This document shows, one piece after another, positions 1 through 32,000 of a DNA stretch of 32,000 nucleotides. The DNA is taken from contig JAIPHU010000003.1 of the NCBI GenBank assembly GCA_021735045.1, positions 42,476-74,475 on the forward strand, in the 5' to 3' direction. Below the pieces are notes generated by a model. That model was not told the origin of the DNA. It searched no databases and worked only from the letters and a program-made list of their open reading frames with translations. Each line of letters opens with the position of its first letter. The stretch's first letter is position 1. The position numbers and the translations under genes were made by a program. The stretch comes from Candidatus Omnitrophota bacterium (lineage in GTDB: Bacteria > Omnitrophota > Gorgyraeia > Duberdicusellales > 4484-171).

Positions 1-339
1 CAGGTGCCCAAGCAAGCGTGAATCCATGTAATTAAGTGCTTTGCCATTGGAGAAATTGAAAATTACTCTAGCCCGTTCTTGGCTTTCTCCATAATGAAGC
101 CAGCCGGTCATTCTTAAATGAATTACTAAAAATTTTTCTTTTTTTAATTTAAGAATCAAAAGCTTGCCCCGCCTGATCACCTTTTCAACTTCTTGACCAA
201 TAATTTCTTTTTTAAATTGGGGCCAGGATGGTTCTTTTATCACTTCAACTCTGTTAATTTTTACTGCAGTAATTTCTTCCCCGAGAACATTTTCGGCTAA
301 TTCTCTTTTGATTGTCTCGACTTCTGGTAATTCTGGCAT
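1..339 (-). CDS. mutM: formamidopyrimidine-DNA glycosylase (Fpg/MutM), N-terminal 113 codons; continues beyond the window edge
   Basis: Absent from the ORF track because it is open at the edge. My reverse-strand translation from the ATG (337-339) reads MPELPEVETIKRELAENVLGEEITAVKINRVEV...FLVIHLRMTGWLHYGE...YMDSRLLGHL. The PELPEVE N-terminus and HLxMTG are Fpg hallmarks. AAGGA lies 9 nt upstream. Confidence 0.85.
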   Translation of the reverse strand, partial: MPELPEVETIKRELAENVLGEEITAVKINRVEVIKEPSWPQFKKEIIGQEVEKVIRRGKLLILKLKKEKFLVIHLRMTGWLHYGESQERARVIFNFSNGKALNYMDSRLLGHL

Positions 340-472
340 AGCTTTTTATCCTTTATTTTATTCTTTGTATCAAATTATTTTCTTTTTTATATAGATAACG
401 TCGGATCCAATATTATTATTGATTAAGTTTTGCTTCGCAAAAATTGGATGCGACTTCTGGTAATTCTGGCAT
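318..472 (-). repeat. 22-bp perfect direct repeat (318-339 = 451-472; first 22 nt of mutM) bracketing a 111-bp structured non-coding insert (340-450)
   Basis: CGACTTCTGGTAATTCTGGCAT occurs twice on the plus strand, 133 bp apart. The insert folds (minus strand) into the stem 454-443/411-400 with one C:C mismatch, plus the hairpin TTTTGC-GAA-GCAAAA (442-428). The upstream copy keeps an RBS (GGAGAG) and ATG but runs into a stop after 18 codons. Confidence 0.85.
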
Positions 473-500
473 TATACTCTCCAGGTTAACTCAATTTATT

Positions 501-584
501 ATCAACGAATATACGAATCAATTACGAATTTACAAATAGAAATAAATATTCGTATATTCGTAGGAGATTGGTAAATTCGTTGAT
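501..584 (-). repeat. 84-bp repeat element, copy A (promoter-like cassette with six ACGAAT/ATTCGT hexamers); partner at 26373-26459 in inverted orientation
   Basis: The reverse complement aligns by eye to 26373-26459 at roughly 90 percent identity; the promoter-proximal 37 nt are identical. Minus-strand -35 TTGTAA (535-530), 16-nt spacer, -10 TATATT (513-508). Terminal inverted decamers ATCAACGAAT / ATTCGTTGAT. Confidence 0.8.
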
Positions 585-595
585 TAATTCTTCTC

Positions 596-988
596 CTAAT
601 TAATTATCTTCAGATAGACTTTCCTGTCCCGCGGGCCATCAAACTCACAGAAATATATTCCCTGCCAAGTTCCTAAAACAATCTCATTGTTTTCTATAAT
701 CAACTCTAGGGTAGGCCCCAAAAGTGAGCTTTTTATATGAGAATCAGAGTTGCCTTCTGCATGCCGATAACCTTTATCGGCAGGAACAAGCTGATTTAGA
801 TAATTTATGATATCCTCACAAACTGCCGGGTCCGCATTTTCATTTATAGTTAAAGCCGCAGTAGTATGAGCACAAGACAAAAGACAGATTCCTTTCTTTA
901 TCTGAGATTTTTTTATTATCTGTTTTGTTTCTGAACTGATATCAATAAGTTCATTCCTTTTTTTTGAACTAATATTTATTGTTTCCAT
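596..988 (-). CDS. YjbQ/UPF0047 family protein (secondary thiamine-phosphate synthase-type)
   Basis: 130-aa ORF. The pattern ...CLLSCAHTTAALTINENADP...GNSDSHIKSSLLGPT...GTWQGIYFCEFDGPR matches the family as I recall it. Confidence 0.75.
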   Translation of the reverse strand: METINISSKKRNELIDISSETKQIIKKSQIKKGICLLSCAHTTAALTINENADPAVCEDIINYLNQLVPADKGYRHAEGNSDSHIKSSLLGPTLELIIENNEIVLGTWQGIYFCEFDGPRDRKVYLKIIN

Positions 989-1008
989 AAAAAACCCCCT
1001 TGGTATAT

Positions 1009-1245
1009 CTAGTTAAAAAAGATAAAATAACTCAACAAAACTATAATTAATATAAAAACCGTCCAATAGACCCAACTGGATCTTTTCCCAAAATCTACCG
1101 GCTTGCCACAGTAGTAACAGTTGATAGCATCTTTTGGGATTGGTTTATGGCAGTAGGGACACTCTACTAGTTGATTGTAATCTAGGCCCTCTTTTTGTTC
1201 AGTTATTTGTTTATAGTCAAAAAAATCTTCCGGCATCTTTATCAA
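1009..1245 (-). CDS. small zinc-ribbon protein with C-terminal transmembrane helix
   Basis: 78-aa ORF with CPYC...17 aa...CYYC, followed by a hydrophobic tail WVYWTVFILIIVLLSYFIFF. Confidence 0.5.
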   Translation of the reverse strand: MIKMPEDFFDYKQITEQKEGLDYNQLVECPYCHKPIPKDAINCYYCGKPVDFGKRSSWVYWTVFILIIVLLSYFIFFN

Positions 1246-1262
1246 TCAGCTTAGTTTATTTT

Positions 1263-1775
1263 TTAGGTTAAATGCTTATGGATACCCTTGTATTCTGTGG
1301 TTTTTTCTACTCTAAAAAATACAAGTTGAGCTATGCGCGCATTTTCTTTTATCTTAACCCCAGCTGGATTTTGCACAGATAAAAGAAACTCCCCCTTACC
1401 TGAAAAACCTGCATCCCAGACCCCATGAGAACTAAAGCACCCCATGCGCAAAATAGAGGTACGGCTAAAAGCCAATGCCGTTAAATTATTAGGTAAATTT
1501 ATTATCTCGTTAGTTTTAATTTTATAAGAACCCGGAACAAGGCTCCACCAACCATATTTATCTTCTGGATTTTTTTTCTCAAGAACAACTTCCTCTCCTT
1601 CCGGAATTATTCTTTCATCATTAGAAAAATCCAATGACCCAGCCTTTAGGAAAGTTGACAATTTAGCTACAGTTAAATCAACTCCGTTTGGAGTAAGCTG
1701 TTTTTCTAGGTTTATATAGTTTTCGATTAGATCTTTTCCTTCAATTAAATCTCTGATTTCTTTTTTGTTTAACAT
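1263..1775 (-). CDS. dCTP deaminase/dUTPase superfamily protein (archaeal-type dUTPase-like)
   Basis: 170-aa ORF. ...NGVDLTV..., SRTSILRMG...GVWDAGFSGKGEFLL...IAQLVF resemble the trimeric dUTPase/Dcd motifs. Its 5' end overlaps the upstream gene by 35 nt. Confidence 0.65.
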   Translation of the reverse strand: MLNKKEIRDLIEGKDLIENYINLEKQLTPNGVDLTVAKLSTFLKAGSLDFSNDERIIPEGEEVVLEKKNPEDKYGWWSLVPGSYKIKTNEIINLPNNLTALAFSRTSILRMGCFSSHGVWDAGFSGKGEFLLSVQNPAGVKIKENARIAQLVFFRVEKTTEYKGIHKHLT

Positions 1776-2211
1776 GATATTTTATCTCCTCTATTGCATC
1801 TTTAGGTGTTTCTTTTTTTATTATTCCTTCTATATCCCAGCTATCTATTCCTACCACAATTTTACCTTCCGATAAAGCAAAGCCTATTTCTGAAAGAGTA
1901 CCATATTTCCCATCAACTGCTACTATATAATCTGCCGACCTAACTACCAAGGTATTACGCACAAAGCCAAGGCCCGTAGGTATTTTAATATCTAGATAAT
2001 TGTTTGCTTCTTTGCCGTCATAAGAAGGCAAAAGCCCCACAGTAACTCCTCCTGACTGTTTTGCCCCACAACAAGCTGCTTCCATAACCCCTGGGCCTCC
2101 ACCACAAACTAGAACCCAGTTTTCTTGAGCAATAAGCTCCCCAACAACTTTTGCTGTTTTGTAAGCTTTTTCTGAACACTTTGAACCACCGATTACTGCT
2201 ATATTTAACAT
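1741..2211 (-). CDS. LOG/TIGR00725-family (SLOG fold) protein
   Basis: 156-aa ORF: IAVIGGS...VLVCGGGPGVMEAACCGAKQSGGVTVGLLP...RNTLVVRSADYIVAVDGKYGTLSEIGFAL, the typical LOG/TIGR00725 pattern. Confidence 0.75.
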   Translation of the reverse strand: MLNIAVIGGSKCSEKAYKTAKVVGELIAQENWVLVCGGGPGVMEAACCGAKQSGGVTVGLLPSYDGKEANNYLDIKIPTGLGFVRNTLVVRSADYIVAVDGKYGTLSEIGFALSEGKIVVGIDSWDIEGIIKKETPKDAIEEIKYHVKQKRNQRFN

Positions 2212-2341
2212 GAGTTTTAACTTTTATCCTTTATCCTTTATCCTTGATAGTGTCCCTGGCAGCCCCGACGCTCGCACTCCGTGTTCGGTCGGGAGATTCG
2301 GCCTACATTTCTGGCTCCATCCTCCCCTTTTTACATTTATC

Positions 2342-2413
2342 TACCCCTTAGGAGAGTCGAACTCCTATCTCAGGCTCCGGAGGCCTGCGCTTTATCCATT
2401 AAGCTAAAGGGGC
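2342..2413 (-). tRNA. tRNA-Arg (anticodon CCG)
   Basis: Manual cloverleaf: acceptor GCCCCTT/AAGGGGT (G1:U72 wobble), D arm GCTT..AAGC, anticodon stem CAGGC/GCCTG with loop CTCCGGA, T arm AGGAG-TTCGACT-CTCCT, discriminator A. No encoded CCA. Confidence 0.85.
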
Positions 2414-2504
2414 AAGATATCCATTGAGCTACAGGGACTAAGTTGAAATAAACTTAGCAACTACTAAATCTTACCGCAATTAGGGTATTTTGTAAATTTA
2501 TCTG

Positions 2505-3773
2505 CTAAAATTGTTTTCCTTTATGAAAAACTTTTTCGATTTTTCCTTGCAGTTTTCGGCCGAGAAAACAAGAATTTTTGGATTTAGAATAAAAGTTTTC
2601 TTTAGAGACTACCCACTCTTTATCCGGATTAAAAATAATTAAATCTGCATCGGCTCCAACTTTAATTGATTTTTTCTTTATTTCTAAAATTTCAGCAGGG
2701 TTGGTTATAAACTTATCTAGCAAACTCTGCCAGCTTAAAAATTTCTTTTTAATAAGTTCTGTAAATGCCACCGAAAGCTCTGTTTCCAGCCCAATTGTCC
2801 CGAACTCAGCTCTTTGAAATTCAATATCTTTTTCATTCTCTGTATGAGGAGCATGATCAGAAGCAATTACATCAATTACGCCATCAGCTAAAGCTTGTTT
2901 GATTGCTAAAATATCCTCTTGGTTGCGTAAGGGTGGATTGATTTTTTTGTTGGTATCAAAACTCCAAAGATCTTTTTCCGATAATGAAAAATAGTGGGGA
3001 GCAGTTTCTGCGGTAACCTGAACTCCTTTCTTTTTAGCTTTCGCAATAATCTCTATGGATTCCTTACAGCTTACGTGAGCAATGTGTATTTTTGCATCAG
3101 CTTTTTTTGCTAACTTTATGTCTCTAGCTACTCTCATAAACTCGGCTGACTTTGGTATTCCCCGCAAACCAAGACAAGTCGAACTAAAGCCTAGATTGAG
3201 CACTCCTCTTTTTGATAAAGTTTTATCCTCGCTGTGGCAGATTACAGTAATATTGTTTTTCTTAGCTTGCTTTAAAGCTTCTAGCATCAGTTGGCTATTA
3301 TCCACTGAATCACCATCATCGGTTATAGCTTTTATCCCTTCTTTAGCTAATCTTTCTATATCACCAAGCTCTTTGCCTTTTCTGCCTTTGGTTATGGCTG
3401 CAGAAAGAAAAACATCAACAAAAGCTTCTTGTTTAATCTTTCTTTTTAGGTATTTTACTGTTTCTCTGGAATCTATCGCTGGTTCTGTATTTGGCATAGC
3501 TAAAACCGAACCTATTCCGCCGGCTAAAGCAGCTCTGGTACCAGTTTTAATCTCTTCTTTATCTTCCCTGCCTGGTTCACGTAAGTGAACATGCATATCT
3601 ATAAGCATCGGCAATACTATCTTTCCTGCCGCATCTATAATTTTATCAATCCCTTCTGGATTAATAGCTGTTGCGATATCAATTATCTTGCCCGCCTCGA
3701 TTAAAATATCTTCTTTCCTAGATCGGCCGGTACCGGCCCTAACTACTTTTGCATTTTTAATCAAAGTTTTCAT
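2505..3773 (-). CDS. pyrC: dihydroorotase
   Basis: 422-aa ORF with DMHVHLREPG, HVS and ASDHAPH motifs. Overlaps pyrB by 4 nt in a pyr operon. Confidence 0.9.
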   Translation of the reverse strand: MKTLIKNAKVVRAGTGRSRKEDILIEAGKIIDIATAINPEGIDKIIDAAGKIVLPMLIDMHVHLREPGREDKEEIKTGTRAALAGGIGSVLAMPNTEPAIDSRETVKYLKRKIKQEAFVDVFLSAAITKGRKGKELGDIERLAKEGIKAITDDGDSVDNSQLMLEALKQAKKNNITVICHSEDKTLSKRGVLNLGFSSTCLGLRGIPKSAEFMRVARDIKLAKKADAKIHIAHVSCKESIEIIAKAKKKGVQVTAETAPHYFSLSEKDLWSFDTNKKINPPLRNQEDILAIKQALADGVIDVIASDHAPHTENEKDIEFQRAEFGTIGLETELSVAFTELIKKKFLSWQSLLDKFITNPAEILEIKKKSIKVGADADLIIFNPDKEWVVSKENFYSKSKNSCFLGRKLQGKIEKVFHKGKQF

Positions 3774-4720
3774 CTTTTTCTTGCTCCTGATACAAGATAT
3801 AAAACAGCCATTCGAACCGCGATTCCGTTGGTAACTTGGTCTAAAATAACAGAGTTTGGCCCATCAGCAACTTCAGAAGATATCTCAATACCTCGATTGA
3901 TCGGCCCCGGATGCATAACTATTATATTTTTATTTGTTTTTTCGATACGTTCTTGGGTAATGCCATAATTTTTAAAATAGTCTAGCTTTTGAGGAAACGC
4001 TGTATTTTCATCCCTTTCAAACTGCATTCTTAATACATTTACTGCATCAGATTGAGATAAAGCTTTATCTATATTTGAAGTTACAGAAACACCCATTTTT
4101 TCAATTTCAGCTGGAATAAGCATGGCCGGGGCACAGACTATAACTTTTGCTCCTAATTTAGTTAAGCCCCAAATATTTGAACGGGCAACCCGAGAATGAG
4201 CAATATCTCCAACAATAGTCACAGTCAGCCCCTCAATTTTACCCCTTTTTTCAACTAAAGTAAAAAGATCAAGCAAGGCTTGAGTAGGGTGCTCATGCCA
4301 ACCGTCTCCAGCATTAACCACACCTATATTTAGATGCCGGGAAAGCATCGCTGCTGCACCAGCTGCATTATGCCTTACTACGATTATATCTGCTTTTAAG
4401 GCTTCAATATTTCTACCTGTGTCATTAAGGGTCTCATTTTTCCGTACGCTTGAATATTCAGCTGCTATATTTATTACGTCTGCTGAAAGCCTTTTTGCCG
4501 CTACCTCAAAAGAGACTCTTGTTCTGGTAGAAGGTTCATAAAAAAGATTGACTATGGTTTTACCCCGTAAGGCCGGAACTTTTTTAATTTGGCGCGTAGT
4601 AACTTCTTTAAAAGATGCGGCCGTCTGGAGCAAGATCTCAATCTCTTCTTTTTTTAAATCCCCCAATCCCAGCAAATCTTTCTTGTACCAGTTTATAGCC
4701 TCTTTTCTTTTTTTGCTCAT
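3770..4720 (-). CDS. pyrB: aspartate carbamoyltransferase catalytic subunit
   Basis: 316-aa ORF with FYEPSTRTR, HPTQALLD and HPGP motifs. Confidence 0.92.
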   Translation of the reverse strand: MSKKRKEAINWYKKDLLGLGDLKKEEIEILLQTAASFKEVTTRQIKKVPALRGKTIVNLFYEPSTRTRVSFEVAAKRLSADVINIAAEYSSVRKNETLNDTGRNIEALKADIIVVRHNAAGAAAMLSRHLNIGVVNAGDGWHEHPTQALLDLFTLVEKRGKIEGLTVTIVGDIAHSRVARSNIWGLTKLGAKVIVCAPAMLIPAEIEKMGVSVTSNIDKALSQSDAVNVLRMQFERDENTAFPQKLDYFKNYGITQERIEKTNKNIIVMHPGPINRGIEISSEVADGPNSVILDQVTNGIAVRMAVLYLVSGARKR

Positions 4721-5265
4721 CTCTTTCCCCGTAAAACAGCTTTATCTTCAGAATCTATTTCTTTTAGCTTTACCTCAACAATCTGTTCTTTTGCTGTAGG
4801 AATATTCTTCCCTACAAAATCAGCCCTAAAAGGAAGCTCCCTGTGGCCTCTATCGATCAAGGTCAGAAGTTGAATTTTTTCCGGACGGCCAAAGTCCATA
4901 ATTTGATCTAGAGCAGCCCGCACTGTTCTGCCGCTAAACAAAACATCATCAACTAAAATTATTATTTTTTCGTAAATATCAAAACCAATAACAGTTTTTT
5001 TAACCACAGGGTTTGGCCCAATAGTAGTTAAATCATCCCGGTAGAGAGTAATATCAAGTTCTCCTAACGGTAAGCTTGTTTTGCTTATATCCTCAACTAT
5101 ATTTTTTATTCTTTTGGCTAAAGGAACTCCGCGAGTTTGAATTCCTACTAAAGCTATTTCGTTTGGGTTGGGATTTTTTTCTAAAATCTGGTGAGAAAGC
5201 CTAACCAGAGCTTTTTCTATATCTTGGCCAGTTAAAATTATCTTTTCTTTATTTTTATCTTCCAT
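4717..5265 (-). CDS. pyrR: bifunctional pyr operon regulator / uracil phosphoribosyltransferase PyrR
   Basis: PRTase motif IILVDDVLFSGRT. I prefer the ATG at 5265 (MEDKNKEK..., AAGGA 6 nt upstream) over the track's GTG at 5286. Confidence 0.88.
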   Translation of the reverse strand: MEDKNKEKIILTGQDIEKALVRLSHQILEKNPNPNEIALVGIQTRGVPLAKRIKNIVEDISKTSLPLGELDITLYRDDLTTIGPNPVVKKTVIGFDIYEKIIILVDDVLFSGRTVRAALDQIMDFGRPEKIQLLTLIDRGHRELPFRADFVGKNIPTAKEQIVEVKLKEIDSEDKAVLRGKR

Positions 5266-5269
5266 GGTA

Positions 5270-5300
5270 TTCCTTACTGGCCTCACTGGACCAACTTAAA
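5270..5300 (-). promoter_or_regulatory. candidate PyrR-binding RNA loop overlapping the pyrR ribosome-binding site
   Basis: The minus-strand RNA reads GCCUUUAAGUUGGUCCAGUGAGGCCAGUAAGGAAUACCAUG. GGUCCAGUGAGGCC resembles the PyrR binding-loop core UCCAGAGAGG. The lower stem CCUU(U)A/UAAGG would sequester the SD. Confidence 0.55.
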
Positions 5301-5310
5301 GGCTAGCATA

Positions 5311-5339
5311 ATATTATTATATTTACCTTTTTATGTCAA
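5311..5339 (-). promoter_or_regulatory. sigma70-like promoter of the pyrR-pyrB-pyrC operon
   Basis: Minus strand: TTGACA (5339-5334), 17 nt, TAATAT (5316-5311). Confidence 0.55.
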
Positions 5340-5368
5340 GGACAAAAACCGATGCTTCCTAAGCCTTA

Positions 5369-6031
5369 TCAAGCTGGGGCCAATACTAAAGTAATTTCTC
5401 CTTTTGGCTTTTTTTTGCTAAAATGCTCTACCGCTTCTTTCAAGTTAGATTCAAAAACTTCTTCAAACTTTTTAGTTAATTCACGGCATACCGTTATTTT
5501 TCTATCTCCTAAAACTTCTTCTAACTCTCCTAGGGTACGAATAATACGGTAAGGAGACTCAAAAAAAACACAGGCTGTCGGCCAGTTTAAGATACGGGAA
5601 AAAAACCTTAGGCGGGCAGTTTTTTTGCGCGGCAAATAACCAAAAAAAGTAAACTCATTTGAACTTATACTGCTACTAGAAATTGCTGTAATTATACTAG
5701 AGGGGCCCGGTAAAGAAGTAACTTCAATATTCTTTTCTCTAGCTTCCCTTATTAGTTTAAACCCTGGGTCAGATATAGTAGGAGTGCCTGCACTTGATAC
5801 CAAGGCGATATTTTTTCCTCTTTCTAGCTCATTTATAATTTGAGATTTTTTTCTATTTTCATTATGTTCATAAAAACTTATTAGCTTATTTTTTATATTA
5901 AAATGGTTTAACAAAGCCCCTGTTTTACGAGTATCTTCAGCTAATATACAATTAACCTCCTCTAAAACGCGCAAGGCTCTTAAGGTTATATCTTCCCGAT
6001 TTCCTATTGGAGTTGCGATTATATAAAGCAT
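5369..6031 (-). CDS. rsmI: 16S rRNA (cytidine1402-2'-O)-methyltransferase
   Basis: 220-aa ORF: LYIIATPIGNREDITLRALRVLEEV..ILAEDTR, a tetrapyrrole-methylase-fold RsmI pattern. Confidence 0.85.
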   Translation of the reverse strand: MLYIIATPIGNREDITLRALRVLEEVNCILAEDTRKTGALLNHFNIKNKLISFYEHNENRKKSQIINELERGKNIALVSSAGTPTISDPGFKLIREAREKNIEVTSLPGPSSIITAISSSSISSNEFTFFGYLPRKKTARLRFFSRILNWPTACVFFESPYRIIRTLGELEEVLGDRKITVCRELTKKFEEVFESNLKEAVEHFSKKKPKGEITLVLAPA

Positions 6032-6057
6032 GGTGTTTTCAATAGGGGTAGACCCCC

Positions 6058-7887
6058 TTACTCAACCGTGACCGACTTAGCCAGATTACGCGGCTGGTCT
6101 ATCTCTGCCCCTAAGTTTCTTGCTACCGAATAAGCAAGTAGTTGTAGGGCTACAGCCACAAGTAAAGGTGAGAGTTCTTGATAGTTTAATCTGGGAATAT
6201 AAATAGCTTGGTCTGCAAAAGGAAGAATTTCTTTGTCGGCTGGATTAATTATTGCCAGAATCTTTCCTTTTCGAGCTTTTATCTCCTGCAAATTAGAAGC
6301 CATCTTCTCATAAAGATGATCCTTAGGGGCAATGCAGACTACGGCTCGATACTCATCAATTAAGGCAATCGGGCCATGTTTCATCTCCCCGGCCGGATAA
6401 CCTTCTGCTGGGATATAAGATATCTCTTTTAATTTAAGAGCTCCTTCTAGGGCTGAAGGAAAATTTATCCCTCTTCCTAGAAAAAGAAAGCAACCCATCT
6501 TTGAAAATTTTTTGGCAATAGCCGCTATTTTTTTGTTTTGTTTTAAGATTTTTCTCTGATAAAAAGGTATCTTAGATAACTCTTTTAATATCTTTTTTCT
6601 TTCTTCTTTAGGTACAGTATTTTTTATGGTAGCTAGATGCAAGCAAAACAGATAGAGACAAATCAACTGAGTTGTATAAGCTTTAGTCGATGCAACGCCG
6701 ATTTCTGGACCAGCCGGTGTATAGATAAAGCTATCGCTTTCTCTAACCAAGCTTGAACCAATAACATTACAAATTGATAGTACTTTTGCTTTCTGCTGTT
6801 TTGCTTTTTTTAAAGCAGCTAAAGTATCTGCTGTTTCTCCTGATTGAGAGATAGCAATAAATAAATCTCCTTTGCTCACGTTAAAATCTCGATAACGAAA
6901 CTCAGAAGATGTGTCGACCTCAACTTTAATTTTGGTGTGTCGTTCTAGAAAATATTTAGCTACATAAGCAGCATGAAAGGCCGTACCGCAAGCGGTAATA
7001 AAAATATTTTTTATTCCTTTTAAGTATTTTTTGGTCAGTTTTAGCTGGTCAAAGTTAATTTTACTATCTTTTAGATATATATCTAAACTATCTTGCAAGA
7101 CTTTGGGTTGCTCATAAATTTCTTTGAGCATAAAGTGCTTAAAGCCTTTTTTCTTAGCCTCCTCAGTTTTTATTTCTATTTTTTCTTTTTTTACCCTTAG
7201 CTTTTTACCCTCAAAGCTATAAAGTTTTATTTTATTTTCTTCTAACACAGCTATTTGTTTTTCTTTTAAATAGATAACTTCTTTAGCTAAAGGAATTACA
7301 GCCGGTAAGTCTGAGGCTAAAAAAAACCCTTTATCCGCAACCCCAATTAAAAGCGGGCTTCTGTGACGAACCGCTACAATCTTATCTGGTTCAGATTCTG
7401 ACAAAACACCTAAAGCAAAAGCCCCTTTAAGTTTTTTAACTGCAGAAGCTACAGCTTTTTCAATAGAGTTTTTATAAAAACTTGCGATTAAGTTTGCCAC
7501 CACTTCTGAATCTGTATCGGTTTTAAACTTATAGCCTTTCTTCTTTAATTTCTTTTTTAGGTCAAGATGGTTTTCTATAATTCCATTATGAACAACATAT
7601 ATATTTTTCTTAAAACTTTTATGCGGATGAGCGTTCAACTTTACCGGCTTGCCGTGTGTAGCCCAGCGAGTATGGAGTAAGGCAGATGAGTATTTGTCAT
7701 TTAGTTTAGCTCCTAAATCTTTTTTAAGTTTTTGGATTTTCCCAGAATTTTTTTGACAGAGAAATTTCTCCAGATTATAAGAGACTACCCCACAAGAGTC
7801 ATACCCGCGATACTCTAACCTTTTCAGCCCCTCTATAAGACAAGAAAGCTTAACCTCTTTTCCTTTATATCCAAAAATACCGCACAT
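6058..7887 (-). CDS. glmS: glutamine--fructose-6-phosphate aminotransferase (isomerizing)
   Basis: 609-aa ORF with MCGIFGY N-terminus, two SIS domains and a C-terminal ...NLAKSVTVE. Confidence 0.95.
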   Translation of the reverse strand: MCGIFGYKGKEVKLSCLIEGLKRLEYRGYDSCGVVSYNLEKFLCQKNSGKIQKLKKDLGAKLNDKYSSALLHTRWATHGKPVKLNAHPHKSFKKNIYVVHNGIIENHLDLKKKLKKKGYKFKTDTDSEVVANLIASFYKNSIEKAVASAVKKLKGAFALGVLSESEPDKIVAVRHRSPLLIGVADKGFFLASDLPAVIPLAKEVIYLKEKQIAVLEENKIKLYSFEGKKLRVKKEKIEIKTEEAKKKGFKHFMLKEIYEQPKVLQDSLDIYLKDSKINFDQLKLTKKYLKGIKNIFITACGTAFHAAYVAKYFLERHTKIKVEVDTSSEFRYRDFNVSKGDLFIAISQSGETADTLAALKKAKQQKAKVLSICNVIGSSLVRESDSFIYTPAGPEIGVASTKAYTTQLICLYLFCLHLATIKNTVPKEERKKILKELSKIPFYQRKILKQNKKIAAIAKKFSKMGCFLFLGRGINFPSALEGALKLKEISYIPAEGYPAGEMKHGPIALIDEYRAVVCIAPKDHLYEKMASNLQEIKARKGKILAIINPADKEILPFADQAIYIPRLNYQELSPLLVAVALQLLAYSVARNLGAEIDQPRNLAKSVTVE

Positions 7888-8339
7888 TATATTTTTTGAT
7901 TATTAACTTTTTTTCTTAAAAAGAAATCTTTTATATTCTTGTTAGTAAAATACAAAATAACTATAGAAAAAAATAAAAATTGGGGGAAAGCAAAAATTAT
8001 AGAAGCTGGCTGAATTACAGCTGCTAAGATAAAAAGAATAACAACAAAAACAGAGAACCAAACCATAACTTTTCTAGCTAGCTCTTTGCGATAAAGGATA
8101 CCTATACCTGAAGATAAAAGAAACGCTGAAATAATTAAAGATATTTGATTAGCTATTTTTATTTGATCTTTTTTTATTTGGGAGCTAATTTCATTTTGCC
8201 CAATTCTTTTTAAAGAATCTCTATAGCTATTATGATCTAAAGTAAAATAGTTAACTAGAGAAAGCAGTCCAAAGATAACAATTAATACACCTAAGATCAA
8301 GACTCCTTTAGGATTTTTTAGTTGTTCTTTGTTTTGCAT
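7887..8339 (-). CDS. hypothetical multi-pass membrane protein
   Basis: 150-aa ORF with about four hydrophobic helices. No SD upstream (TACTCCTTCCC). Its stop overlaps the glmS start by 1 nt. Confidence 0.5.
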   Translation of the reverse strand: MQNKEQLKNPKGVLILGVLIVIFGLLSLVNYFTLDHNSYRDSLKRIGQNEISSQIKKDQIKIANQISLIISAFLLSSGIGILYRKELARKVMVWFSVFVVILFILAAVIQPASIIFAFPQFLFFSIVILYFTNKNIKDFFLRKKVNNQKI

Positions 8340-8384
8340 GGGAAGGAGTAAAGTTGTTTAAGAAAATAATAGCACATCCAAATT

Positions 8385-8433
8385 ATGCAAACTTCGGCGT
8401 AAGCCGAAGCTAGGCCGAAGGCCTTTTTTGCAT
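8385..8433 (-). terminator. double-hairpin element enclosed by a 7-bp stem; likely terminator after tRNA-Glu
   Basis: Minus strand: ATGCAAA-aaa-GGCC TTC GGCC-tag-CTTCGGC TTAC GCCGAAG-TTTGCAT, followed by AATTT. GC-rich hairpins in an AT-rich spacer. Confidence 0.4.
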
Positions 8434-8588
8434 CCAGCAACACTTTAATGCTAACTCTTGCTTTTACTATTACCTACTAGTTTTTAAAAAAACCTATAGT
8501 CTATCATAAGTAAAAGCTGAAGACGTTGGCTGAAGAATTATCTCCGTTTTTGATTTACAAATAACATTTTTAATACAAATAAAAACAA

Positions 8589-8663
8589 CGTCCCCAGCCG
8601 GATTTGAACCGGCGCCGCAGGCTCGAAAGGCCCGTGTCCTAGACCAGGCTAGACGATGGGGAC
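8589..8663 (-). tRNA. tRNA-Glu (anticodon UUC)
   Basis: Manual cloverleaf: GTCCCCA/TGGGGAC acceptor, anticodon stem CGGGC/GCCTG with loop CTTTCGA, T arm GCCGG-TTCAAAT-CCGGC, discriminator G. Confidence 0.9.
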
Positions 8664-8721
8664 GATTTCATAATTTTAAGTTTTATTTCTAAAATGTCAA
8701 TGAATTTTCCTAATTTTATAG

Positions 8722-11163
8722 CTAACTACCCGGTACAACGTGAGCAATAGCAGCCAACTTATCTTGTTTGCCCAAGTTTATGACTTTAACTCCCTGGGTT
8801 GATCGCCCAGAAATACGAATATCGCCTACTTTGGTTCTAATCAGTATCCCTTTTTGCGTAATATACATTACTTGATCTTCAGCTTTAACCAAAAGTATTC
8901 CTTTTACTTCTCCCAATTTAGAAGAAAGTTTTATATTAATTATCCCCTTCCCGCCTCTTGATTGACTTCTATACTCTTTAATCTTAGTTCTTTTAGCAAA
9001 CCCTTTTTCAGTTGCGGTTAAAAGGAATAAATCCTCGGTCTTAAGGCTGGGTTCTATAATTCCCATGCCCAAAACTATATCTGATTTAGTTAGTTTGATT
9101 CCGCGGACTCCTTGTGACTGTCGGCCGGTAGCTCTAGCTTGCTTAACCGCAAAACGAATCGATAATCCTTTTTTAGTCGCAAGCACCAAATCATCTTTTT
9201 CTGTAGAGAGCTGAACCCCAATAAGCCTGTCTCCTTTTTTTAGGCTTATAGCAATAATCCCGGTTTTACGTGCGTTGGCAAATAATTCTAGAGAACATCT
9301 TTTAACCATACCTTTTTGGGTAGCCATAAGCAGAAAAGAGTTGGAATCAAATTCTTTTACCGAAAGAACGGCGGTAATTTGAACTTCGTTCTTTAGATTC
9401 AAAACATTAACAATGGCTCTTCCTTTTGAGGTACGAGAGCCTTGGGGAACTTCATAAGTTTTAAGCGGATAAGCTTTCCCTTCGTTAGTAAAAATTAAAA
9501 GAGTATCTTTGCTTGAAGCAACAAAAAGATGCTGAACAAAGTCTGTATCTGAGGTCGCCATGGCAGTTACCCCCCTGCCGCCTCTTTTCTGGTGCCGGTA
9601 GGTAGTAATTGGCATCCTTTTTATATACCCTAACCTACTTATCGCCACCACCATATCTTCTTCAACAATTAAATCTTCTACTTCTATTTCTTCATTTTCT
9701 GCAACAATATCAGTTCTTCGCTTGTCAGAAAATTTATCTTTAATCTCTTTTAGTTCTTCTTTTATTAACTCTTCTTGTTTCTTGCCAGAAGAAAGGATAT
9801 TATTCAAATATTGGATTCTTTTCAGGAGCTCCTTGTACTCTTGATCTATCTTTTTTCTTTCCAGAGCACAAAGCCTTTGTAACTGCATTTGTAAAATCGC
9901 CTGAGCTTGAACTTGAGATAACTTAAATTCTTTAATTAAAGTTTTTTCTGCATCTTTAGGGTCTTTAGCCTGTTTTATTATTTTTATTATTCTATCTAAA
10001 TTTTTTAATGCTATTTTTAACCCTTCGAGAATATGAGCTCTTTTTTCGGCTTTACTAAGTTGAAATTTGGTCCGCCGAATAATAACTTCTCTTCTAAAAT
10101 TTATATGATGTGATAGTATATCTTTTAAACCAAGCCTTTGAGGGGTCCTGTTAACCAAAGCCAAAAATATGGCTCCAAAGGTTGTCTTCATACTAGTATG
10201 CTTATACAATTGGTTTAAAATTATTTCTGCTTGGGCGCCTCTTTTTAGTTCAATAACTATTCTTATCCCGTCTCGATCTGATTCATCGCGAAGATCAGAA
10301 ACTCCTTCTATTTTTCCTTTATTTACAATATTAGCTATTTGTTCTAAAAGAGTGGTTTTATTCAACTGATAGGGAATTTCGGTAACTACGATGTAATTTT
10401 TATTTTTTTCTTTTTCAATAGTAGCTCTAGCTTTGATCGTAAGCTTACCCCTTCCTGTTTTATACATATCTAATATATCTGTTTTGCCACAAATAATTCC
10501 ACCGGTAGGAAAATCTGGCCCTTTTATATATTTATGAAGTTTTTTAACCGTCGCTTTTGGGTTATCAATTAGATAAGCAAGTGCATCACAAACTTCCCCT
10601 AAGTTATGGGGTGGAATATTAGTAGACATCCCCACTGCAATTCCACTTGCTCCATTACACAAAAGATTAGGTAAAACTGAAGGTAGCACTTCCGGTTCTG
10701 TAAGAGAATTGTCAAAATTAGGAAAGAAGTTTACCGTGTCTTTGTCTATATCTTGGAGCATATAATCTGATATTTTTGCCATCCGGCATTCCGAGTAACG
10801 CATCGCTGCTGCTGGGTCGCCATCGATTGAACCAAAATTTCCTTGCCCGTCAACTACCGGATAACGCAAGGAAAAATCCTGAGCCATCCTAACTAAAGCA
10901 TCATAAACTGCTGAATCTCCATGGGGATGGTACTTTCCTAAAACTTCTCCGACAACTCTGGCACTTTTTTTATAAGATTGATTGTAGCGAAGATGGATGC
11001 CTTCCATCGCATAAAGGATCCTCCTTTGGACTGGTTTCAACCCATCTCTAATATCTGGCAAAGCCCTTCCTACAATAACACTCATCGCATAAGACAGATA
11101 AGATTCCTTCATTTCTTCTTCGAGGAATCTGTTAATGATGTTTTCTTTAAAATTTTGTTTCAT
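8722..11163 (-). CDS. gyrA: DNA gyrase subunit A
   Basis: 813-aa ORF with [24 protein letters not shown] (active-site Tyr region) and a C-terminal beta-pinwheel repeat region. Confidence 0.95.
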
Positions 11164-11178
11164 TTTTAAATCGCTTTT

Positions 11179-13533
<2,355 letters not shown>

Positions 13534-13809
13534 TTATTCAACCTCTATATCTACCCCTTTAATGGCGGGGAAGTTTTGTTTTATTTTTTTTTCTATTTTT
13601 CCCTTTTGTAGCCTAAGCTCATAAACAGCGCTGGATGACCGGAGAAAAAACACTATTTTTTTGTTTGGTTTGGGCTCTATCCGCAAATGTTTTACTGTTT
13701 CGGCTTTTAAGGTTTCTTTTAATATTTTTTTTATTTTTTCGTGTTCTTTTTGTTTCTGTTTGTTTTTTTGTAAATACTTATCAATTATTGTTTTAATGTG
13801 TTCTGCCAT
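13534..13809 (-). CDS. DUF721 (DciA-like) small protein
   Basis: 91-aa basic ORF between dnaN and gyrB. The pattern ...VKHLRIEP..KKIVFFLRSSSAVYELRLQKGKIEKKI fits my recollection of DUF721. Assignment rests partly on position. Confidence 0.55.
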   Translation of the reverse strand: MAEHIKTIIDKYLQKNKQKQKEHEKIKKILKETLKAETVKHLRIEPKPNKKIVFFLRSSSAVYELRLQKGKIEKKIKQNFPAIKGVDIEVE

Positions 13810-13811
13810 TA

Positions 13812-14909
13812 TTAAGTTTTCATGGGTAGAAGAAGATAAATATGGTTTTCTCTTTTTACTACCGCTGGTTTTTCTGTGCCGAAGAAATCGATTGTAACTT
13901 CTGGCTCGTTTATTTGTTTTAAGATATCTATAAAATAGTTCGGGTTAAACTCTATTTCCATTGTTTGCCCTTGATAATTTACCTCTATCTCTTCTTTTGC
14001 TTCTCCTAGTTGCGGTGTTGTTTTATAAACCATCATCTTGTTTTTTTTCAGGTTTAGTTTAACCCCTTGATACTCTGTTGTTGTTAACAAACCGATTCTT
14101 TTTAAAGAAGCCATAAAAGCTTCTCTGTTTATAGTTAACTGATCCCCTGTTTTTTTTGGTAGATACTGTGAGTAGTTAGGGAAATCCCCTTCTATAGGCC
14201 TGGCTATAATTTTGGTTTCTTGAAGATCAAACTCTATGTTTTTTTCTGAAAAAGACAGATAAAGAGGTTCTTGCCTTTCTTTGGTTATTCTGGCAACTTC
14301 TCCCACCGCTTTACTGGGAAGAATAAAAGATATTTTCTCTTCGACCCCTGCTTGGTTTTTAGAGAAATCTCTGGTTACAAAAGAGAGTCTCTTCCCGTCG
14401 GTGGCCACAAGTTTTATTTTGTTTTTTTCTAGTTCAAACAAAACCCCGCTTAAAATATAATTTACATCTTCATAGCCAACACAAAAAGAAGTTAGCCGGA
14501 TCATTTCCTCTAAAACTTCTGGTAATATTTTTATAGTTACAGCTTCTTTTTTTTCTTGGATTTTGGGAAACTCTTCTTCTTTTAAGGTGTTTATTTTAAA
14601 CTCAACTTTTCCACACTTTATTAAGAGGATATTCTTAAGTTTTTCTAAGGTTACATCCCCTTCTGGAAGCTCTCTGGCGATAGAGATAAACCTTCGCATA
14701 GGAACCAGCGCTTTACCCGGGCTTTTTACTTTGTTTTTTATATATGTAGTTATAGTGATATCAAGGTCTGTTGTTACAAACTTAATAATATCTTTCTTTG
14801 CTTCAATCAAAACACTTCCCAAAGCAAGAAAATCTTGTTTGGTTGTAGTGGGTCCGGTAACACTTTTTAGTTTCTCTACTAATTCTCTTCTATTAATAGT
14901 AATATTCAT
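13812..14909 (-). CDS. dnaN: DNA polymerase III subunit beta (sliding clamp)
   Basis: 365-aa ORF in canonical position after dnaA, with three-domain length and a ...LLPMK C-terminus. Confidence 0.9.
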   Translation of the reverse strand: MNITINRRELVEKLKSVTGPTTTKQDFLALGSVLIEAKKDIIKFVTTDLDITITTYIKNKVKSPGKALVPMRRFISIARELPEGDVTLEKLKNILLIKCGKVEFKINTLKEEEFPKIQEKKEAVTIKILPEVLEEMIRLTSFCVGYEDVNYILSGVLFELEKNKIKLVATDGKRLSFVTRDFSKNQAGVEEKISFILPSKAVGEVARITKERQEPLYLSFSEKNIEFDLQETKIIARPIEGDFPNYSQYLPKKTGDQLTINREAFMASLKRIGLLTTTEYQGVKLNLKKNKMMVYKTTPQLGEAKEEIEVNYQGQTMEIEFNPNYFIDILKQINEPEVTIDFFGTEKPAVVKRENHIYLLLPMKT

Positions 14910-15005
14910 AGTCTTAGTATAAGTAGTTGTTGTTAAAATTGTTAACTTTTGAAATATTATAACAATTATTTAAGAAAAAGAAACAATTCAATAAAAAAAA
15001 CATTA

Positions 15006-16340
15006 TTATAAGTTTTTAATTTCCTGTGCAAGGCTGTTAACTGTTGTTTTTAACTTCTCATCTTTAGTTAAAGCCTTTCTTATTTTTTTACAAGCATAAA
15101 GAATATTAGTGTGATGTTTACCCCCAAAAAAACCCCCAATTTCAGGGAGAGAACTCTCGGTCAACTCTCTTGTTAAATACATTGCAACCTGACGAGGCAA
15201 GACCAAAGTTTTACTTCTTTTAGCTTTTTTTAAATCTTCCTTGTCAACTCCATAAAAACAACTAACTTTATCCAAAATAATTTCCGGAGTAACTCTTGCG
15301 CTGATTTCGCGAACCATATCTTTTAAGATTCCTTTAGCTAGATCAACAGTGATTGTTTTATTTTCTATTAAGGAATAAGCTATAATTCTAACTAAAGCCC
15401 CCTCTAGTTCGCGGATATTTGAAGAGATATTTTCAGCAATAAAGCGGATAACTTGGGGGTCAACCTTTACTGCTTCGTTTTCTAGTTTTTTCTCTAAAAT
15501 TGCGACTCTGGTTTCATAATCCGGAGTTTGGATGTCAACAACCAAGCCCCAGTTAAAGCGGGAAACCAATCTTTCTTCTAAATCTGGAATTTCTTTCGGG
15601 GGGCGATCCGAAGAGACAACGATTTGTTTATGGTGGTCGTATAAGACATTAAACGTATGAAAAAACTCTTCCTGGGAAGCCTCTTTCCCCGAAAGAAATT
15701 GGATATCATCGATTAAAAGAATATCTATGTCTCGATATTTTTTTCTAAACTTATCCGTGTTTCTTTGCCGAATAGAAAGAATAAGGTCGTTAGCGAAGCT
15801 TTCTGAAGAAATATACTTAACTTTTGTTTGTGGGTTTAAAGAAAGCACATAATTAGAAATTGCTTGCATCAGGTGAGTTTTACCTAAACCAACTCCTCCA
15901 TATATAAAGATCGGGTTGTACGACTTTCCTGGGGCTCGGGCAACAGCTAAAGATGCAGCATGCGCCATTCGGTTTGAAGAGCCAACTACGAAATTATCAA
16001 AAGTAAAGCGGGGGTTGAGCCGCAAGGATGTTTGGGTTTTTTCTCCAAAGCTTTTATTAAAAGAACGAAAGATTTTTGTAGTTTTACTTTTAAGGATACC
16101 AGGATTTACCCGGAACTCTATATTTATTTTCTTTCCCTCAACTTCTTGGGAAATCTCTTCTATAGAAGAAAGATAGTTGCTTTCTACCCAGTTTTTAAAA
16201 AAACTGTCAGGAGCCTCTAAAACCAGATTTCCTTTAGAAGCTTCTTTGAGCTGTAAAGGAGATATCCAAGTATCAAAAGAAGTTTCTCCTAAACGTTCTT
16301 TAAGCTTTTTTTTACAATTTTCCCAAATATCTTGTTTCAT
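15006..16340 (-). CDS. dnaA: chromosomal replication initiator protein DnaA
   Basis: 444-aa ORF with Walker A GGVGLGKTHL, LLIDDIQFLSGKE and a C-terminal DNA-binding domain (...VAMYLTRELT...IGGFFGGKHHTNILYA). Confidence 0.95.
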   Translation of the reverse strand: MKQDIWENCKKKLKERLGETSFDTWISPLQLKEASKGNLVLEAPDSFFKNWVESNYLSSIEEISQEVEGKKINIEFRVNPGILKSKTTKIFRSFNKSFGEKTQTSLRLNPRFTFDNFVVGSSNRMAHAASLAVARAPGKSYNPIFIYGGVGLGKTHLMQAISNYVLSLNPQTKVKYISSESFANDLILSIRQRNTDKFRKKYRDIDILLIDDIQFLSGKEASQEEFFHTFNVLYDHHKQIVVSSDRPPKEIPDLEERLVSRFNWGLVVDIQTPDYETRVAILEKKLENEAVKVDPQVIRFIAENISSNIRELEGALVRIIAYSLIENKTITVDLAKGILKDMVREISARVTPEIILDKVSCFYGVDKEDLKKAKRSKTLVLPRQVAMYLTRELTESSLPEIGGFFGGKHHTNILYACKKIRKALTKDEKLKTTVNSLAQEIKNL

Positions 16341-16364
16341 TGACGATTTAACAAAGTTAACAAC

Positions 16365-16373
16365 TTATTCACA
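16365..16373 (+). promoter_or_regulatory. single DnaA-box-like 9-mer TTATTCACA (one mismatch to TTATCCACA) in the dnaA leader
   Basis: Read directly. It is the only close match I found in the dnaA-rpmH spacer. Confidence 0.35.
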
Positions 16374-16435
16374 TTTTTAAGGAATGATTATTTCCTGCGC
16401 GGTACCAGAAGTAACCTATTGATTTTGAATAACCA

Positions 16436-16463
16436 ATTATACCTCAATAAAATATCTTTGCAA
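16436..16463 (-). promoter_or_regulatory. sigma70-like promoter facing dnaA
   Basis: Minus strand: TTGCAA (16463-16458), 16 nt, TATAAT (16441-16436). Confidence 0.45.
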
Positions 16464-16474
16464 CTTTTTTGTAG

Positions 16475-16502
16475 TTGACACCTAATTATTTTATGCTACA
16501 AT
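16475..16502 (+). promoter_or_regulatory. sigma70-like promoter facing rpmH
   Basis: TTGACA (16475-16480), 16 nt, TACAAT (16497-16502). Divergent from the dnaA promoter. Confidence 0.5.
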
Positions 16503-16540
16503 TTCAACTTACCTGATAGTATATTGAATTTAAAAAAGGC

Positions 16541-16740
16541 GATGAGCTATATAAGTATAGTTAATTTTTGATAAAAAGATAACTAAAAGGTGCAAAATGT
16601 ATGCGTTTTTTGCCGCAGGCAAACATTCTCTAGCTATTGCCTAAGAGAATATAACGCATCCATGTAATGTATTAGACTCACAAACAGTGATGAGCTATAT
16701 AAGTATAGTTAATTTTTGATAAAAAGATAACTAAAAGGTG
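16541..16740 (+). repeat. 52-bp perfect direct repeat (16541-16592 = 16689-16740; rpmH leader including SD) bracketing a 96-bp structured insert (16593-16688)
   Basis: GATGAGCTATATAAGTATAGTTAATTTTTGATAAAAAGATAACTAAAAGGTG occurs twice, 148 bp apart. The insert folds into the stem 16597-16607/16653-16663 with one T:C mismatch, hairpin TTTGCC-GCA-GGCAAA (16609-16623) and hairpin 16625-16650. Confidence 0.85.
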
Positions 16741-16747
16741 AAAAAAC

Positions 16748-16885
16748 ATGAAAAAAAATCTAAAAACACCTAGTAATTTAAAAGGGAAAAGAAAACACGG
16801 TTTTCGTAAGAGGATGAGCTCGAAAAACGGGAAAAAAATAGTAAATCAACGGCGAAGAAAAGGGCGTAAAAAAATATCTGTATGA
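16748..16885 (+). CDS. rpmH: 50S ribosomal protein L34
   Basis: Below the ORF-track size cutoff. My translation is [45 protein letters not shown] (45 aa). The HGFRKRM..GR motif is L34-specific. Overlaps yidD in ATGA. Confidence 0.9.
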
Positions 16886-17088
16886 GAAGGGCTGCTATCT
16901 TTTTAATCCAGATATATCAAAAACTTCCCCAATTCTTGCCTACTTCTTGCATATATATCCCAACTTGTTCTGAATATGCTAAGCAAGCTTTTGAGAAGCA
17001 TTTCTTTTTAAAGGCTTTGGGGTTGACTGTATTTCGCATCTTACGTTGTAATCCTTTTTCACGAGGTGGGTTTGACCCTGTGAGGTAA
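16882..17088 (+). CDS. yidD: membrane protein insertion efficiency factor YidD
   Basis: 68-aa ORF with the C.Y.PTCSEYA...RCNPF..GG.DPV pattern. Confidence 0.88.
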
Positions 17089-17090
17089 CA

Positions 17091-18536
17091 ATGGAAAAAA
17101 GAACAGTTTTTGCTTTTTTATTGTTGATTGGCTTTTTTTTGGTTTGGTCTCAGTTTGCTCCAAAGAAGGTTCCACAAACGCTTGAAGGACAAGAAGTTGT
17201 AAGCGAAAGCGTGCAAACGACCCCCCAAGAGCCTCAGCCGAAAATATCGGAAGCCGGAGAAAAAAGCCTTCCTGCAGAAGGTGTCGCCCTCAAAGAAATA
17301 AAAATAAATAACTACTATATTACCTATTCTCCTCAGGGTGGATATATTCAGTCCATTGCTTTAAATAAACCAACTAATATTCTTCCTTTTCAGAACTTAG
17401 GGTACCAATCAGCGAAAAAGGACATAAACTATAAAGTTAATGTTGGGCAAGACAGCATTTCTTTTGTTGAGGGCAGTTCCCCTCCCAAAAAATATGTTTT
17501 TAGTGAGGATACCATAAAGATAGAAAATGTTGCCGGCTCCCCCATTTTATTGTTTTCATTTTCTTTAAATTCAGGAACTTCACATATAAGTAAAAGGTAT
17601 TTTGAATCATTTTATAGTAAAGATAAATCTATCCAAAGAACCCATCCTAAAAAAGTTAAACAAGAAGTTGAAAAAAGAGTAGAATTTGCCGGGGCTAGGA
17701 GTAGGTATTATGCAATTAGTTTATTACCCGATCTTTATAATATTGAATGGAGCAAAACTAAAGAAAGAACAAATCTTTACCTAAATAATCCTTCCTCCAC
17801 CATATTGCTTTATCTTGGGCCGCAAATTACCGACAATATGGAAACATATGGGTTGGCGGGTATAGTTTATTATGGGTTTTGGCATTTTTTGGCGGTAGCA
17901 ATTATAAAAATACTATATTTTTTCTATAGTTTTCTGCATAATTGGGGGCTTAGTATAATCTTTCTTTCTTTTTCTACTTATGCTGTGCTGTTTCCTTTTA
18001 CTTCAAAAAGTACCAAAGCAATGAAAAAGATGCAAGAGATTCAGCCCTTAATGCAAGAGTTAAAAGAAAAACATAAAGATAATCCTCAAAAGATGCAAAA
18101 AGAGACTGTTGAGCTTTATAAAAAGCATAAAGTAAACCCTTTGGGCGGGTGTCTTCCTCTTTTGTTTCAATTCCCGATAATTATTGCTTTTTATCAAGTA
18201 GTCTTTAGGTTTAGCCGGCTTCAAGGAGCTTCTTTTCTTTGGATTCAGGATCTATCCTTGCCGGATCGGTTGTTCCATTTGCCTTTTACGATTCCTGTTG
18301 TAGGTGTTGAATATTTTAATCTTCTTCCTATTCTAGTAATGATTTTAGGAATTGTTCAACAACACATAACAGCTTCTTCGTCAAATCCTCAACAAAAAAA
18401 GATAGGTTTATTTATGGGAGTATTTATTGGAATAATATTTTATAAGTTTCCTTCTGCATTAGTTTTGTATTGGTTTGTGCAAAATCTACTCACTCTTATC
18501 TACCAAGTCCGTTTGAAAAAAGCCCGCACCACCTAA
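17091..18536 (+). CDS. yidC: membrane protein insertase YidC
   Basis: 481-aa ORF with an N-terminal TM helix, a periplasmic domain and the 60-kDa insertase core (...KMQEIQPLMQELKEKHKDNPQKMQKETVELYKKHKVNPLGGCLP...). Confidence 0.9.
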   Translation: MEKRTVFAFLLLIGFFLVWSQFAPKKVPQTLEGQEVVSESVQTTPQEPQPKISEAGEKSLPAEGVALKEIKINNYYITYSPQGGYIQSIALNKPTNILPFQNLGYQSAKKDINYKVNVGQDSISFVEGSSPPKKYVFSEDTIKIENVAGSPILLFSFSLNSGTSHISKRYFESFYSKDKSIQRTHPKKVKQEVEKRVEFAGARSRYYAISLLPDLYNIEWSKTKERTNLYLNNPSSTILLYLGPQITDNMETYGLAGIVYYGFWHFLAVAIIKILYFFYSFLHNWGLSIIFLSFSTYAVLFPFTSKSTKAMKKMQEIQPLMQELKEKHKDNPQKMQKETVELYKKHKVNPLGGCLPLLFQFPIIIAFYQVVFRFSRLQGASFLWIQDLSLPDRLFHLPFTIPVVGVEYFNLLPILVMILGIVQQHITASSSNPQQKKIGLFMGVFIGIIFYKFPSALVLYWFVQNLLTLIYQVRLKKARTT

Positions 18537-18584
18537 AAAAGATCACTTAAAATCAAAAAACGCTTATTTGGCAAGAGGTATTTA

Positions 18585-18602
18585 CGTTTTCACGTGAAAA
18601 CG
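18585..18602. promoter_or_regulatory. parS-like site 1 (perfect 18-bp palindrome CGTTTTCACGTGAAAACG)
   Basis: The central 12 nt TTTCACGTGAAA are identical to the canonical parS TGTTTCACGTGAAACA. Lies upstream of parAB. Confidence 0.65.
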
Positions 18603-18714
18603 CTGCAACCCCTTGATTCTATTAACATTTTCTATTTTTACGTGTATCTTTCCAGCTATTAAAGAGGGCTGAAAGATCCATGTGGGAACCTCTACACAAC
18701 TAGAAAGAAGGAGG

Positions 18715-18730
18715 CGTTTTCACGTGAAAA
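18715..18730. promoter_or_regulatory. parS-like site 2 (CGTTTTCACGTGAAAA)
   Basis: Same core, TTTCACGTGAAA. Confidence 0.6.
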
Positions 18731-18796
18731 TTTTCTTGCTTCTAGATATATGAAAATTTCCACGTGGATATTCTCCTTTTCTTTAGGTGGTGGAGA

Positions 18797-18813
18797 ATAT
18801 ACACGTGAAAACG
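18797..18813. promoter_or_regulatory. parS-like half-conserved site 3 (ATATACACGTGAAAACG)
   Basis: The right half is identical to site 1 and the left half is degenerate. It is part of a 37-bp repeat (18591-18627 vs 18802-18838). Confidence 0.45.
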
Positions 18814-18956
18814 CTAGAACCCCTTGATTTTATTAACAATTCTCATTTTGGTTGTTATTTTTTTTGAGTAATTAAATAAAAATGGTTGCAATTCTCATCA
18901 AATAGTATTAAAATAAAGAAAATTGAAATATTTATATATTATTGATAACAAAAGAT

Positions 18957-19748
18957 ATGGGTAAAATAATTGGTATTTGTAATCAAAAAGGTGGGACCGG
19001 CAAAACAACAACTGCCATTAACTTTAGTTCTTTTTTAGGGCTGGCAGGGGAAAAGACTCTTCTTGTGGACATGGATCCCCAGGGCAATGCTTCTTCTGGA
19101 GTTGGCATAGATCCTCAAGGTAAAAAATCAGCTTATGAGGTAATTTCAGGAGATGCCCAGGTAGAGGAAGCTATTTATTCTACAGATTGGCCTAATTTAT
19201 CTGTTATGCCCTCAGATATATCTCTTACTGGTGGAGAAGTTGAGTTGGTTTCTTTGAACCAGCGGGAACTACTGCTGCGGCAAAGTCTTGAGAAGATTAA
19301 AGACGAGTATTCCTATATAGTTATTGACGCCCCTCCTTCTTTAGGAGTACTTACTGTTAATGTGTTGTCTGCCGCTGACAGTTTAATTATACCAGTTCAA
19401 TGTGAGTATTATGCACTAGAAGGAGTTTCGAAATTGATCGGCACGATTGAGTTAATAAAAGAAAGGCTTAATCCAGGCTTAGAAATTGAAGGGGTTTTGT
19501 TGACTATGGCAGATTTTCGAACCCGGCTTACTTTACAAGTAATAGAAGAAGTAAGAAACTATTTTAAAAATAAAGCTTTTAGCATTATTGTTCCCAGAAA
19601 CGTGAAGTTAGCTGAAGCTCCTAGTTTTGGCAAACCTATCTATTTTTATGAATCCGGTTGTGTGGGGGCGAAAGCTTACTTAGAGTTGACTAATGAAGTT
19701 GTAGGGCAAGTTCAAGAAATAAATAACTTTGTTAAGCAGAGAGGTTGA
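18957..19748 (+). CDS. parA: chromosome partitioning ATPase ParA/Soj
   Basis: Deviant Walker A NQKGGTGKTT. I prefer the ATG at 18957 (MGKIIGICNQKGG) over the track's TTG at 18942. Confidence 0.9.
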   Translation: MGKIIGICNQKGGTGKTTTAINFSSFLGLAGEKTLLVDMDPQGNASSGVGIDPQGKKSAYEVISGDAQVEEAIYSTDWPNLSVMPSDISLTGGEVELVSLNQRELLLRQSLEKIKDEYSYIVIDAPPSLGVLTVNVLSAADSLIIPVQCEYYALEGVSKLIGTIELIKERLNPGLEIEGVLLTMADFRTRLTLQVIEEVRNYFKNKAFSIIVPRNVKLAEAPSFGKPIYFYESGCVGAKAYLELTNEVVGQVQEINNFVKQRG

Positions 19749-19750
19749 TT

Positions 19751-20572
19751 ATGGGTAAAAAAGTATTAGGAAAAGGATTAGACGCTCTTATTCCCAAAAA
19801 GAAAAATTCTGGGGGGGACCAATTTGTTTATCTTCCCGTGGAACAAGTCGAGCCTAATAAATTTCAGCCGCGTAAAGGCATGAACCAGAAGGACTTAGCT
19901 GAACTAACCCAATCAGTTAAAGAAAAAGGTTTTATTCAGCCAATATTAGCGCGGGATATTAAGGGAGGAAAGTATGAAGTTGTGGCTGGAGGAAGAAGGT
20001 TAGAAGCCGCTAAGTTGTTGGGCATCAAGGAGATACCCGCAGTAGTCAGAGACCTAGACAATAAAGATTCCTTTATCGCCGCAATAGTCGAAAATCTACA
20101 AAGAAAAAATCTTAATCCAATTGAAGAAGCCCAAGCTCTTACCCGCCTTAGGGATGAGTTTAATTTTTCTTTAGATGAAATTGCCAAATTTATCAGTAAA
20201 GACAAGACAACAGTGGTAAATACAATTCGTTTGCTTAAACTTCCAAAAAAGATTAAATCGGCTTTAGAAGAGAATCTTATTAACCGGAGCCAGGCCAGGA
20301 CAATACTTTCTTTTAAAAGCAAGATTCAGCAAGAAAAAATATTTTATAAGATTCTTCACAAAGGGCTTACAGTAAGAGATGTGGAGAAACAAGCTGTCAG
20401 GAAAAACAAAAAAACAAAAGTTGATCCTTTTGTTGAAGAAGCTGAGCAGCAGTTACAAAAAAGCCTTGGGACAAAGGTAAGAATCATTAGTTCAAAAAAT
20501 AAAAAAGGCAAGATTATTCTTCATTATTATAATTTAAATGATTTTGAAAGAATCATAAAAAGAATTAGCTAA
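19751..20572 (+). CDS. parB: chromosome partitioning protein ParB/Spo0J
   Basis: LGKGLDALI, QPRK, the GGRRLEAAKLLG box and an HTH region. ATG at 19751 is preceded by GAGAGG. Confidence 0.9.
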   Translation: MGKKVLGKGLDALIPKKKNSGGDQFVYLPVEQVEPNKFQPRKGMNQKDLAELTQSVKEKGFIQPILARDIKGGKYEVVAGGRRLEAAKLLGIKEIPAVVRDLDNKDSFIAAIVENLQRKNLNPIEEAQALTRLRDEFNFSLDEIAKFISKDKTTVVNTIRLLKLPKKIKSALEENLINRSQARTILSFKSKIQQEKIFYKILHKGLTVRDVEKQAVRKNKKTKVDPFVEEAEQQLQKSLGTKVRIISSKNKKGKIILHYYNLNDFERIIKRIS

Positions 20573-20598
20573 AAACAATAAGGCACAGAGGGGGAATT

Positions 20599-21105
20599 AT
20601 GGACCAAGAGGCAACTTTAGTAATTATAAAACCAGATGGTTTAAAAAAGTCTTTAACCGGAAATATATTGACGCGGCTTTCGGAAGCAAAGCTAAAAATT
20701 ATTGGGGCAAAAGTTGTAAAAGTTGGCAATGACTTAGCTAATACCCATTATCGACACCTAAAAGATAAACCATTTTTTAAAGAACTAATTAAATATATCA
20801 GTGGCAAGCTGCACGGAGAAAACAGGGTTATGCCTTTGGTTTATTGGGGGCAGGCAGCAATTGGAAAAGTCCGCCGTATTGCTGGAGCTACAAATCCGGA
20901 GGAAGCCGATCCGATTTCAATAAGAGGGGCTTACGGAAGGATACTTACCACCGGCCTTTATGAAAATGTAGTTCATGCATCAAGCGATCCCGACGAAGCT
21001 GAACGCGAGATCAAGCTTTGGTTTAACCCGGAGGAGATAGTTTATGATCTGTATCCTGCTAAAGAAGAAAAAAGCAACAATCAAAACCGGAGAGTTTGGC
21101 AATGA
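20599..21105 (+). CDS. ndk: nucleoside-diphosphate kinase
   Basis: 168-aa ORF with LVIIKPDG, TNP..A.P.SIRG and NVVHASSD (catalytic His). Confidence 0.88.
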   Translation: MDQEATLVIIKPDGLKKSLTGNILTRLSEAKLKIIGAKVVKVGNDLANTHYRHLKDKPFFKELIKYISGKLHGENRVMPLVYWGQAAIGKVRRIAGATNPEEADPISIRGAYGRILTTGLYENVVHASSDPDEAEREIKLWFNPEEIVYDLYPAKEEKSNNQNRRVWQ

Positions 21106-21884
21106 GGTCAATGACAGCTTATTCTGAAGCCCAAGAAAAAACGAAGAATACAAAAACAAAAATTATTCTAAGATCCCTAAATTATAAATATCTTGATATT
21201 TCTGTTTACAATCTTCCTCAGCAACTTTTGGTTCTAGAAGAAAAAATAAAAGAACAAATAAAAAGAAGTATAACCAGAGGAAAAGTCGAAGTTTATTTTT
21301 ATCAAAGCAGTAAAAGCAAAGAAAGATTTTCTATAAATAAGGAAAAGTTCAGTAATTATGTAAAACAAATTAAATCTTTAGCTAAGCAATTTGACTTAGA
21401 AAAAAAGTTATCCCCGTTAGAGATATTAAACTTACCGGGCGTAGTTTCTGGTGGGAAAAAGGGAAATATTTCAAAGACGCAACTATCGTCGGCAGTTAAA
21501 AAATCTTTGAATAAATTGATTAGCTTTAAAAAAGAAAAAGGTAAAGTAATAGAAAAGGAAATAGCTAAAAATCTTTCTTTGCTTGAGAGCAATATTACTA
21601 AAATTGGGAAAACTAAAAGAAGGCCCTCAAAAGAAACAGATGGAAAAGAGGATATAGACGAAGAACTTTCTTTGATTGGATTTTATTCTCAAAAGGTAAA
21701 AAAGATAATAGCTAAGAAAAAGCAAATACGTAAAGGTAAGGCAATTGATTTTTTGACCCAAGAAATTTTGCGGGAATTAAACGCAGCGTCTAGTAAAACT
21801 AGACAGAAAAAAATAGCAACTTTAATAGTAGAGGCGAAAAATTATTTAGGCCGTATTCGTGAACAAGCACAAAATATAGAATGA
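21102..21884 (+). CDS. yicC: YicC-family stress-induced protein
   Basis: MRSMTAY N-terminus and C-terminal DFLTQEILRELNAASSK. The ATG at 21102 overlaps the ndk stop (ATGA). Confidence 0.75.
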   Translation: MRSMTAYSEAQEKTKNTKTKIILRSLNYKYLDISVYNLPQQLLVLEEKIKEQIKRSITRGKVEVYFYQSSKSKERFSINKEKFSNYVKQIKSLAKQFDLEKKLSPLEILNLPGVVSGGKKGNISKTQLSSAVKKSLNKLISFKKEKGKVIEKEIAKNLSLLESNITKIGKTKRRPSKETDGKEDIDEELSLIGFYSQKVKKIIAKKKQIRKGKAIDFLTQEILRELNAASSKTRQKKIATLIVEAKNYLGRIREQAQNIE

Positions 21885-22450
21885 AAAAACCAAAAATTTT
21901 TATTTTATCTGGACCCGGTGGGGTAGGCAAAACCACGTTAGTTAAACACCTTTTCCGTAAAAAGGCAATAAAAAATGTTTTGCTAAAATCTATAACCGTT
22001 ACAACTAGGGACAAAAGGCCCCAAGAAAGAGACGGTAAAGACTATTTTTTTGTAAGCAAAGAAGAGTTCTTGTACCTAAAAAAAAGAAAGTTTTTTTTAG
22101 AAAACGAAAAAGTATTAGATAATTATTATGGGACACCTAAGCTTTATCTAAAAATGGCTAAAGTTAAAAATAAAGACCTTCTTTTATGTATAGACGTTAA
22201 AGGAGGAATGGTTTTAAAAAAGCGGTATAAAAGTAGAGCAACTAGTATCTTTATCAGTGTTGCTAAAAAACGGGAGTTATATAATCGAATGAAAAAAAGG
22301 GAAGAAACAAAAGATGTTATTGATAAAAGAATTAAACTTGCAAAAAAAGAGTTGCAATTTTCTAAAAAATATGATTATTTAATACAAAACAAAAATATAA
22401 ATACAACAGCTAGAAAAATAAAAGATGTGATATTAAAGCATCAGAAATAA
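21881..22450 (+). CDS. gmk: guanylate kinase
   Basis: P-loop SGPGGVGKTT, TTR..R..E..G.DYFF. Canonical yicC-gmk-rpoZ order. Confidence 0.85.
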   Translation: MKKPKIFILSGPGGVGKTTLVKHLFRKKAIKNVLLKSITVTTRDKRPQERDGKDYFFVSKEEFLYLKKRKFFLENEKVLDNYYGTPKLYLKMAKVKNKDLLLCIDVKGGMVLKKRYKSRATSIFISVAKKRELYNRMKKREETKDVIDKRIKLAKKELQFSKKYDYLIQNKNINTTARKIKDVILKHQK

Positions 22451-22467
22451 AATTAAGAGGAGGCAAG

Positions 22468-22767
22468 ATGTCCGGAGATTATATACCGAGAGAAAAATTA
22501 TTGGGAGCCACAAGAGGATCTATTTATAAATTAGCGGTTTTAGCTGCAAAACGAGCCATGATACTTGCAGGGGGAGAGAAGCCTTTAGTTGAGAAAAGAA
22601 CCGAAAAGTTATTAGATATAGCTTTAGAAGAAATCAAAGACAAGAAAATAGAGGAGTTTAAAGGGAAAAAGAAGAAAGAAACAAAAACAGCTAAAACTGA
22701 TAAAAAACCAAAAGAAGAAAAAGAAGATACAAAAAAAGCCAAAAAAGAAGGATCTTCTAAAAAGTAA
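22468..22767 (+). CDS. rpoZ: DNA-directed RNA polymerase subunit omega with Lys-rich C-terminal tail
   Basis: ...SIYKLAVLAAKRAMIL... is the omega core. Follows gmk. RBS GAGGAGG upstream. Confidence 0.75.
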   Translation: MSGDYIPREKLLGATRGSIYKLAVLAAKRAMILAGGEKPLVEKRTEKLLDIALEEIKDKKIEEFKGKKKKETKTAKTDKKPKEEKEDTKKAKKEGSSKK

Positions 22768-22778
22768 TGAGTCAAATC

Positions 22779-22850
22779 GGCGCGGTAGCCAAGTGGCAAG
22801 GCGGTGGTTTGCAAAACCATTATTCACCGGTTCAAATCCGGTCCGCGCCT
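22779..22850 (+). tRNA. tRNA-Cys (anticodon GCA)
   Basis: Acceptor GGCGCGG/CCGCGCC, anticodon stem GTGGT/ACCAT with loop TTGCAAA, T arm ACCGG-TTCAAAT-CCGGT, discriminator T. Confidence 0.88.
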
Positions 22851-22871
22851 TTGTTGGTTCATAGTTCTTTC

Positions 22872-22901
22872 TGCATAGCGCAAAGCGCTTAGCGCTATGC
22901 A
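22872..22901 (+). terminator. 30-nt near-perfect palindrome TGCATAGCGC-A-AAGCGCTT-A-GCGCTATGCA after tRNA-Cys
   Basis: Read directly. It shares its 5' arm TGCATAGCGC with the hairpin at 23167-23189. Confidence 0.4.
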
Positions 22902-22930
22902 CTATGCTCTAAGTTAATAGGTCAAAAGTA

Positions 22931-23087
22931 AAACTTATTGCCGGGGTGTTGGCAAGAACTTCTTGCCGAAGGCAAGCTAGTTTGCTTATACGTGTACAGT
23001 TCTTCCCAAAGATTTTGGAGATAAAACAAAACTATTGCTAATTTGAAAACTAATAAATTAAGGATAAACTTATTGCCGGGGTGTTGG
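22931..23087 (+). repeat. 22-bp perfect direct repeat (22931-22952 = 23066-23087; 9 nt of leader plus first 13 nt of tRNA-Leu) bracketing a 113-bp structured insert (22953-23065)
   Basis: AAACTTATTGCCGGGGTGTTGG occurs twice, 135 bp apart. The insert folds into the stem 22949-22960/22998-23009 with one C:C mismatch and the hairpin CTTGCC-GAA-GGCAAG (22962-22976). Confidence 0.85.
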
Positions 23088-23160
23088 AATTGGCAGACAA
23101 CTCGGACTTAAAATCCGGTGTTCCGAAAGGGACGTGCGGGTTCAAGTCCCGCCCCCGGCA
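23075..23160 (+). tRNA. tRNA-Leu (anticodon UAA), class II with long variable arm
   Basis: Acceptor GCCGGGG/CCCCGGC, anticodon loop CTTAAAA, variable arm GTTCCGAAAGGGAC, T arm GCGGG-TTCAAGT-CCCGC, discriminator A. Confidence 0.9.
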
Positions 23161-23166
23161 TATTTT

Positions 23167-23189
23167 TGCATAGCGCTAGGCGCTAAGCA
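23167..23189 (+). terminator. hairpin TGCATAGCGC-tag-GCGCTAAGCA after tRNA-Leu, with a T-run 7 nt downstream
   Basis: Read directly. Confidence 0.4.
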
Positions 23190-23201
23190 CTGAGTGTTTT
23201 T

Positions 23202-23275
23202 GGGCGCATAGCTCAGTTGGTTAGAGTGCTACGTTGACATCGTAGAGGTCAGAGGTTCGAATCCTCTTGCGCCCA
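23202..23275 (+). tRNA. tRNA-Val (anticodon GAC)
   Basis: Acceptor GGGCGCA/TGCGCCC, anticodon stem CTACG/CGTAG with loop TTGACAT, T arm AGAGG-TTCGAAT-CCTCT. Confidence 0.9.
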
Positions 23276-23377
23276 TATTAATAAGGTTAAAAGTTATAAT
23301 TGACTTTTTTTTATAATTATATAAAATTAATACCTAATTAAACCATTAGCTATAAGCAAGATGCTAGTAGTTAAATC

Positions 23378-23453
23378 GGGGCCGTCGATTAGCATGGCTT
23401 AAGTCCCCTGACTGTCGATCAGGTGATCGTGGGTTCGAATCCCATCGGCCCCG
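23378..23453 (+). tRNA. tRNA-Asp (anticodon GUC)
   Basis: Acceptor GGGGCCG/CGGCCCC, anticodon stem CCTGA/TCAGG with loop CTGTCGA, T arm GTGGG-TTCGAAT-CCCAT, discriminator G. Confidence 0.88.
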
Positions 23454-23476
23454 TAAATTTATTTGTGGTTAAAATC

Positions 23477-24364
23477 ATGTTAAGAAAAGGTCTTTATTTT
23501 TTTCTCCTCATAGCGGTAATTATAATTTTTTTCGTTGTTTATCAAATCTTGCCTCCTTCCTTTGATAATATTCTTTATTCTTTATCGGGTATTTTTATTA
23601 TTGGAATGTTTTTAACTTATTTTTTAAAACGCAGAAGCAGGATTGTAGTTAATGCTCAAGACATAAAATCTCATTTAAATCTTCCTTTTTTAGGCTATAT
23701 TCCTTATGTAAAAGGTAAGGATAAATGCCAAACTATATTTGAGCTAAGGAATAAAAAGAAAGAATTAAAAAGTTCTTTTGTAAAATTTAAAGAAACCCTT
23801 TCTGTATTTTCGCCGGAAAATAAACCCTTTAAAGTTTTAGGGGTCACTAGTGCATCTTCTCGAGAAGGAAAAAGTTTTTATTCAGTTAATCTAGCGGCTT
23901 CTTATGCAGAAGATAAAAAAGACACTCTTCTTATCAATGCTAACTTAAGACAAGAGTTTTTGAGTTTTTTTTCGAAAACAAAAACACATAAGGGGTTAAG
24001 CGATGTTTTATCTGGGCAATCTTCTTTTCAGGAAGCAATAGTTTCTATTGATTTGGATCATCTTTTTTTTATGCCTCGAGGGGCACTTTCTCCTGAACCT
24101 CAACAGCTGCTTAAATCAGAAAATTTTAATAATTTAATCAAAGAAGCTAAGAAAAAATTCGAAAAAATAATTATAAATCTTCCTCCGGTTTTAACTTGTT
24201 CTGATATTTCTTTTATAGAAGATAAATGTGAGGGGATAATTTTAGTTGTTTTAGGCAAAGAATCCAAATTAAGTTTATTGCTAAAAAGCAAAAAGATTTT
24301 AAATAAAAATACAAAAATTATTGGAGCTGCTTTAAACAAAAACATTCCCGCTAAAAGCAGTTAG
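23477..24364 (+). CDS. membrane-anchored BY-kinase (CpsD/CapB/Wzc C-terminal domain)-like P-loop protein with degenerate Walker A' and B
   Basis: Two N-terminal TM helices, then VLGVTSASSREGKSF (Walker A), LLINANLRQ (normally LLIDxDLR) and IIINLPPV (normally IIDTPPV). No C-terminal Tyr cluster. Start moved to the ATG at 23477 because the track start lies inside tRNA-Asp. Confidence 0.7.
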   Translation: MLRKGLYFFLLIAVIIIFFVVYQILPPSFDNILYSLSGIFIIGMFLTYFLKRRSRIVVNAQDIKSHLNLPFLGYIPYVKGKDKCQTIFELRNKKKELKSSFVKFKETLSVFSPENKPFKVLGVTSASSREGKSFYSVNLAASYAEDKKDTLLINANLRQEFLSFFSKTKTHKGLSDVLSGQSSFQEAIVSIDLDHLFFMPRGALSPEPQQLLKSENFNNLIKEAKKKFEKIIINLPPVLTCSDISFIEDKCEGIILVVLGKESKLSLLLKSKKILNKNTKIIGAALNKNIPAKSS

Positions 24365-24378
24365 TTATTAGCTGATTC

Positions 24379-24452
24379 GGCGGCGTAGCTCAGTCTGGCA
24401 GAGCAAACGGCTCATACCCGTTATGTCAGTGGTTCAAGTCCACTCGCCGCCA
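24379..24452 (+). tRNA. tRNA with anticodon CAU (elongator Met, or Ile2 if lysidine-modified)
   Basis: Acceptor GGCGGCG/CGCCGCC (paired 1:72, so not an initiator), anticodon stem AACGG/CCGTT with loop CTCATAC, T arm AGTGG-TTCAAGT-CCACT. Confidence 0.85.
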
Positions 24453-24475
24453 TATATGATTGTTTAAGAAAAGTT

Positions 24476-25078
24476 ATGAAAAAAATAGTTACAGTAATAT
24501 TTTTCTTAATAGTTTTTATGCCATCTTTTGTAGGGGGTGTTTTTGCTGAGACCATTGTATTTAATTCAGGGAAGATAATAGAGGCAGATATAATAGAGCT
24601 GACCCGAGACGATATCAAGGTTAATCTTAGAGGTGCTGAGTCTACTTATAGCCTTGATCAAATAAAATCCATAAGTGCAGAAAAAGATTCAACTTTTTCA
24701 AAAAAATATCTAAATAAAAAAAATGATTCTAAAAAAAGCTTAACCAAAAAATCTGATAAAGATTATAAAAAGCTAAAAGATGTAAAAAAAATCCAAGATC
24801 TTTTAGAAAAAAATAGAAATAAATTAAAACAAAAAAGGAAAGAATATATCCAAGCAAAAAAAGAACTTAAAAATATTGCTAGAACCGGCTTTTTTGGGTT
24901 TGGTAGAACCAACGCAGAGACGAAGCGTTTATTAAAAGCAAAAGAAAAAGTGGTTAAATTAAAAAAAGAATATAACAGTATAAAACGAGCTATCAAGGGG
25001 CTTAAAAAAGAACTTAACTTAGCTAGAGAGATAGAAATATTGCAAAAAAAGCAAAAACGAATAAGTAATTCTTTCTAG
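24476..25078 (+). CDS. secreted hypothetical protein with Lys-rich coiled-coil C-terminal half
   Basis: 200-aa ORF with signal-peptide-like MKKIVTVIFFLIVFMPSFVGGVFA, then a small domain and a highly basic K/E-rich region. Confidence 0.5.
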   Translation: MKKIVTVIFFLIVFMPSFVGGVFAETIVFNSGKIIEADIIELTRDDIKVNLRGAESTYSLDQIKSISAEKDSTFSKKYLNKKNDSKKSLTKKSDKDYKKLKDVKKIQDLLEKNRNKLKQKRKEYIQAKKELKNIARTGFFGFGRTNAETKRLLKAKEKVVKLKKEYNSIKRAIKGLKKELNLAREIEILQKKQKRISNSF

Positions 25079-25100
25079 ATAGCATTTCGTCATAATAAAT

Positions 25101-25550
25101 ATGGGTAATTTTTGGGAAGAGATTTTTGCCAACCAAGTTTTATGGATAACTTTATTAAGTTGGGCTATTGCCCAAGGAATAAAAATTATAATCGGGTTAG
25201 CTCAAGGGAAGAAGTTTAACTTTTATTGGATTTTAAGGACCGGCGGCTTGCCTTCTGCACATAGTGCCGCAGTTGTAGCTTTGGCTACAGCCTTGGGGCA
25301 AGAAGTAGGTTTTCAAACACCATTTTTTGCTCTTTCGGCTATCTTTGCTTTAATTACAATGTTCGATGCTCAAACTTGGCGTCGTTCAATCGGCGTTCAA
25401 GCCAGAATATTAAATAAGATTATGGAAGATTTTCATGAAGGGAAAAAACTAAAAGAAAAAAGGATGAAAGAGCTAGTCGGCCATACTCCAGTAGAAATTT
25501 TTGCAGGAGGTTTAATCGGTGTTGTTACGGCCGTAGTTTTTTATGTATGA
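25101..25550 (+). CDS. divergent PAP2 / DUF212 (YuiD-like) membrane protein
   Basis: 149-aa ORF: ...GGLPSAHSAAVVALATALG...MFDAQTWRRSIG...GHTPVEIFAGGLIG. Confidence 0.75.
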   Translation: MGNFWEEIFANQVLWITLLSWAIAQGIKIIIGLAQGKKFNFYWILRTGGLPSAHSAAVVALATALGQEVGFQTPFFALSAIFALITMFDAQTWRRSIGVQARILNKIMEDFHEGKKLKEKRMKELVGHTPVEIFAGGLIGVVTAVVFYV

Positions 25551-25562
25551 TAAGGAGAAAAT

Positions 25563-26363
25563 ATGAATAAAAAAATTATTTTTGCTATAGTTGGATTGGT
25601 TATTTTAGGAGGAGGTTTTGGTTTAATTTTTAGTTCTGGAACTAAAGAACAACCAAAGGAAGAAAGCTCTGTATCTTTTAAAAAAATAGATAAGATGTTA
25701 GAAAAAAATAAATATAACCAAGCTAAAAAAACCTTAGAAGAGAAAAAGAATAGTATGGCTGACCCTTCAGTTATTAAAAAAATCCAAGATAAAATTCAAG
25801 ATATTAATATACAACTATTATTCTCGCCTAATAAAGAAACTAAATGTAGCACAATTTATACGGTAAAACGTGGAGATGCTTTGGCAAAAATTGCAAAAAA
25901 ATTTAATACCACCGTTGACCTAATTAAAAAATCAAATAATTTGGACTCAGATAAAATTATCCCCGGACAAGAGTTAAAAGTTAATACATGTAAATTTTCT
26001 ATAGTGGTGGATAAATCTCAGAATTTACTTTTATTAAAAAGAGATGGAAAAATATTTAAAACTTATCTTGTTGCGACTGGAAAAAATGGAAGAACTCCGG
26101 AAGGAGATTTTAAAATAATAAACAAATTAGTTAAACCAACTTGGTATAAAACAGGAGCAGTAGTCTTGCCTGATAATCCAGATAATATATTAGGGTCTCG
26201 TTGGATGGGAATTGATAAGCAAGGTTATGGTATTCATGGTACCACCAAGCCAGAAAGTTTGGGGCAACAGGTGACTTTAGGATGTATTCGGATGTCTAAT
26301 AAGGAAGTAGAAGAAATTTATGATATTGTTCCGGTAGGCACCGAAGTGGTCATAGTCGAATAA
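25563..26363 (+). CDS. LysM domain-containing L,D-transpeptidase (YkuD fold)
   Basis: 266-aa ORF with LysM YTVKRGDALAKIAKKFNTTVDLIKKSNNL and catalytic YGIHGT...LGCIRMSNKEVEEIY. Confidence 0.85.
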   Translation: MNKKIIFAIVGLVILGGGFGLIFSSGTKEQPKEESSVSFKKIDKMLEKNKYNQAKKTLEEKKNSMADPSVIKKIQDKIQDINIQLLFSPNKETKCSTIYTVKRGDALAKIAKKFNTTVDLIKKSNNLDSDKIIPGQELKVNTCKFSIVVDKSQNLLLLKRDGKIFKTYLVATGKNGRTPEGDFKIINKLVKPTWYKTGAVVLPDNPDNILGSRWMGIDKQGYGIHGTTKPESLGQQVTLGCIRMSNKEVEEIYDIVPVGTEVVIVE

Positions 26364-26372
26364 ATTTGATAT

Positions 26373-26459
26373 ATCAACGAATTTACTAATCTCTACGAAT
26401 ATACGAACATTTGTTTTTTCTTATTTGTAAATTCGTAATTGATTCGTATATTCGTTGAT
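26373..26459 (+). repeat. 87-bp repeat element, copy B (promoter-like cassette upstream of accA)
   Basis: Inverted copy of 501-584. -35 TTGTAA (26425-26430), 16 nt, -10 TATATT (26447-26452). Three ACGAA(T/C) hexamers lie upstream and three ATTCGT hexamers overlap the core promoter. Confidence 0.8.
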
Positions 26460-26487
26460 CATAAGCAAAGCTAACCAGGAGAGCACG

Positions 26488-27438
26488 ATGCAGGGTTGGG
26501 ATTTTGAAAAACCAATAATTGAACTGGAACAGAAAATAGGAGAGTTAAGGAGTTTTTCTACAGATGAAAAAGTAGAAATGTCTTCGGAAATTAAAAACTT
26601 AGAAAATAAGTTAAAAAGTTTAAAAAAAGAAATTTACTCAAACCTTACTCCTTGGCAGAAAGTGCAAATCTCTCGCCATCCCAAACGTCCTACTACCTTA
26701 GATTATTTAAAAAGTATAGCTGAGGACTATGTTCTTTTGTCCGGTGATAGAGGTTTTGGTGAAGATCAGGCTTTAGTTTGTGGTTTTGCCACTATAGAAG
26801 GAAAAAAAATTGCTTTTGCTGGACATCAAAAGGGTAAAGACACTCATGAAAATATAAGACGCAATTTTGGTTGTGCCCATCCAGAAGGTTATCGAAAAGC
26901 GATGCGAATTATGAATCTAGCCGAACGCTTTGGGCTACCCATTGTTTGTTTTATTGATACACCAGGGGCATATCCAGGGATTGGAGCTGAAGAAAGAGGA
27001 CAGGCCCAGGCTATAGCAGAAAATATCAGAGATATGTTTAACATAAAAACGCCAATTGTAGTTACAGTAATTGGTGAAGGAGGAAGTGGCGGGGCCTTAG
27101 GGATAGGCGTTGGAGACAGAGTTCTGATTAGCCAATATGGATATTATTCGGTGATATCTCCTGAAGGTTGTGCTGCTATTCTTTGGAAAGATGCAGCTAA
27201 GCGGGAAGAAGCAGCTAAAGTATTAAAACTAACAGCTCCTGAACTTATGAAATTAGAAATTGTTGATCAAGTTATTCCGGAATCAGAAGGAGGGGCCCAT
27301 TGGGATCTAAACAAATCAGCGCAAAATCTTAAAAAGGCCTTATTAGAAAACCTTTTACAGCTAGAAGGATCAAGTCTTGACCAACTGCTAGAGAAAAGAT
27401 ACCAACGTTTTAGAAAGATTGGGAAATTCATCGAATAA
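26488..27438 (+). CDS. accA: acetyl-CoA carboxylase carboxyltransferase subunit alpha
   Basis: ...RHPKRPTTLDY...FIDTPGAYPGIGAEERGQ...GEGGSGGALG. I prefer the ATG at 26488 (GGAGAG SD 5 nt upstream) over the track's TTG at 26455, which lies inside the repeat element. Confidence 0.9.
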   Translation: MQGWDFEKPIIELEQKIGELRSFSTDEKVEMSSEIKNLENKLKSLKKEIYSNLTPWQKVQISRHPKRPTTLDYLKSIAEDYVLLSGDRGFGEDQALVCGFATIEGKKIAFAGHQKGKDTHENIRRNFGCAHPEGYRKAMRIMNLAERFGLPIVCFIDTPGAYPGIGAEERGQAQAIAENIRDMFNIKTPIVVTVIGEGGSGGALGIGVGDRVLISQYGYYSVISPEGCAAILWKDAAKREEAAKVLKLTAPELMKLEIVDQVIPESEGGAHWDLNKSAQNLKKALLENLLQLEGSSLDQLLEKRYQRFRKIGKFIE

Positions 27439-27450
27439 ATAACCAGCCAG

Positions 27451-27972
27451 ATGCAGACACAAAAAATAATAATATTAGGATTACTAAAGAAAGCACCTTG
27501 TCATGGCTATGAAATCAAAAAAATAGCAAAAGAAAAGCTGGGTGTCTTTAGTTCTCTTGAAAATAAATCATTTTATTATCCTCTTAAAATTATGGAGGAG
27601 AAAGGGCTGATAGTCAAAAGAGAAGATAAAGGCCAAGAGGGCCCAGCTCGTTATATTTATTCAATAACTCAAAAAGGGAGAAAGGAGTTTTCCAGGCTAG
27701 CCCTAGATACGCTTATCTCCCAAAAACGCCCTTTTATAGATATAGACATTCCTTTATATTTTTTGCCTCTTTTAGAAAAAAAAGAAGTTTTATCTAGATT
27801 AAGATTGCGCAAAAGGTTTTTAGAAAAAGTAAAAGGATGGCTTGCAGATAATCTAGAGCTTTCCCAAGAGTTCCCTCCCCACCAAAGGATGCTTCTTAGG
27901 CATCATTTGAATCTTTTAAATGCTGAAGAAAGTTTTGCTGATGATATGATCAAAATAGTAAAAAGCTATTAG
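27451..27972 (+). CDS. PadR-family transcriptional regulator
   Basis: 173-aa ORF: ILGLLKKAPCHGYEIKKIAKE......YYPLKIMEEKGLI, a winged-helix PadR pattern. Confidence 0.8.
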   Translation: MQTQKIIILGLLKKAPCHGYEIKKIAKEKLGVFSSLENKSFYYPLKIMEEKGLIVKREDKGQEGPARYIYSITQKGRKEFSRLALDTLISQKRPFIDIDIPLYFLPLLEKKEVLSRLRLRKRFLEKVKGWLADNLELSQEFPPHQRMLLRHHLNLLNAEESFADDMIKIVKSY

Positions 27973-28118
27973 GGGACGTTTCTCTCATTTATAATCCTTT
28001 GCCGGCCAATGGGTTATAAACTGGCATTTTCCGTTTATTTTTGGAAAACGCTGCTTTATAACTGTCTTATTTGCAATAACTTATAACAGAGGGAAACGTC
28101 TCCTTTTGAGCAGGAGAC
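27972..28118 (+). ncRNA. unassigned structured element: 15-bp closing helix around a 102-nt folded interior, plus a competing downstream hairpin
   Basis: GGGGACGTTTCTCTC (27972-27986) pairs with GAGGGAAACGTCTCC (28089-28103), including two G:U pairs that are valid only for a plus-strand RNA. Inner helices 27989-27994/28081-28086 and 28013-28020/28055-28062, with TTTTCC/GGAAAA inside. GTCTCC (28098-28103) can alternatively pair with GGAGAC (28113-28118). Confidence 0.4.
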
Positions 28119-28125
28119 AACGCGA

Positions 28126-28154
28126 TTGCAACTTATCTTTAAAGGTGGTATATT
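28126..28154 (+). promoter_or_regulatory. sigma70-like promoter of the pseudopilin operon
   Basis: TTGCAA (28126-28131), 17 nt, TATATT (28149-28154). SD AGAAGGA at 28161-28167. Confidence 0.5.
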
Positions 28155-28179
28155 TTAAGTAGAAGGATTGAATTTATCT

Positions 28180-28545
28180 ATGAAAAATAAAAAAACTAAA
28201 GCCTTTACTTTAATTGAGTTGATGGTAGCTATTTCAATATTAGCTCTTTTGGCTACTGGTTTATTGACAGCTTATACTGCGTGTGTTTTTTTAAATCTAT
28301 CAAATCTAAATTTAGCCAAAGCAGCAAATAATGCTCAGTTTGTGTTAGAAGAGTTAGCTTCTAGTTCTTATAGCAGCATTACAACTCAGACTTACCCTAG
28401 TTTTGGTAATCTAAAAGATGAAGCTATAGCAGTTGATGTTACAGAAATAGCCAACAAAAAAGAAGTTTTAGTTGAGGTAGGTTGGACAGAAAGGAATAGG
28501 GATCATAACTTTAAACTTTTTACCGTTTTTCATGAAGATGAATAA
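28180..28545 (+). CDS. type IV pilin-like protein (prepilin-type N-terminal cleavage/methylation domain)
   Basis: MKNKKTKA/FTLIELMVAISILALL with Glu5. I prefer the ATG at 28180 over the track's TTG at 28168. Confidence 0.8.
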   Translation: MKNKKTKAFTLIELMVAISILALLATGLLTAYTACVFLNLSNLNLAKAANNAQFVLEELASSSYSSITTQTYPSFGNLKDEAIAVDVTEIANKKEVLVEVGWTERNRDHNFKLFTVFHEDE

Positions 28546-29164
28546 AAAAAAATCTTTTACTTTAGTTGAAATTATGGTTTCGTTTTCGATATTAATTGTT
28601 GCTTTAACTGGGATATTTTTAGTTCTTGATTTTGGAGAGTCATCCTCTCCTCTAGATTTAGCTCGAGTTGATGTAACTACTAAAGCTAGAATAATTATCA
28701 ACAGAATAGCCAACGACCTAAGAGGTGCATATCTTCAGGATATTAAAGACAATGCGCCTTCATGCTCTCATATCAAATTCCGTAAGGTTCAAGGAGTAAA
28801 GACAGATACAGCAGGTCATTACTATAATCTTTCGCGGAATTTAAATTTAGGAGGGGTTGAATACAGTGATTGTAGTGACTATCTTGAGTACTCTTATGAC
28901 TCAGATGCGGATAAACTCACTCGCCTGAGTCAAGTCATTAACAATGAAAACGGAGATATACTCTCAGAATCAACAGTTGAATATAAAAATATTAGCGAAG
29001 GGGTTTTCTACGTTTTAAATTCAGGAGGTAGCCAAGTTTGCCTTAATGAAGCAGATTTAGATAATTTCATTATTGTTGCTATTGGAGTAGAAGAACAAGG
29101 CGCTGCTACCAATCTGGTAAGTTCTTCTTTAACACAAAGGGTAAAAATAAGAAATGACTACTAA
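28532..29164 (+). CDS. type IV pilin-like protein 2 (prepilin-type N-terminus)
   Basis: MKMNKKKS/FTLVEIMVSFSILIVAL with Glu5. Overlaps the previous gene by 14 nt. Confidence 0.8.
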   Translation: MKMNKKKSFTLVEIMVSFSILIVALTGIFLVLDFGESSSPLDLARVDVTTKARIIINRIANDLRGAYLQDIKDNAPSCSHIKFRKVQGVKTDTAGHYYNLSRNLNLGGVEYSDCSDYLEYSYDSDADKLTRLSQVINNENGDILSESTVEYKNISEGVFYVLNSGGSQVCLNEADLDNFIIVAIGVEEQGAATNLVSSSLTQRVKIRNDY

Positions 29165-30059
29165 AAAAACTATTGCTTTAGCGATTGCTTTATGGGCTGT
29201 TGCGGTTTTAGCAATCATTATTGCTTCACTTTTTATGAAAGTTACAAATGAAAGAAATCTAGTCAAAAGACATATAAATACCATAAAGTCTTTTTGGCTT
29301 GCAGAAGCAGCGGTATCGGAAAGTTTTGCTAATTTTCCTAATTCAGTATCACCAACCACTATTGGTCAAGAACAGGGCTGTCCTCCTGAAGCAACATGTT
29401 CTTATCAGGCGACAGTTGATTTGATTCCAAGCTCTGATCCTGACCACAAATATTATACAATAAATGCAAATGGTCAAGTTACTTTACCGGGAGGCCTTCC
29501 TTTAGAAAGTGATTTATTGATAACTGTACAAACTGAATCTCCGGATGCTTCTAATTTTCAGCACGCGATTGAAAGCAACGGTGATATTACCACAAAAGGA
29601 AGCGTTGATATTGACGGTAGCGAAAATCCATATGCAGAACTGAACTTTTCAAGTTTTTTTACTGCGACTCAAGAGCAAATAAAAGAATCTGCTGATCATC
29701 TTTATGATGAAAATAATTTTTCCGAACCAGTAGATGGGATAACTTGGGTTGAAGTATCTTCAGGAGGAGAATTAAAAACTGCCGGAAATTTACAAGGAAC
29801 AGGCATTTTGATTGTTAATGGGGATTGTCATATGTCAGGAACTGAAAACTTTGAAGGCATTATTTATGTCATTGGAGGTCTTACTATAACTGGTACAGTT
29901 GATATAAATGGGTCAGTTTTATCTGGAAGCGAAACGAATATAGATACAGAGCTAAAAGGAAATCCTACCGTAAGTTATGATCAAACTGCTATAGAAGAAG
30001 CGTTGAGTAGTTTAGGCTATTCATCTAAAGCGGTGGTTGCTTGGCAGCAAATGCTTTAA
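29154..30059 (+). CDS. PilX-N-like pilus assembly / minor pilin-associated protein
   Basis: 301-aa ORF with an N-terminal TM helix (IALAIALWAVAVLAIIIASLF) but no FTLxE motif. The C-terminal Gly-rich beta-repeat region (GTGILIVNGD...GIIYVIGGLTITGTVDINGSVL) is typical of PilX-like proteins in pilin operons. Confidence 0.55.
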   Translation: MTTKKTIALAIALWAVAVLAIIIASLFMKVTNERNLVKRHINTIKSFWLAEAAVSESFANFPNSVSPTTIGQEQGCPPEATCSYQATVDLIPSSDPDHKYYTINANGQVTLPGGLPLESDLLITVQTESPDASNFQHAIESNGDITTKGSVDIDGSENPYAELNFSSFFTATQEQIKESADHLYDENNFSEPVDGITWVEVSSGGELKTAGNLQGTGILIVNGDCHMSGTENFEGIIYVIGGLTITGTVDINGSVLSGSETNIDTELKGNPTVSYDQTAIEEALSSLGYSSKAVVAWQQML

Positions 30060-30096
30060 GTATTTCACCAAATTTATAACTCATAACTATAGTTTA

Positions 30097-30125
30097 TTGA
30101 CACAGATTAAAAATAGTGGTAATCT
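30097..30125 (+). promoter_or_regulatory. sigma70-like promoter only 8 nt upstream of the ATG at 30134 (possible leaderless mRNA)
   Basis: TTGACA (30097-30102), 17 nt, TAATCT (30120-30125). No SD before the ATG. Confidence 0.35.
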
Positions 30126-30133
30126 TATAAGCA

Positions 30134-31441
30134 ATGAAGATTAATTTTTCTGCAACTCACCTTAGCTTGAGGCGGAGAATTTGGATCGCTGTATCTTTAG
30201 TTTCAATAATTCCTGCCGTTGTAATCCTTAATTATTTTTTTGGCTATTATGTTTCTTCAATTGCCACTTTAATCTTAATTTTTATTATAATCTTAGGTTG
30301 GTGGGTTATTATAGAAATTTCTAGATCCATTCATAAAATTCATAATCAGTCTCGGAGAACCTTAAGAACTATCGGTGAAGATGCTCCCACTATGCCCGAT
30401 GAAGTACAAAGCTTAGAAGAGATTATTAATCTTTTATCTAGTAAAGTAAAGACTGGTTTTGAAGAACTAAGAGAGTTTGGTCATAAAACAGAACAGTTAA
30501 ACCGAGAAGTATCAAAAAAAGTCCTTATTTTATCTACAATACTACAAGCAAACGATCTTTATTCTAAAGATACTCCCGCCGAGGAAGTTGTTCAATTTCT
30601 TACCTACCATCTTAAAAATTTATTGGTGATGAGGATTGCTTTCTGTCTTTTATATTCCCATTATTCAGATAATTTAAGGGTGGTTTCAGCTTTAGGAATA
30701 GATTATAAAAAGATAGAAGACGCTCTAACTGAAAGGGAAAATACTATTGAAAATATAAAAAAGATGGTAATTGTGGATAAACAAAATAGAGCGCCACTTC
30801 ATCTTAAATGGGCCCAAGATTTAGATATTAAAAATCTTATGCTTTTTCCGGTTGTCTCCAAAGGGATAACTATTGGGCTGGTAGGAATAGGAAATAATCG
30901 AGAAGATTTTGCTTTTCAAAAAGATGACACAGATGTATTAAACCTTTTTTCTCAGAATGTTACTCTCATTTGGGAATATGAAAGAGTGTCTTCTAAAGTA
31001 GAAGAACTTGAAATGTTTGATGATTTAACCGGCCTTTATAATATAAAAATGGTTAAAAAAAGACTTAATGAGGAGATAAGAAGAGGAGTAGTTTATCAAA
31101 GGCCTTGTGGTTTAGTAGCAGTAAAAATTAAAAATTATGAAGATTTTCAAAAAGAGTTTGGCACTATTGAGGCTGAAAAAGCAATAAAAAAAGTTGCTAA
31201 AACTATTAAATCAACTATAAGGCCAATTGATGCTGGAGGTAGGATCTCCTCTGATGCATTAGCAGTTATCTTAATTGAAAAAAACAGACGACAATCACAA
31301 CAAGTTTCTGATCTCCTAAAAGAAAATTTAGAAAAAAATTGTAGTGATAAGGTAAAATTAGATTTTTGTGTTGCGGAAAGCCCAATAAATGGTGTAACTG
31401 CTGAAGAGATCCTATCATTTGTCCACTCTAAGTTCAAATAA
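30134..31441 (+). CDS. membrane protein with GAF-like region and a degenerate (probably inactive) GGDEF domain
   Basis: Two N-terminal TM helices. The C-terminal domain aligns to GGDEF (DDLTGLYN..., ...AGGRISSDALAV), but GGDEF is SSDAL, the DxD metal site is KIK, and NDxxGH is QKEFGT. Confidence 0.7.
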   Translation: MKINFSATHLSLRRRIWIAVSLVSIIPAVVILNYFFGYYVSSIATLILIFIIILGWWVIIEISRSIHKIHNQSRRTLRTIGEDAPTMPDEVQSLEEIINLLSSKVKTGFEELREFGHKTEQLNREVSKKVLILSTILQANDLYSKDTPAEEVVQFLTYHLKNLLVMRIAFCLLYSHYSDNLRVVSALGIDYKKIEDALTERENTIENIKKMVIVDKQNRAPLHLKWAQDLDIKNLMLFPVVSKGITIGLVGIGNNREDFAFQKDDTDVLNLFSQNVTLIWEYERVSSKVEELEMFDDLTGLYNIKMVKKRLNEEIRRGVVYQRPCGLVAVKIKNYEDFQKEFGTIEAEKAIKKVAKTIKSTIRPIDAGGRISSDALAVILIEKNRRQSQQVSDLLKENLEKNCSDKVKLDFCVAESPINGVTAEEILSFVHSKFK

Positions 31442-31445
31442 GCCC

Positions 31446-31901
31446 ATGAAGCCAAAAAAAAATAAACAGAAGCCTTTAGGCCAGATTTTAGTAGAACGAG
31501 GAATAATTACAAGTTCTCAACTTGAAAGATCTCTTATCTTGCAGCAACAGCAAGGTGGATTAATTGGCGAAATAATTGTAGATGCAGGATTTGCTAAAGA
31601 AGAAGATATTGCTCATTGCCTTTCTTTACAATTCGGTTATCCTTACTTGCCTTTAGAAAACTATGAAGTATCAAGAGAAGTTTCAAAATTGATCTCTAAG
31701 CATGTATGTAGCCATTATTGCCTTATTCCTATTGATAAAGTAGAAAATTCTTTAACCATTGCTATGGCTAATCCCCTAAACTCTCAGGCTATAGAAGATC
31801 TAGAAGATGCAACTGGCTGTGATATTCAAGTTTTTGTTTCCACGCCTTCTGATATTAGGCAAGGAATAAAAAAACTTTCAGAAAATAAAGAAGGTAGTTG
31901 A
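31446..31901 (+). CDS. stand-alone T2SSE_N / MshEN-type domain protein
   Basis: PLGQILVERGIITSSQLERSLILQ, a 5-aa spacer, then LIGEIIVDAGFAKEEDIAHCLSLQ fit the tandem 24-residue MshEN pattern. The rest matches the GspE/PilB N-terminal domain. ATG at 31446 preferred over TTG at 31419; start uncertain (no clear SD). Confidence 0.7.
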   Translation: MKPKKNKQKPLGQILVERGIITSSQLERSLILQQQQGGLIGEIIVDAGFAKEEDIAHCLSLQFGYPYLPLENYEVSREVSKLISKHVCSHYCLIPIDKVENSLTIAMANPLNSQAIEDLEDATGCDIQVFVSTPSDIRQGIKKLSENKEGS

Positions 31902-31935
31902 GTAAAAGGAATATATTATTTTTAACTAATAGAAT

Positions 31936-32000
31936 ATGGCAAAAACAAAAATTACAGACTATTTGGTTAAGAAGGGTTATTTAACTAAAAAAAATTTAGA
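31936..32000 (+). CDS. 5' end of a further gene, possibly a PilB/GspE-type ATPase beginning with another MshEN-like motif
   Basis: ATG at 31936. My translation MAKTKITDYLVKKGYLTKKNL resembles the start of the LGxxLVxxGxIxxxxL motif. Only 21 codons are visible. Confidence 0.35.
   Translation, partial: MAKTKITDYLVKKGYLTKKNL

Follow-up and report, generated by a model that had tools for sequence, protein, structure and literature searches.

IS200/IS605 insertion sequences and the non-autonomous PATEs, the substrates of Y1 HUH transposases, are recognised through a DNA hairpin and not through terminal inverted repeats. IS200/IS605 elements act as single-stranded DNA on the lagging-strand template and insert directly 3' of a short target; an internal 'guide' of the element forms base pairs with this target. 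Integron attC sites (57-141 nt) also function as folded single-stranded DNA and conserve structure over sequence; each is an imperfect palindrome in which unpaired bases are conserved and the terminal structure varies. Long target duplications of variable length (8-514 bp) are known from the bacterial insertion sequences IS1634 and IS1549, for which there is no accepted mechanism (PMC2266710). At the level of short motifs, CCGAAGG and GCGAAGC form the hyperstable DNA mini-hairpin that is also part of the ssiA priming signal; the hairpin promoters of phage N4 contain related mini-hairpins (PMC13037366).

Here we describe a small non-coding module that matches neither a described mobile-element family nor a described RNA family. 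The window, a 32,000-nt stretch of a Candidatus Omnitrophota genome bin, holds three modules, at mutM, rpmH and tRNA-Leu. The original prediction had proposed three folds with flanking direct repeats at these genes, and all were recovered at the predicted positions, with repeat spacings of 133, 148 and 135, respectively. An upstream copy of the gene start (A') precedes the module, and an intact leader and gene start (A) stands 3' of it.

At mutM (minus strand), A' (451-472) repeats the gene's first 22 nt (ATGCCAGAATTACCAGAAGTCG), and its final 4 nt, GTCG (454-451), pair with the 3' end of the module as the outer helix. The 51-nt module (400-450; identified by fold, descriptor and covariance model, 45 bits, E 8e-9) consists of a C mismatch, ATCCAAT, the hairpin TTTTGC-GAA-GCAAAA (442-428), which includes a GCGAAGC mini-hairpin, a 16-nt loop, ATTGGAT, C and CGAC. 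Native upstream sequence follows (340-399), the last ~24 nt of which (AAAG.TAAAATAAAGGATAAAAA, with the ribosome-binding site AAGGA) match the empty allele L137. The functional repeat copy (318-339), identical to A' at 22/22 positions, aligns with the mutM starts of L137 and L139, with the true start codon at 338-336. The module is missing from L137/L138 and L139/L140, which are empty alleles with clean junctions.

At rpmH (plus strand), a promoter-like conserved site (16475-16502) stands upstream of A' (16517-16599), which duplicates the entire ~85-nt leader up to and including a start ATG and is followed by the 64-nt module (16600-16663; fold, descriptor and covariance model, 76.5 bits). Its order is a T mismatch, ATGCGTT, T, the hairpin TTTGCC-GCA-GGCAAA (16609-16623), a second hairpin ATTCTCT...AGAGAAT, AACGCAT, C and CAT. 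The native leader (GTAATGTATTAGAC...; 16664-16750) then runs to the true start ATG (16748-16750) of the rpmH CDS (16748-16885). The direct repeat (16517-16597/16665-16745) agrees at 86% over 81 nt, with a perfect 52-nt core (16541-16592 in A') and a decayed 24 nt at the 5' end of A'. Orthologues of this module with compensatory changes are found in L083, L085/86 and L136; L131/132 are empty, and L131 has the leader directly 3' of the promoter with a clean junction.

At tRNA-Leu (plus strand), A' (22931-22952) comprises 8 leader nt and the first 14 nt of the gene, and its final 4 nt, TTGG, contribute the outer helix. The 57-nt module (22953-23009; fold, descriptor and covariance model, 55.6 bits) reads C mismatch, AAGAACT, T, the hairpin CTTGCC-GAA-GGCAAG (22962-22976) with its CCGAAGG mini-hairpin, a 21-nt loop, AGTTCTT, C and CCAA. 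It is followed by the native tRNA-Cys/tRNA-Leu spacer (23010-23065), homologous to that of the empty allele L083, with a promoter-like site TTGAAA-16-TAAACT at 23043-23070, and by the functional repeat copy (23066-23087; 22/22 with A') of the tRNA-Leu(taa) gene (23074-23161). Orthologous modules are present in L085/86 and L131/132, while L083/84 are empty with clean junctions. A' is shortest in L131 (16 nt), measures 22 nt in the window and reaches 75 nt in L085. In each of these three filled lineages the right junction of the module coincides with the native spacer start. The window and L085 have a further ~32 nt 3' of tRNA-Cys that are absent from the empty allele.

The original prediction had treated the A-rich sequence 3' of each module as a tail of the element. 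The sequence 'AAGGATAAA' is present, but it is native upstream sequence of mutM and tRNA-Leu, and the supposed tails are native leaders in the empty alleles L083 (tRNA-Leu), L131 (rpmH) and L137 (mutM). The proposed analogy of a structured 5' module with an A-rich tail to target-primed retroposition therefore fails; what is supported of the original interpretation is one structured family whose position varies among close relatives. A SINE-like retroposon, inserted by target-primed reverse transcription with variable duplications, would agree with the varying duplication lengths, with the constant gene orientation that co-transcription would require, and with one copy whose 26 nt of donor 3' flank resembles 3' transduction. 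We nevertheless consider it very improbable: besides the native tails, which largely refute it, clean copies are tailless (0 nt at L136 rpmH, 4 nt at L085 tRNA-Leu), reverse transcriptase is absent from all loci, the 5' end is precise with no 5' truncation series, and differences between repeat copies have no adenine-specific pattern.

The shared architecture of the three window inserts is far beyond chance. A descriptor (3-4 bp, 1-nt mismatch, 7 bp, 0-2 nt, 6-bp triloop hairpin, 10-44 nt, return) picks out the three window sites and nothing else in 64 kb (both strands) against an average of 0.01 in Markov shuffles; as it was derived from these same three copies, independent support comes from the extra copies that the descriptor and a covariance model of the module (R1) recover, in close relatives only. 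In total there are 14 distinct copies of one architecture, and the 11 beyond the window, all from close relatives, lie at rpmH, tRNA-Leu, gyrA (+54), yidD, rpmJ and one unnamed gene. The insertion point is 3 to 54 nt inside the gene and the orientation is always that of the downstream gene. R1 matches only known copies in 186 kb of clade loci (E 1e-8 to 1e-19) and nothing significantly in 1.41 Mb from 80 other genomes (two matches, E 9.5). As found here, the family is restricted to one small clade of uncultured Omnitrophota.

Across copies the module is 48-69 nt long, with a 7-bp closing helix and a conserved 6-bp hairpin (consensus YYNGCC-RMA-GGCNRR), in 11/14 copies with a GNA loop closed by C:G; the interior 3' of this hairpin is a variable loop or a second hairpin. 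The 3' end is the reverse complement of the final 3-4 target bases (GTCG/CGAC, TTGG/CCAA, ATG/CAT, GGTG/CACC), so that the target supplies the outer base pairs, as had been suggested for two loci and is true of every copy examined. The junction base is a mismatch (C, T or A opposite C or T) and never a Watson-Crick pair. Alignment A6 shows 99.3% pairing in the closing helix, with changes on both sides at 9 of 11 pairs, which bears out the predicted compensatory covariation, and 92.9% pairing in the first hairpin; sliding the 3' partner gives 34-40% pairing, and 0/500 shuffles reach the observed values. Wobble pairs number 3 among ~265 paired cells. The helices covary, and the three inserts belong to one structure-defined family, non-coding as predicted, with no ORF of any size within them. 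For compensatory changes in situ, palindrome-correcting template switching could be an alternative to selection. In single-strand folding the proposed structure is the minimum-energy fold at mutM (z -3.6) and rpmH (z -3.2); at tRNA-Leu it is so on the complementary strand (z -2.8), the sense strand favouring a competing hairpin. The module stems are shown, at the level of sequence comparison, to be under constraint: among tRNA-Leu orthologues, 0-1 of the 36 positions in stems and hairpin are substituted, compared with 14-26% in the adjacent spacer and 33-54% in the loop. In its conserved structure over unconserved sequence, imperfect palindrome, unpaired bases and variable terminal part the module resembles attC, but it is without R''/R' core sites (RYYYAAC/GTTRRRY), cassette ORFs, IntI and attI, and attC recombination gives no duplication.

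Constrained stems could also be expected of a cis-acting structured RNA in 5' leaders, selected by the host as an insulator, a stabiliser or a device sequestering a decoy start codon, and occasionally spread by duplication. This reading accommodates the invariable sense orientation within transcribed 5' regions, the base-pairing of the decoy start codon within the outer helix (ATG:CAT) in rpmH, gyrA, yidD and L104, and the retention of the rpmH copy, with compensatory changes, across lineages whose DnaA is 84-100% identical. We judge it quite unlikely, since the module has no Rfam match at E <= 10, its hosts are unrelated (a tRNA gene, gyrA codon 18, mutM, yidD, rpmH, rpmJ), its presence differs among relatives with DnaA 91-96% identical to the window's, no module is followed by a terminator-like tail, its helices hold hardly any wobble pairs and its triloop is a GNA loop of the DNA type (PMC13037366). 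On the same grounds of heterogeneous hosts, variable presence and near-pure Watson-Crick helices, the earlier alternative, local duplication of a module with a purely regulatory role as RNA, is a poor fit.

The position of the family is polymorphic among close relatives, and the family is mobile. Clean empty alleles exist at mutM, tRNA-Leu, rpmH and gyrA; the last is filled at the identical nucleotide in L085, L087 and L136 and empty in the window, L083, L088, L131 and L133. The L087 gyrA copy is an rpmH-type module with 26 nt of rpmH leader (z 5.85; 0/2000 shuffles), and with this donor flank it clearly shows that a module was copied from one locus to another. At gyrA, 26-37 nt 3' of the module are foreign and the duplication measures 56-66 nt. 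Could the tandem arrangement be an artefact of assembly or strain mixing? All sequences come from assembled metagenomes, and assemblies typically break at short repeats. Such an explanation is hardly credible: at least 8 mutually independent assemblies (NCBI and JGI) of different samples show the architecture with lineage-specific sequence, arrangements of the L083 and L085 types are seen again in several JGI samples, Logan contig L082 breaks exactly at a repeat boundary, repeat copies differ by single bases, and junctions are exact in empty and filled alleles. Like MITEs, Correia, RUP, REP/REPIN and Rickettsia palindromic elements and the mobile GC-cluster hairpins of yeast mitochondria, the module is small, non-coding and palindromic, and its positions, in or beside genes, vary among relatives. 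MITEs, however, have family-conserved terminal repeats and short duplications of fixed length, whereas the 11-12-bp terminal inverted repeat of the module differs between copies and includes target bases, its duplication is ~80 nt, and all copies occupy gene starts in sense orientation.

From the module end to the regenerated junction there are 78-93 nt at 7 loci, a spacing that stays constant although the gyrA duplication is only 56-66 nt, which is a point against the reading we favour below. The perfect repeats of 22, 52 and 22 nt in the original prediction are present, but they are not the full duplication, which is ~78-93 nt. The copies are identical at 82/82 positions at L136 rpmH, 74/75 at L085 tRNA-Leu, 64/66 at L087 gyrA and 55/56 at L085 gyrA. 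A' is often truncated and always terminates exactly at the module junction. At mutM and tRNA-Leu of the window no leader similarity remains upstream of the perfect 22 nt (z -0.6 and -0.05); that these two loci once had the full-length duplication is deduced from what other lineages carry. At tRNA-Leu and rpmH, modules are orthologous across lineages while the repeat copies share lineage-specific substitutions; the repeats thus evolve in concert, and their identity is no evidence of recent insertion. The long, variable duplication recalls the IS1634 family, but IS1634 and IS1549 are 1.5-2 kb long with a DDE transposase and terminal inverted repeats, show neither gene-start preference nor target pairing, and most family members make 5-6-bp repeats.

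These repeat dynamics raise an alternative in which the duplication is secondary: the module would first insert without duplication at the upstream edge of the leader, ~80 nt before the site complementary to its 3' end, and A' would be added and later refreshed by template switching, flap ligation or gene conversion anchored at the hairpin, in tracts of variable length reaching upstream from the module junction. It would explain why A' ends exactly at the junction yet is 16, 22 or 75 nt long at tRNA-Leu, why repeat identity falls abruptly from 100% to background, and why both repeats have lineage-specific substitutions in common despite orthologous modules; the tRNA-Leu right junction at the native spacer start and the extra sequence 3' of tRNA-Cys also suit it, the latter again counting against the favoured reading. 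On the other hand, it leaves the match of the module 3' end to a site ~80 nt downstream unaccounted for, complete duplications (82/82, 74/75) are equally well explained by target duplication, and at yidD (rpmH 3' end) and gyrA (gyrB-gyrA heptad spacer) the upstream copy is the native one, which fits insertion into a gene start. We regard secondary duplication as unlikely, though with a real chance of being correct.

Our preferred reading, held with roughly even confidence, is a clade-specific, non-autonomous, structure-defined non-coding insertion element that probably acts as single-stranded DNA. Insertion would duplicate ~65-90 nt of target, and the only insertions to survive would be those that lie so near a gene start that it is rebuilt; the upstream copy might later be truncated, or refreshed via recombination or replication slippage between repeats. 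We know of no established mechanism for an ~80-nt target duplication. The element may act as a hairpin on the lagging-strand template, with the target picked through 3-4 nt of base pairing and the enzyme supplied in trans. No gene for a transposase, recombinase or reverse transcriptase turned up when the window and ~190 kb of related loci were searched for a trans-acting enzyme, so the enzymatic step is purely inferred. In the window the strand with the hairpin serves as lagging-strand template to either side of oriC (GC-skew switch near 16 kb). Every copy of the family is in a gene co-oriented with replication, so that strand choice is inseparable from gene orientation. Hairpin, target-pairing 3' end and lagging-strand-template placement are IS200/IS605-like. 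Those elements, though, are moved by TnpA, of which no gene is seen with the module, and they insert without target duplication, with a hairpin at each end and one fixed tetra- or pentanucleotide target per family, whereas the module has a single hairpin, an ~80-nt duplication, and a guide and target that vary between copies. The same hyperstable C-GNA-G short-stem motif acts in single-stranded DNA of RSF1010 ssiA, the phage G4 origin and phage N4 early promoters (PMC13037366); these are fixed plasmid or phage sites, while the modules are dispersed chromosomal insertions flanked by duplications.

A repeat finder returned exactly the three gene-start direct repeats of the original prediction: 318-339/451-472 at mutM (22/22 identical, spacing 133, minus strand), 22931-22952/23066-23087 at tRNA-Leu (22/22, spacing 135, plus strand) and 16517-16597/16665-16745 at rpmH (81 nt at 86% with a perfect 52-nt core, spacing 148, plus strand). 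Each pair consists of an upstream copy, 5' of a hairpin insert (the module), and a functional copy, the regenerated gene start 3' of it. The helices and triloop hairpins read as claimed at all three loci, and the modules (48-69 nt, no ORF) encode no protein, as had been stated. The claimed structure is the minimum-energy single-strand fold at mutM and rpmH, and at tRNA-Leu for the complementary strand. A descriptor of this architecture matched exactly three times in the window, at these sites, while shuffled sequences averaged 0.01 matches. A MAFFT alignment of the three full units was out of register; our own descriptor scans and, later, a 14-copy alignment were used instead. The Logan contig L082 (SRR12088346), an independent assembly of the same organism, breaks at its position 1 exactly where the perfect 52-nt rpmH repeat begins, as expected from a graph branch at a true repeat.

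In gene direction, the structure runs from the last 3-4 target bases through one mismatched base, a 7-bp helix, 0-2 nt, a 6-bp hairpin (consensus YYNGCC-RMA-GGCNRR) and a variable loop (often a second hairpin) to the returning 7 nt, a C or T, and the reverse complement of the target. At the junction, the mismatch sets C, T or A against C or T, without a Watson-Crick pair in any copy. The outer 3-4 bp form between target end and module 3' end in 13/14 copies; in the metagenome contig L101 the module 3' end CACC matches GGTG at the true start of rpmJ, and the upstream copy there has decayed to GATG. The compensatory covariation predicted from the window copies is borne out by the 14-copy alignment, with the closing helix 99.3% paired and 9 of its 11 pairs changed on both sides. 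Hairpin-1 is 92.9% paired (slid controls 34-40%), and wobble pairs occupy only three cells of the alignment. Every copy is oriented like its downstream gene, at offsets of +3 (rpmH, rpmJ, yidD, L104), +14 (tRNA-Leu), +22 (mutM) and +54 (gyrA), with GTCG, TTGG, ATG or GTG as target ends.

The window is AT-rich (GC ~35%). Between dnaA (15006-16340, minus) and rpmH (16748-16885, plus), near 16 kb, there is a switch in the sign of GC skew, so the window spans the replication origin; genes on either side are directed away from it. Searching GTDB species representatives with DnaA gave best matches just 50-53% identical, and these loci, with no close relative among them, were used as a 1.4-Mb negative control. 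Loci of relatives, numbered with L, were fetched by protein look-ups (DnaA 84-96% identical to that of the window), with extra mutM-region loci from two of these lineages.

A check of the relatives for empty alleles, i.e., without the module, found them at mutM, rpmH and tRNA-Leu. At tRNA-Leu, L083/L084 are empty, and their 70-nt tRNA-Cys/tRNA-Leu spacer aligns with window positions 23010-23065, previously described as an A-rich tail. L085/L086 and L131/L132 are filled, with junctions (marked by slashes) identical to those of the window (...GTGTTGG/CAAGAACT ... AGTTCTTCCCAA/A); the upstream repeat measures 75 nt in L085 (74/75), 22 nt in the window and 16 nt in L131. At rpmH, L131/L132 are empty, and the leader (CTAATGATACATTAGACTCAC..., equal to the window 'tail') lies directly 3' of a promoter-like site. 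In the filled alleles (window, L083, L085, L136) the module stands directly 3' of the ATG in the leader's upstream copy, which is perfect over 82/82 nt in L136 and over 52 nt in the window (81 nt at 86%); L083 and L085 have a short, decayed version. At mutM, L137/138 and L139/140 are empty, and the final ~24 nt of this 'tail' in the window, AAGGATAAAAA among them, correspond to the native upstream sequence of L137 mutM. The A-rich 3' tail is thus not part of the element: the tails are homologous to the native leaders of empty alleles and so are host sequence, leaving only the 48-69-nt module as the insert proper. Clean copies have tails of just 0-4 nt. Transduction of the mutM tail from the tRNA-Leu leader was also considered and rejected, as the similarity is weak and was reached by 4/500 shuffles; a native AAGGATAAA promoter/RBS-like motif common to both explains it better.

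New copies were located by descriptor, then by sequence pattern and then by a covariance model of the module. They lie after Met18 (+54) of gyrA in L085/86, L087 and L136, between rpmH and yidD in L083/84, 5' of rpmJ in L101 and 5' of an unnamed gene in L104. Empty gyrA alleles occur in the window, L083, L088, L131 and L133; in these, a heptad-repeat spacer adjoins the gene. The gyrA copy of L087 consists of an rpmH-type module followed by 26 nt homologous to the beginning of the rpmH leader (z 5.85); it was thus copied, with donor flank, from the rpmH locus. Scanning 186 kb of the clade with the covariance model recovered all 15 copies, and the window yielded exactly three. In 1.41 Mb of other genomes, including four distant Omnitrophota, nothing was significant (two matches, E 9.5). 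Pattern scans gave two matches in IMG/VR, both due to chance, and 40 among metagenome contigs; apart from the genuine copies in L101 and L104, these have no returning strand. This contig collection did not return JGI contigs known from the protein look-ups. The element moves between gene starts.

Some spacers in these regions carry repeats of other kinds. The gyrB-gyrA spacer of relatives contains 1 to about 8 heptad units AGTTAGA/AGATAGA (L085 15150-15215; L088 5500-5555; L131 15160-15215), and that of the window is only 15 nt. GC-rich hairpin repeats of another type (GTCATTCTGAGG...CTCAGGATGAC, TCGCCGG..CCGGCGA) occur at L087 5590-5690 and 100-330 (minus) and at L133 1-300; they sit in the same intergenic spots and in L087 replace the 5' half of the rpmH module.

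Intact duplications measure 82, 75, 66 and 56 nt, and repeats over all copies range from 15 to 82 nt. The distance from module end to regenerated junction is 78-93 nt at seven loci, irrespective of the length of the perfect repeat: 82 nt at mutM, 82-88 nt at rpmH, 78-79 nt at tRNA-Leu, 79 nt at yidD, ~79 nt at rpmJ, 84 nt at L104 and 92-93 nt at gyrA. We take this to mean that the duplication originally spanned roughly 65-90 nt and that its upstream copy was later truncated or overwritten. Two observations limit this reading: the sequence 5' of the 22-nt repeat at window mutM and tRNA-Leu has no residual similarity to the missing part of the duplicate, and part of the gyrA interval is foreign sequence; a full-length upstream duplicate at window mutM and tRNA-Leu is extrapolated from other lineages. 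A duplication starting at the transcription start was rejected, since the L136 rpmH repeat begins ~60 nt past the promoter-like site and the L085 tRNA-Leu repeat takes in the promoter-like region.

The window, L085 and L131 carry orthologous tRNA-Leu modules, with common junctions and, between window and L131, recognisably homologous variable loops. Among them 0-1 of 36 stem and hairpin positions differ, against 14-26% in the adjoining spacer and 33-54% in the loop, and the module stems are under constraint. The repeats carry lineage-specific bases: TTATTG in both window copies of the tRNA-Leu repeat versus TTATCG in both L085 copies, and GGG as gyrA codon 2 in both L085 copies versus GAA in both L087 copies. 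The L136 rpmH leader cannot be aligned with that of the window, yet is repeated 82/82. The modules are thus orthologous while the repeats around them are near-identical and lineage-specific: the repeats evolve in concert, and a perfect repeat is not a young one. The likely route is hairpin-anchored slippage, unequal exchange or conversion, and precise loss through the same recombination accounts for the clean empty alleles.

Whether the module acts as DNA or RNA was considered from several sides. The loops are GNA closed by C:G in 11/14 copies; CCGAAGG and GCGAAGC are hyperstable DNA mini-hairpins described in the ssiA priming signal, and related mini-hairpins (GCGGAGC, or GAA-capped) occur in the hairpin promoters of phage N4 (PMC13037366). 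On either side of the origin, the hairpin strand of the window copies is the template for lagging-strand synthesis. Near-pure Watson-Crick helices, GNA loops and lagging-strand position point in favour of action as single-stranded DNA, while the strict sense orientation and the paired decoy start codon point in favour of RNA. These data do not separate the two; every host gene is co-oriented with replication. On the gene strand, no terminator-like site (GC-rich stem plus T/U tract) was found at any module. Rfam at gathering threshold reported only the seven window tRNAs, and at E <= 10 (ribozymes, leaders, riboswitches, sRNAs) no family overlapped the three window modules. Hammerhead, HDV-like, hatchet and other small ribozymes were rejected as module identity given the lack of an Rfam match and junction strands of 0-3 nt, too short for known catalytic cores.

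We compared the module with known systems. MITEs are set apart by conserved terminal inverted repeats and a short fixed target duplication, whereas here the 11-12-bp termini vary (GTCGCATCCAAT, TTGGCAAGAACT, ATGTATGCGTT), the outer 3-4 nt come from the host gene, repeats span 15-82 nt and junction spacing is 78-93 nt. With IS200/IS605 the module shares a hairpin and target pairing with an internal guide. Those elements make no target duplication, have hairpins at both ends and use one fixed target tetra- or pentanucleotide; compared with IS200/IS605-derived PATEs, the module has long direct repeats, a single hairpin and varying targets. Like attC sites, it keeps structure without sequence and has obligatory unpaired bases. 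The attC core sites R''/R' read RYYYAAC ... GTTRRRY and come with an adjacent cassette array or IntI, but the module helices (ATGCGCT/AGCGCAT, AAGAACT/AGTTCTT, others) lack AAC/GTT triplets in the right positions, and no integrase or integron context was found in the Pfam search of window ORFs or the gene tables of related loci. Resemblance of GCGCAT..ATAATGTAT to a dif/Xer site rests on helix bases that vary among copies, and was dismissed. The analogy to target-primed retroposition (SINEs) fails because the tail is host sequence. For a diversity-generating retroelement, the six repeat differences (C/T, A/G, C/A, A/G, T/C, T/A) give no strand-consistent adenine pattern and the fetched loci hold no reverse transcriptase. 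Long, variable duplications (8-514 bp, mechanism unknown) are described for IS1634 and IS1549 (PMC2266710). This is the only likeness: IS1634-family elements are 1.5-2 kb with a DDE transposase, the module 48-69 nt without ORF. A literature search found no described equivalent of the hairpin element.

An enzyme was sought in the same loci. No transposase was found in ~190 kb of clade loci and no reverse transcriptase in the fetched loci of the clade; Pfam searches of 10 unannotated window ORFs returned no mobility enzyme, and Pfam with gene tables gave no candidate in the window or the relatives' loci. The best description of the family is that of a non-autonomous, clade-specific hairpin element located inside an ~80-nt duplication of the gene 5' region. 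Of the mechanism first proposed, we retain a structure-defined family moving between gene starts and abandon the A-rich tail with its retroposon analogy.

Tentatively, and with more doubt than confidence, we consider a new class of hairpin-guided mobile DNA, combining 3'-end target pairing, single-stranded DNA insertion, a measured ~80-nt duplication and an enzyme acting in trans. Base pairing of the module's 3' end with 3-4 nt of the target would determine where the ~60-nt module inserts and would place the junction at a helix discontinuity. The module would go in as single-stranded DNA, at a replication fork or transcription bubble close to a gene start, and a measured ~80-nt duplication made on insertion would rebuild the promoter-proximal part of the gene. 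Unit-length circles are conceivable, because a unit of module plus ~80 nt can splint both ends on the module's 3' strand. The enzyme might be a recombinase, nuclease or primase that has escaped recognition, with its gene elsewhere in these Omnitrophota genomes. We know of no described mechanism in bacteria for an ~80-nt target duplication. If correct, this would be a small mobile element identified by fold and 3-4-nt target pairing, not by terminal repeats, whose insertion in essential genes (gyrA, rpmH, tRNA-Leu) is tolerated because the duplication rebuilds the gene start. It would also offer a natural case of programmable insertion near gene starts, with promoters and leaders duplicated and rewired, and a clean system for concerted evolution of short direct repeats around a hairpin. 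For annotation, gene callers will misread the decoy start codons and partial tRNA 5' ends to which these duplications give rise. The family is known only from one narrow uncultured clade.

Several further features of the window were noted. At 2415-2440 (minus), 5' of tRNA-Arg(ccg) (2341-2414), the 5' end of this tRNA recurs as a degenerate tandem copy (CCCTGTAGCTCAATGGATA), followed by TCTT and the real 5' end GCCCCTTTAGCTTAATGGATA, a duplicated gene start without module; in L137 and L139 tRNA-Arg directly adjoins pyrC. Within 2223-2335 (minus), AAGGATA stands three times in tandem directly 5' of ORF 1741-2211, and the ~85-nt stretch 5' of these units, downstream of tRNA-Arg, is unusually GC-rich for the genome, with no Rfam match. 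A long AT-rich palindrome at 499-586 (ACGAATATACGAAT ... ATTCGTATATTCGT), between yjbQ and the upstream mutM copy, is missing in L137 and L139 and gives weak symmetric Rfam noise on both strands. Related GC-rich palindromic motifs at 22873-22900 and 23168-23196 (GCATAGCGC..GCGCTATGC; GCATAGCGCTAGGCGCTAAGC) flank the tRNA-Leu unit, the first occupying the place of the 5' part of the 75-nt repeat of L085. In the yidC-parA interval, (G)TTTTCACGTGAAAA(C) occurs three times at 18585-18815, resembling parS sites (TGTTTCACGTGAAACA) clustered upstream of parAB, together with a 48-nt direct repeat (18591-18638/18802-18849). Finally, the dnaA-rpmH spacer (16341-16510; alignments A2 and A4) holds blocks conserved clade-wide, one of them DnaA-box-like (TTAACAAAGTTAACAA.TTATTCACA) and others divergent promoter-like sites, including TTGACA-16-TACAAT at 16475-16502.

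Follow-up and report, generated by a model that had tools for sequence, protein, structure and literature searches.

A Hairpin-Bearing Doubled Start at mutM and Two Paralogous Modules Point to a Small Repeat Element in a Candidatus Omnitrophota Genome

Introduction

Among the DNA elements that form hairpins or duplicate their targets, MITEs carry target-site duplications of 2–10 bp, and IS200/IS605 elements, to our knowledge, make no target duplication and insert 3' of a conserved tetra- or pentanucleotide. Integron attC sites hold R''/R' boxes (RYYYAAC ... GTTRRRY) at the hairpin base, and intrinsic terminators combine a short-looped, G+C-rich stem with a U tract behind it. Insertion with long target duplication has been recognized for much larger DNA by Nobusato, Furuta, and Kobayashi, with its mechanism unexplained (PMC2853133). 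Insertion of the IS200/IS605 type is directed into the lagging-strand template, the strand used by single-strand transposons (PMC5027513). A few bases beside the IS608 hairpin pair with the flanking target (PMC3201880), and in HUH-dependent elements, too, a few hairpin-adjacent bases pair with the flank (PMC3201880, PMC6006769).

Here we describe a doubled start of the DNA repair gene mutM (fpg) in the chromosomal origin region of a Candidatus Omnitrophota MAG (the 32-kb stretch of DNA analyzed here, referred to as the window), together with paralogous modules at a tRNA-Leu gene and at rpmH. Such modules at no fewer than three sites in this bacterium point to an undescribed small repeat element and not to a one-off accident. 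Like the published cases of long target duplication, these modules show locus-specific direct repeats of long and variable length that are single-copy in the empty-site genome, and no mobility gene. Whereas those cases are kilobase restriction-modification units with repeats of >30 bp (PMC2853133), the inserts described here are non-coding and 55–113 nt long, their targets are gene 5' ends, and two of the repeats are exactly 22 nt. The rpmH repeat (81 nt) exceeds the published 30-bp limit, as those at mutM and tRNA-Leu (22 nt) do not unless the adjoining tail is counted in.

With REP/REPIN sequences, MITEs, and the palindrome-associated elements of the IS200/IS605 group, the modules share a short, non-coding character, structure kept over sequence, and a single-strand hairpin; three structural members lie in the 32-kb window. 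In place of the terminal inverted repeats of a MITE, the mutM insert has an internal inverted repeat (400–454), its two ends (CATCCAATTT... and ...GGATAAAAAGCT) not matching in inverted form, and direct repeats of 22, 22, and 81 nt are not the short fixed-length duplication of that group. Direct repeats are present, where IS200/IS605 elements have none, and the four bases before the hairpin vary (GTCG, GTTG, TTGG, and AATG); no RAYT or TnpA (Y1 HUH) gene was found in the 32-kb window. The boxes of integron attC sites are likewise missing, the conserved hairpin base reading G-Y-A ... T-C-C with variable outer triplets. Leader-peptide attenuators of the erm and trp type also have a short ORF with a strong Shine-Dalgarno (SD) sequence that runs into a hairpin ahead of a gene, but here the peptide tail is frameshifted in sister strains. 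Moreover, the same module precedes a tRNA gene, because of which a leader peptide or decoy start is not the general logic of the module. No alternative pairing that would sequester the real mutM SD was seen. For REP, IS200/IS605-derived, and other HUH-dependent elements, the comparison fails in each case on at least one defining feature, and the element is filed as a variant and not as a member.

Results

Anatomy of the mutM Locus

The window carries gyrA, gyrB, dnaN, and dnaA on the minus strand and rpmH, a yidD-like ORF (named by its N-terminal sequence), yidC, parA, and parB on the plus strand, and GC skew and gene direction both switch near 16.4 kb. Upstream of mutM lie yjbQ (596–988), a gene for a 78-residue zinc-ribbon protein, dcd, and a gene of the SLOG family. 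The first 22 nt of mutM, ATGCCAGAATTACCAGAAGTCG, are present in exactly two copies in the window, both on the minus strand (472–451 and 339–318), with their starts 133 nt apart and a gap of 111 nt (340–450) between them (Table 1). None of 100 shuffles contained a match to the 22-mer even with three mismatches permitted, and no third copy exists in the window at that tolerance; a second copy of the 111-nt insert was also not found in the window.

The upstream 22-mer is preceded by GGAGAGTATA and continues directly into hairpin sequence (CATCCAAT across the 440–480 junction), and both stop codons of the resulting decoy ORF are placed in the hairpin loop. The downstream 22-mer, preceded by AAGGATAAAAAGCT, opens an ORF whose match to Pfam Fapy_DNA_glyco begins at residue 1 (E 8.5e-32; N-terminus MPELPEVETIKREL), the full-length Fpg of the window being P0212 (MCF7873477.1). 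Fpg proteins have Met-Pro-Glu right at the start, and because the N-terminal proline is the catalytic nucleophile, only the ATG at 339 can yield an active enzyme; this ATG alone gives both the Met-Pro-Glu start and a full Fpg domain. These results support the assignment of the upstream mutM ATG as a non-productive decoy and of the downstream ATG as the Fpg start. Loss of the mutM unit would leave a locus reading cassette + ATG...GTCGAGACA.

The arms of the mutM hairpin (400–414 and 440–454) pair ATCCAAT with ATTGGAT in a plan of 4 bp + C:C + 7 bp, and the fold has a predicted energy of −14.5 kcal/mol (z = −3.05), equalled by 1 of 200 shuffles. The core description in the first-pass annotation, made from the letters of the window, is therefore borne out: the 22-mer does occur twice around 111 nt, the upstream copy does stop after 18 codons within the insert on translation, the hairpin folds as described, and the downstream ATG starts the real Fpg. 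A Logan assembly of SRR12088346 (L098) independently reproduced the junction of insert and mutM start, including the insert's final 93 nt; it stops short of the upstream 22-mer, and the upstream junction in the window genome comes from one assembly. A possible origin of the hairpin as a decayed copy of mutM codons 8–25 was rejected, as the similarity is not significant, and upstream of the decoy no similarity to a decayed copy of the tail was detected at mutM, L088, or tRNA-Leu (p = 0.49–0.72).

Table 1. Coordinates of the doubled gene starts, hairpins, and palindromic cassettes in the window.
Feature	Position	Strand	Details
Upstream (decoy) mutM 22-mer	451..472	-	Last 4 nt GTCG (451-454) form the outer hairpin pairs
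Decoy ORF	416..472	-	18 codons + TAA, peptide MPELPEVASNFCEAKLNQ; second in-frame TAA at 413-415
Downstream 22-mer, true mutM/fpg start	318..339	-	Repeat search and Pfam match
mutM 5' part, Fpg residues 1-113	1..339	-	Gene continues past window edge
A-rich tail, AAGGA 9 nt before real ATG	340..399	-	Homologous to native yjbQ-mutM spacer of hairpin-less relatives
Conserved mutM hairpin	400..454	-	GTCG, C:C mismatch, ATCCAAT, TTTTGC-GAA-GCAAAA, 16-nt unpaired stretch, ATTGGAT, C, CGAC
Repeated palindromic cassette	473..584	-	Ends flush with decoy ATG; between yjbQ and decoy
Second cassette copy	26373..26487	+	~89% identical, ~115 nt; flush with accA ATG at 26488
tRNA-Leu upstream 22-mer, AAACTTATTGCCGGGGTGTTGG	22931..22952	+	Exact direct repeat
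tRNA-Leu hairpin	22949..23009	+	TTGG, C:C mismatch, AAGAACT, CTTGCC-GAA-GGCAAG, AGTTCTT, C, CCAA
tRNA-Leu A-rich tail, 56 nt	23010..23065	+	Ends AAGGAT
tRNA-Leu downstream 22-mer	23066..23087	+	8 nt leader + first 14 nt of tRNA-Leu (23074-23161)
rpmH upstream copy of 81-nt 5' region	16517..16597	+	86% identical to downstream copy, 52 nt perfect
rpmH hairpin	16596..16664	+	AATG, T:C mismatch, ATGCGTT, TTTGCC-GCA-GGCAAA, extra internal stem, AACGCAT, C, CATG
rpmH downstream copy of 5' region	16665..16745	+	Directly before rpmH (16748-16885)

A Palindromic Cassette Upstream of the Decoy

The sequence that abuts the decoy, which the first-pass annotation had taken for the original promoter of mutM, forms a long, imperfect palindrome in which the hexamers ACGAAT and ATTCGT each occur three times (501–584), with a tail, AGTTAACCTGGAGAGTATA, that carries a GGAG Shine-Dalgarno. 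With its second copy before accA, this supposed promoter is a repeated intergenic element. It is not present in the single-start relatives, and because hairpin-free relatives do without it, the cassette is not the ancestral promoter. Its flanks showed no target duplication. The cassette resembles Correia/ERIC-like mobile, promoter-like or intergenic palindromic cassettes in being an imperfect palindrome with promoter-like hexamers and an SD, placed directly before unrelated genes, a likeness that concerns the ACGAAT cassette and not the hairpin element. Counted back from the decoy, AGTTAA stands at exactly 19 nt both at tRNA-Leu and, in the two species that carry the module, at mutM; AGCTAA stands 19 nt before the accA ATG.

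The Same mutM Module in a Second Species

Four independent JGI assemblies of one related species (L088, L095, L096, and L097) show the same architecture at mutM. L088 has three copies of ATGCCTGAGTTACCAGAAGTTG, forming two identical 129-nt tandem units followed by the real mutM, and L095, L096, and L097, from three other samples, have one unit each and are ~95% identical to L088 over the locus; these tandem copy numbers derive from short-read assemblies and may be wrong. Between the window and L088, DNA identity is 80% in dcd (63% at third codon positions), 82% in yjbQ, and 69% over the first 339 nt of mutM, and the 46-nt hairpin core is identical at all positions (46/46). The stem base, GTCG/CGAC in the window, is GTTG/CAAC in L088, with both sides changed in a compensatory replacement of C-G by T-A. 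Decoy and mutM start are identical within each species, though between the two species the starts differ at three synonymous positions. Only 61% of the cassette region is alignable between the window and L088, with the 3 + 3 hexamer layout and the tail AGTTAAYCTGGAGRG kept.

A conserved leader peptide in relatives had been named in the first-pass annotation as the reading that would displace its own. The decoy peptide of L088 (MPELPEVVSNFCEAKLNQ) is 17/18 identical to that of the window, but in L095–L097 T6 replaces T5 in the inner stem, which frameshifts the decoy and gives MPELPEVVSNFLRSKT; neither a conserved peptide nor conserved regulatory codons were found, and the tRNA-Leu module, where no ORF has a role, does not follow such logic at all. 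The conserved thing is the hairpin and not the peptide. Because the genomes of the two species both come from the same series of NCBI MAGs, a recent exchange between them is possible, and the perfect conservation of the mutM core could reflect either selection or recent transfer.

Relatives Without the Module and the Origin of the AAGGA Spacer

Further relatives were found through YjbQ and Fpg homologues. By protein identity, L088/L095–L097, L086, L089–L091, and L092/L093 form one clade (Dcd 87–98% identical), with the window genome outside it (Dcd 80–82%) and L094 and L082 more distant still. The gene order dcd, zinc-ribbon gene, yjbQ, mutM is conserved across the clade; L094 keeps dcd, yjbQ, and mutM, and in L082 yjbQ is absent and mutM directly follows the zinc-ribbon gene. 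A comparison with relatives, which the first-pass annotation had proposed, divides them: the mutM 22-mer is double or triple in the window, L088, and L095–L097 and single in L086 and L089–L094, and no second start, hairpin, or cassette was found in L082, L086, L089–L091, L092/L093, or L094.

The spacers of the single-start loci bear on the polarity of the event. In L086 AATAAAGGATAAAAATT links the yjbQ stop to the mutM ATG, L092/L093 have a 51–58-nt yjbQ-mutM spacer ending AAAATAAAACAAAGGATAAAAATT-ATG, and L089–L091 and L094 have different short spacers. The last 40–45 nt of the window insert align to the L092/L093 spacer (81.5% identity over 65 nt including the 22-mer; p = 0.002). As it is homologous to the spacer of hairpin-less relatives, the AAGGA region is ancestral-like and not evidently foreign. 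This reverses the polarity of the first-pass annotation, in which the promoter cassette was original and the AAGGA was brought in by the insert: the 40–45 nt before the real ATG have homologues in the L092/L093 and L086 spacers, and it is the cassette that the relatives lack.

Paralogous Modules at tRNA-Leu and rpmH

A search of the window for close direct repeats returned five strong families only, two of which, besides mutM, lie at gene starts. At tRNA-Leu, exact copies of a different 22-mer lie 135 nt apart with 113 nt between them. The rpmH member was found with a covariance model (R1) built from the mutM and tRNA-Leu hairpins (23.7 bits, E 0.02, 16596–16668), and its hairpin fold has z = −3.34. 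Here the copies of the 81-nt repeat are 148 nt apart, with the hairpin exactly between them and no separate tail, and a decoy ATG (16597–16599) overlaps the last base of the upstream copy and runs into the hairpin. The order at all three loci is decoy 5' end, 55–70-nt hairpin, A-rich upstream region, and intact gene, and it is always the downstream copy that serves as the functional start of the gene. The similarity between the mutM and tRNA-Leu tails is not significant (p = 0.17).

The three hairpins follow a shared plan: the decoy's final bases take part in 3–4 outer pairs, next to which stand a pyrimidine:C mismatch and a 7-bp stem of locus-specific sequence, and a C-GNA-G triloop closes an inner stem of 6 bp. 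Over five distinct sequences, the 17 pairs are formed in 98.8% of cells, with 11 of the 17 changed on both sides; none of 500 shuffles was as good, and slid alignments reached 27–45% pairing. The outer pairs track the locus (GTCG/CGAC, GTTG/CAAC, TTGG/CCAA, and (A)ATG/CATG) around a conserved junction G-Y-A ... T-C-C, and the three bases outside this junction are always the reverse complement of locus-specific sequence. A refined covariance model finds exactly three members in the 32-kb window (mutM, tRNA-Leu, and rpmH) and, among the related loci, only the mutM copies and one weak match in L081. The L081 match lies upstream of pyrC, scores 21–23 bits without a clear repeat, and is a possible distant member only.

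Rfam contains no matching family, either for the whole window at the gathering threshold or for the three loci at E ≤ 5–10, where the matches were chance ones of microRNA type only. A terminator scan called none of the three hairpins an intrinsic terminator, the U content downstream of them being just moderate. The idea that the repeat boundary is set by the transcription start was dropped, as it fits loosely at mutM and tRNA-Leu and fails at rpmH. The element always has the orientation of its gene, so that orientation is confounded with gene direction, and judging from GC skew and the position of dnaA, all three sense strands would lie on the lagging-strand template. The inner C-GNA-G triloop matches an unusually stable DNA mini-hairpin motif (PMC13037366, PMC3201870). 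Together, the triloop and the lagging-strand placement suggest a structure that acts as single-stranded DNA.

Discussion

A Proposed Insertion of Hairpin Elements With Target Duplication

We consider the mutM module a member of a small family of structured hairpin elements inserted with target duplication, a reading to which we give an even chance of being correct. Insertion with target duplication is suggested because locus-specific repeats flank a structured insert that is patchy among relatives and varies in unit number. A hairpin element would enter a gene 5' end in an event that duplicates the target (22 nt at mutM and tRNA-Leu, ~60–81 nt at rpmH), which would recreate an intact gene downstream and leave a dead copy upstream. 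The real mutM still has an AAGGA spacer like that of its relatives, with the dead copy abutting the palindromic promoter/SD-like cassette. Repeat-mediated unequal exchange could then alter unit number and give the one or two units of the sister species. Ribosomes and transcripts arriving from upstream would meet the decoy start and a stable hairpin, and Fpg would be translated from the ATG at 339 using the AAGGA, with the decoy ORF a probable by-product. The hairpin may insulate the gene from upstream transcription or attenuate it, in which case unit number would modulate expression. The first-pass annotation had described an insertion neutralized by duplication; the duplication is real and the description remains tenable, but with the module in a second species and two paralogues in the window this was no private accident.

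Several observations weigh against an inserted element. No transposase, integrase, or reverse transcriptase is encoded in the 32-kb window, we know of no autonomous partner of the hairpin element, the element lacks terminal inverted repeats, and the tail at mutM shows homology with the native spacer of relatives whose site is empty. A core conserved at 46/46 positions between two species whose flanking genes are 69–82% identical fits purifying selection or recent exchange better than neutral selfish DNA. The evidence for a family consists of three paralogues and two species.

Two versions of this insertion reading each fit part of the facts. If the element is hairpin plus tail with a 22-bp duplication, the 22/22 repeats, the 111/113-nt inserts, and a cassette abutting the decoy as it does accA are explained, but the hairpin-free relatives must have lost cassette, decoy, and hairpin and retained the tail. 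If the element is the hairpin alone, with a 60–80-nt duplication that later lost its upstream half to overwriting, it is rpmH and the tail homology that fit, but at two loci cassettes must have replaced all of the upstream copy except exactly 22 nt. Neither version accounts for every fact.

Alternative Explanations

An alternative that we hold to be possible though rather unlikely is that the module is a selected cis-acting one that is not now mobile, either a conserved leader that terminates, processes, or insulates upstream transcripts, or a short sense RNA. Selection would keep the module, and conversion or unequal exchange would hold the decoy identical to the gene start; if an inserted element has since been domesticated, this account overlaps with the insertion reading. 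Such selection is consistent with the unchanged core between species whose third positions are 63% identical, the compensatory change at the stem base, the match of decoy to local gene start despite the synonymous differences, the constant orientation, and the moderately U-rich sequence after each hairpin. It sits less well with the absence of an Rfam match or a terminator call for the three hairpins, with close relatives that live without the module, and with the lack of an evident regulatory need common to mutM, tRNA-Leu, and rpmH. In addition, the 7-bp stems are wholly different between paralogues, and the GNA triloop is a stability motif of the DNA type.

Doubtful, in our judgment, is the literal form of the first-pass model, in which mutM was interrupted within codon 8 by one foreign insert of 111 bp that made a 22-bp target-site duplication, left the original promoter and SD upstream, and itself supplied a new SD. 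Exact 22-nt direct repeats do directly flank the 111 nt, tRNA-Leu has the same repeat length around a 113-nt insert that also ends AAGGAT, and the cassette is flush with the decoy ATG as it is with the real accA ATG. However, hairpin, decoy, and cassette are all missing in relatives whose spacer is homologous to the 3' 40–45 nt of the insert, and a cassette missing there is hence not an ancestral promoter. The 81-nt repeat and missing tail at rpmH, and two tails without significant similarity, also speak against a single foreign insert of this kind.

An equally speculative proposal, which we would not expect to hold, is that the modules represent a new class of single-strand hairpin element with a C-GNA-G core and 3–4 locus-specific closing pairs, which copies a gene 5' end and creates decoys. 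Entry would fall immediately behind the duplicated segment, no further than a few to about two dozen bases into the transcribed region (directly behind the ATG in the case of rpmH, at 22 nt in that of mutM), and mutM unit number could tune Fpg and hence mutation rate. In a bolder version of this proposal, decoy and hairpin could be transcribed as a short RNA that is identical to the gene's start over its 5' 18–22 nt and acts as guide or mimic for some further factor.

SpyCIM1, a 13-kb integrase-bearing island, lies at the 5' end of mutL in Streptococcus pyogenes, excises reversibly, and has duplicated att flanks. The mutM insert is likewise DNA at the 5' end of a repair gene that cuts the gene from upstream transcription and has a flanking duplication. 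It is, in our view, highly improbable that the mutM repeats are the attL/attR cores of a similar site-specific integrative element that has since been mostly deleted. The direct repeats around foreign-looking DNA and the tandem units in L088 would suit such an origin, but the insert is 111 nt, no integrase lies in the window, and the three loci have three unrelated repeat sequences, where a sequence-specific integrase would use the same core at every site. Scans and BLAST searches of viral contigs, phage records, and plasmids returned no match to the insert, the hairpin core, the whole unit, or the cassette.

That the doubled start is an assembly artefact (very unlikely on its own) or a chance remnant of another fpg/nei gene is the least credible reading of all: the upstream junction in the window genome was seen in one assembly and an unrelated phage Fpg/Nei gene (L084) begins with the same exact 22-mer, but four sister-species assemblies have the same architecture, the Logan contig reproduces the downstream junction, two paralogous modules lie in the same window, and among 84 unrelated fpg loci neither the exact 22-mer (0/84) nor a second start (0/84) occurs. 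These 84 distant loci, which serve as the base rate, came from a genome-collection search with the Fpg N-terminus (the universal MPELPEVE pattern); a metagenome scan with Fpg residues 9–113, dominated by a low-complexity pattern, gave one distant locus. Chance convergence on the codons of MPELPEV is possible in principle. A remnant of a second fpg/nei gene was rejected, as the decoy follows the synonymous sites of the local gene in two species.

Implications

The evidence comes from two species and three loci; the mode of insertion and any function are putative. If the family exists throughout the genome, it would represent a novel type of minute bacterial repeat that survives in gene starts by duplicating what it interrupts. 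Such a family would explain mis-called gene starts, such as the false 17-residue Fpg extension in the sister species, place tandem decoy starts before core genes, and make the so far unexplained class of insertions with long target duplication tractable. Even if the modules are only three local curiosities, they provide a useful correction to the first reading of this locus. Loss of mutM raises G:C to T:A mutation, and at this locus a strain-variable unit stands between upstream transcription and the repair gene.

Fpg start annotation and a viral gene with the same start

At the mutM loci of the sister species that carry the unit (decoy gene start, hairpin and A-rich tail), Fpg was called as 283 aa instead of 266 aa, both where two units lie in tandem (L088, 2127-2978) and where there is one (L095, 3001-3852). 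The additional 17 N-terminal residues are a false extension, made by gene callers because the Fpg frame stays open through the upstream unit as far back as a TTG. In one case (P0206, 'partial'), the NCBI contig breaks within the unit. A full Fpg/Nei-family glycosylase of 272 aa is also encoded on the 77.6-kb viral contig IMGVR_UViG_3300043775_001834 (L084, 344-1162), and the first 22 nt of its gene are identical to the mutM start in the window. Counting the next C, the match is 23 nt and is shared with the upstream mutM copy only; beyond this start the two genes are unrelated.

Repeats at mutM, accA and other loci

A palindromic cassette of ~115 nt precedes both mutM and accA, with three copies each of ACGAAT and ATTCGT, promoter-like hexamers and a GGAG tail. 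The sister species has a diverged counterpart at mutM with GACGAA/TCGTC hexamers. The spacing of AGTTAA, or AGCTAA at accA, recurs at four sites, three in the window and one in L088, and the motif is possibly a −10-like element or the conserved end of the cassettes.

Positions of the palindromic cassette and of AGTTAA/AGCTAA
Feature	Position	Strand	Placement
Palindromic cassette, copy 1	window 473-584	−	ends flush with decoy mutM ATG
Palindromic cassette, copy 2	window 26373-26487	+	ends flush with accA ATG
AGTTAA	window 486-491	−	exactly 19 nt upstream of first base of upstream repeat (mutM)
AGTTAA	window 22912-22917	+	exactly 19 nt upstream of first base of upstream repeat (tRNA-Leu)
AGCTAA (accA variant)	window 26469-26474	+	exactly 19 nt upstream of accA ATG
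AGTTAA	L088 1901-1906		exactly 19 nt upstream of first base of upstream repeat

G+C-rich hairpins (GCATAGCGC...GCGCTATGC), which look like another small repeat family, are repeated in spacers of the tRNA-Cys/Leu/Val/Asp cluster (window 22874-22901 and 23169-23189). The covariance model of the hairpin module weakly matched (21-23 bits) a site in a distant relative (L081, 352-405), in the interval separating pyrB from pyrC on a contig with many frameshifts; the match has a CTGC-GAA-GCAG inner hairpin, and a short ATG-initiated ORF loosely like the pyrC start precedes it.

Origin region

The GC-skew switch falls in the dnaA-rpmH intergenic region (window ~16340-16750), which probably contains oriC, and a near-consensus promoter (TTGACA-16-TACAAT, 16475-16502) immediately precedes the duplication of the rpmH 5' region. 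Between yidC and parA (18585-18849), the palindrome CGTTTTCACGTGAAAA(CG) occurs three times, two of the copies within 48-nt direct repeats; it resembles the parS consensus, TGTTNCACGTGAAACA.

Turnover of the yjbQ-mutM spacer

In L089, a related single-start mutM locus without the hairpin module, the yjbQ-mutM spacer (4403-4467) has another sequence, 65 nt long, which includes a 10-bp hairpin (AAGGATTATG...CATAATCCTT). This intergenic site is one of repeated turnover.

Follow-up and report, generated by a model that had tools for sequence, protein, structure and literature searches.

Several families of bacterial repeats (MITEs, Correia/NEMIS, ERIC/RU, BOX and RUP) consist of short (~60-150 nt), non-coding, multi-copy sequences, which form stable stem-loops near genes inside transcripts and differ between strains in presence or absence. 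The same applies to the element described here, termed X. Three, perhaps four, copies of it were found in the window, i.e. the whole 32-kb stretch of Omnitrophota DNA that was analysed, and sites with and without X were compared at rpmH and yidD, both of which occur empty in relatives. Nevertheless, X differs from these repeats. MITEs comprise conserved terminal inverted repeats and fixed target duplications of 2-10 bp, whereas the duplications flanking X are long and variable (6, 22, 22 and 52-88 nt). The two arms of its closing stem P1 differ completely between copies yet stay paired, and the ends of the element (start of X and end of the tail) are not inverted repeats; conserved transposase-type termini were likewise not found on the X copies. 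Furthermore, the outer pairs of the stem use target nucleotides, and all copies lie in sense orientation at gene 5' ends.

Long target duplications of variable length, ranging from 8 to 514 bp, are described for IS1634 and IS1549 of the IS1634 family. These are the only bacterial insertion elements for which we found this property documented, and long variable direct repeats also flank the X copies. However, elements of the IS1634 family are 1.5-2 kb in size and carry a DDE transposase and terminal inverted repeats, neither of which was seen at X: the 20 neighbouring genes scanned in the window are all housekeeping genes and include no transposase or reverse transcriptase. We know of no derivative MITE of the IS1634 family.

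Elements of the IS200/IS605 type, including PATEs and REP/REPIN sequences with their RAYT, move as folded single-stranded DNA with recognised subterminal hairpins, and the guide at the foot of the hairpin recognises a flanking target tetranucleotide by base pairing. In all 10 copies of X, the 3' foot of P1 is paired with the final 3-4 nucleotides of the target; these nucleotides differ per copy, however, and the geometry is unlike that of IS608. Among the likenesses is the orientation, which in IS200/IS605 is tied to the direction of replication. In contrast to X, where the gene start is duplicated and perfect 22-nt and 52-nt duplications flank the element, IS200/IS605 elements insert without target duplication, and each family has its own conserved hairpins and guides. 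REPs are short GC-rich palindromes with a conserved 5' GTAG motif and usually lie outside genes at their 3' ends, while X lacks GTAG, shows guide-like 3-4 nt that differ in every copy, forms a three-way junction and lies at gene 5' ends.

Regarding its anatomy, X resembles eukaryotic SINEs and other copies retroposed by target-primed reverse transcription, which likewise comprise a structured 5' head, an A-rich tail, variable target duplications, junction microhomology and co-mobilised 3' flanking sequence, and have no coding capacity. The likeness is anatomical only: SINEs are eukaryotic and need a LINE endonuclease and reverse transcriptase, and no reverse transcriptase was seen among the genes scanned here. 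To our knowledge, SINE-type retroposition has no bacterial counterpart. Ribosomal-protein leader RNAs, autoregulatory structures in which a mimic of the rRNA site is bound by the encoded protein, are, like X, conserved and covarying 5' UTR structures of ribosomal-protein genes, but they are operon-specific and retained, whereas X is absent in close relatives, occurs also at fpg, yidD and a tRNA-Leu gene, and is flanked by duplications. Finally, near-identical upstream regions before unrelated genes in one genome were described as putative mobile promoters (PMC3575422). The copy at fpg, which carries an rpmH-like leader, is similar to these; the X segment, in contrast, has no detectable promoter and comes with a defined fold and a target duplication.

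The duplicated rpmH leader and its surroundings

The layout at rpmH is leader copy 1 - AUG - X - leader copy 2 - AUG - rpmH (Table 1). The perfect 52-bp duplication of the leader around a 96-nt insert, from which the initial annotation had started, was confirmed: the 52-mer GATGAGCTATATAAGTATAGTTAATTTTTGATAAAAAGATAACTAAAAGGTG occurs exactly twice with 0 mismatches, compared to 0 matches expected from shuffled sequences. An imperfect extension of the repeat to 81 nt (16517-16597 and 16665-16745) showed an identity of 86%, and for the 30 nt left of the perfect block homology was not supported by the shuffle test (z = 0.0). An assembly artefact can be ruled out as the source of the duplication. 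A Logan contig assembled independently (L001, SRR12088346) has its first base exactly where the 52-mer begins on the left and continues into rpmH, as expected from the break of a de Bruijn graph at a repeat edge, and at least six further distinct assemblies (NCBI and JGI) show the leader-X-leader layout, each with its own sequences.

Table 1. Features of the window around the copies of X and the dnaA-rpmH spacer
Feature	Position	Strand	Remarks
True 5' part of fpg/mutM	1..339	-	second repeat copy 318-339; Pfam Fapy_DNA_glyco domain from residue 1
Tail of fpg X copy	340..396	-	A-rich; AAAGGA 9 nt before ATG; resembles rpmH leader 52-mer
X copy at fpg	397..453	-	P2 UUUUG-CGAAG-CAAAA; R1 17.4 bits
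fpg repeat, first copy	451..472	-	ATGCCAGAATTACCAGAAGTCG, perfect 22 nt, equals first 22 nt of fpg
Possible fourth X copy	8383..8440	ambiguous	16-17 bits, E about 0.04
dnaA promoter-like site	16436..16463	-	TTGCAA-16-TATAAT; within AATTATACCTCAATAAAATATCTTTGCAAC block, kept in all relatives
rpmH promoter (predicted)	16475..16502	+	TTGACA-16-TGcTACAAT; 11/12 and extended -10; kept in all relatives
U1, upstream rpmH leader copy	16517..16596	+	perfect 52-mer 16541-16592; 5' part 16517-16540 diverged
X at rpmH, core of insert	16597..16663	+	67-nt three-way junction; predicted fold and covariation
Upstream ORF	16597..16644	+	15 codons; opens at duplicated start position; product MYAFFAAGKHSLAIA
U2, leader copy directly preceding rpmH	16665..16747	+	perfect 52-mer 16689-16740; AAAGG Shine-Dalgarno-like motif
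rpmH (ribosomal protein L34)	16748..16885	+	45 aa; stop codon overlaps yidD start
tRNA-Leu repeat, first copy	22931..22952	+	AAACTTATTGCCGGGGTGTTGG, perfect 22 nt; 8 upstream nt and first 14 nt of tRNA-Leu
X copy at tRNA-Leu	22950..23012	+	P2 CUUGCC-GAA-GGCAAG; outer P1 pairs use repeat-end TTGG; R1 20.9 bits
A-rich tail between X copy and second repeat copy	23013..23065	+	
tRNA-Leu repeat, second copy	23066..23087	+	22 nt; leads into intact tRNA-Leu(taa), 23074-23161

The short ORF that had been noticed behind the first leader copy is present. In relatives it comprises 9-23 codons and, as read from the sequence, frame, length and residues are not conserved past Met-Tyr, so that a conserved leader peptide can be ruled out. 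A hammerhead-like reading of GAUGAG in the repeat was dismissed by eye, as C3/U4 and GAAA are lacking.

The sigma-70 scan detected one strong and conserved promoter upstream of the unit (16475-16502), from which transcription of rpmH is predicted to start near 16510. With this start, U1, X and U2 up to 16747 would form an rpmH 5' UTR of ~240 nt, and the leader-X-leader unit thus belongs to the transcribed rpmH leader according to the predicted promoter. The assumption that the insert recreates a promoter did not hold, since the scan placed a promoter in neither leader repeat copy at rpmH. The -35-like hexamers behind this assumption do exist, TTGAAT at 16524 as described and TTAGAC at 16672, one base away from the position given before (16671), and the proposed -10 inside the repeat varies in relatives (TATATA, TATGTA, TCTGTA and TTTGTG). 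A sigma-70-like match of 9/12 was observed at the junction of tail and repeat at tRNA-Leu, and weak ones at fpg, without a common pattern. Promoters inside repeats or tails were thus rejected as a shared feature.

It had also been suggested that the insertion is tolerated within the replication origin, and the paired 52-mers could accordingly be read as origin iterons or unwinding elements of an oriC. Consistent with such an explanation, the GC skew turns (minimum) near 16 kb, the unit lies between the divergent dnaA and rpmH, and three parS-like sites and parAB are located nearby. While the turn of the skew was confirmed, the placement of the insert within an origin was not: the dnaA-rpmH spacer contains a single DnaA box (16365, one mismatch) and the repeats contain none, which differs from the clustered boxes or conserved repeats of an oriC element. 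Moreover, the leader is single-copy in several relatives, the repeat sequence is not conserved between clades, the repeats lie within the predicted rpmH transcript, and the same type of duplication also accompanies X at fpg and tRNA-Leu, both distant from the origin. An origin role of the 52-mers is therefore largely refuted and retains a marginal probability. Relatives tolerate IS-sized insertions between the divergent dnaA and rpmH promoters.

Fold and covariation of X

For the 96-nt insert (16593-16688) a fold of -21.7 kcal/mol (z = -2.3) was predicted. It agrees with the closing stem with mismatch and the two internal hairpins recognised before, and the description of the central piece as a discrete structured element is supported. 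In the rpmH copy, P1 consists of three outer pairs (16597-16599/16661-16663), a U.C mismatch (16600/16660) and an inner stem (16601-16607/16653-16659), P2 of 16609-16614/16618-16623 with a GCA loop (hairpin 16609-16623), and P3 of 16625-16631/16644-16650 (hairpin 16625-16650). The three outer pairs of P1 are made by the AUG that follows U1. Since the relative L105 contains X without an upstream leader copy, this ATG belongs to X.

RNAalifold with five X variants yielded 23 pairs, of which 8 showed compensatory changes and none was broken. For seven variants, 97.4% of the cells were paired and 10 of the 23 pairs showed changes on both sides, compared to 29-55% paired cells in slid alignments and 0 of 500 shuffles matching the real pairing. 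With 10 copies, the paired cells amounted to 94.3% and double changes were found in 16 of the 23 pairs, while P1 was 100% paired and its outer pairs covaried with the target (ATG/CAT, TGG/CCA and TCG/CGA). In every copy, the closing stem comprises 7 pairs, a mismatch with a C on the 3' side and 3-4 pairs in which the upstream target copy takes part with its last nucleotides. As judged from the covariation, selection acts on the structure of X. Folding of the sense strand is favoured, since the reliable helices contain three G.U but no A.C pairs.

The P1 arms of the three window copies (ATGCGTT/AACGCAT, AAGAACT/AGTTCTT and ATCCAAT/ATTGGAT) illustrate that only P2 and the overall design are common to them. 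A search of the whole window against Rfam at the gathering threshold returned 7 tRNAs only, and with E up to 10 the region 16300-16900 gave a single chance snoRNA match and nothing relevant. ARAGORN found neither a tRNA nor a tmRNA in the X region at rpmH.

Copies at other gene starts and alleles in relatives

A covariance model (R1) was trained on the rpmH copies alone, leaving out those at fpg and tRNA-Leu. Its best matches in the window after X itself and its antisense image were the copies at tRNA-Leu and fpg (Table 1), and in the relative L084 it found a copy between rpmH and yidD with 43.6 bits (E 2.5e-8). Altogether, X was found at four gene starts, namely rpmH, fpg, tRNA-Leu and, in a relative, yidD; all copies are in sense orientation at gene 5' ends and sit at G^A. 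X represents a previously undescribed family of 55-70-nt three-way junctions, often followed by an A-rich leader-like tail. The P2 hairpin GCCGNAGGC occurs 4 times compared to 0.27 expected, and TTGCCGNAGGCAA occurs twice compared to 0.19 expected. The possible fourth window copy can be drawn as the three-way junction AUGCAAA / CUUCGGC-GUAA-GCCGAAG / AGGCC-GAA-GGCCU / UUUGCAU. A broader model (R2) with filters off revealed further convincing copies neither in the window nor in 17 loci.

At fpg, P1 (AUCCAAU/AUUGGAU) includes a C.C mismatch and outer GUCG/CGAC pairs formed with the repeat end. The first repeat copy retains the native GGAGAG upstream and opens an 18-codon ORF running into X. Apart from parS, the window contains only three exact direct-repeat pairs of at least 16 nt with a spacing of 60-300 nt, each of which abuts an X copy, while 687 kb of unrelated dnaA loci served as control and contained about six isolated pairs of this kind. 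Microhomologies read from the sequence at the junctions are ATG, AAAC, GTCG and TTGG.

The tail at fpg resembles the rpmH leader (z = 3.7; 6 of 2000 shuffles), which ranks first among 33 gene-upstream 59-mers compared with this tail (42, with 31 for the next). For the tail at tRNA-Leu, similarity to the rpmH leader was not significant (z = 0.4). Simple tandem duplications, in which the tails would be diverged native upstream regions, were rejected based on shuffle z values of -1.2, 0.0 and 0.0. A blastn-short search of the tails against the window was uninformative due to the A-rich sequence.

Homologous X was found at the same place at rpmH in relatives of all sampled clades, down to a DnaA identity of 84%, while L087/L088 and L100/L101 carry a single leader and no X. 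These alleles confirm that the insert behaves as an insertion/deletion unit. A single insertion event in this genome, as assumed before, does not agree with the data, because the layout is common to three clades and the more distant L104. Most X-bearing relatives carry two leader copies, which are more alike within than between genomes. The leader pair of L104 is perfect over 84 nt and has a sequence unrelated to the leader of the window (~55%, the background level of these alignments), and that of L094 is perfect over 58 nt and just 63-75% identical to the leaders of other genomes. Leader pairs do exist in orthologous spacers, but not as the same 52-mer, whose paired presence in distant relatives the initial annotation had named as a sign of a functional iteron-like repeat. 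Since each genome pairs its own leader, this points to concerted evolution or repeated duplication and not to a conserved iteron. The upstream copy is only partial in L084 and L085, and in L105 X lies directly at the predicted mRNA 5' end. Small tandem duplications were found in the leaders of L093 and L100. For L093, an older X remnant upstream of the first leader copy had been considered, but the sequence looks more like such a duplication of the leader start; in L104, an older remnant may lie upstream of the first leader copy.

Compared to the flanking genes, presence and types of X are, on the basis of the alignments, distributed incongruently. L085 and L093/L097, which are ~72% identical in their rpmH-yidC DNA, have X type A in 100% identical form, whereas L094 and L097 share 99.4% identity downstream, yet differ in X type and leader pair. 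Between the window and clade 3, identity decreases from 91% in X to 84-86% in the leader and 72% in the coding flank. The leader region thus behaves as a recombination mosaic, and ordinary homologous recombination among leader alleles could suffice for the incongruence, with no mobility specific to the element. The yidD site is empty in L085, filled in L084 and represented by a deletion derivative in L087. In GTDB representatives, whose best DnaA identity is 50-53%, X was not matched in 657 kb of the corresponding loci, and viral contigs, phage records and plasmid records gave 0 matches.

Possible origins of X and their meaning

With a probability of roughly 45%, we read the 96-nt insert as one copy of a small repeated element X, either a duplicative element or a leader cassette. 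In this Omnitrophota lineage, X would land at G^A at the very 5' end of genes and in sense orientation, and the gene would be left intact, since its 5' end stands on both sides of X; at rpmH, the target would be a leader ending in the start codon. X may spread in a copy-and-paste manner through a folded single strand of DNA or RNA, with junctions forming at short microhomologies, and may sometimes bring along the leader that was downstream at its source, while a second break or template jump at a variable distance upstream would create the duplication. Subsequent gene conversion would keep the two leader copies alike, which would explain the perfect 52 nt beside diverged flanks in the window, and recombination between the copies would delete X, resulting in single-leader alleles. 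The whole unit would be transcribed from the promoter at 16475-16502, and the downstream leader copy would serve the translation of rpmH. As the folded X would bury the duplicated AUG in P1, the upstream copy would yield at most a short, non-conserved ORF.

A more specific form of this reading appears unlikely to us, namely that X is the head of a new bacterial duplicative element, analogous to SINE-type or templated-insertion retroposition and copied into G^A gene starts. Microhomology-primed synthesis would copy a folded single strand, which might be the rpmH transcript's own 5' end as in L105, carrying along the downstream leader and duplicating the 5' end of the target, so that essential genes would survive.

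That X persists at rpmH in all sampled clades is no less consistent with a host function than with a selfish element. X may tentatively be regarded as a cis-acting RNA module of the rpmH 5' UTR, which could act as a 5' stabiliser against 5'-end-dependent decay or be bound by L34 or some other factor; the first leader copy would represent a functional decoy or a standby site for initiation, its identity preserved by selection or gene conversion, and the copies at other genes a re-use of a useful leader module. The position downstream of a strong conserved promoter, the compensatory changes down to 84% DnaA identity, the sequestration of the duplicated AUG by P1 and the bias towards G.U pairs are in line with this, as is the copy at fpg, which provides this gene with an rpmH-like Shine-Dalgarno region. 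In L105, X even occupies the very 5' end of the predicted mRNA, the classic position of a stabilising 5' stem-loop. However, X is dispensable in the close relatives L087/L088 and L100/L101, and one copy precedes a tRNA, for which a translation leader has no role. The leader pair is not required either, as its upstream copy is absent or partial in three relatives; the upstream ORF is not conserved, and the leader sequence can change completely (L104) while the duplication persists. Furthermore, a host module leaves the 22-nt duplications of coding or tRNA sequence unexplained, and the missing Rfam match provides no link to known ribosomal-protein leaders.

Decidedly unlikely, in our estimation, is an origin without any dedicated element, in which template switching or microhomology-mediated break-induced replication at hairpin-forming DNA would copy a nearby structured segment and re-anneal upstream, yielding a templated insertion flanked by a duplication, while the rest would be due to gene conversion and to alleles exchanged homologously between strains. 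The junction microhomologies, the duplication length varying from 6 to 88 nt, the lack of a transposase nearby, the small tandem duplications in other leaders and the mosaic character of the leader region can be explained in this way. Independent accidents, in contrast, would not share the P2 hairpin far above expectation, and the same P1 design (C mismatch, 7-pair inner stem) at four loci, the uniform sense orientation and the compensatory evolution of all three helices across species would not be accounted for.

In practical terms, short-read assemblies break at the dnaA-rpmH junction because of the repeat pairs, and the contigs of several relatives end there; annotation can be misled by the false upstream start codons and truncated gene copies to which the pairs give rise. 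Should X prove to be a host module, a new structured element would be added to the 5' UTRs of ribosomal-protein genes, from a phylum that has been little studied, and it would exemplify the re-use of a leader before other genes. If X is mobile, it would, independently of IS1634/IS1549, for which long variable target duplications remain unexplained, provide a second case of such duplications, and a selfish sequence could enter essential genes such as rpmH or a tRNA gene without killing the host by duplicating the gene start.

The duplicated rpmH leader and its surroundings

The perfect 52-bp duplication of the rpmH leader described in the initial annotation was found again with 0 mismatches, none being expected by chance, and the 96 nt separating the two copies were predicted to fold into a three-way junction as claimed. 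The 15-codon ORF and the named hexamers were also located. The first base of an independent Logan contig coincides with the left end of the 52-mer, and the contig runs on into rpmH. Since a de Bruijn graph breaks where a repeat exceeds the k-mer length, the duplication is present in the reads and is no product of the assembler.

The analyzed material comprised 32 kb of host genome, an Omnitrophota metagenome-assembled genome, and short loci of relatives. The DnaA of the window is identical to an NCBI protein labelled Candidatus Omnitrophica on an 82-kb contig. The cumulative GC skew changes direction at about 16 kb and therefore indicates a nearby replication origin. The palindromes between yidC and parA, which are also carried by the relatives L085 and L087, are parS-like partition sites. 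The gene of the RNase P protein, rnpA, usually lies between rpmH and yidD; it was not present there in the window or in any relative examined. A further palindromic block was found 3' of tRNA-Cys and of tRNA-Leu and may be a shared terminator, a processing hairpin or another small repeat.

Features of the window
Feature	Position	Remarks
gyrB, 91-aa ORF, dnaN, dnaA		minus strand, in this order
dnaA-rpmH spacer	16341-16747	407 nt; 1 DnaA box
rpmH promoter	16475-16502	TTGACA-16-TGcTACAAT; sigma-70 consensus 11/12 and extended -10
Start of rpmH leader	16510-16530	just past predicted transcription start
Leader copies (52-mer)	16541-16592, 16689-16740	upstream, downstream
X	16597-16663	three-way-junction core; helices P1, P2, P3
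rpmH, yidD, yidC, parA, parB		plus strand, after the spacer
yidD	16882-17088	immediately 3' of rpmH (overlapping ATGA), yidC next
parS-like palindromes	18585-18600, 18715-18730, 18802-18815	CGTTTTCACGTGAAAACG
Palindromic block	22868-22896, 23163-23191	TTTYTGCATAGCGC...GCGCT; copies 83% identical
Best matches to X model R1	22950-23012	20.9 bits
	453-396	minus strand; 17.4 bits
Repeat at tRNA-Leu		AAACTTATTGCCGGGGTGTTGG; 8 nt upstream sequence and first 14 nt of tRNA-Leu
Repeat at fpg		ATGCCAGAATTACCAGAAGTCG; first 22 nt of fpg
GC-rich three-way junction	8383-8440	between tRNA-Glu and ORF 7887-8339

The dnaA-rpmH spacers or rpmH upstream regions of relatives were collected via DnaA and L34 homologues. 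According to the DNA identity of rpmH-yidD-yidC, the genomes form four groups: the window standing alone, clade 2 (L084, L085, L087; 76-78% identity to the window), clade 3 (L093-L103; 72%) and two further genomes, L105 (DnaA 90%) and L104 (DnaA 84%). All share the rpmH promoter, with the divergent dnaA promoter immediately to its left. No sigma-70-type site was found in either leader copy, and the hexamer proposed as -10 is unconserved among the relatives, so that the suggested re-creation of a promoter by the insert was not confirmed. With the promoter upstream and none inside the repeats, the repeat-insert-repeat unit therefore represents a long rpmH 5' UTR. At the start of the leader, clade 3 shows CUAAUA-AUG-UAUUAG and L087 CUAAUG-AUA-CAUUAG, a compensatory change that suggests a small 5'-terminal hairpin independent of X.

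Between the two divergent promoters (equivalent to window ~16465-16470), L090/L091 (~90-400) and L100/L101 (1-150) contain an insertion sequence whose inverted ends are GGTGGATTGTAACTCTTATTGCGAAAA and which encodes a putatively IS30-like transposase C-terminus. The sequences of L086 and L103 also part from the others here, and TCTTTGCAAC marks the end of several contigs, Logan L002 among them. The point looks like an insertion hot spot, which would explain the assembly breaks there.

Structure and distribution of X

X occupies the same position in every clade and varies in sequence while its pairing is retained. P1 occurs as GCGUU/AACGC, GCGCU/AGCGC, ACGCU/AGCGU or GUGAUA/UAUCAC, P2 as UUUGCC/GGCAAA (window) or UCCGGC/GCCGGA (type A), and P3 as AUUCUCU/AGAGAAU or AUUUUC/GAAAAU. 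For five distinct variants, RNAalifold gave 23 pairs, 8 with compensatory changes and 0 broken. Among seven variants, 97.4% of cells were paired and 10 pairs had changed on both sides, compared to 29-55% paired in slid alignments; no shuffle attained the observed values. The sample is small and consists of related sequences, with a signal spanning all three helices. The sense strand is weakly indicated as the folding strand; the reliable helices comprise three G.U pairs versus zero A.C. Rfam contained nothing resembling X. In the closest relative (L083, ~60-250; DnaA 96%), X is enlarged to ~135 nt (fold-energy z = -4.7), keeps the 3' half AAGAGAATCTATCACATCTATG and shows two GC-rich hairpins at the position of P2, ATTCGCCGG-TTTA-TCCGGCGAAT and ATACGCCGG-TCGA-GCCGGCGTAT; the upstream leader copy is absent. 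The enlargement may be a nested insertion.

The comparison of orthologous spacers proposed in the initial annotation gave a divided result: most X-bearing relatives have a second leader copy 5' of X, but the leader sequence differs among genomes. The pair spans 77 nt in L097, where it contains one mismatch; those of L094 (58 nt) and L104 (84 nt) are perfect, the L104 leader being unrelated in sequence to that of the window. Leader copies are 83-100% identical within a genome and 52-96% between genomes, and the L094 pair reaches only 63-75% with any other leader. This points to concerted evolution by gene conversion or to repeated in-situ duplication, and it excludes a conserved iteron. Not all genomes have the complete leader-X-leader arrangement: in L105, X lies directly at the predicted mRNA 5' end without an upstream copy, in L084 and L085 the upstream copy is only partial, and L087/L088 and L100/L101 have a single leader and no X. 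L085 (clade 2) shares an identical type A X with L093 and L097 (clade 3) at ~72% identity of the coding flanks, whereas L094 and L097 differ in X type and both leader copies despite 99.4% identical downstream DNA. The window X (91%) and leader (84-86%) are nearest to clade 3, not clade 2. Since this distribution conflicts with the flanking genes, the cassette is exchanged between genomes or formed anew irrespective of the DNA around it.

Further copies of X

The covariance model R1, trained on rpmH copies only, detected a second X in L084 (43.6 bits, E 2.5e-8), which separates the rpmH stop from the yidD start and is followed by a ~75-nt leader. The empty site in L085 is the overlapping ATGA, and L087 is a deletion derivative. 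Accordingly, this junction varies from the overlap in the window and L085 to a 150-nt insertion of X and leader in L084 (1860-1996), a 51-nt remnant in L087 (2052-2104) and an unrelated ~130-nt spacer in L104.

Excluding X and its antisense image, the two best R1 matches in the window, at tRNA-Leu (22950-23012) and at fpg (453-396, minus strand), each follow directly on the upstream copy of a 22-nt direct repeat whose two copies match perfectly. At fpg, the Pfam domain of the downstream copy begins at residue 1. If the three parS-like sites are set aside, the window has no exact direct repeats of at least 16 nt at spacings of 60-300 nt other than these two pairs and the 52-mer, compared to ~6 isolated pairs in 687 kb of unrelated genomes; the start-to-start spacings of the three are similar (133, 135 and 148 nt). 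Taken alone, neither the fpg nor the tRNA-Leu copy has more than a modest R1 score; both were accepted because they exactly adjoin the window's only long direct repeats and share the stem design. In an alignment of ten copies, P1 was paired in 10/10. It has 7 inner and 3-4 outer pairs, separated by a mismatch that invariably has C on the 3' side. The last nucleotides of the upstream target copy (ATG, TATG, TTGG or GTCG) supply the 5' strand of the outer pairs; target and outer pairs covary. P2 is a hairpin of the GCC-GNA-GGC type, the insertion junction is G^A in all copies, and every copy is sense-oriented relative to the following gene. GCCGNAGGC occurred four times (0.27 expected) and TTGCCGNAGGCAA twice (0.19 expected).

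The fpg and tRNA-Leu copies have a 53-57-nt A-rich tail between X and the second repeat copy. An origin of these tails from diverged native upstream regions was rejected (similarity test, z <= 0). The fpg tail is similar to the rpmH leader (z = 3.7), which ranked first among the 33 upstream regions compared with it (score 42 vs 31 for the next); the tRNA-Leu tail showed no resemblance to it (z = 0.4). For the junction at 8383-8440, the X models gave 16-17 bits with the plus strand, which is antisense to the genes on either side. When the junction is read on the minus strand, its first stem arm, ATGCAAA(A), matches the 8 nt that open the following ORF. The junction may belong to the family as a fourth member, in either orientation.

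Possible origin of the arrangement

The simplest account of all observations, and the most likely one, takes X for a small repetitive element inserting into gene 5' ends, where a duplication of the target flanks it. The rpmH locus would be its long-standing residence and likely source, and the element would at times bring along the leader downstream of its previous site. Gene conversion after insertion would keep both leader copies alike and would explain the sharp boundary in the window, where 52 nt are identical and the flanks show chance similarity only. X would be lost again when the two copies recombine. No transposase or reverse transcriptase was found among 20 neighbouring genes, and the X copies have no terminal inverted repeats. 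Judged by anatomy, which is not proof, the variable duplication length, junction microhomologies, A-rich tail and co-mobilised 3' flank match the expectations for target-primed or template-switching synthesis. Among bacteria, long target duplications of variable length are documented only for IS1634/IS1549, where they are unexplained.

As origin or iteron elements the paired 52-mers are essentially excluded, since the spacer holds a single DnaA box, some relatives have only one copy, the repeat sequence is unconserved and the same kind of duplication occurs far from the origin. It is improbable that the copies are pure repair accidents, which would leave their shared design and covariation unexplained. 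The main rival, a host RNA module, is doubtful but less so: X lies in the predicted transcript, covaries and is present in all clades, its predicted fold would bury the duplicated AUG, and in L105 it opens the predicted mRNA, a position at which stem-loops are known to stabilise transcripts. However, some relatives lack X, one copy precedes a tRNA, the uORF is unconserved and this reading does not account for the 22-nt duplications. A mobile element and a host module are not exclusive, as the features of both would be expected in an element that has been domesticated.

Follow-up and report, generated by a model that had tools for sequence, protein, structure and literature searches.

The MIRUs of mycobacteria are sense-oriented units of about 50-150 nt that lie at overlapping stop/start junctions and vary in number between strains. 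They keep translational coupling by means of in-frame small ORFs and have neither a hairpin head nor a stub of the downstream gene. In fungal mitochondria, GIY-YIG and LAGLIDADG genes are found beside partial duplications of a host gene end; one complete copy of the gene persists, and degenerate remnants of the ORFs are common (PMC6279837). Penelope-like retroelements, which are eukaryotic and combine reverse transcriptase with GIY-YIG, are accompanied by 5'-truncated upstream tandem partial copies, by 30-40-bp extensions at the insertion ends and by variable flanking repeats (PMC8557442). Genes for tRNAs are themselves common integration sites, and integration leaves partial tRNA copies and repeats of 15-45 bp (PMC9897764). 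In the locus described here, part of a 32,000-nucleotide stretch of DNA from an Omnitrophota bacterium (the window), the 5' end of a tRNA-Leu gene stands on both sides of a small structured insert. Literature searches on mobile promoters, on Omnitrophota repeats and on GIY-YIG genes associated with tRNA genes turned up no such arrangement.

The tRNA-Leu locus

The 22-mer AAACTTATTGCCGGGGTGTTGG occurs exactly twice in the window, both times on the + strand; no further match with up to 3 mismatches is present in the window, and the number expected from 100 shuffles is 0. It comprises 9 nt of leader and tRNA positions 1-13. The downstream copy opens the intact tRNA-Leu(UAA), located by ARAGORN and Rfam at 23074/23075-23160/23161, and the insert between the two copies begins 13 nt inside the gene. 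The proposal made in an earlier note on this DNA, that the 5' end of tRNA-Leu is duplicated around a 113-bp insert and leaves a 13-nt stub, is thus borne out. Its description of the stub as running into a closing helix and pairing through TTGG and CCAA also holds: the 7-bp helix (arms at 22954-22960 and 22998-23004) is flanked by the two tetranucleotides as claimed, and the pairing recurs as a rule of the family (see below). The features of the locus are the following.

22779-22850, + strand: tRNA-Cys(GCA), the upstream neighbour in the tRNA cluster
22931-22952, + strand: upstream copy of the 22-nt direct repeat, with 9 nt of leader and a dead 13-nt tRNA-Leu stub (22940-22952)
22953-23065, + strand: the tRNA-Leu insert, a probable insertion element of 113 nt, in the order C, fold, C, CCAA, A-rich tail
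22954-23004, + strand: fold of the element, a 7-bp stem AAGAACT/AGTTCTT around the minihairpin CTTGCC-GAA-GGCAAG and a variable segment
23006-23009, + strand: CCAA, which base-pairs with the stub's final tetranucleotide TTGG (22949-22952), leaving a C/C mismatch in between
23043-23070, + strand: putative promoter-like hexamers TTGAAA-16-TAAACT in the element tail, kept in relatives L090 and L083
23066-23087, + strand: second, downstream copy of the direct repeat (22 nt), which supplies the intact gene with its leader and positions 1-13
23075-23160, + strand: intact tRNA-Leu(UAA) (ARAGORN, Rfam)

The idea that the tail supplies a new promoter for the tRNA fared less well. The two hexamers are present as described, 16 nt apart, and a match of this quality to the consensus (9 of 12 positions) is no commoner than in shuffled sequence, so that promoter status is not established by it. 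The -10 hexamer TAAACT ends 4 nt before tRNA position 1, and a normal start site would therefore fall at or inside the mature tRNA. Retention of the hexamers in orthologues, together with a tail-only leader in three relatives (see below), is compatible with a promoter and no proof of one.

A sequence search with the insert against the window did not find a second copy; the family to which it belongs can be recognised only by structure and architecture. Terminal inverted repeats are absent: the 5' end of the element, CAAGAACTT..., and its 3' end, ...AATTAAGGAT, are not complementary, and the same is true of the element at mutM described next. Among Rfam 15 models, only tRNAs reach gathering scores in the window, and a permissive search (E up to 10) of the surroundings of the copies at tRNA-Leu and rpmH gave no credible match. 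Folded as RNA, the region around tRNA-Leu is not better than shuffles (z -1.7).

Related folds elsewhere in the window

Three further copies of the fold are found in the window, at mutM, in the leader of rpmH and in an intergenic position near 8385; all four window copies are non-coding. At mutM a different 22-nt repeat, ATGCCAGAATTACCAGAAGTCG, at 472..451 and 339..318 of the minus strand, surrounds a 111-nt insert, whose CGAC (403..400) pairs with GTCG at the end of the stub.

451-472, - strand: mutM stub, the upstream copy of ATGCCAGAATTACCAGAAGTCG, made of the start codon and 19 nt
340-450, - strand: sister element at mutM, 111 nt, with its fold at 449..405, stem ATCCAAT/ATTGGAT and minihairpin TTTTGC-GAA-GCAAAA
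318-339, - strand: downstream copy of the mutM repeat, the true mutM start
16517-16599, + strand: fold-less partial copy of the rpmH element's tail with ATG, an 81-nt repeat with a 52-nt exact core
16600-16747, + strand: rpmH sister element, situated in the leader behind an ATG, with its fold at 16601-16659 and a tail reaching the rpmH start codon at 16748
8385-8433, + strand: fourth fold copy, intergenic and antisense to its neighbours, with neither a flanking repeat nor the 4-nt pairing

A covariance model was trained on folds from rpmH and yidD alone, with the tRNA-Leu, mutM and 8385 copies left out of training. It gave four clean matches in the window: rpmH, a trained copy (81.6 bits), tRNA-Leu (22953-23006, 26.3 bits, E 1.2e-4), the 8385 copy (8384-8435, 26.1 bits, E 1.4e-4) and mutM (450..403, 24.3 bits, E 4e-4). 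The next-best match on any other sequence scored at most 9.3 bits. The same model also finds copies at rpmH in L174, at tRNA-Leu in L090 and L091 and at gmk in L175. That a model trained on neither insert recovers both (E about 1e-4), together with the presence/absence polymorphism in relatives, bears out the earlier suggestion that the inserts at tRNA-Leu and mutM share an origin. The AAGGAT motif that had been offered as a sign of this common origin is weak by itself (local-alignment z 1.9 for the two tails).

In the family alignment 92% of pair cells are paired, versus 78.5% in shuffles and 35-54% in slid controls, figures that lean towards structure since the alignment is model-fitted and includes the training sequences. 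Changes on both sides are seen in 14 of 21 pairs, a count with the same leaning, as it comes from that model-fitted alignment with its training sequences. Compensatory changes also occur between orthologous folds; hairpin 1 is wholly replaced in L174, and the second hairpin is absent from some copies.

The fold shows no similarity to the downstream parts of tRNA-Leu and mutM, and an origin from either was rejected. Matches to a relaxed descriptor of the fold in unrelated genomes (28 per 734 kb) proved to be ordinary hairpins, and applying the 4-nt pairing filter left only long perfect palindromes; descriptor matches in L052 and L172 were inspected and dismissed. A search for MutM homologues yielded no close relatives. 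Contig scans with a DnaA query and with the MutM N-terminus gave, among the matches listed, only distant loci, which served as negative controls.

Architecture and insertion rules

The elements follow one plan, in which an A-rich tail of 55-130 nt is attached to a structured head. A single base opens the head; a three-way-junction fold closed by a 7-bp stem comes next, and a C and 4 further nt complete it. The trinucleotide CCA directly follows the stem in the rpmH, yidD, gmk and 8385 copies, and C plus CCA does so at tRNA-Leu. All copies at gene starts are in sense orientation; they lie within the gene, 3-24 nt from its beginning, and the accompanying repeat of 4-25 nt spans the start of the gene. 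Repeat length is not fixed (22, 22, 25, about 24, 8, 6 and 4-6 nt, depending on the site). The elements that enter at an ATG (rpmH, yidD, gmk) end in the same (N)ATG after which they are inserted. Pairing between the stub and the 4 nt after the fold is found in four independent elements, those at mutM, tRNA-Leu, yidD and rpmH (in L174), with a probability by chance of about 0.007 per element. The signature of a repeat of at least 16 nt running directly into a hairpin was found 4 times in 1.98 Mb of unrelated loci, versus 2 times in the 32-kb window and 3 times in L090.

Several other roles for these structures were considered and rejected. A leader peptide was suggested by short ORFs that lead from the ATG of the stub into the fold; it was dismissed because they enter the fold in differing frames and because a start codon is missing at tRNA-Leu. 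A guide role of the stub for an RNA-guided protein was also rejected: the insert is bordered immediately by the repeats, which range from 4 to 81 nt in length, and the neighbourhood has no effector gene. A CRISPR-like mini-array was ruled out because the repeats differ between loci.

Presence and absence in relatives

The comparison with tRNA-Leu loci of relatives, which the earlier note had proposed, showed the unit to be present 0, 1 or 2 times. The same structure as in the window is found in L001, a second metagenome-assembled genome (MAG) of the same species (99.8% identical), and in three MAGs of a sister species, whose element copies (L090-92) are 87% identical to that of the window; a fourth assembly, from another project, has the stub and then the start of the insert. 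Recovery from several MAGs and from an independent project argues that the structure is no assembly accident. One unit is present in the window, L001, L090 and L092, and two in tandem in L091; insert-free alleles occur in L093 and L180. A stub shared by all relatives with no insert-free allele and no other copy of the fold, which the earlier note had said would speak against it, is therefore not what is seen. In L175 the tRNA-Leu stub is followed by the element start at a contig end (the contig stops 11 nt into the element), and in L177 the locus holds a 100-N gap flanked by a 30-nt repeat. In L083-85 the tail alone serves as the tRNA-Leu leader, stub and fold being absent. Simple repeat-by-repeat deletion does not give this allele, and the tail could be native.

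Both copies of the repeat change together between genomes, reading AAACTTATT in the window and AAACTTACC in L090. The tRNA-Leu element is old; it is conserved about as well as coding DNA and is present in genomes with 80-85% gmk identity (L090-92, L175). Its age and coding-like conservation also fit a selected function.

The yidD element is found in L083-86 only, the gmk element in L175 only and a tRNA-Asp element in L090-92 only, and each site is precisely empty in the other genomes, the window included. Over 130 nt the gmk element of L175 shares 71% identity with the rpmH element, and L175 has no element at rpmH. The clade sample amounts to about 0.3 Mb, in which copy number and site preference are poorly sampled.

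Elements with a GIY-YIG gene

In L180 a tRNA-Asp stub is followed by a hairpin, an ORF of the GIY-YIG family (Pfam PF01541, E 2.5e-14) and then the intact tRNA-Asp. The same layout of stub, hairpin, GIY-YIG ORF and gene is found at tRNA-Glu in L003 and at tRNA-Ser in L143, where the stub is 36 nt long and 32 nt of it form an exact repeat. The ORFs span about 77-86 aa and have no DNA-binding domain. The tRNA-Asp element of L090, which has no ORF, retains 29 aa of the C-terminus of the L180 ORF (59% identity, E 1.7e-4).

The tRNA-Leu element of the window contains neither an ORF nor a significant GIY-YIG remnant, and the tails of the mutM and tRNA-Leu elements show no match to the remnant (z 1.2-1.9). 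The 4-nt pairing between the stub and the sequence after the fold is absent from the GIY-YIG elements. The three-way-junction elements of the window would be linked to the GIY-YIG hairpin elements by shared architecture and lineage, with no significant sequence similarity. Genes for a transposase, a nuclease or a reverse transcriptase are absent from the window; the roughly 0.3 Mb of loci examined likewise showed no reverse transcriptase, and no integrase was found in the window or in the relatives' loci. GIY-YIG relatives in viral contigs do not lie beside tRNAs and have no stubs, the tail pattern of the rpmH type gave two chance matches in viral contigs, both in coding DNA, and the elements were unmatched in phage and plasmid collections.

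Interpretation

The insert at tRNA-Leu is probably a non-autonomous member of a lineage-specific family of small mobile insertion elements that target the 5' ends of genes, a family that is apparently undescribed. Its point of entry into tRNA-Leu would have been the junction of positions 13 and 14, in sense orientation. At the end of the target the four bases TTGG pair with the CCAA beside the fold, which suggests that the site was chosen by base pairing or microhomology. The 22 bp upstream of the insertion point, 9 nt of leader and positions 1-13, stand on either side of the element, and a complete tRNA-Leu would thereby have been rebuilt behind it. The old leader and the 13-nt stub would be left in front as a dead remnant, and the tail of the element would become the new leader of the intact gene. 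Recombination between the repeats could then change the number of units (0, 1 or 2) and, within one genome, keep the two copies of the repeat the same. Since relatives have elements of this architecture with a GIY-YIG gene of roughly 85 aa between the hairpin and the rebuilt gene, the family is most likely mobilised by such a nuclease. Full-length copies would be served in cis and miniatures such as the tRNA-Leu insert in trans; another enzyme might take its place. We know of no mechanism that would predict duplications of 22-25 nt of this kind in bacteria.

A wider claim may be put forward tentatively, and we regard it as rather doubtful: that these loci represent an undescribed class of bacterial mobile element, with minimal autonomous units of about 0.3-0.4 kb, each a hairpin head joined to a gene for a GIY-YIG nuclease (about 80-90 aa), and with miniatures of 110-170 nt that have no ORF. 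Members of such a class would insert in sense orientation into the first 3-36 nt of tRNA and protein genes, at sites selected by 4-nt pairing with the hairpin base, and would regenerate the gene 5' end by a long, variable duplication, so that the native leader or promoter of an essential gene is replaced and the host survives.

Other explanations have to be weighed against the family of mobile elements. It is conceivable, and in our judgement unlikely, that the insert is a regulatory or processing device of the host: a three-way junction in the 5' leader, formed in RNA or single-stranded DNA after a decoy gene start, that insulates the gene from upstream transcription or acts as a tRNA-like processing signal, with repeats that arose by local tandem duplication and are kept identical by selection or gene conversion. 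Such a device would account for the compensatory changes that preserve the fold in genomes down to 81% gmk identity, for repeat copies that change in step between genomes, for the homology of the L083 leader to the tail and for a tRNA-Leu copy shared with genomes as distant as L175 (80% gmk identity) and possibly, though ambiguously, L177 (64%); the CCA that follows the 7-bp stem in most copies would suit a processing signal. It does not account for homologous fold-plus-tail units at non-orthologous sites that are precisely empty elsewhere (rpmH versus gmk in L175, yidD in the L083 group only), nor for the antisense, intergenic 8385 copy, which has no gene to serve. The loss of the second hairpin from some copies, the lack of an Rfam match and the z of -1.7 for RNA folding at tRNA-Leu also tell against it. 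The two readings are not exclusive, since a host may recruit a mobile element for its own purposes. Assembly or binning error at a repeat of a metagenome-assembled genome deserves scarcely any credence: short-read MAGs do break here, as in L175 and L177, and yet five MAG contigs from two species run unbroken through the identical structure, the two-unit allele is assembled in L091, and repeat copies and element diverge coherently between species.

Two further readings keep mobility and change the agent. Transposition of the IS200/IS605 type, with the insert as a single-strand miniature (PATE- or REP-like) moved by a Y1 HUH transposase, seems quite improbable. The 4-nt pairing would then be the contact between guide and cleavage site, and the repeat would be no true target duplication but the outcome of cleavage at the same tetranucleotide on the left and on the right, the right end having moved into the gene. 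The complementarity beside the hairpin foot in four elements agrees with this, and the elements that end in their own insertion (N)ATG (rpmH, yidD, gmk) need no real duplication. A GNA triloop closed by C-G forms an unusually stable DNA minihairpin, and GC skew suggests that the top strand of three of the four window copies is on the lagging-strand template. Genes for Y1_Tnp (PF01797) lie on the same contig (L082, 17781-18638) and beside the tRNA cluster in L093; the hairpins that flank them, however, are unrelated to the fold. Moreover, IS200/IS605 elements make no target duplication, whereas tRNA-Leu, mutM and tRNA-Asp show 22-25-nt repeats of target sequence, only one end is structured, and the geometry is unlike that of IS608. 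Still less credible, and in our view very improbable, is the remnant of an integrative element targeted to a tRNA gene, in which the 22-nt repeats would be attL and attR cores and the 113 nt the residue of a deletion. The frequent use of tRNA genes as integration sites speaks for it, but the part duplicated here is the 5' part of the gene and not the usual 3' part, no integrase is nearby, the same architecture is found at the starts of protein genes (mutM, rpmH, yidD, gmk), and size and head structure are uniform across loci, with tandem units in L091.

If the mobile-element interpretation is correct, these would be among the smallest mobile elements known and would avoid harm in an unusual way, entering essential genes (tRNA-Leu, tRNA-Asp, rpmH, gmk, yidD) and rebuilding the gene start behind them. 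They would account for the orphan 5' fragments of tRNAs and the doubled start codons found in genomes of uncultured bacteria, and offer one route by which the leaders and promoters of housekeeping genes are replaced. Target choice by 4-nt pairing with a hairpin would be open to testing, and might be connected with a minimal nuclease, of the GIY-YIG type, that could interest biotechnology. As a strain marker, the variable unit number (0, 1 or 2) is ready for use. Even on a conservative reading, stubs of this kind are not pseudogenes of separate origin, a point that matters to annotators.

Comparison with known systems

Like bacterial MITEs such as Correia, ERIC and RUP, which can carry outward promoters, the elements are short, non-coding, multi-copy and polymorphic in insertion between strains. 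Unlike MITEs, they have no terminal inverted repeats, their flanking repeat is long and variable (4-25 nt) in place of short and fixed, and they sit strictly in sense orientation just inside gene starts. With IS200/IS605 elements and their miniatures (PATEs, and REP/REPIN with RAYT) they share the lack of terminal inverted repeats; a hairpin-defined end and a tetranucleotide beside the hairpin that would match the target are possible further parallels. These genomes do contain genes for Y1 transposases, with their own unrelated hairpins, and the IS200/IS605 family differs in making no target duplication and in having structured ends on both sides. The ATGA junctions at yidD and gmk and the variable number of units (L090 versus L091) recall the MIRUs, to which no sequence relationship was found.

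The association with GIY-YIG, the variable repeats and the fold-less upstream partial copy at rpmH may be likened, by analogy, to Penelope-like elements, and a structured head with an A-rich tail similarly resembles a SINE. The variable repeats, the A-rich tails and the fold-less upstream copy may be compared in the same way with a retroposon spread by target-primed reverse transcription. Unlike Penelope-like elements, the elements described here are bacterial and 10-30 times smaller, and reverse transcriptase was unseen in the loci examined. The free-standing homing endonucleases of fungi come close: in L180, L003 and L143 a GIY-YIG ORF lies between a stub and a complete gene, and a partial duplication of the host gene end adjoins the element. 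They differ in that the 5' end is duplicated here, and not the C-terminal or 3' end, and in that the hosts are bacterial tRNA and protein genes; the elements have a hairpin head, their ORF is small (about 77-86 aa) and devoid of a DNA-binding domain, and ORF-less miniatures of 111-170 nt dominate. In contrast to classical homing, which disrupts its site, an intact target gene persists here beside the element.

Duplication of the tRNA-Leu start around a hairpin-headed insert

The window, from an Omnitrophota bacterium of ~35% G+C, includes dnaA and a GC-skew switch. A search allowing up to three mismatches finds the 22-mer AAACTTATTGCCGGGGTGTTGG at just two places in it, with no chance copies expected. 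The second copy runs into an intact tRNA-Leu(UAA) of the cluster Cys-Leu-Val-Asp...Met; hence, the repeat comprises 9 nt of leader and tRNA positions 1-13. The 22-nt duplication reported in the earlier note is thus confirmed, and that note's structural interpretation of the locus is essentially right. The features concerned are:

22931-22952 and 23066-23087: copies of AAACTTATTGCCGGGGTGTTGG, the first being a dead upstream copy (stub)
22953-23065: insert (113 nt)
23075-23160: intact tRNA-Leu(UAA), by ARAGORN and Rfam

The insert opens with a C and a 7-bp stem, AAGAACT/AGTTCTT (22954-23004), within which lies the minihairpin CTTGCC-GAA-GGCAAG; C, CCAA and a tail rich in A complete it. An identical structure is present in a second MAG of the species. 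Behind both tRNA-Cys and tRNA-Leu there is a GC-rich hairpin, the two being related (22873-22900, GCATAGCGC...GCGCTATGC; 23168-23196, GCATAGCGCTAGGCGCTAAGC). The first also occurs in the related locus L090 (L numbers denote compared loci); the pair may serve as signals for spacer processing or represent REP-like elements.

A family of folds in the window

Three further folds were recognized:

472..451 and 339..318, minus strand: repeat ATGCCAGAATTACCAGAAGTCG at the mutM start, 111 nt between copies
16601-16659: fold in the rpmH leader, directly behind an ATG
8385-8433, antisense: fold between tRNA-Glu and a 150-aa ORF

The mutM insert opens with C, the stem ATCCAAT/ATTGGAT and the minihairpin TTTTGC-GAA-GCAAAA. 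The fold at 8385-8433 is well formed (stem ATGCAAA/TTTGCAT, hairpins with GTAA and GAA loops, then CCA) and lacks a flanking repeat; the adjoining ORF has no Pfam match, and its first 8 nt, on the opposite strand, coincide with the stem sequence ATGCAAA(A). The window copies share no BLAST-level similarity, and Rfam holds no family matching the fold. A covariance model trained solely on the rpmH and yidD folds of three genomes was run over the window with filters off. Besides the rpmH fold, a member of the training set (81.6 bits), it retrieved the tRNA-Leu (26.3 bits, E 1.2e-4), 8385 (26.1 bits) and mutM (24.3 bits) folds; the next scores were 14 bits (rpmH antisense) and at most 9.3 bits. 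The relatedness of the tRNA-Leu and mutM inserts, suspected in the earlier note, is borne out by their common architecture and by their detection with a model trained on neither.

In the model-fitted alignment, which takes in the training sequences and is biased towards the model, 92% of pair cells are paired, versus 78.5% in shuffles and 35-54% with slid partners, and 14 of 21 pairs vary on both sides. Compensatory changes are clear among orthologous rpmH copies; in L174, hairpin 1 is wholly exchanged (ATCCGC-CAAA-GCGGAT) with the junction retained. A strict version of the motif has no match in 1.4 Mb of unrelated loci. The signature of an exact repeat of at least 16 nt immediately followed by a hairpin of at least 7 bp was counted twice in the window and three times in L090 (20 kb), as against 4 occurrences in 1.98 Mb of unrelated loci.

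Other features were noted nearby. A ~110-bp palindromic repeat at 477-584 (-) and 26373-26483 (+) (ACGAATTTAC.../TATTCGTATATTCG..., 87% identity) runs in one case into the mutM stub and in the other into accA, both copies terminating in the ribosome-binding GGAGAG and an ATG at equal spacing; it could be a shared operator/promoter cassette or a second small mobile element. At 16748-18536, rpmH and yidD overlap, with yidC next; rnpA (RNase P protein) is missing from its usual place in the window and all relatives examined. Three parS-like sites (GTTTTCACGTGAAAAC) lie between yidC and parA (18585-18602, 18715-18730 and 18801-18815), two of them within a 48-nt repeat (18591-18638/18802-18849).

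Pairing at the left junction

The last four target-derived bases of the stub pair with the four bases 3' of the fold, across a one-base mismatch. The TTGG/CCAA pairing noticed earlier at tRNA-Leu therefore holds, and the same rule applies at three other sites.

Stub ends and bases following the fold
mutM: GTCG, CGAC
tRNA-Leu: TTGG, CCAA
L083 yidD: TATG, CATA
L174 rpmH: CATG, CATG

By chance, the 4-nt pairing would be expected at ~0.007 per element; in the remaining rpmH copies, three of the four positions pair. Since the stub bases are gene sequence, either sites are chosen by 4-nt pairing or microhomology, or the element adapts afterwards. The pairing also accounts for two features of the ATG-type elements, their location directly behind start codons and their own ...ATG ends.

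Filled and empty sites in relatives

Relatives were found through gmk homologues and their contigs. Their tRNA-Leu loci carry zero, one or two units, so that the comparison proposed in the earlier note does reveal insert-free loci.

Spacer from tRNA-Cys to tRNA-Leu (gmk identity to the window; length; units)
Window: 223 nt; 1 unit
L090, L092: 85%; 222 nt; 1 unit
L091: 85%; 358 nt; 2 tandem units of 136 nt
L083-85: 89%; 70 nt; 0 units (tail only)
L093: 81%; 78 nt; 0 units
L180: 63%; 343 nt; no stub

L175 (gmk 80%) has the stub GCCGGAGTGTTGG and then CAACAACTCTT at its contig end. L177 (gmk 64%) is ambiguous: exactly 100 N (11005-11104, AAAAAAATAAAAGTTATGCCGGGGTGTTGG on either side) are enclosed by a repeat of 30 nt or more, reflecting either masking or a break in the scaffold at the same tRNA-Leu repeat. 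The orthologous element of L090 is 87% identical to that of the window, and both of its repeat copies read AAACTTACC where the window has AAACTTATT, indicating that the repeats evolve in concert. L001 and L090 both come from GCA_021735225.1. Contig 46 of this bin matches the window at 99.8% identity, and its contig 2 has ~85% gmk identity; having two versions of the locus, the bin mixes two species-level populations.

Other sites are empty in the window. In L090-92, tRNA-Asp carries a 168-nt element with a 25-nt repeat; ahead of the stub stands the native leader known from the window, L083 and L093, and the tail is a new addition. A 136-nt element sits exactly on the rpmH/yidD ATGA overlap in L083-86, and one of ~147 nt on the yicC/gmk ATGA overlap in L175. 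The latter is 71% identical to the rpmH element over 130 nt of fold plus tail; rpmH itself has no element in L175. The fold thus travels with its tail, and the boundaries of filled and empty sites are exact. At gene starts, every copy has the sense orientation and enters 3-24 nt into the gene, with a repeat extending back to the gene start or past it.

These cases bear on the tRNA-Leu tail. In L083-85 the leader is the tail alone, without stub or fold, and aligns convincingly with the tail of the window (z 10); possibly, then, the tail is native and only stub and fold were added. We prefer a secondary loss of the upstream part in L083, because the tail is demonstrably within the insert at tRNA-Asp, yidD and gmk; because L175, more distant than L083, has the stub and fold start; because the L083 junction between TTGT and AAAGG... 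fits a deletion from just past tRNA-Cys to the fold end; and because L090 has a remnant of tail sequence before the stub (z 5.4), as an older tandem array predicts. The tail had also been proposed to supply a new tRNA promoter. The hexamers TTGAAA-16-TAAACT (23043-23070) are indeed present and are retained in L090 and L083; however, the 9/12 consensus match is within shuffle expectation, leaving the promoter unproven. The -10 hexamer ends 4 nt ahead of tRNA position 1, marginal for a full-length precursor.

Association with GIY-YIG nucleases

L180 has an ORF that stops 1 nt short of the intact tRNA-Asp and follows a degenerate stub of that gene and a hairpin (CCCCGA...TCGGGG). Once the 17-nt tandem duplication that breaks this ORF (GTGGCAGCTAGTATATC, 13160-13195) is removed, it encodes an 86-aa GIY-YIG protein (PF01541, E 2.5e-14). 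At L180 9558-13302, protein genes interrupt the Cys-Leu-Val-Asp tRNA cluster, which is conserved elsewhere. The tRNA-Asp element of L090-92 is ORF-less, shares the hairpin context of L180 and keeps EFFDCKRNALIREKEIKRKKSRIYIKHLV, 59% identical to the GIY-YIG C-terminus (tblastn E 1.7e-4), which identifies it as a miniature of an element of this kind. Stub, hairpin, GIY-YIG ORF and complete tRNA are likewise found at tRNA-Glu of a distant Omnitrophota MAG (L003) and at tRNA-Ser of an unrelated groundwater contig (L143), whose 36-nt stub (32 nt exact repeat) extends into the anticodon. In L003 the tRNA-Glu 3' end (AAATCCCGTCAGGGTCATTAAAATAA) is also duplicated ~170 nt downstream around a ~145-nt insert (~18200-18397), so that the two ends of this tRNA carry distinct insertions, a GIY-YIG element on the 5' side and a separate scar on the 3' side. 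The window's own elements contain no significant remnant of a GIY-YIG ORF and its proteins are housekeeping only; the link for the tRNA-Leu element is therefore drawn from architecture and lineage.

Possible mechanism and relation to known systems

The comparisons establish that the element enters the gene in sense a short way behind its start, that the flanking repeat restores the gene, that the left junction shows 4-nt pairing, and that units vary in number and repeats evolve in concert. A trans-acting nuclease, most likely of the GIY-YIG type of the full-length relatives, would open the target; staggered breaks or repair synthesis would produce the repeat, and recombination between repeats would then expand, contract and homogenise the array. 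With an IS200/IS605-like single-strand mechanism, the 4-nt rule and the ATG-type copies would be accounted for, the 22-25-nt repeats would not, and the hairpins of resident Y1 transposase genes are unrelated to the fold. That homologous elements occupy non-orthologous sites fits poorly with an origin in regulation alone; the elements may have been co-opted for RNA processing or insulation.

Two such Y1_Tnp genes were seen. One, on the window's contig ~5-7 kb past the window end (L082 17716-18681; 285 aa, PF01797), lies between two directly oriented copies of the 41-nt hairpin CTTATGCAACATTTCTGTTTGAACCTGTTTTGTTGCATAAG; that contig ends in a 75-nt tandem repeat (19343-19481). The other (L093 6690-7510, 218 aa) lies immediately behind tRNA-Asp, flanked by TGCACTTCGTA(G/A)GTGCA hairpins that have a REP-like GTAG motif and include a 22-nt direct repeat (7400-7421/7488-7509).

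The arrangement was not found in phage and plasmid collections, nor described in the literature searched. Nearest to it are the free-standing homing-endonuclease genes of fungal mitochondria, which adjoin partial duplications of a host gene end, and the hairpin-guided IS200/IS605 family. Penelope-like elements, with GIY-YIG, truncated tandem copies and 30-40-bp end extensions, offer an analogy only. In none of the three is targeting of 5' ends combined with a hairpin at the head, a repeat that is long and variable, and miniature derivatives in bacteria. Pending whole-genome surveys, the family has real potential to define a new class; the tRNA-Leu element is best placed, as a new variant, among small nuclease-associated mobile elements.
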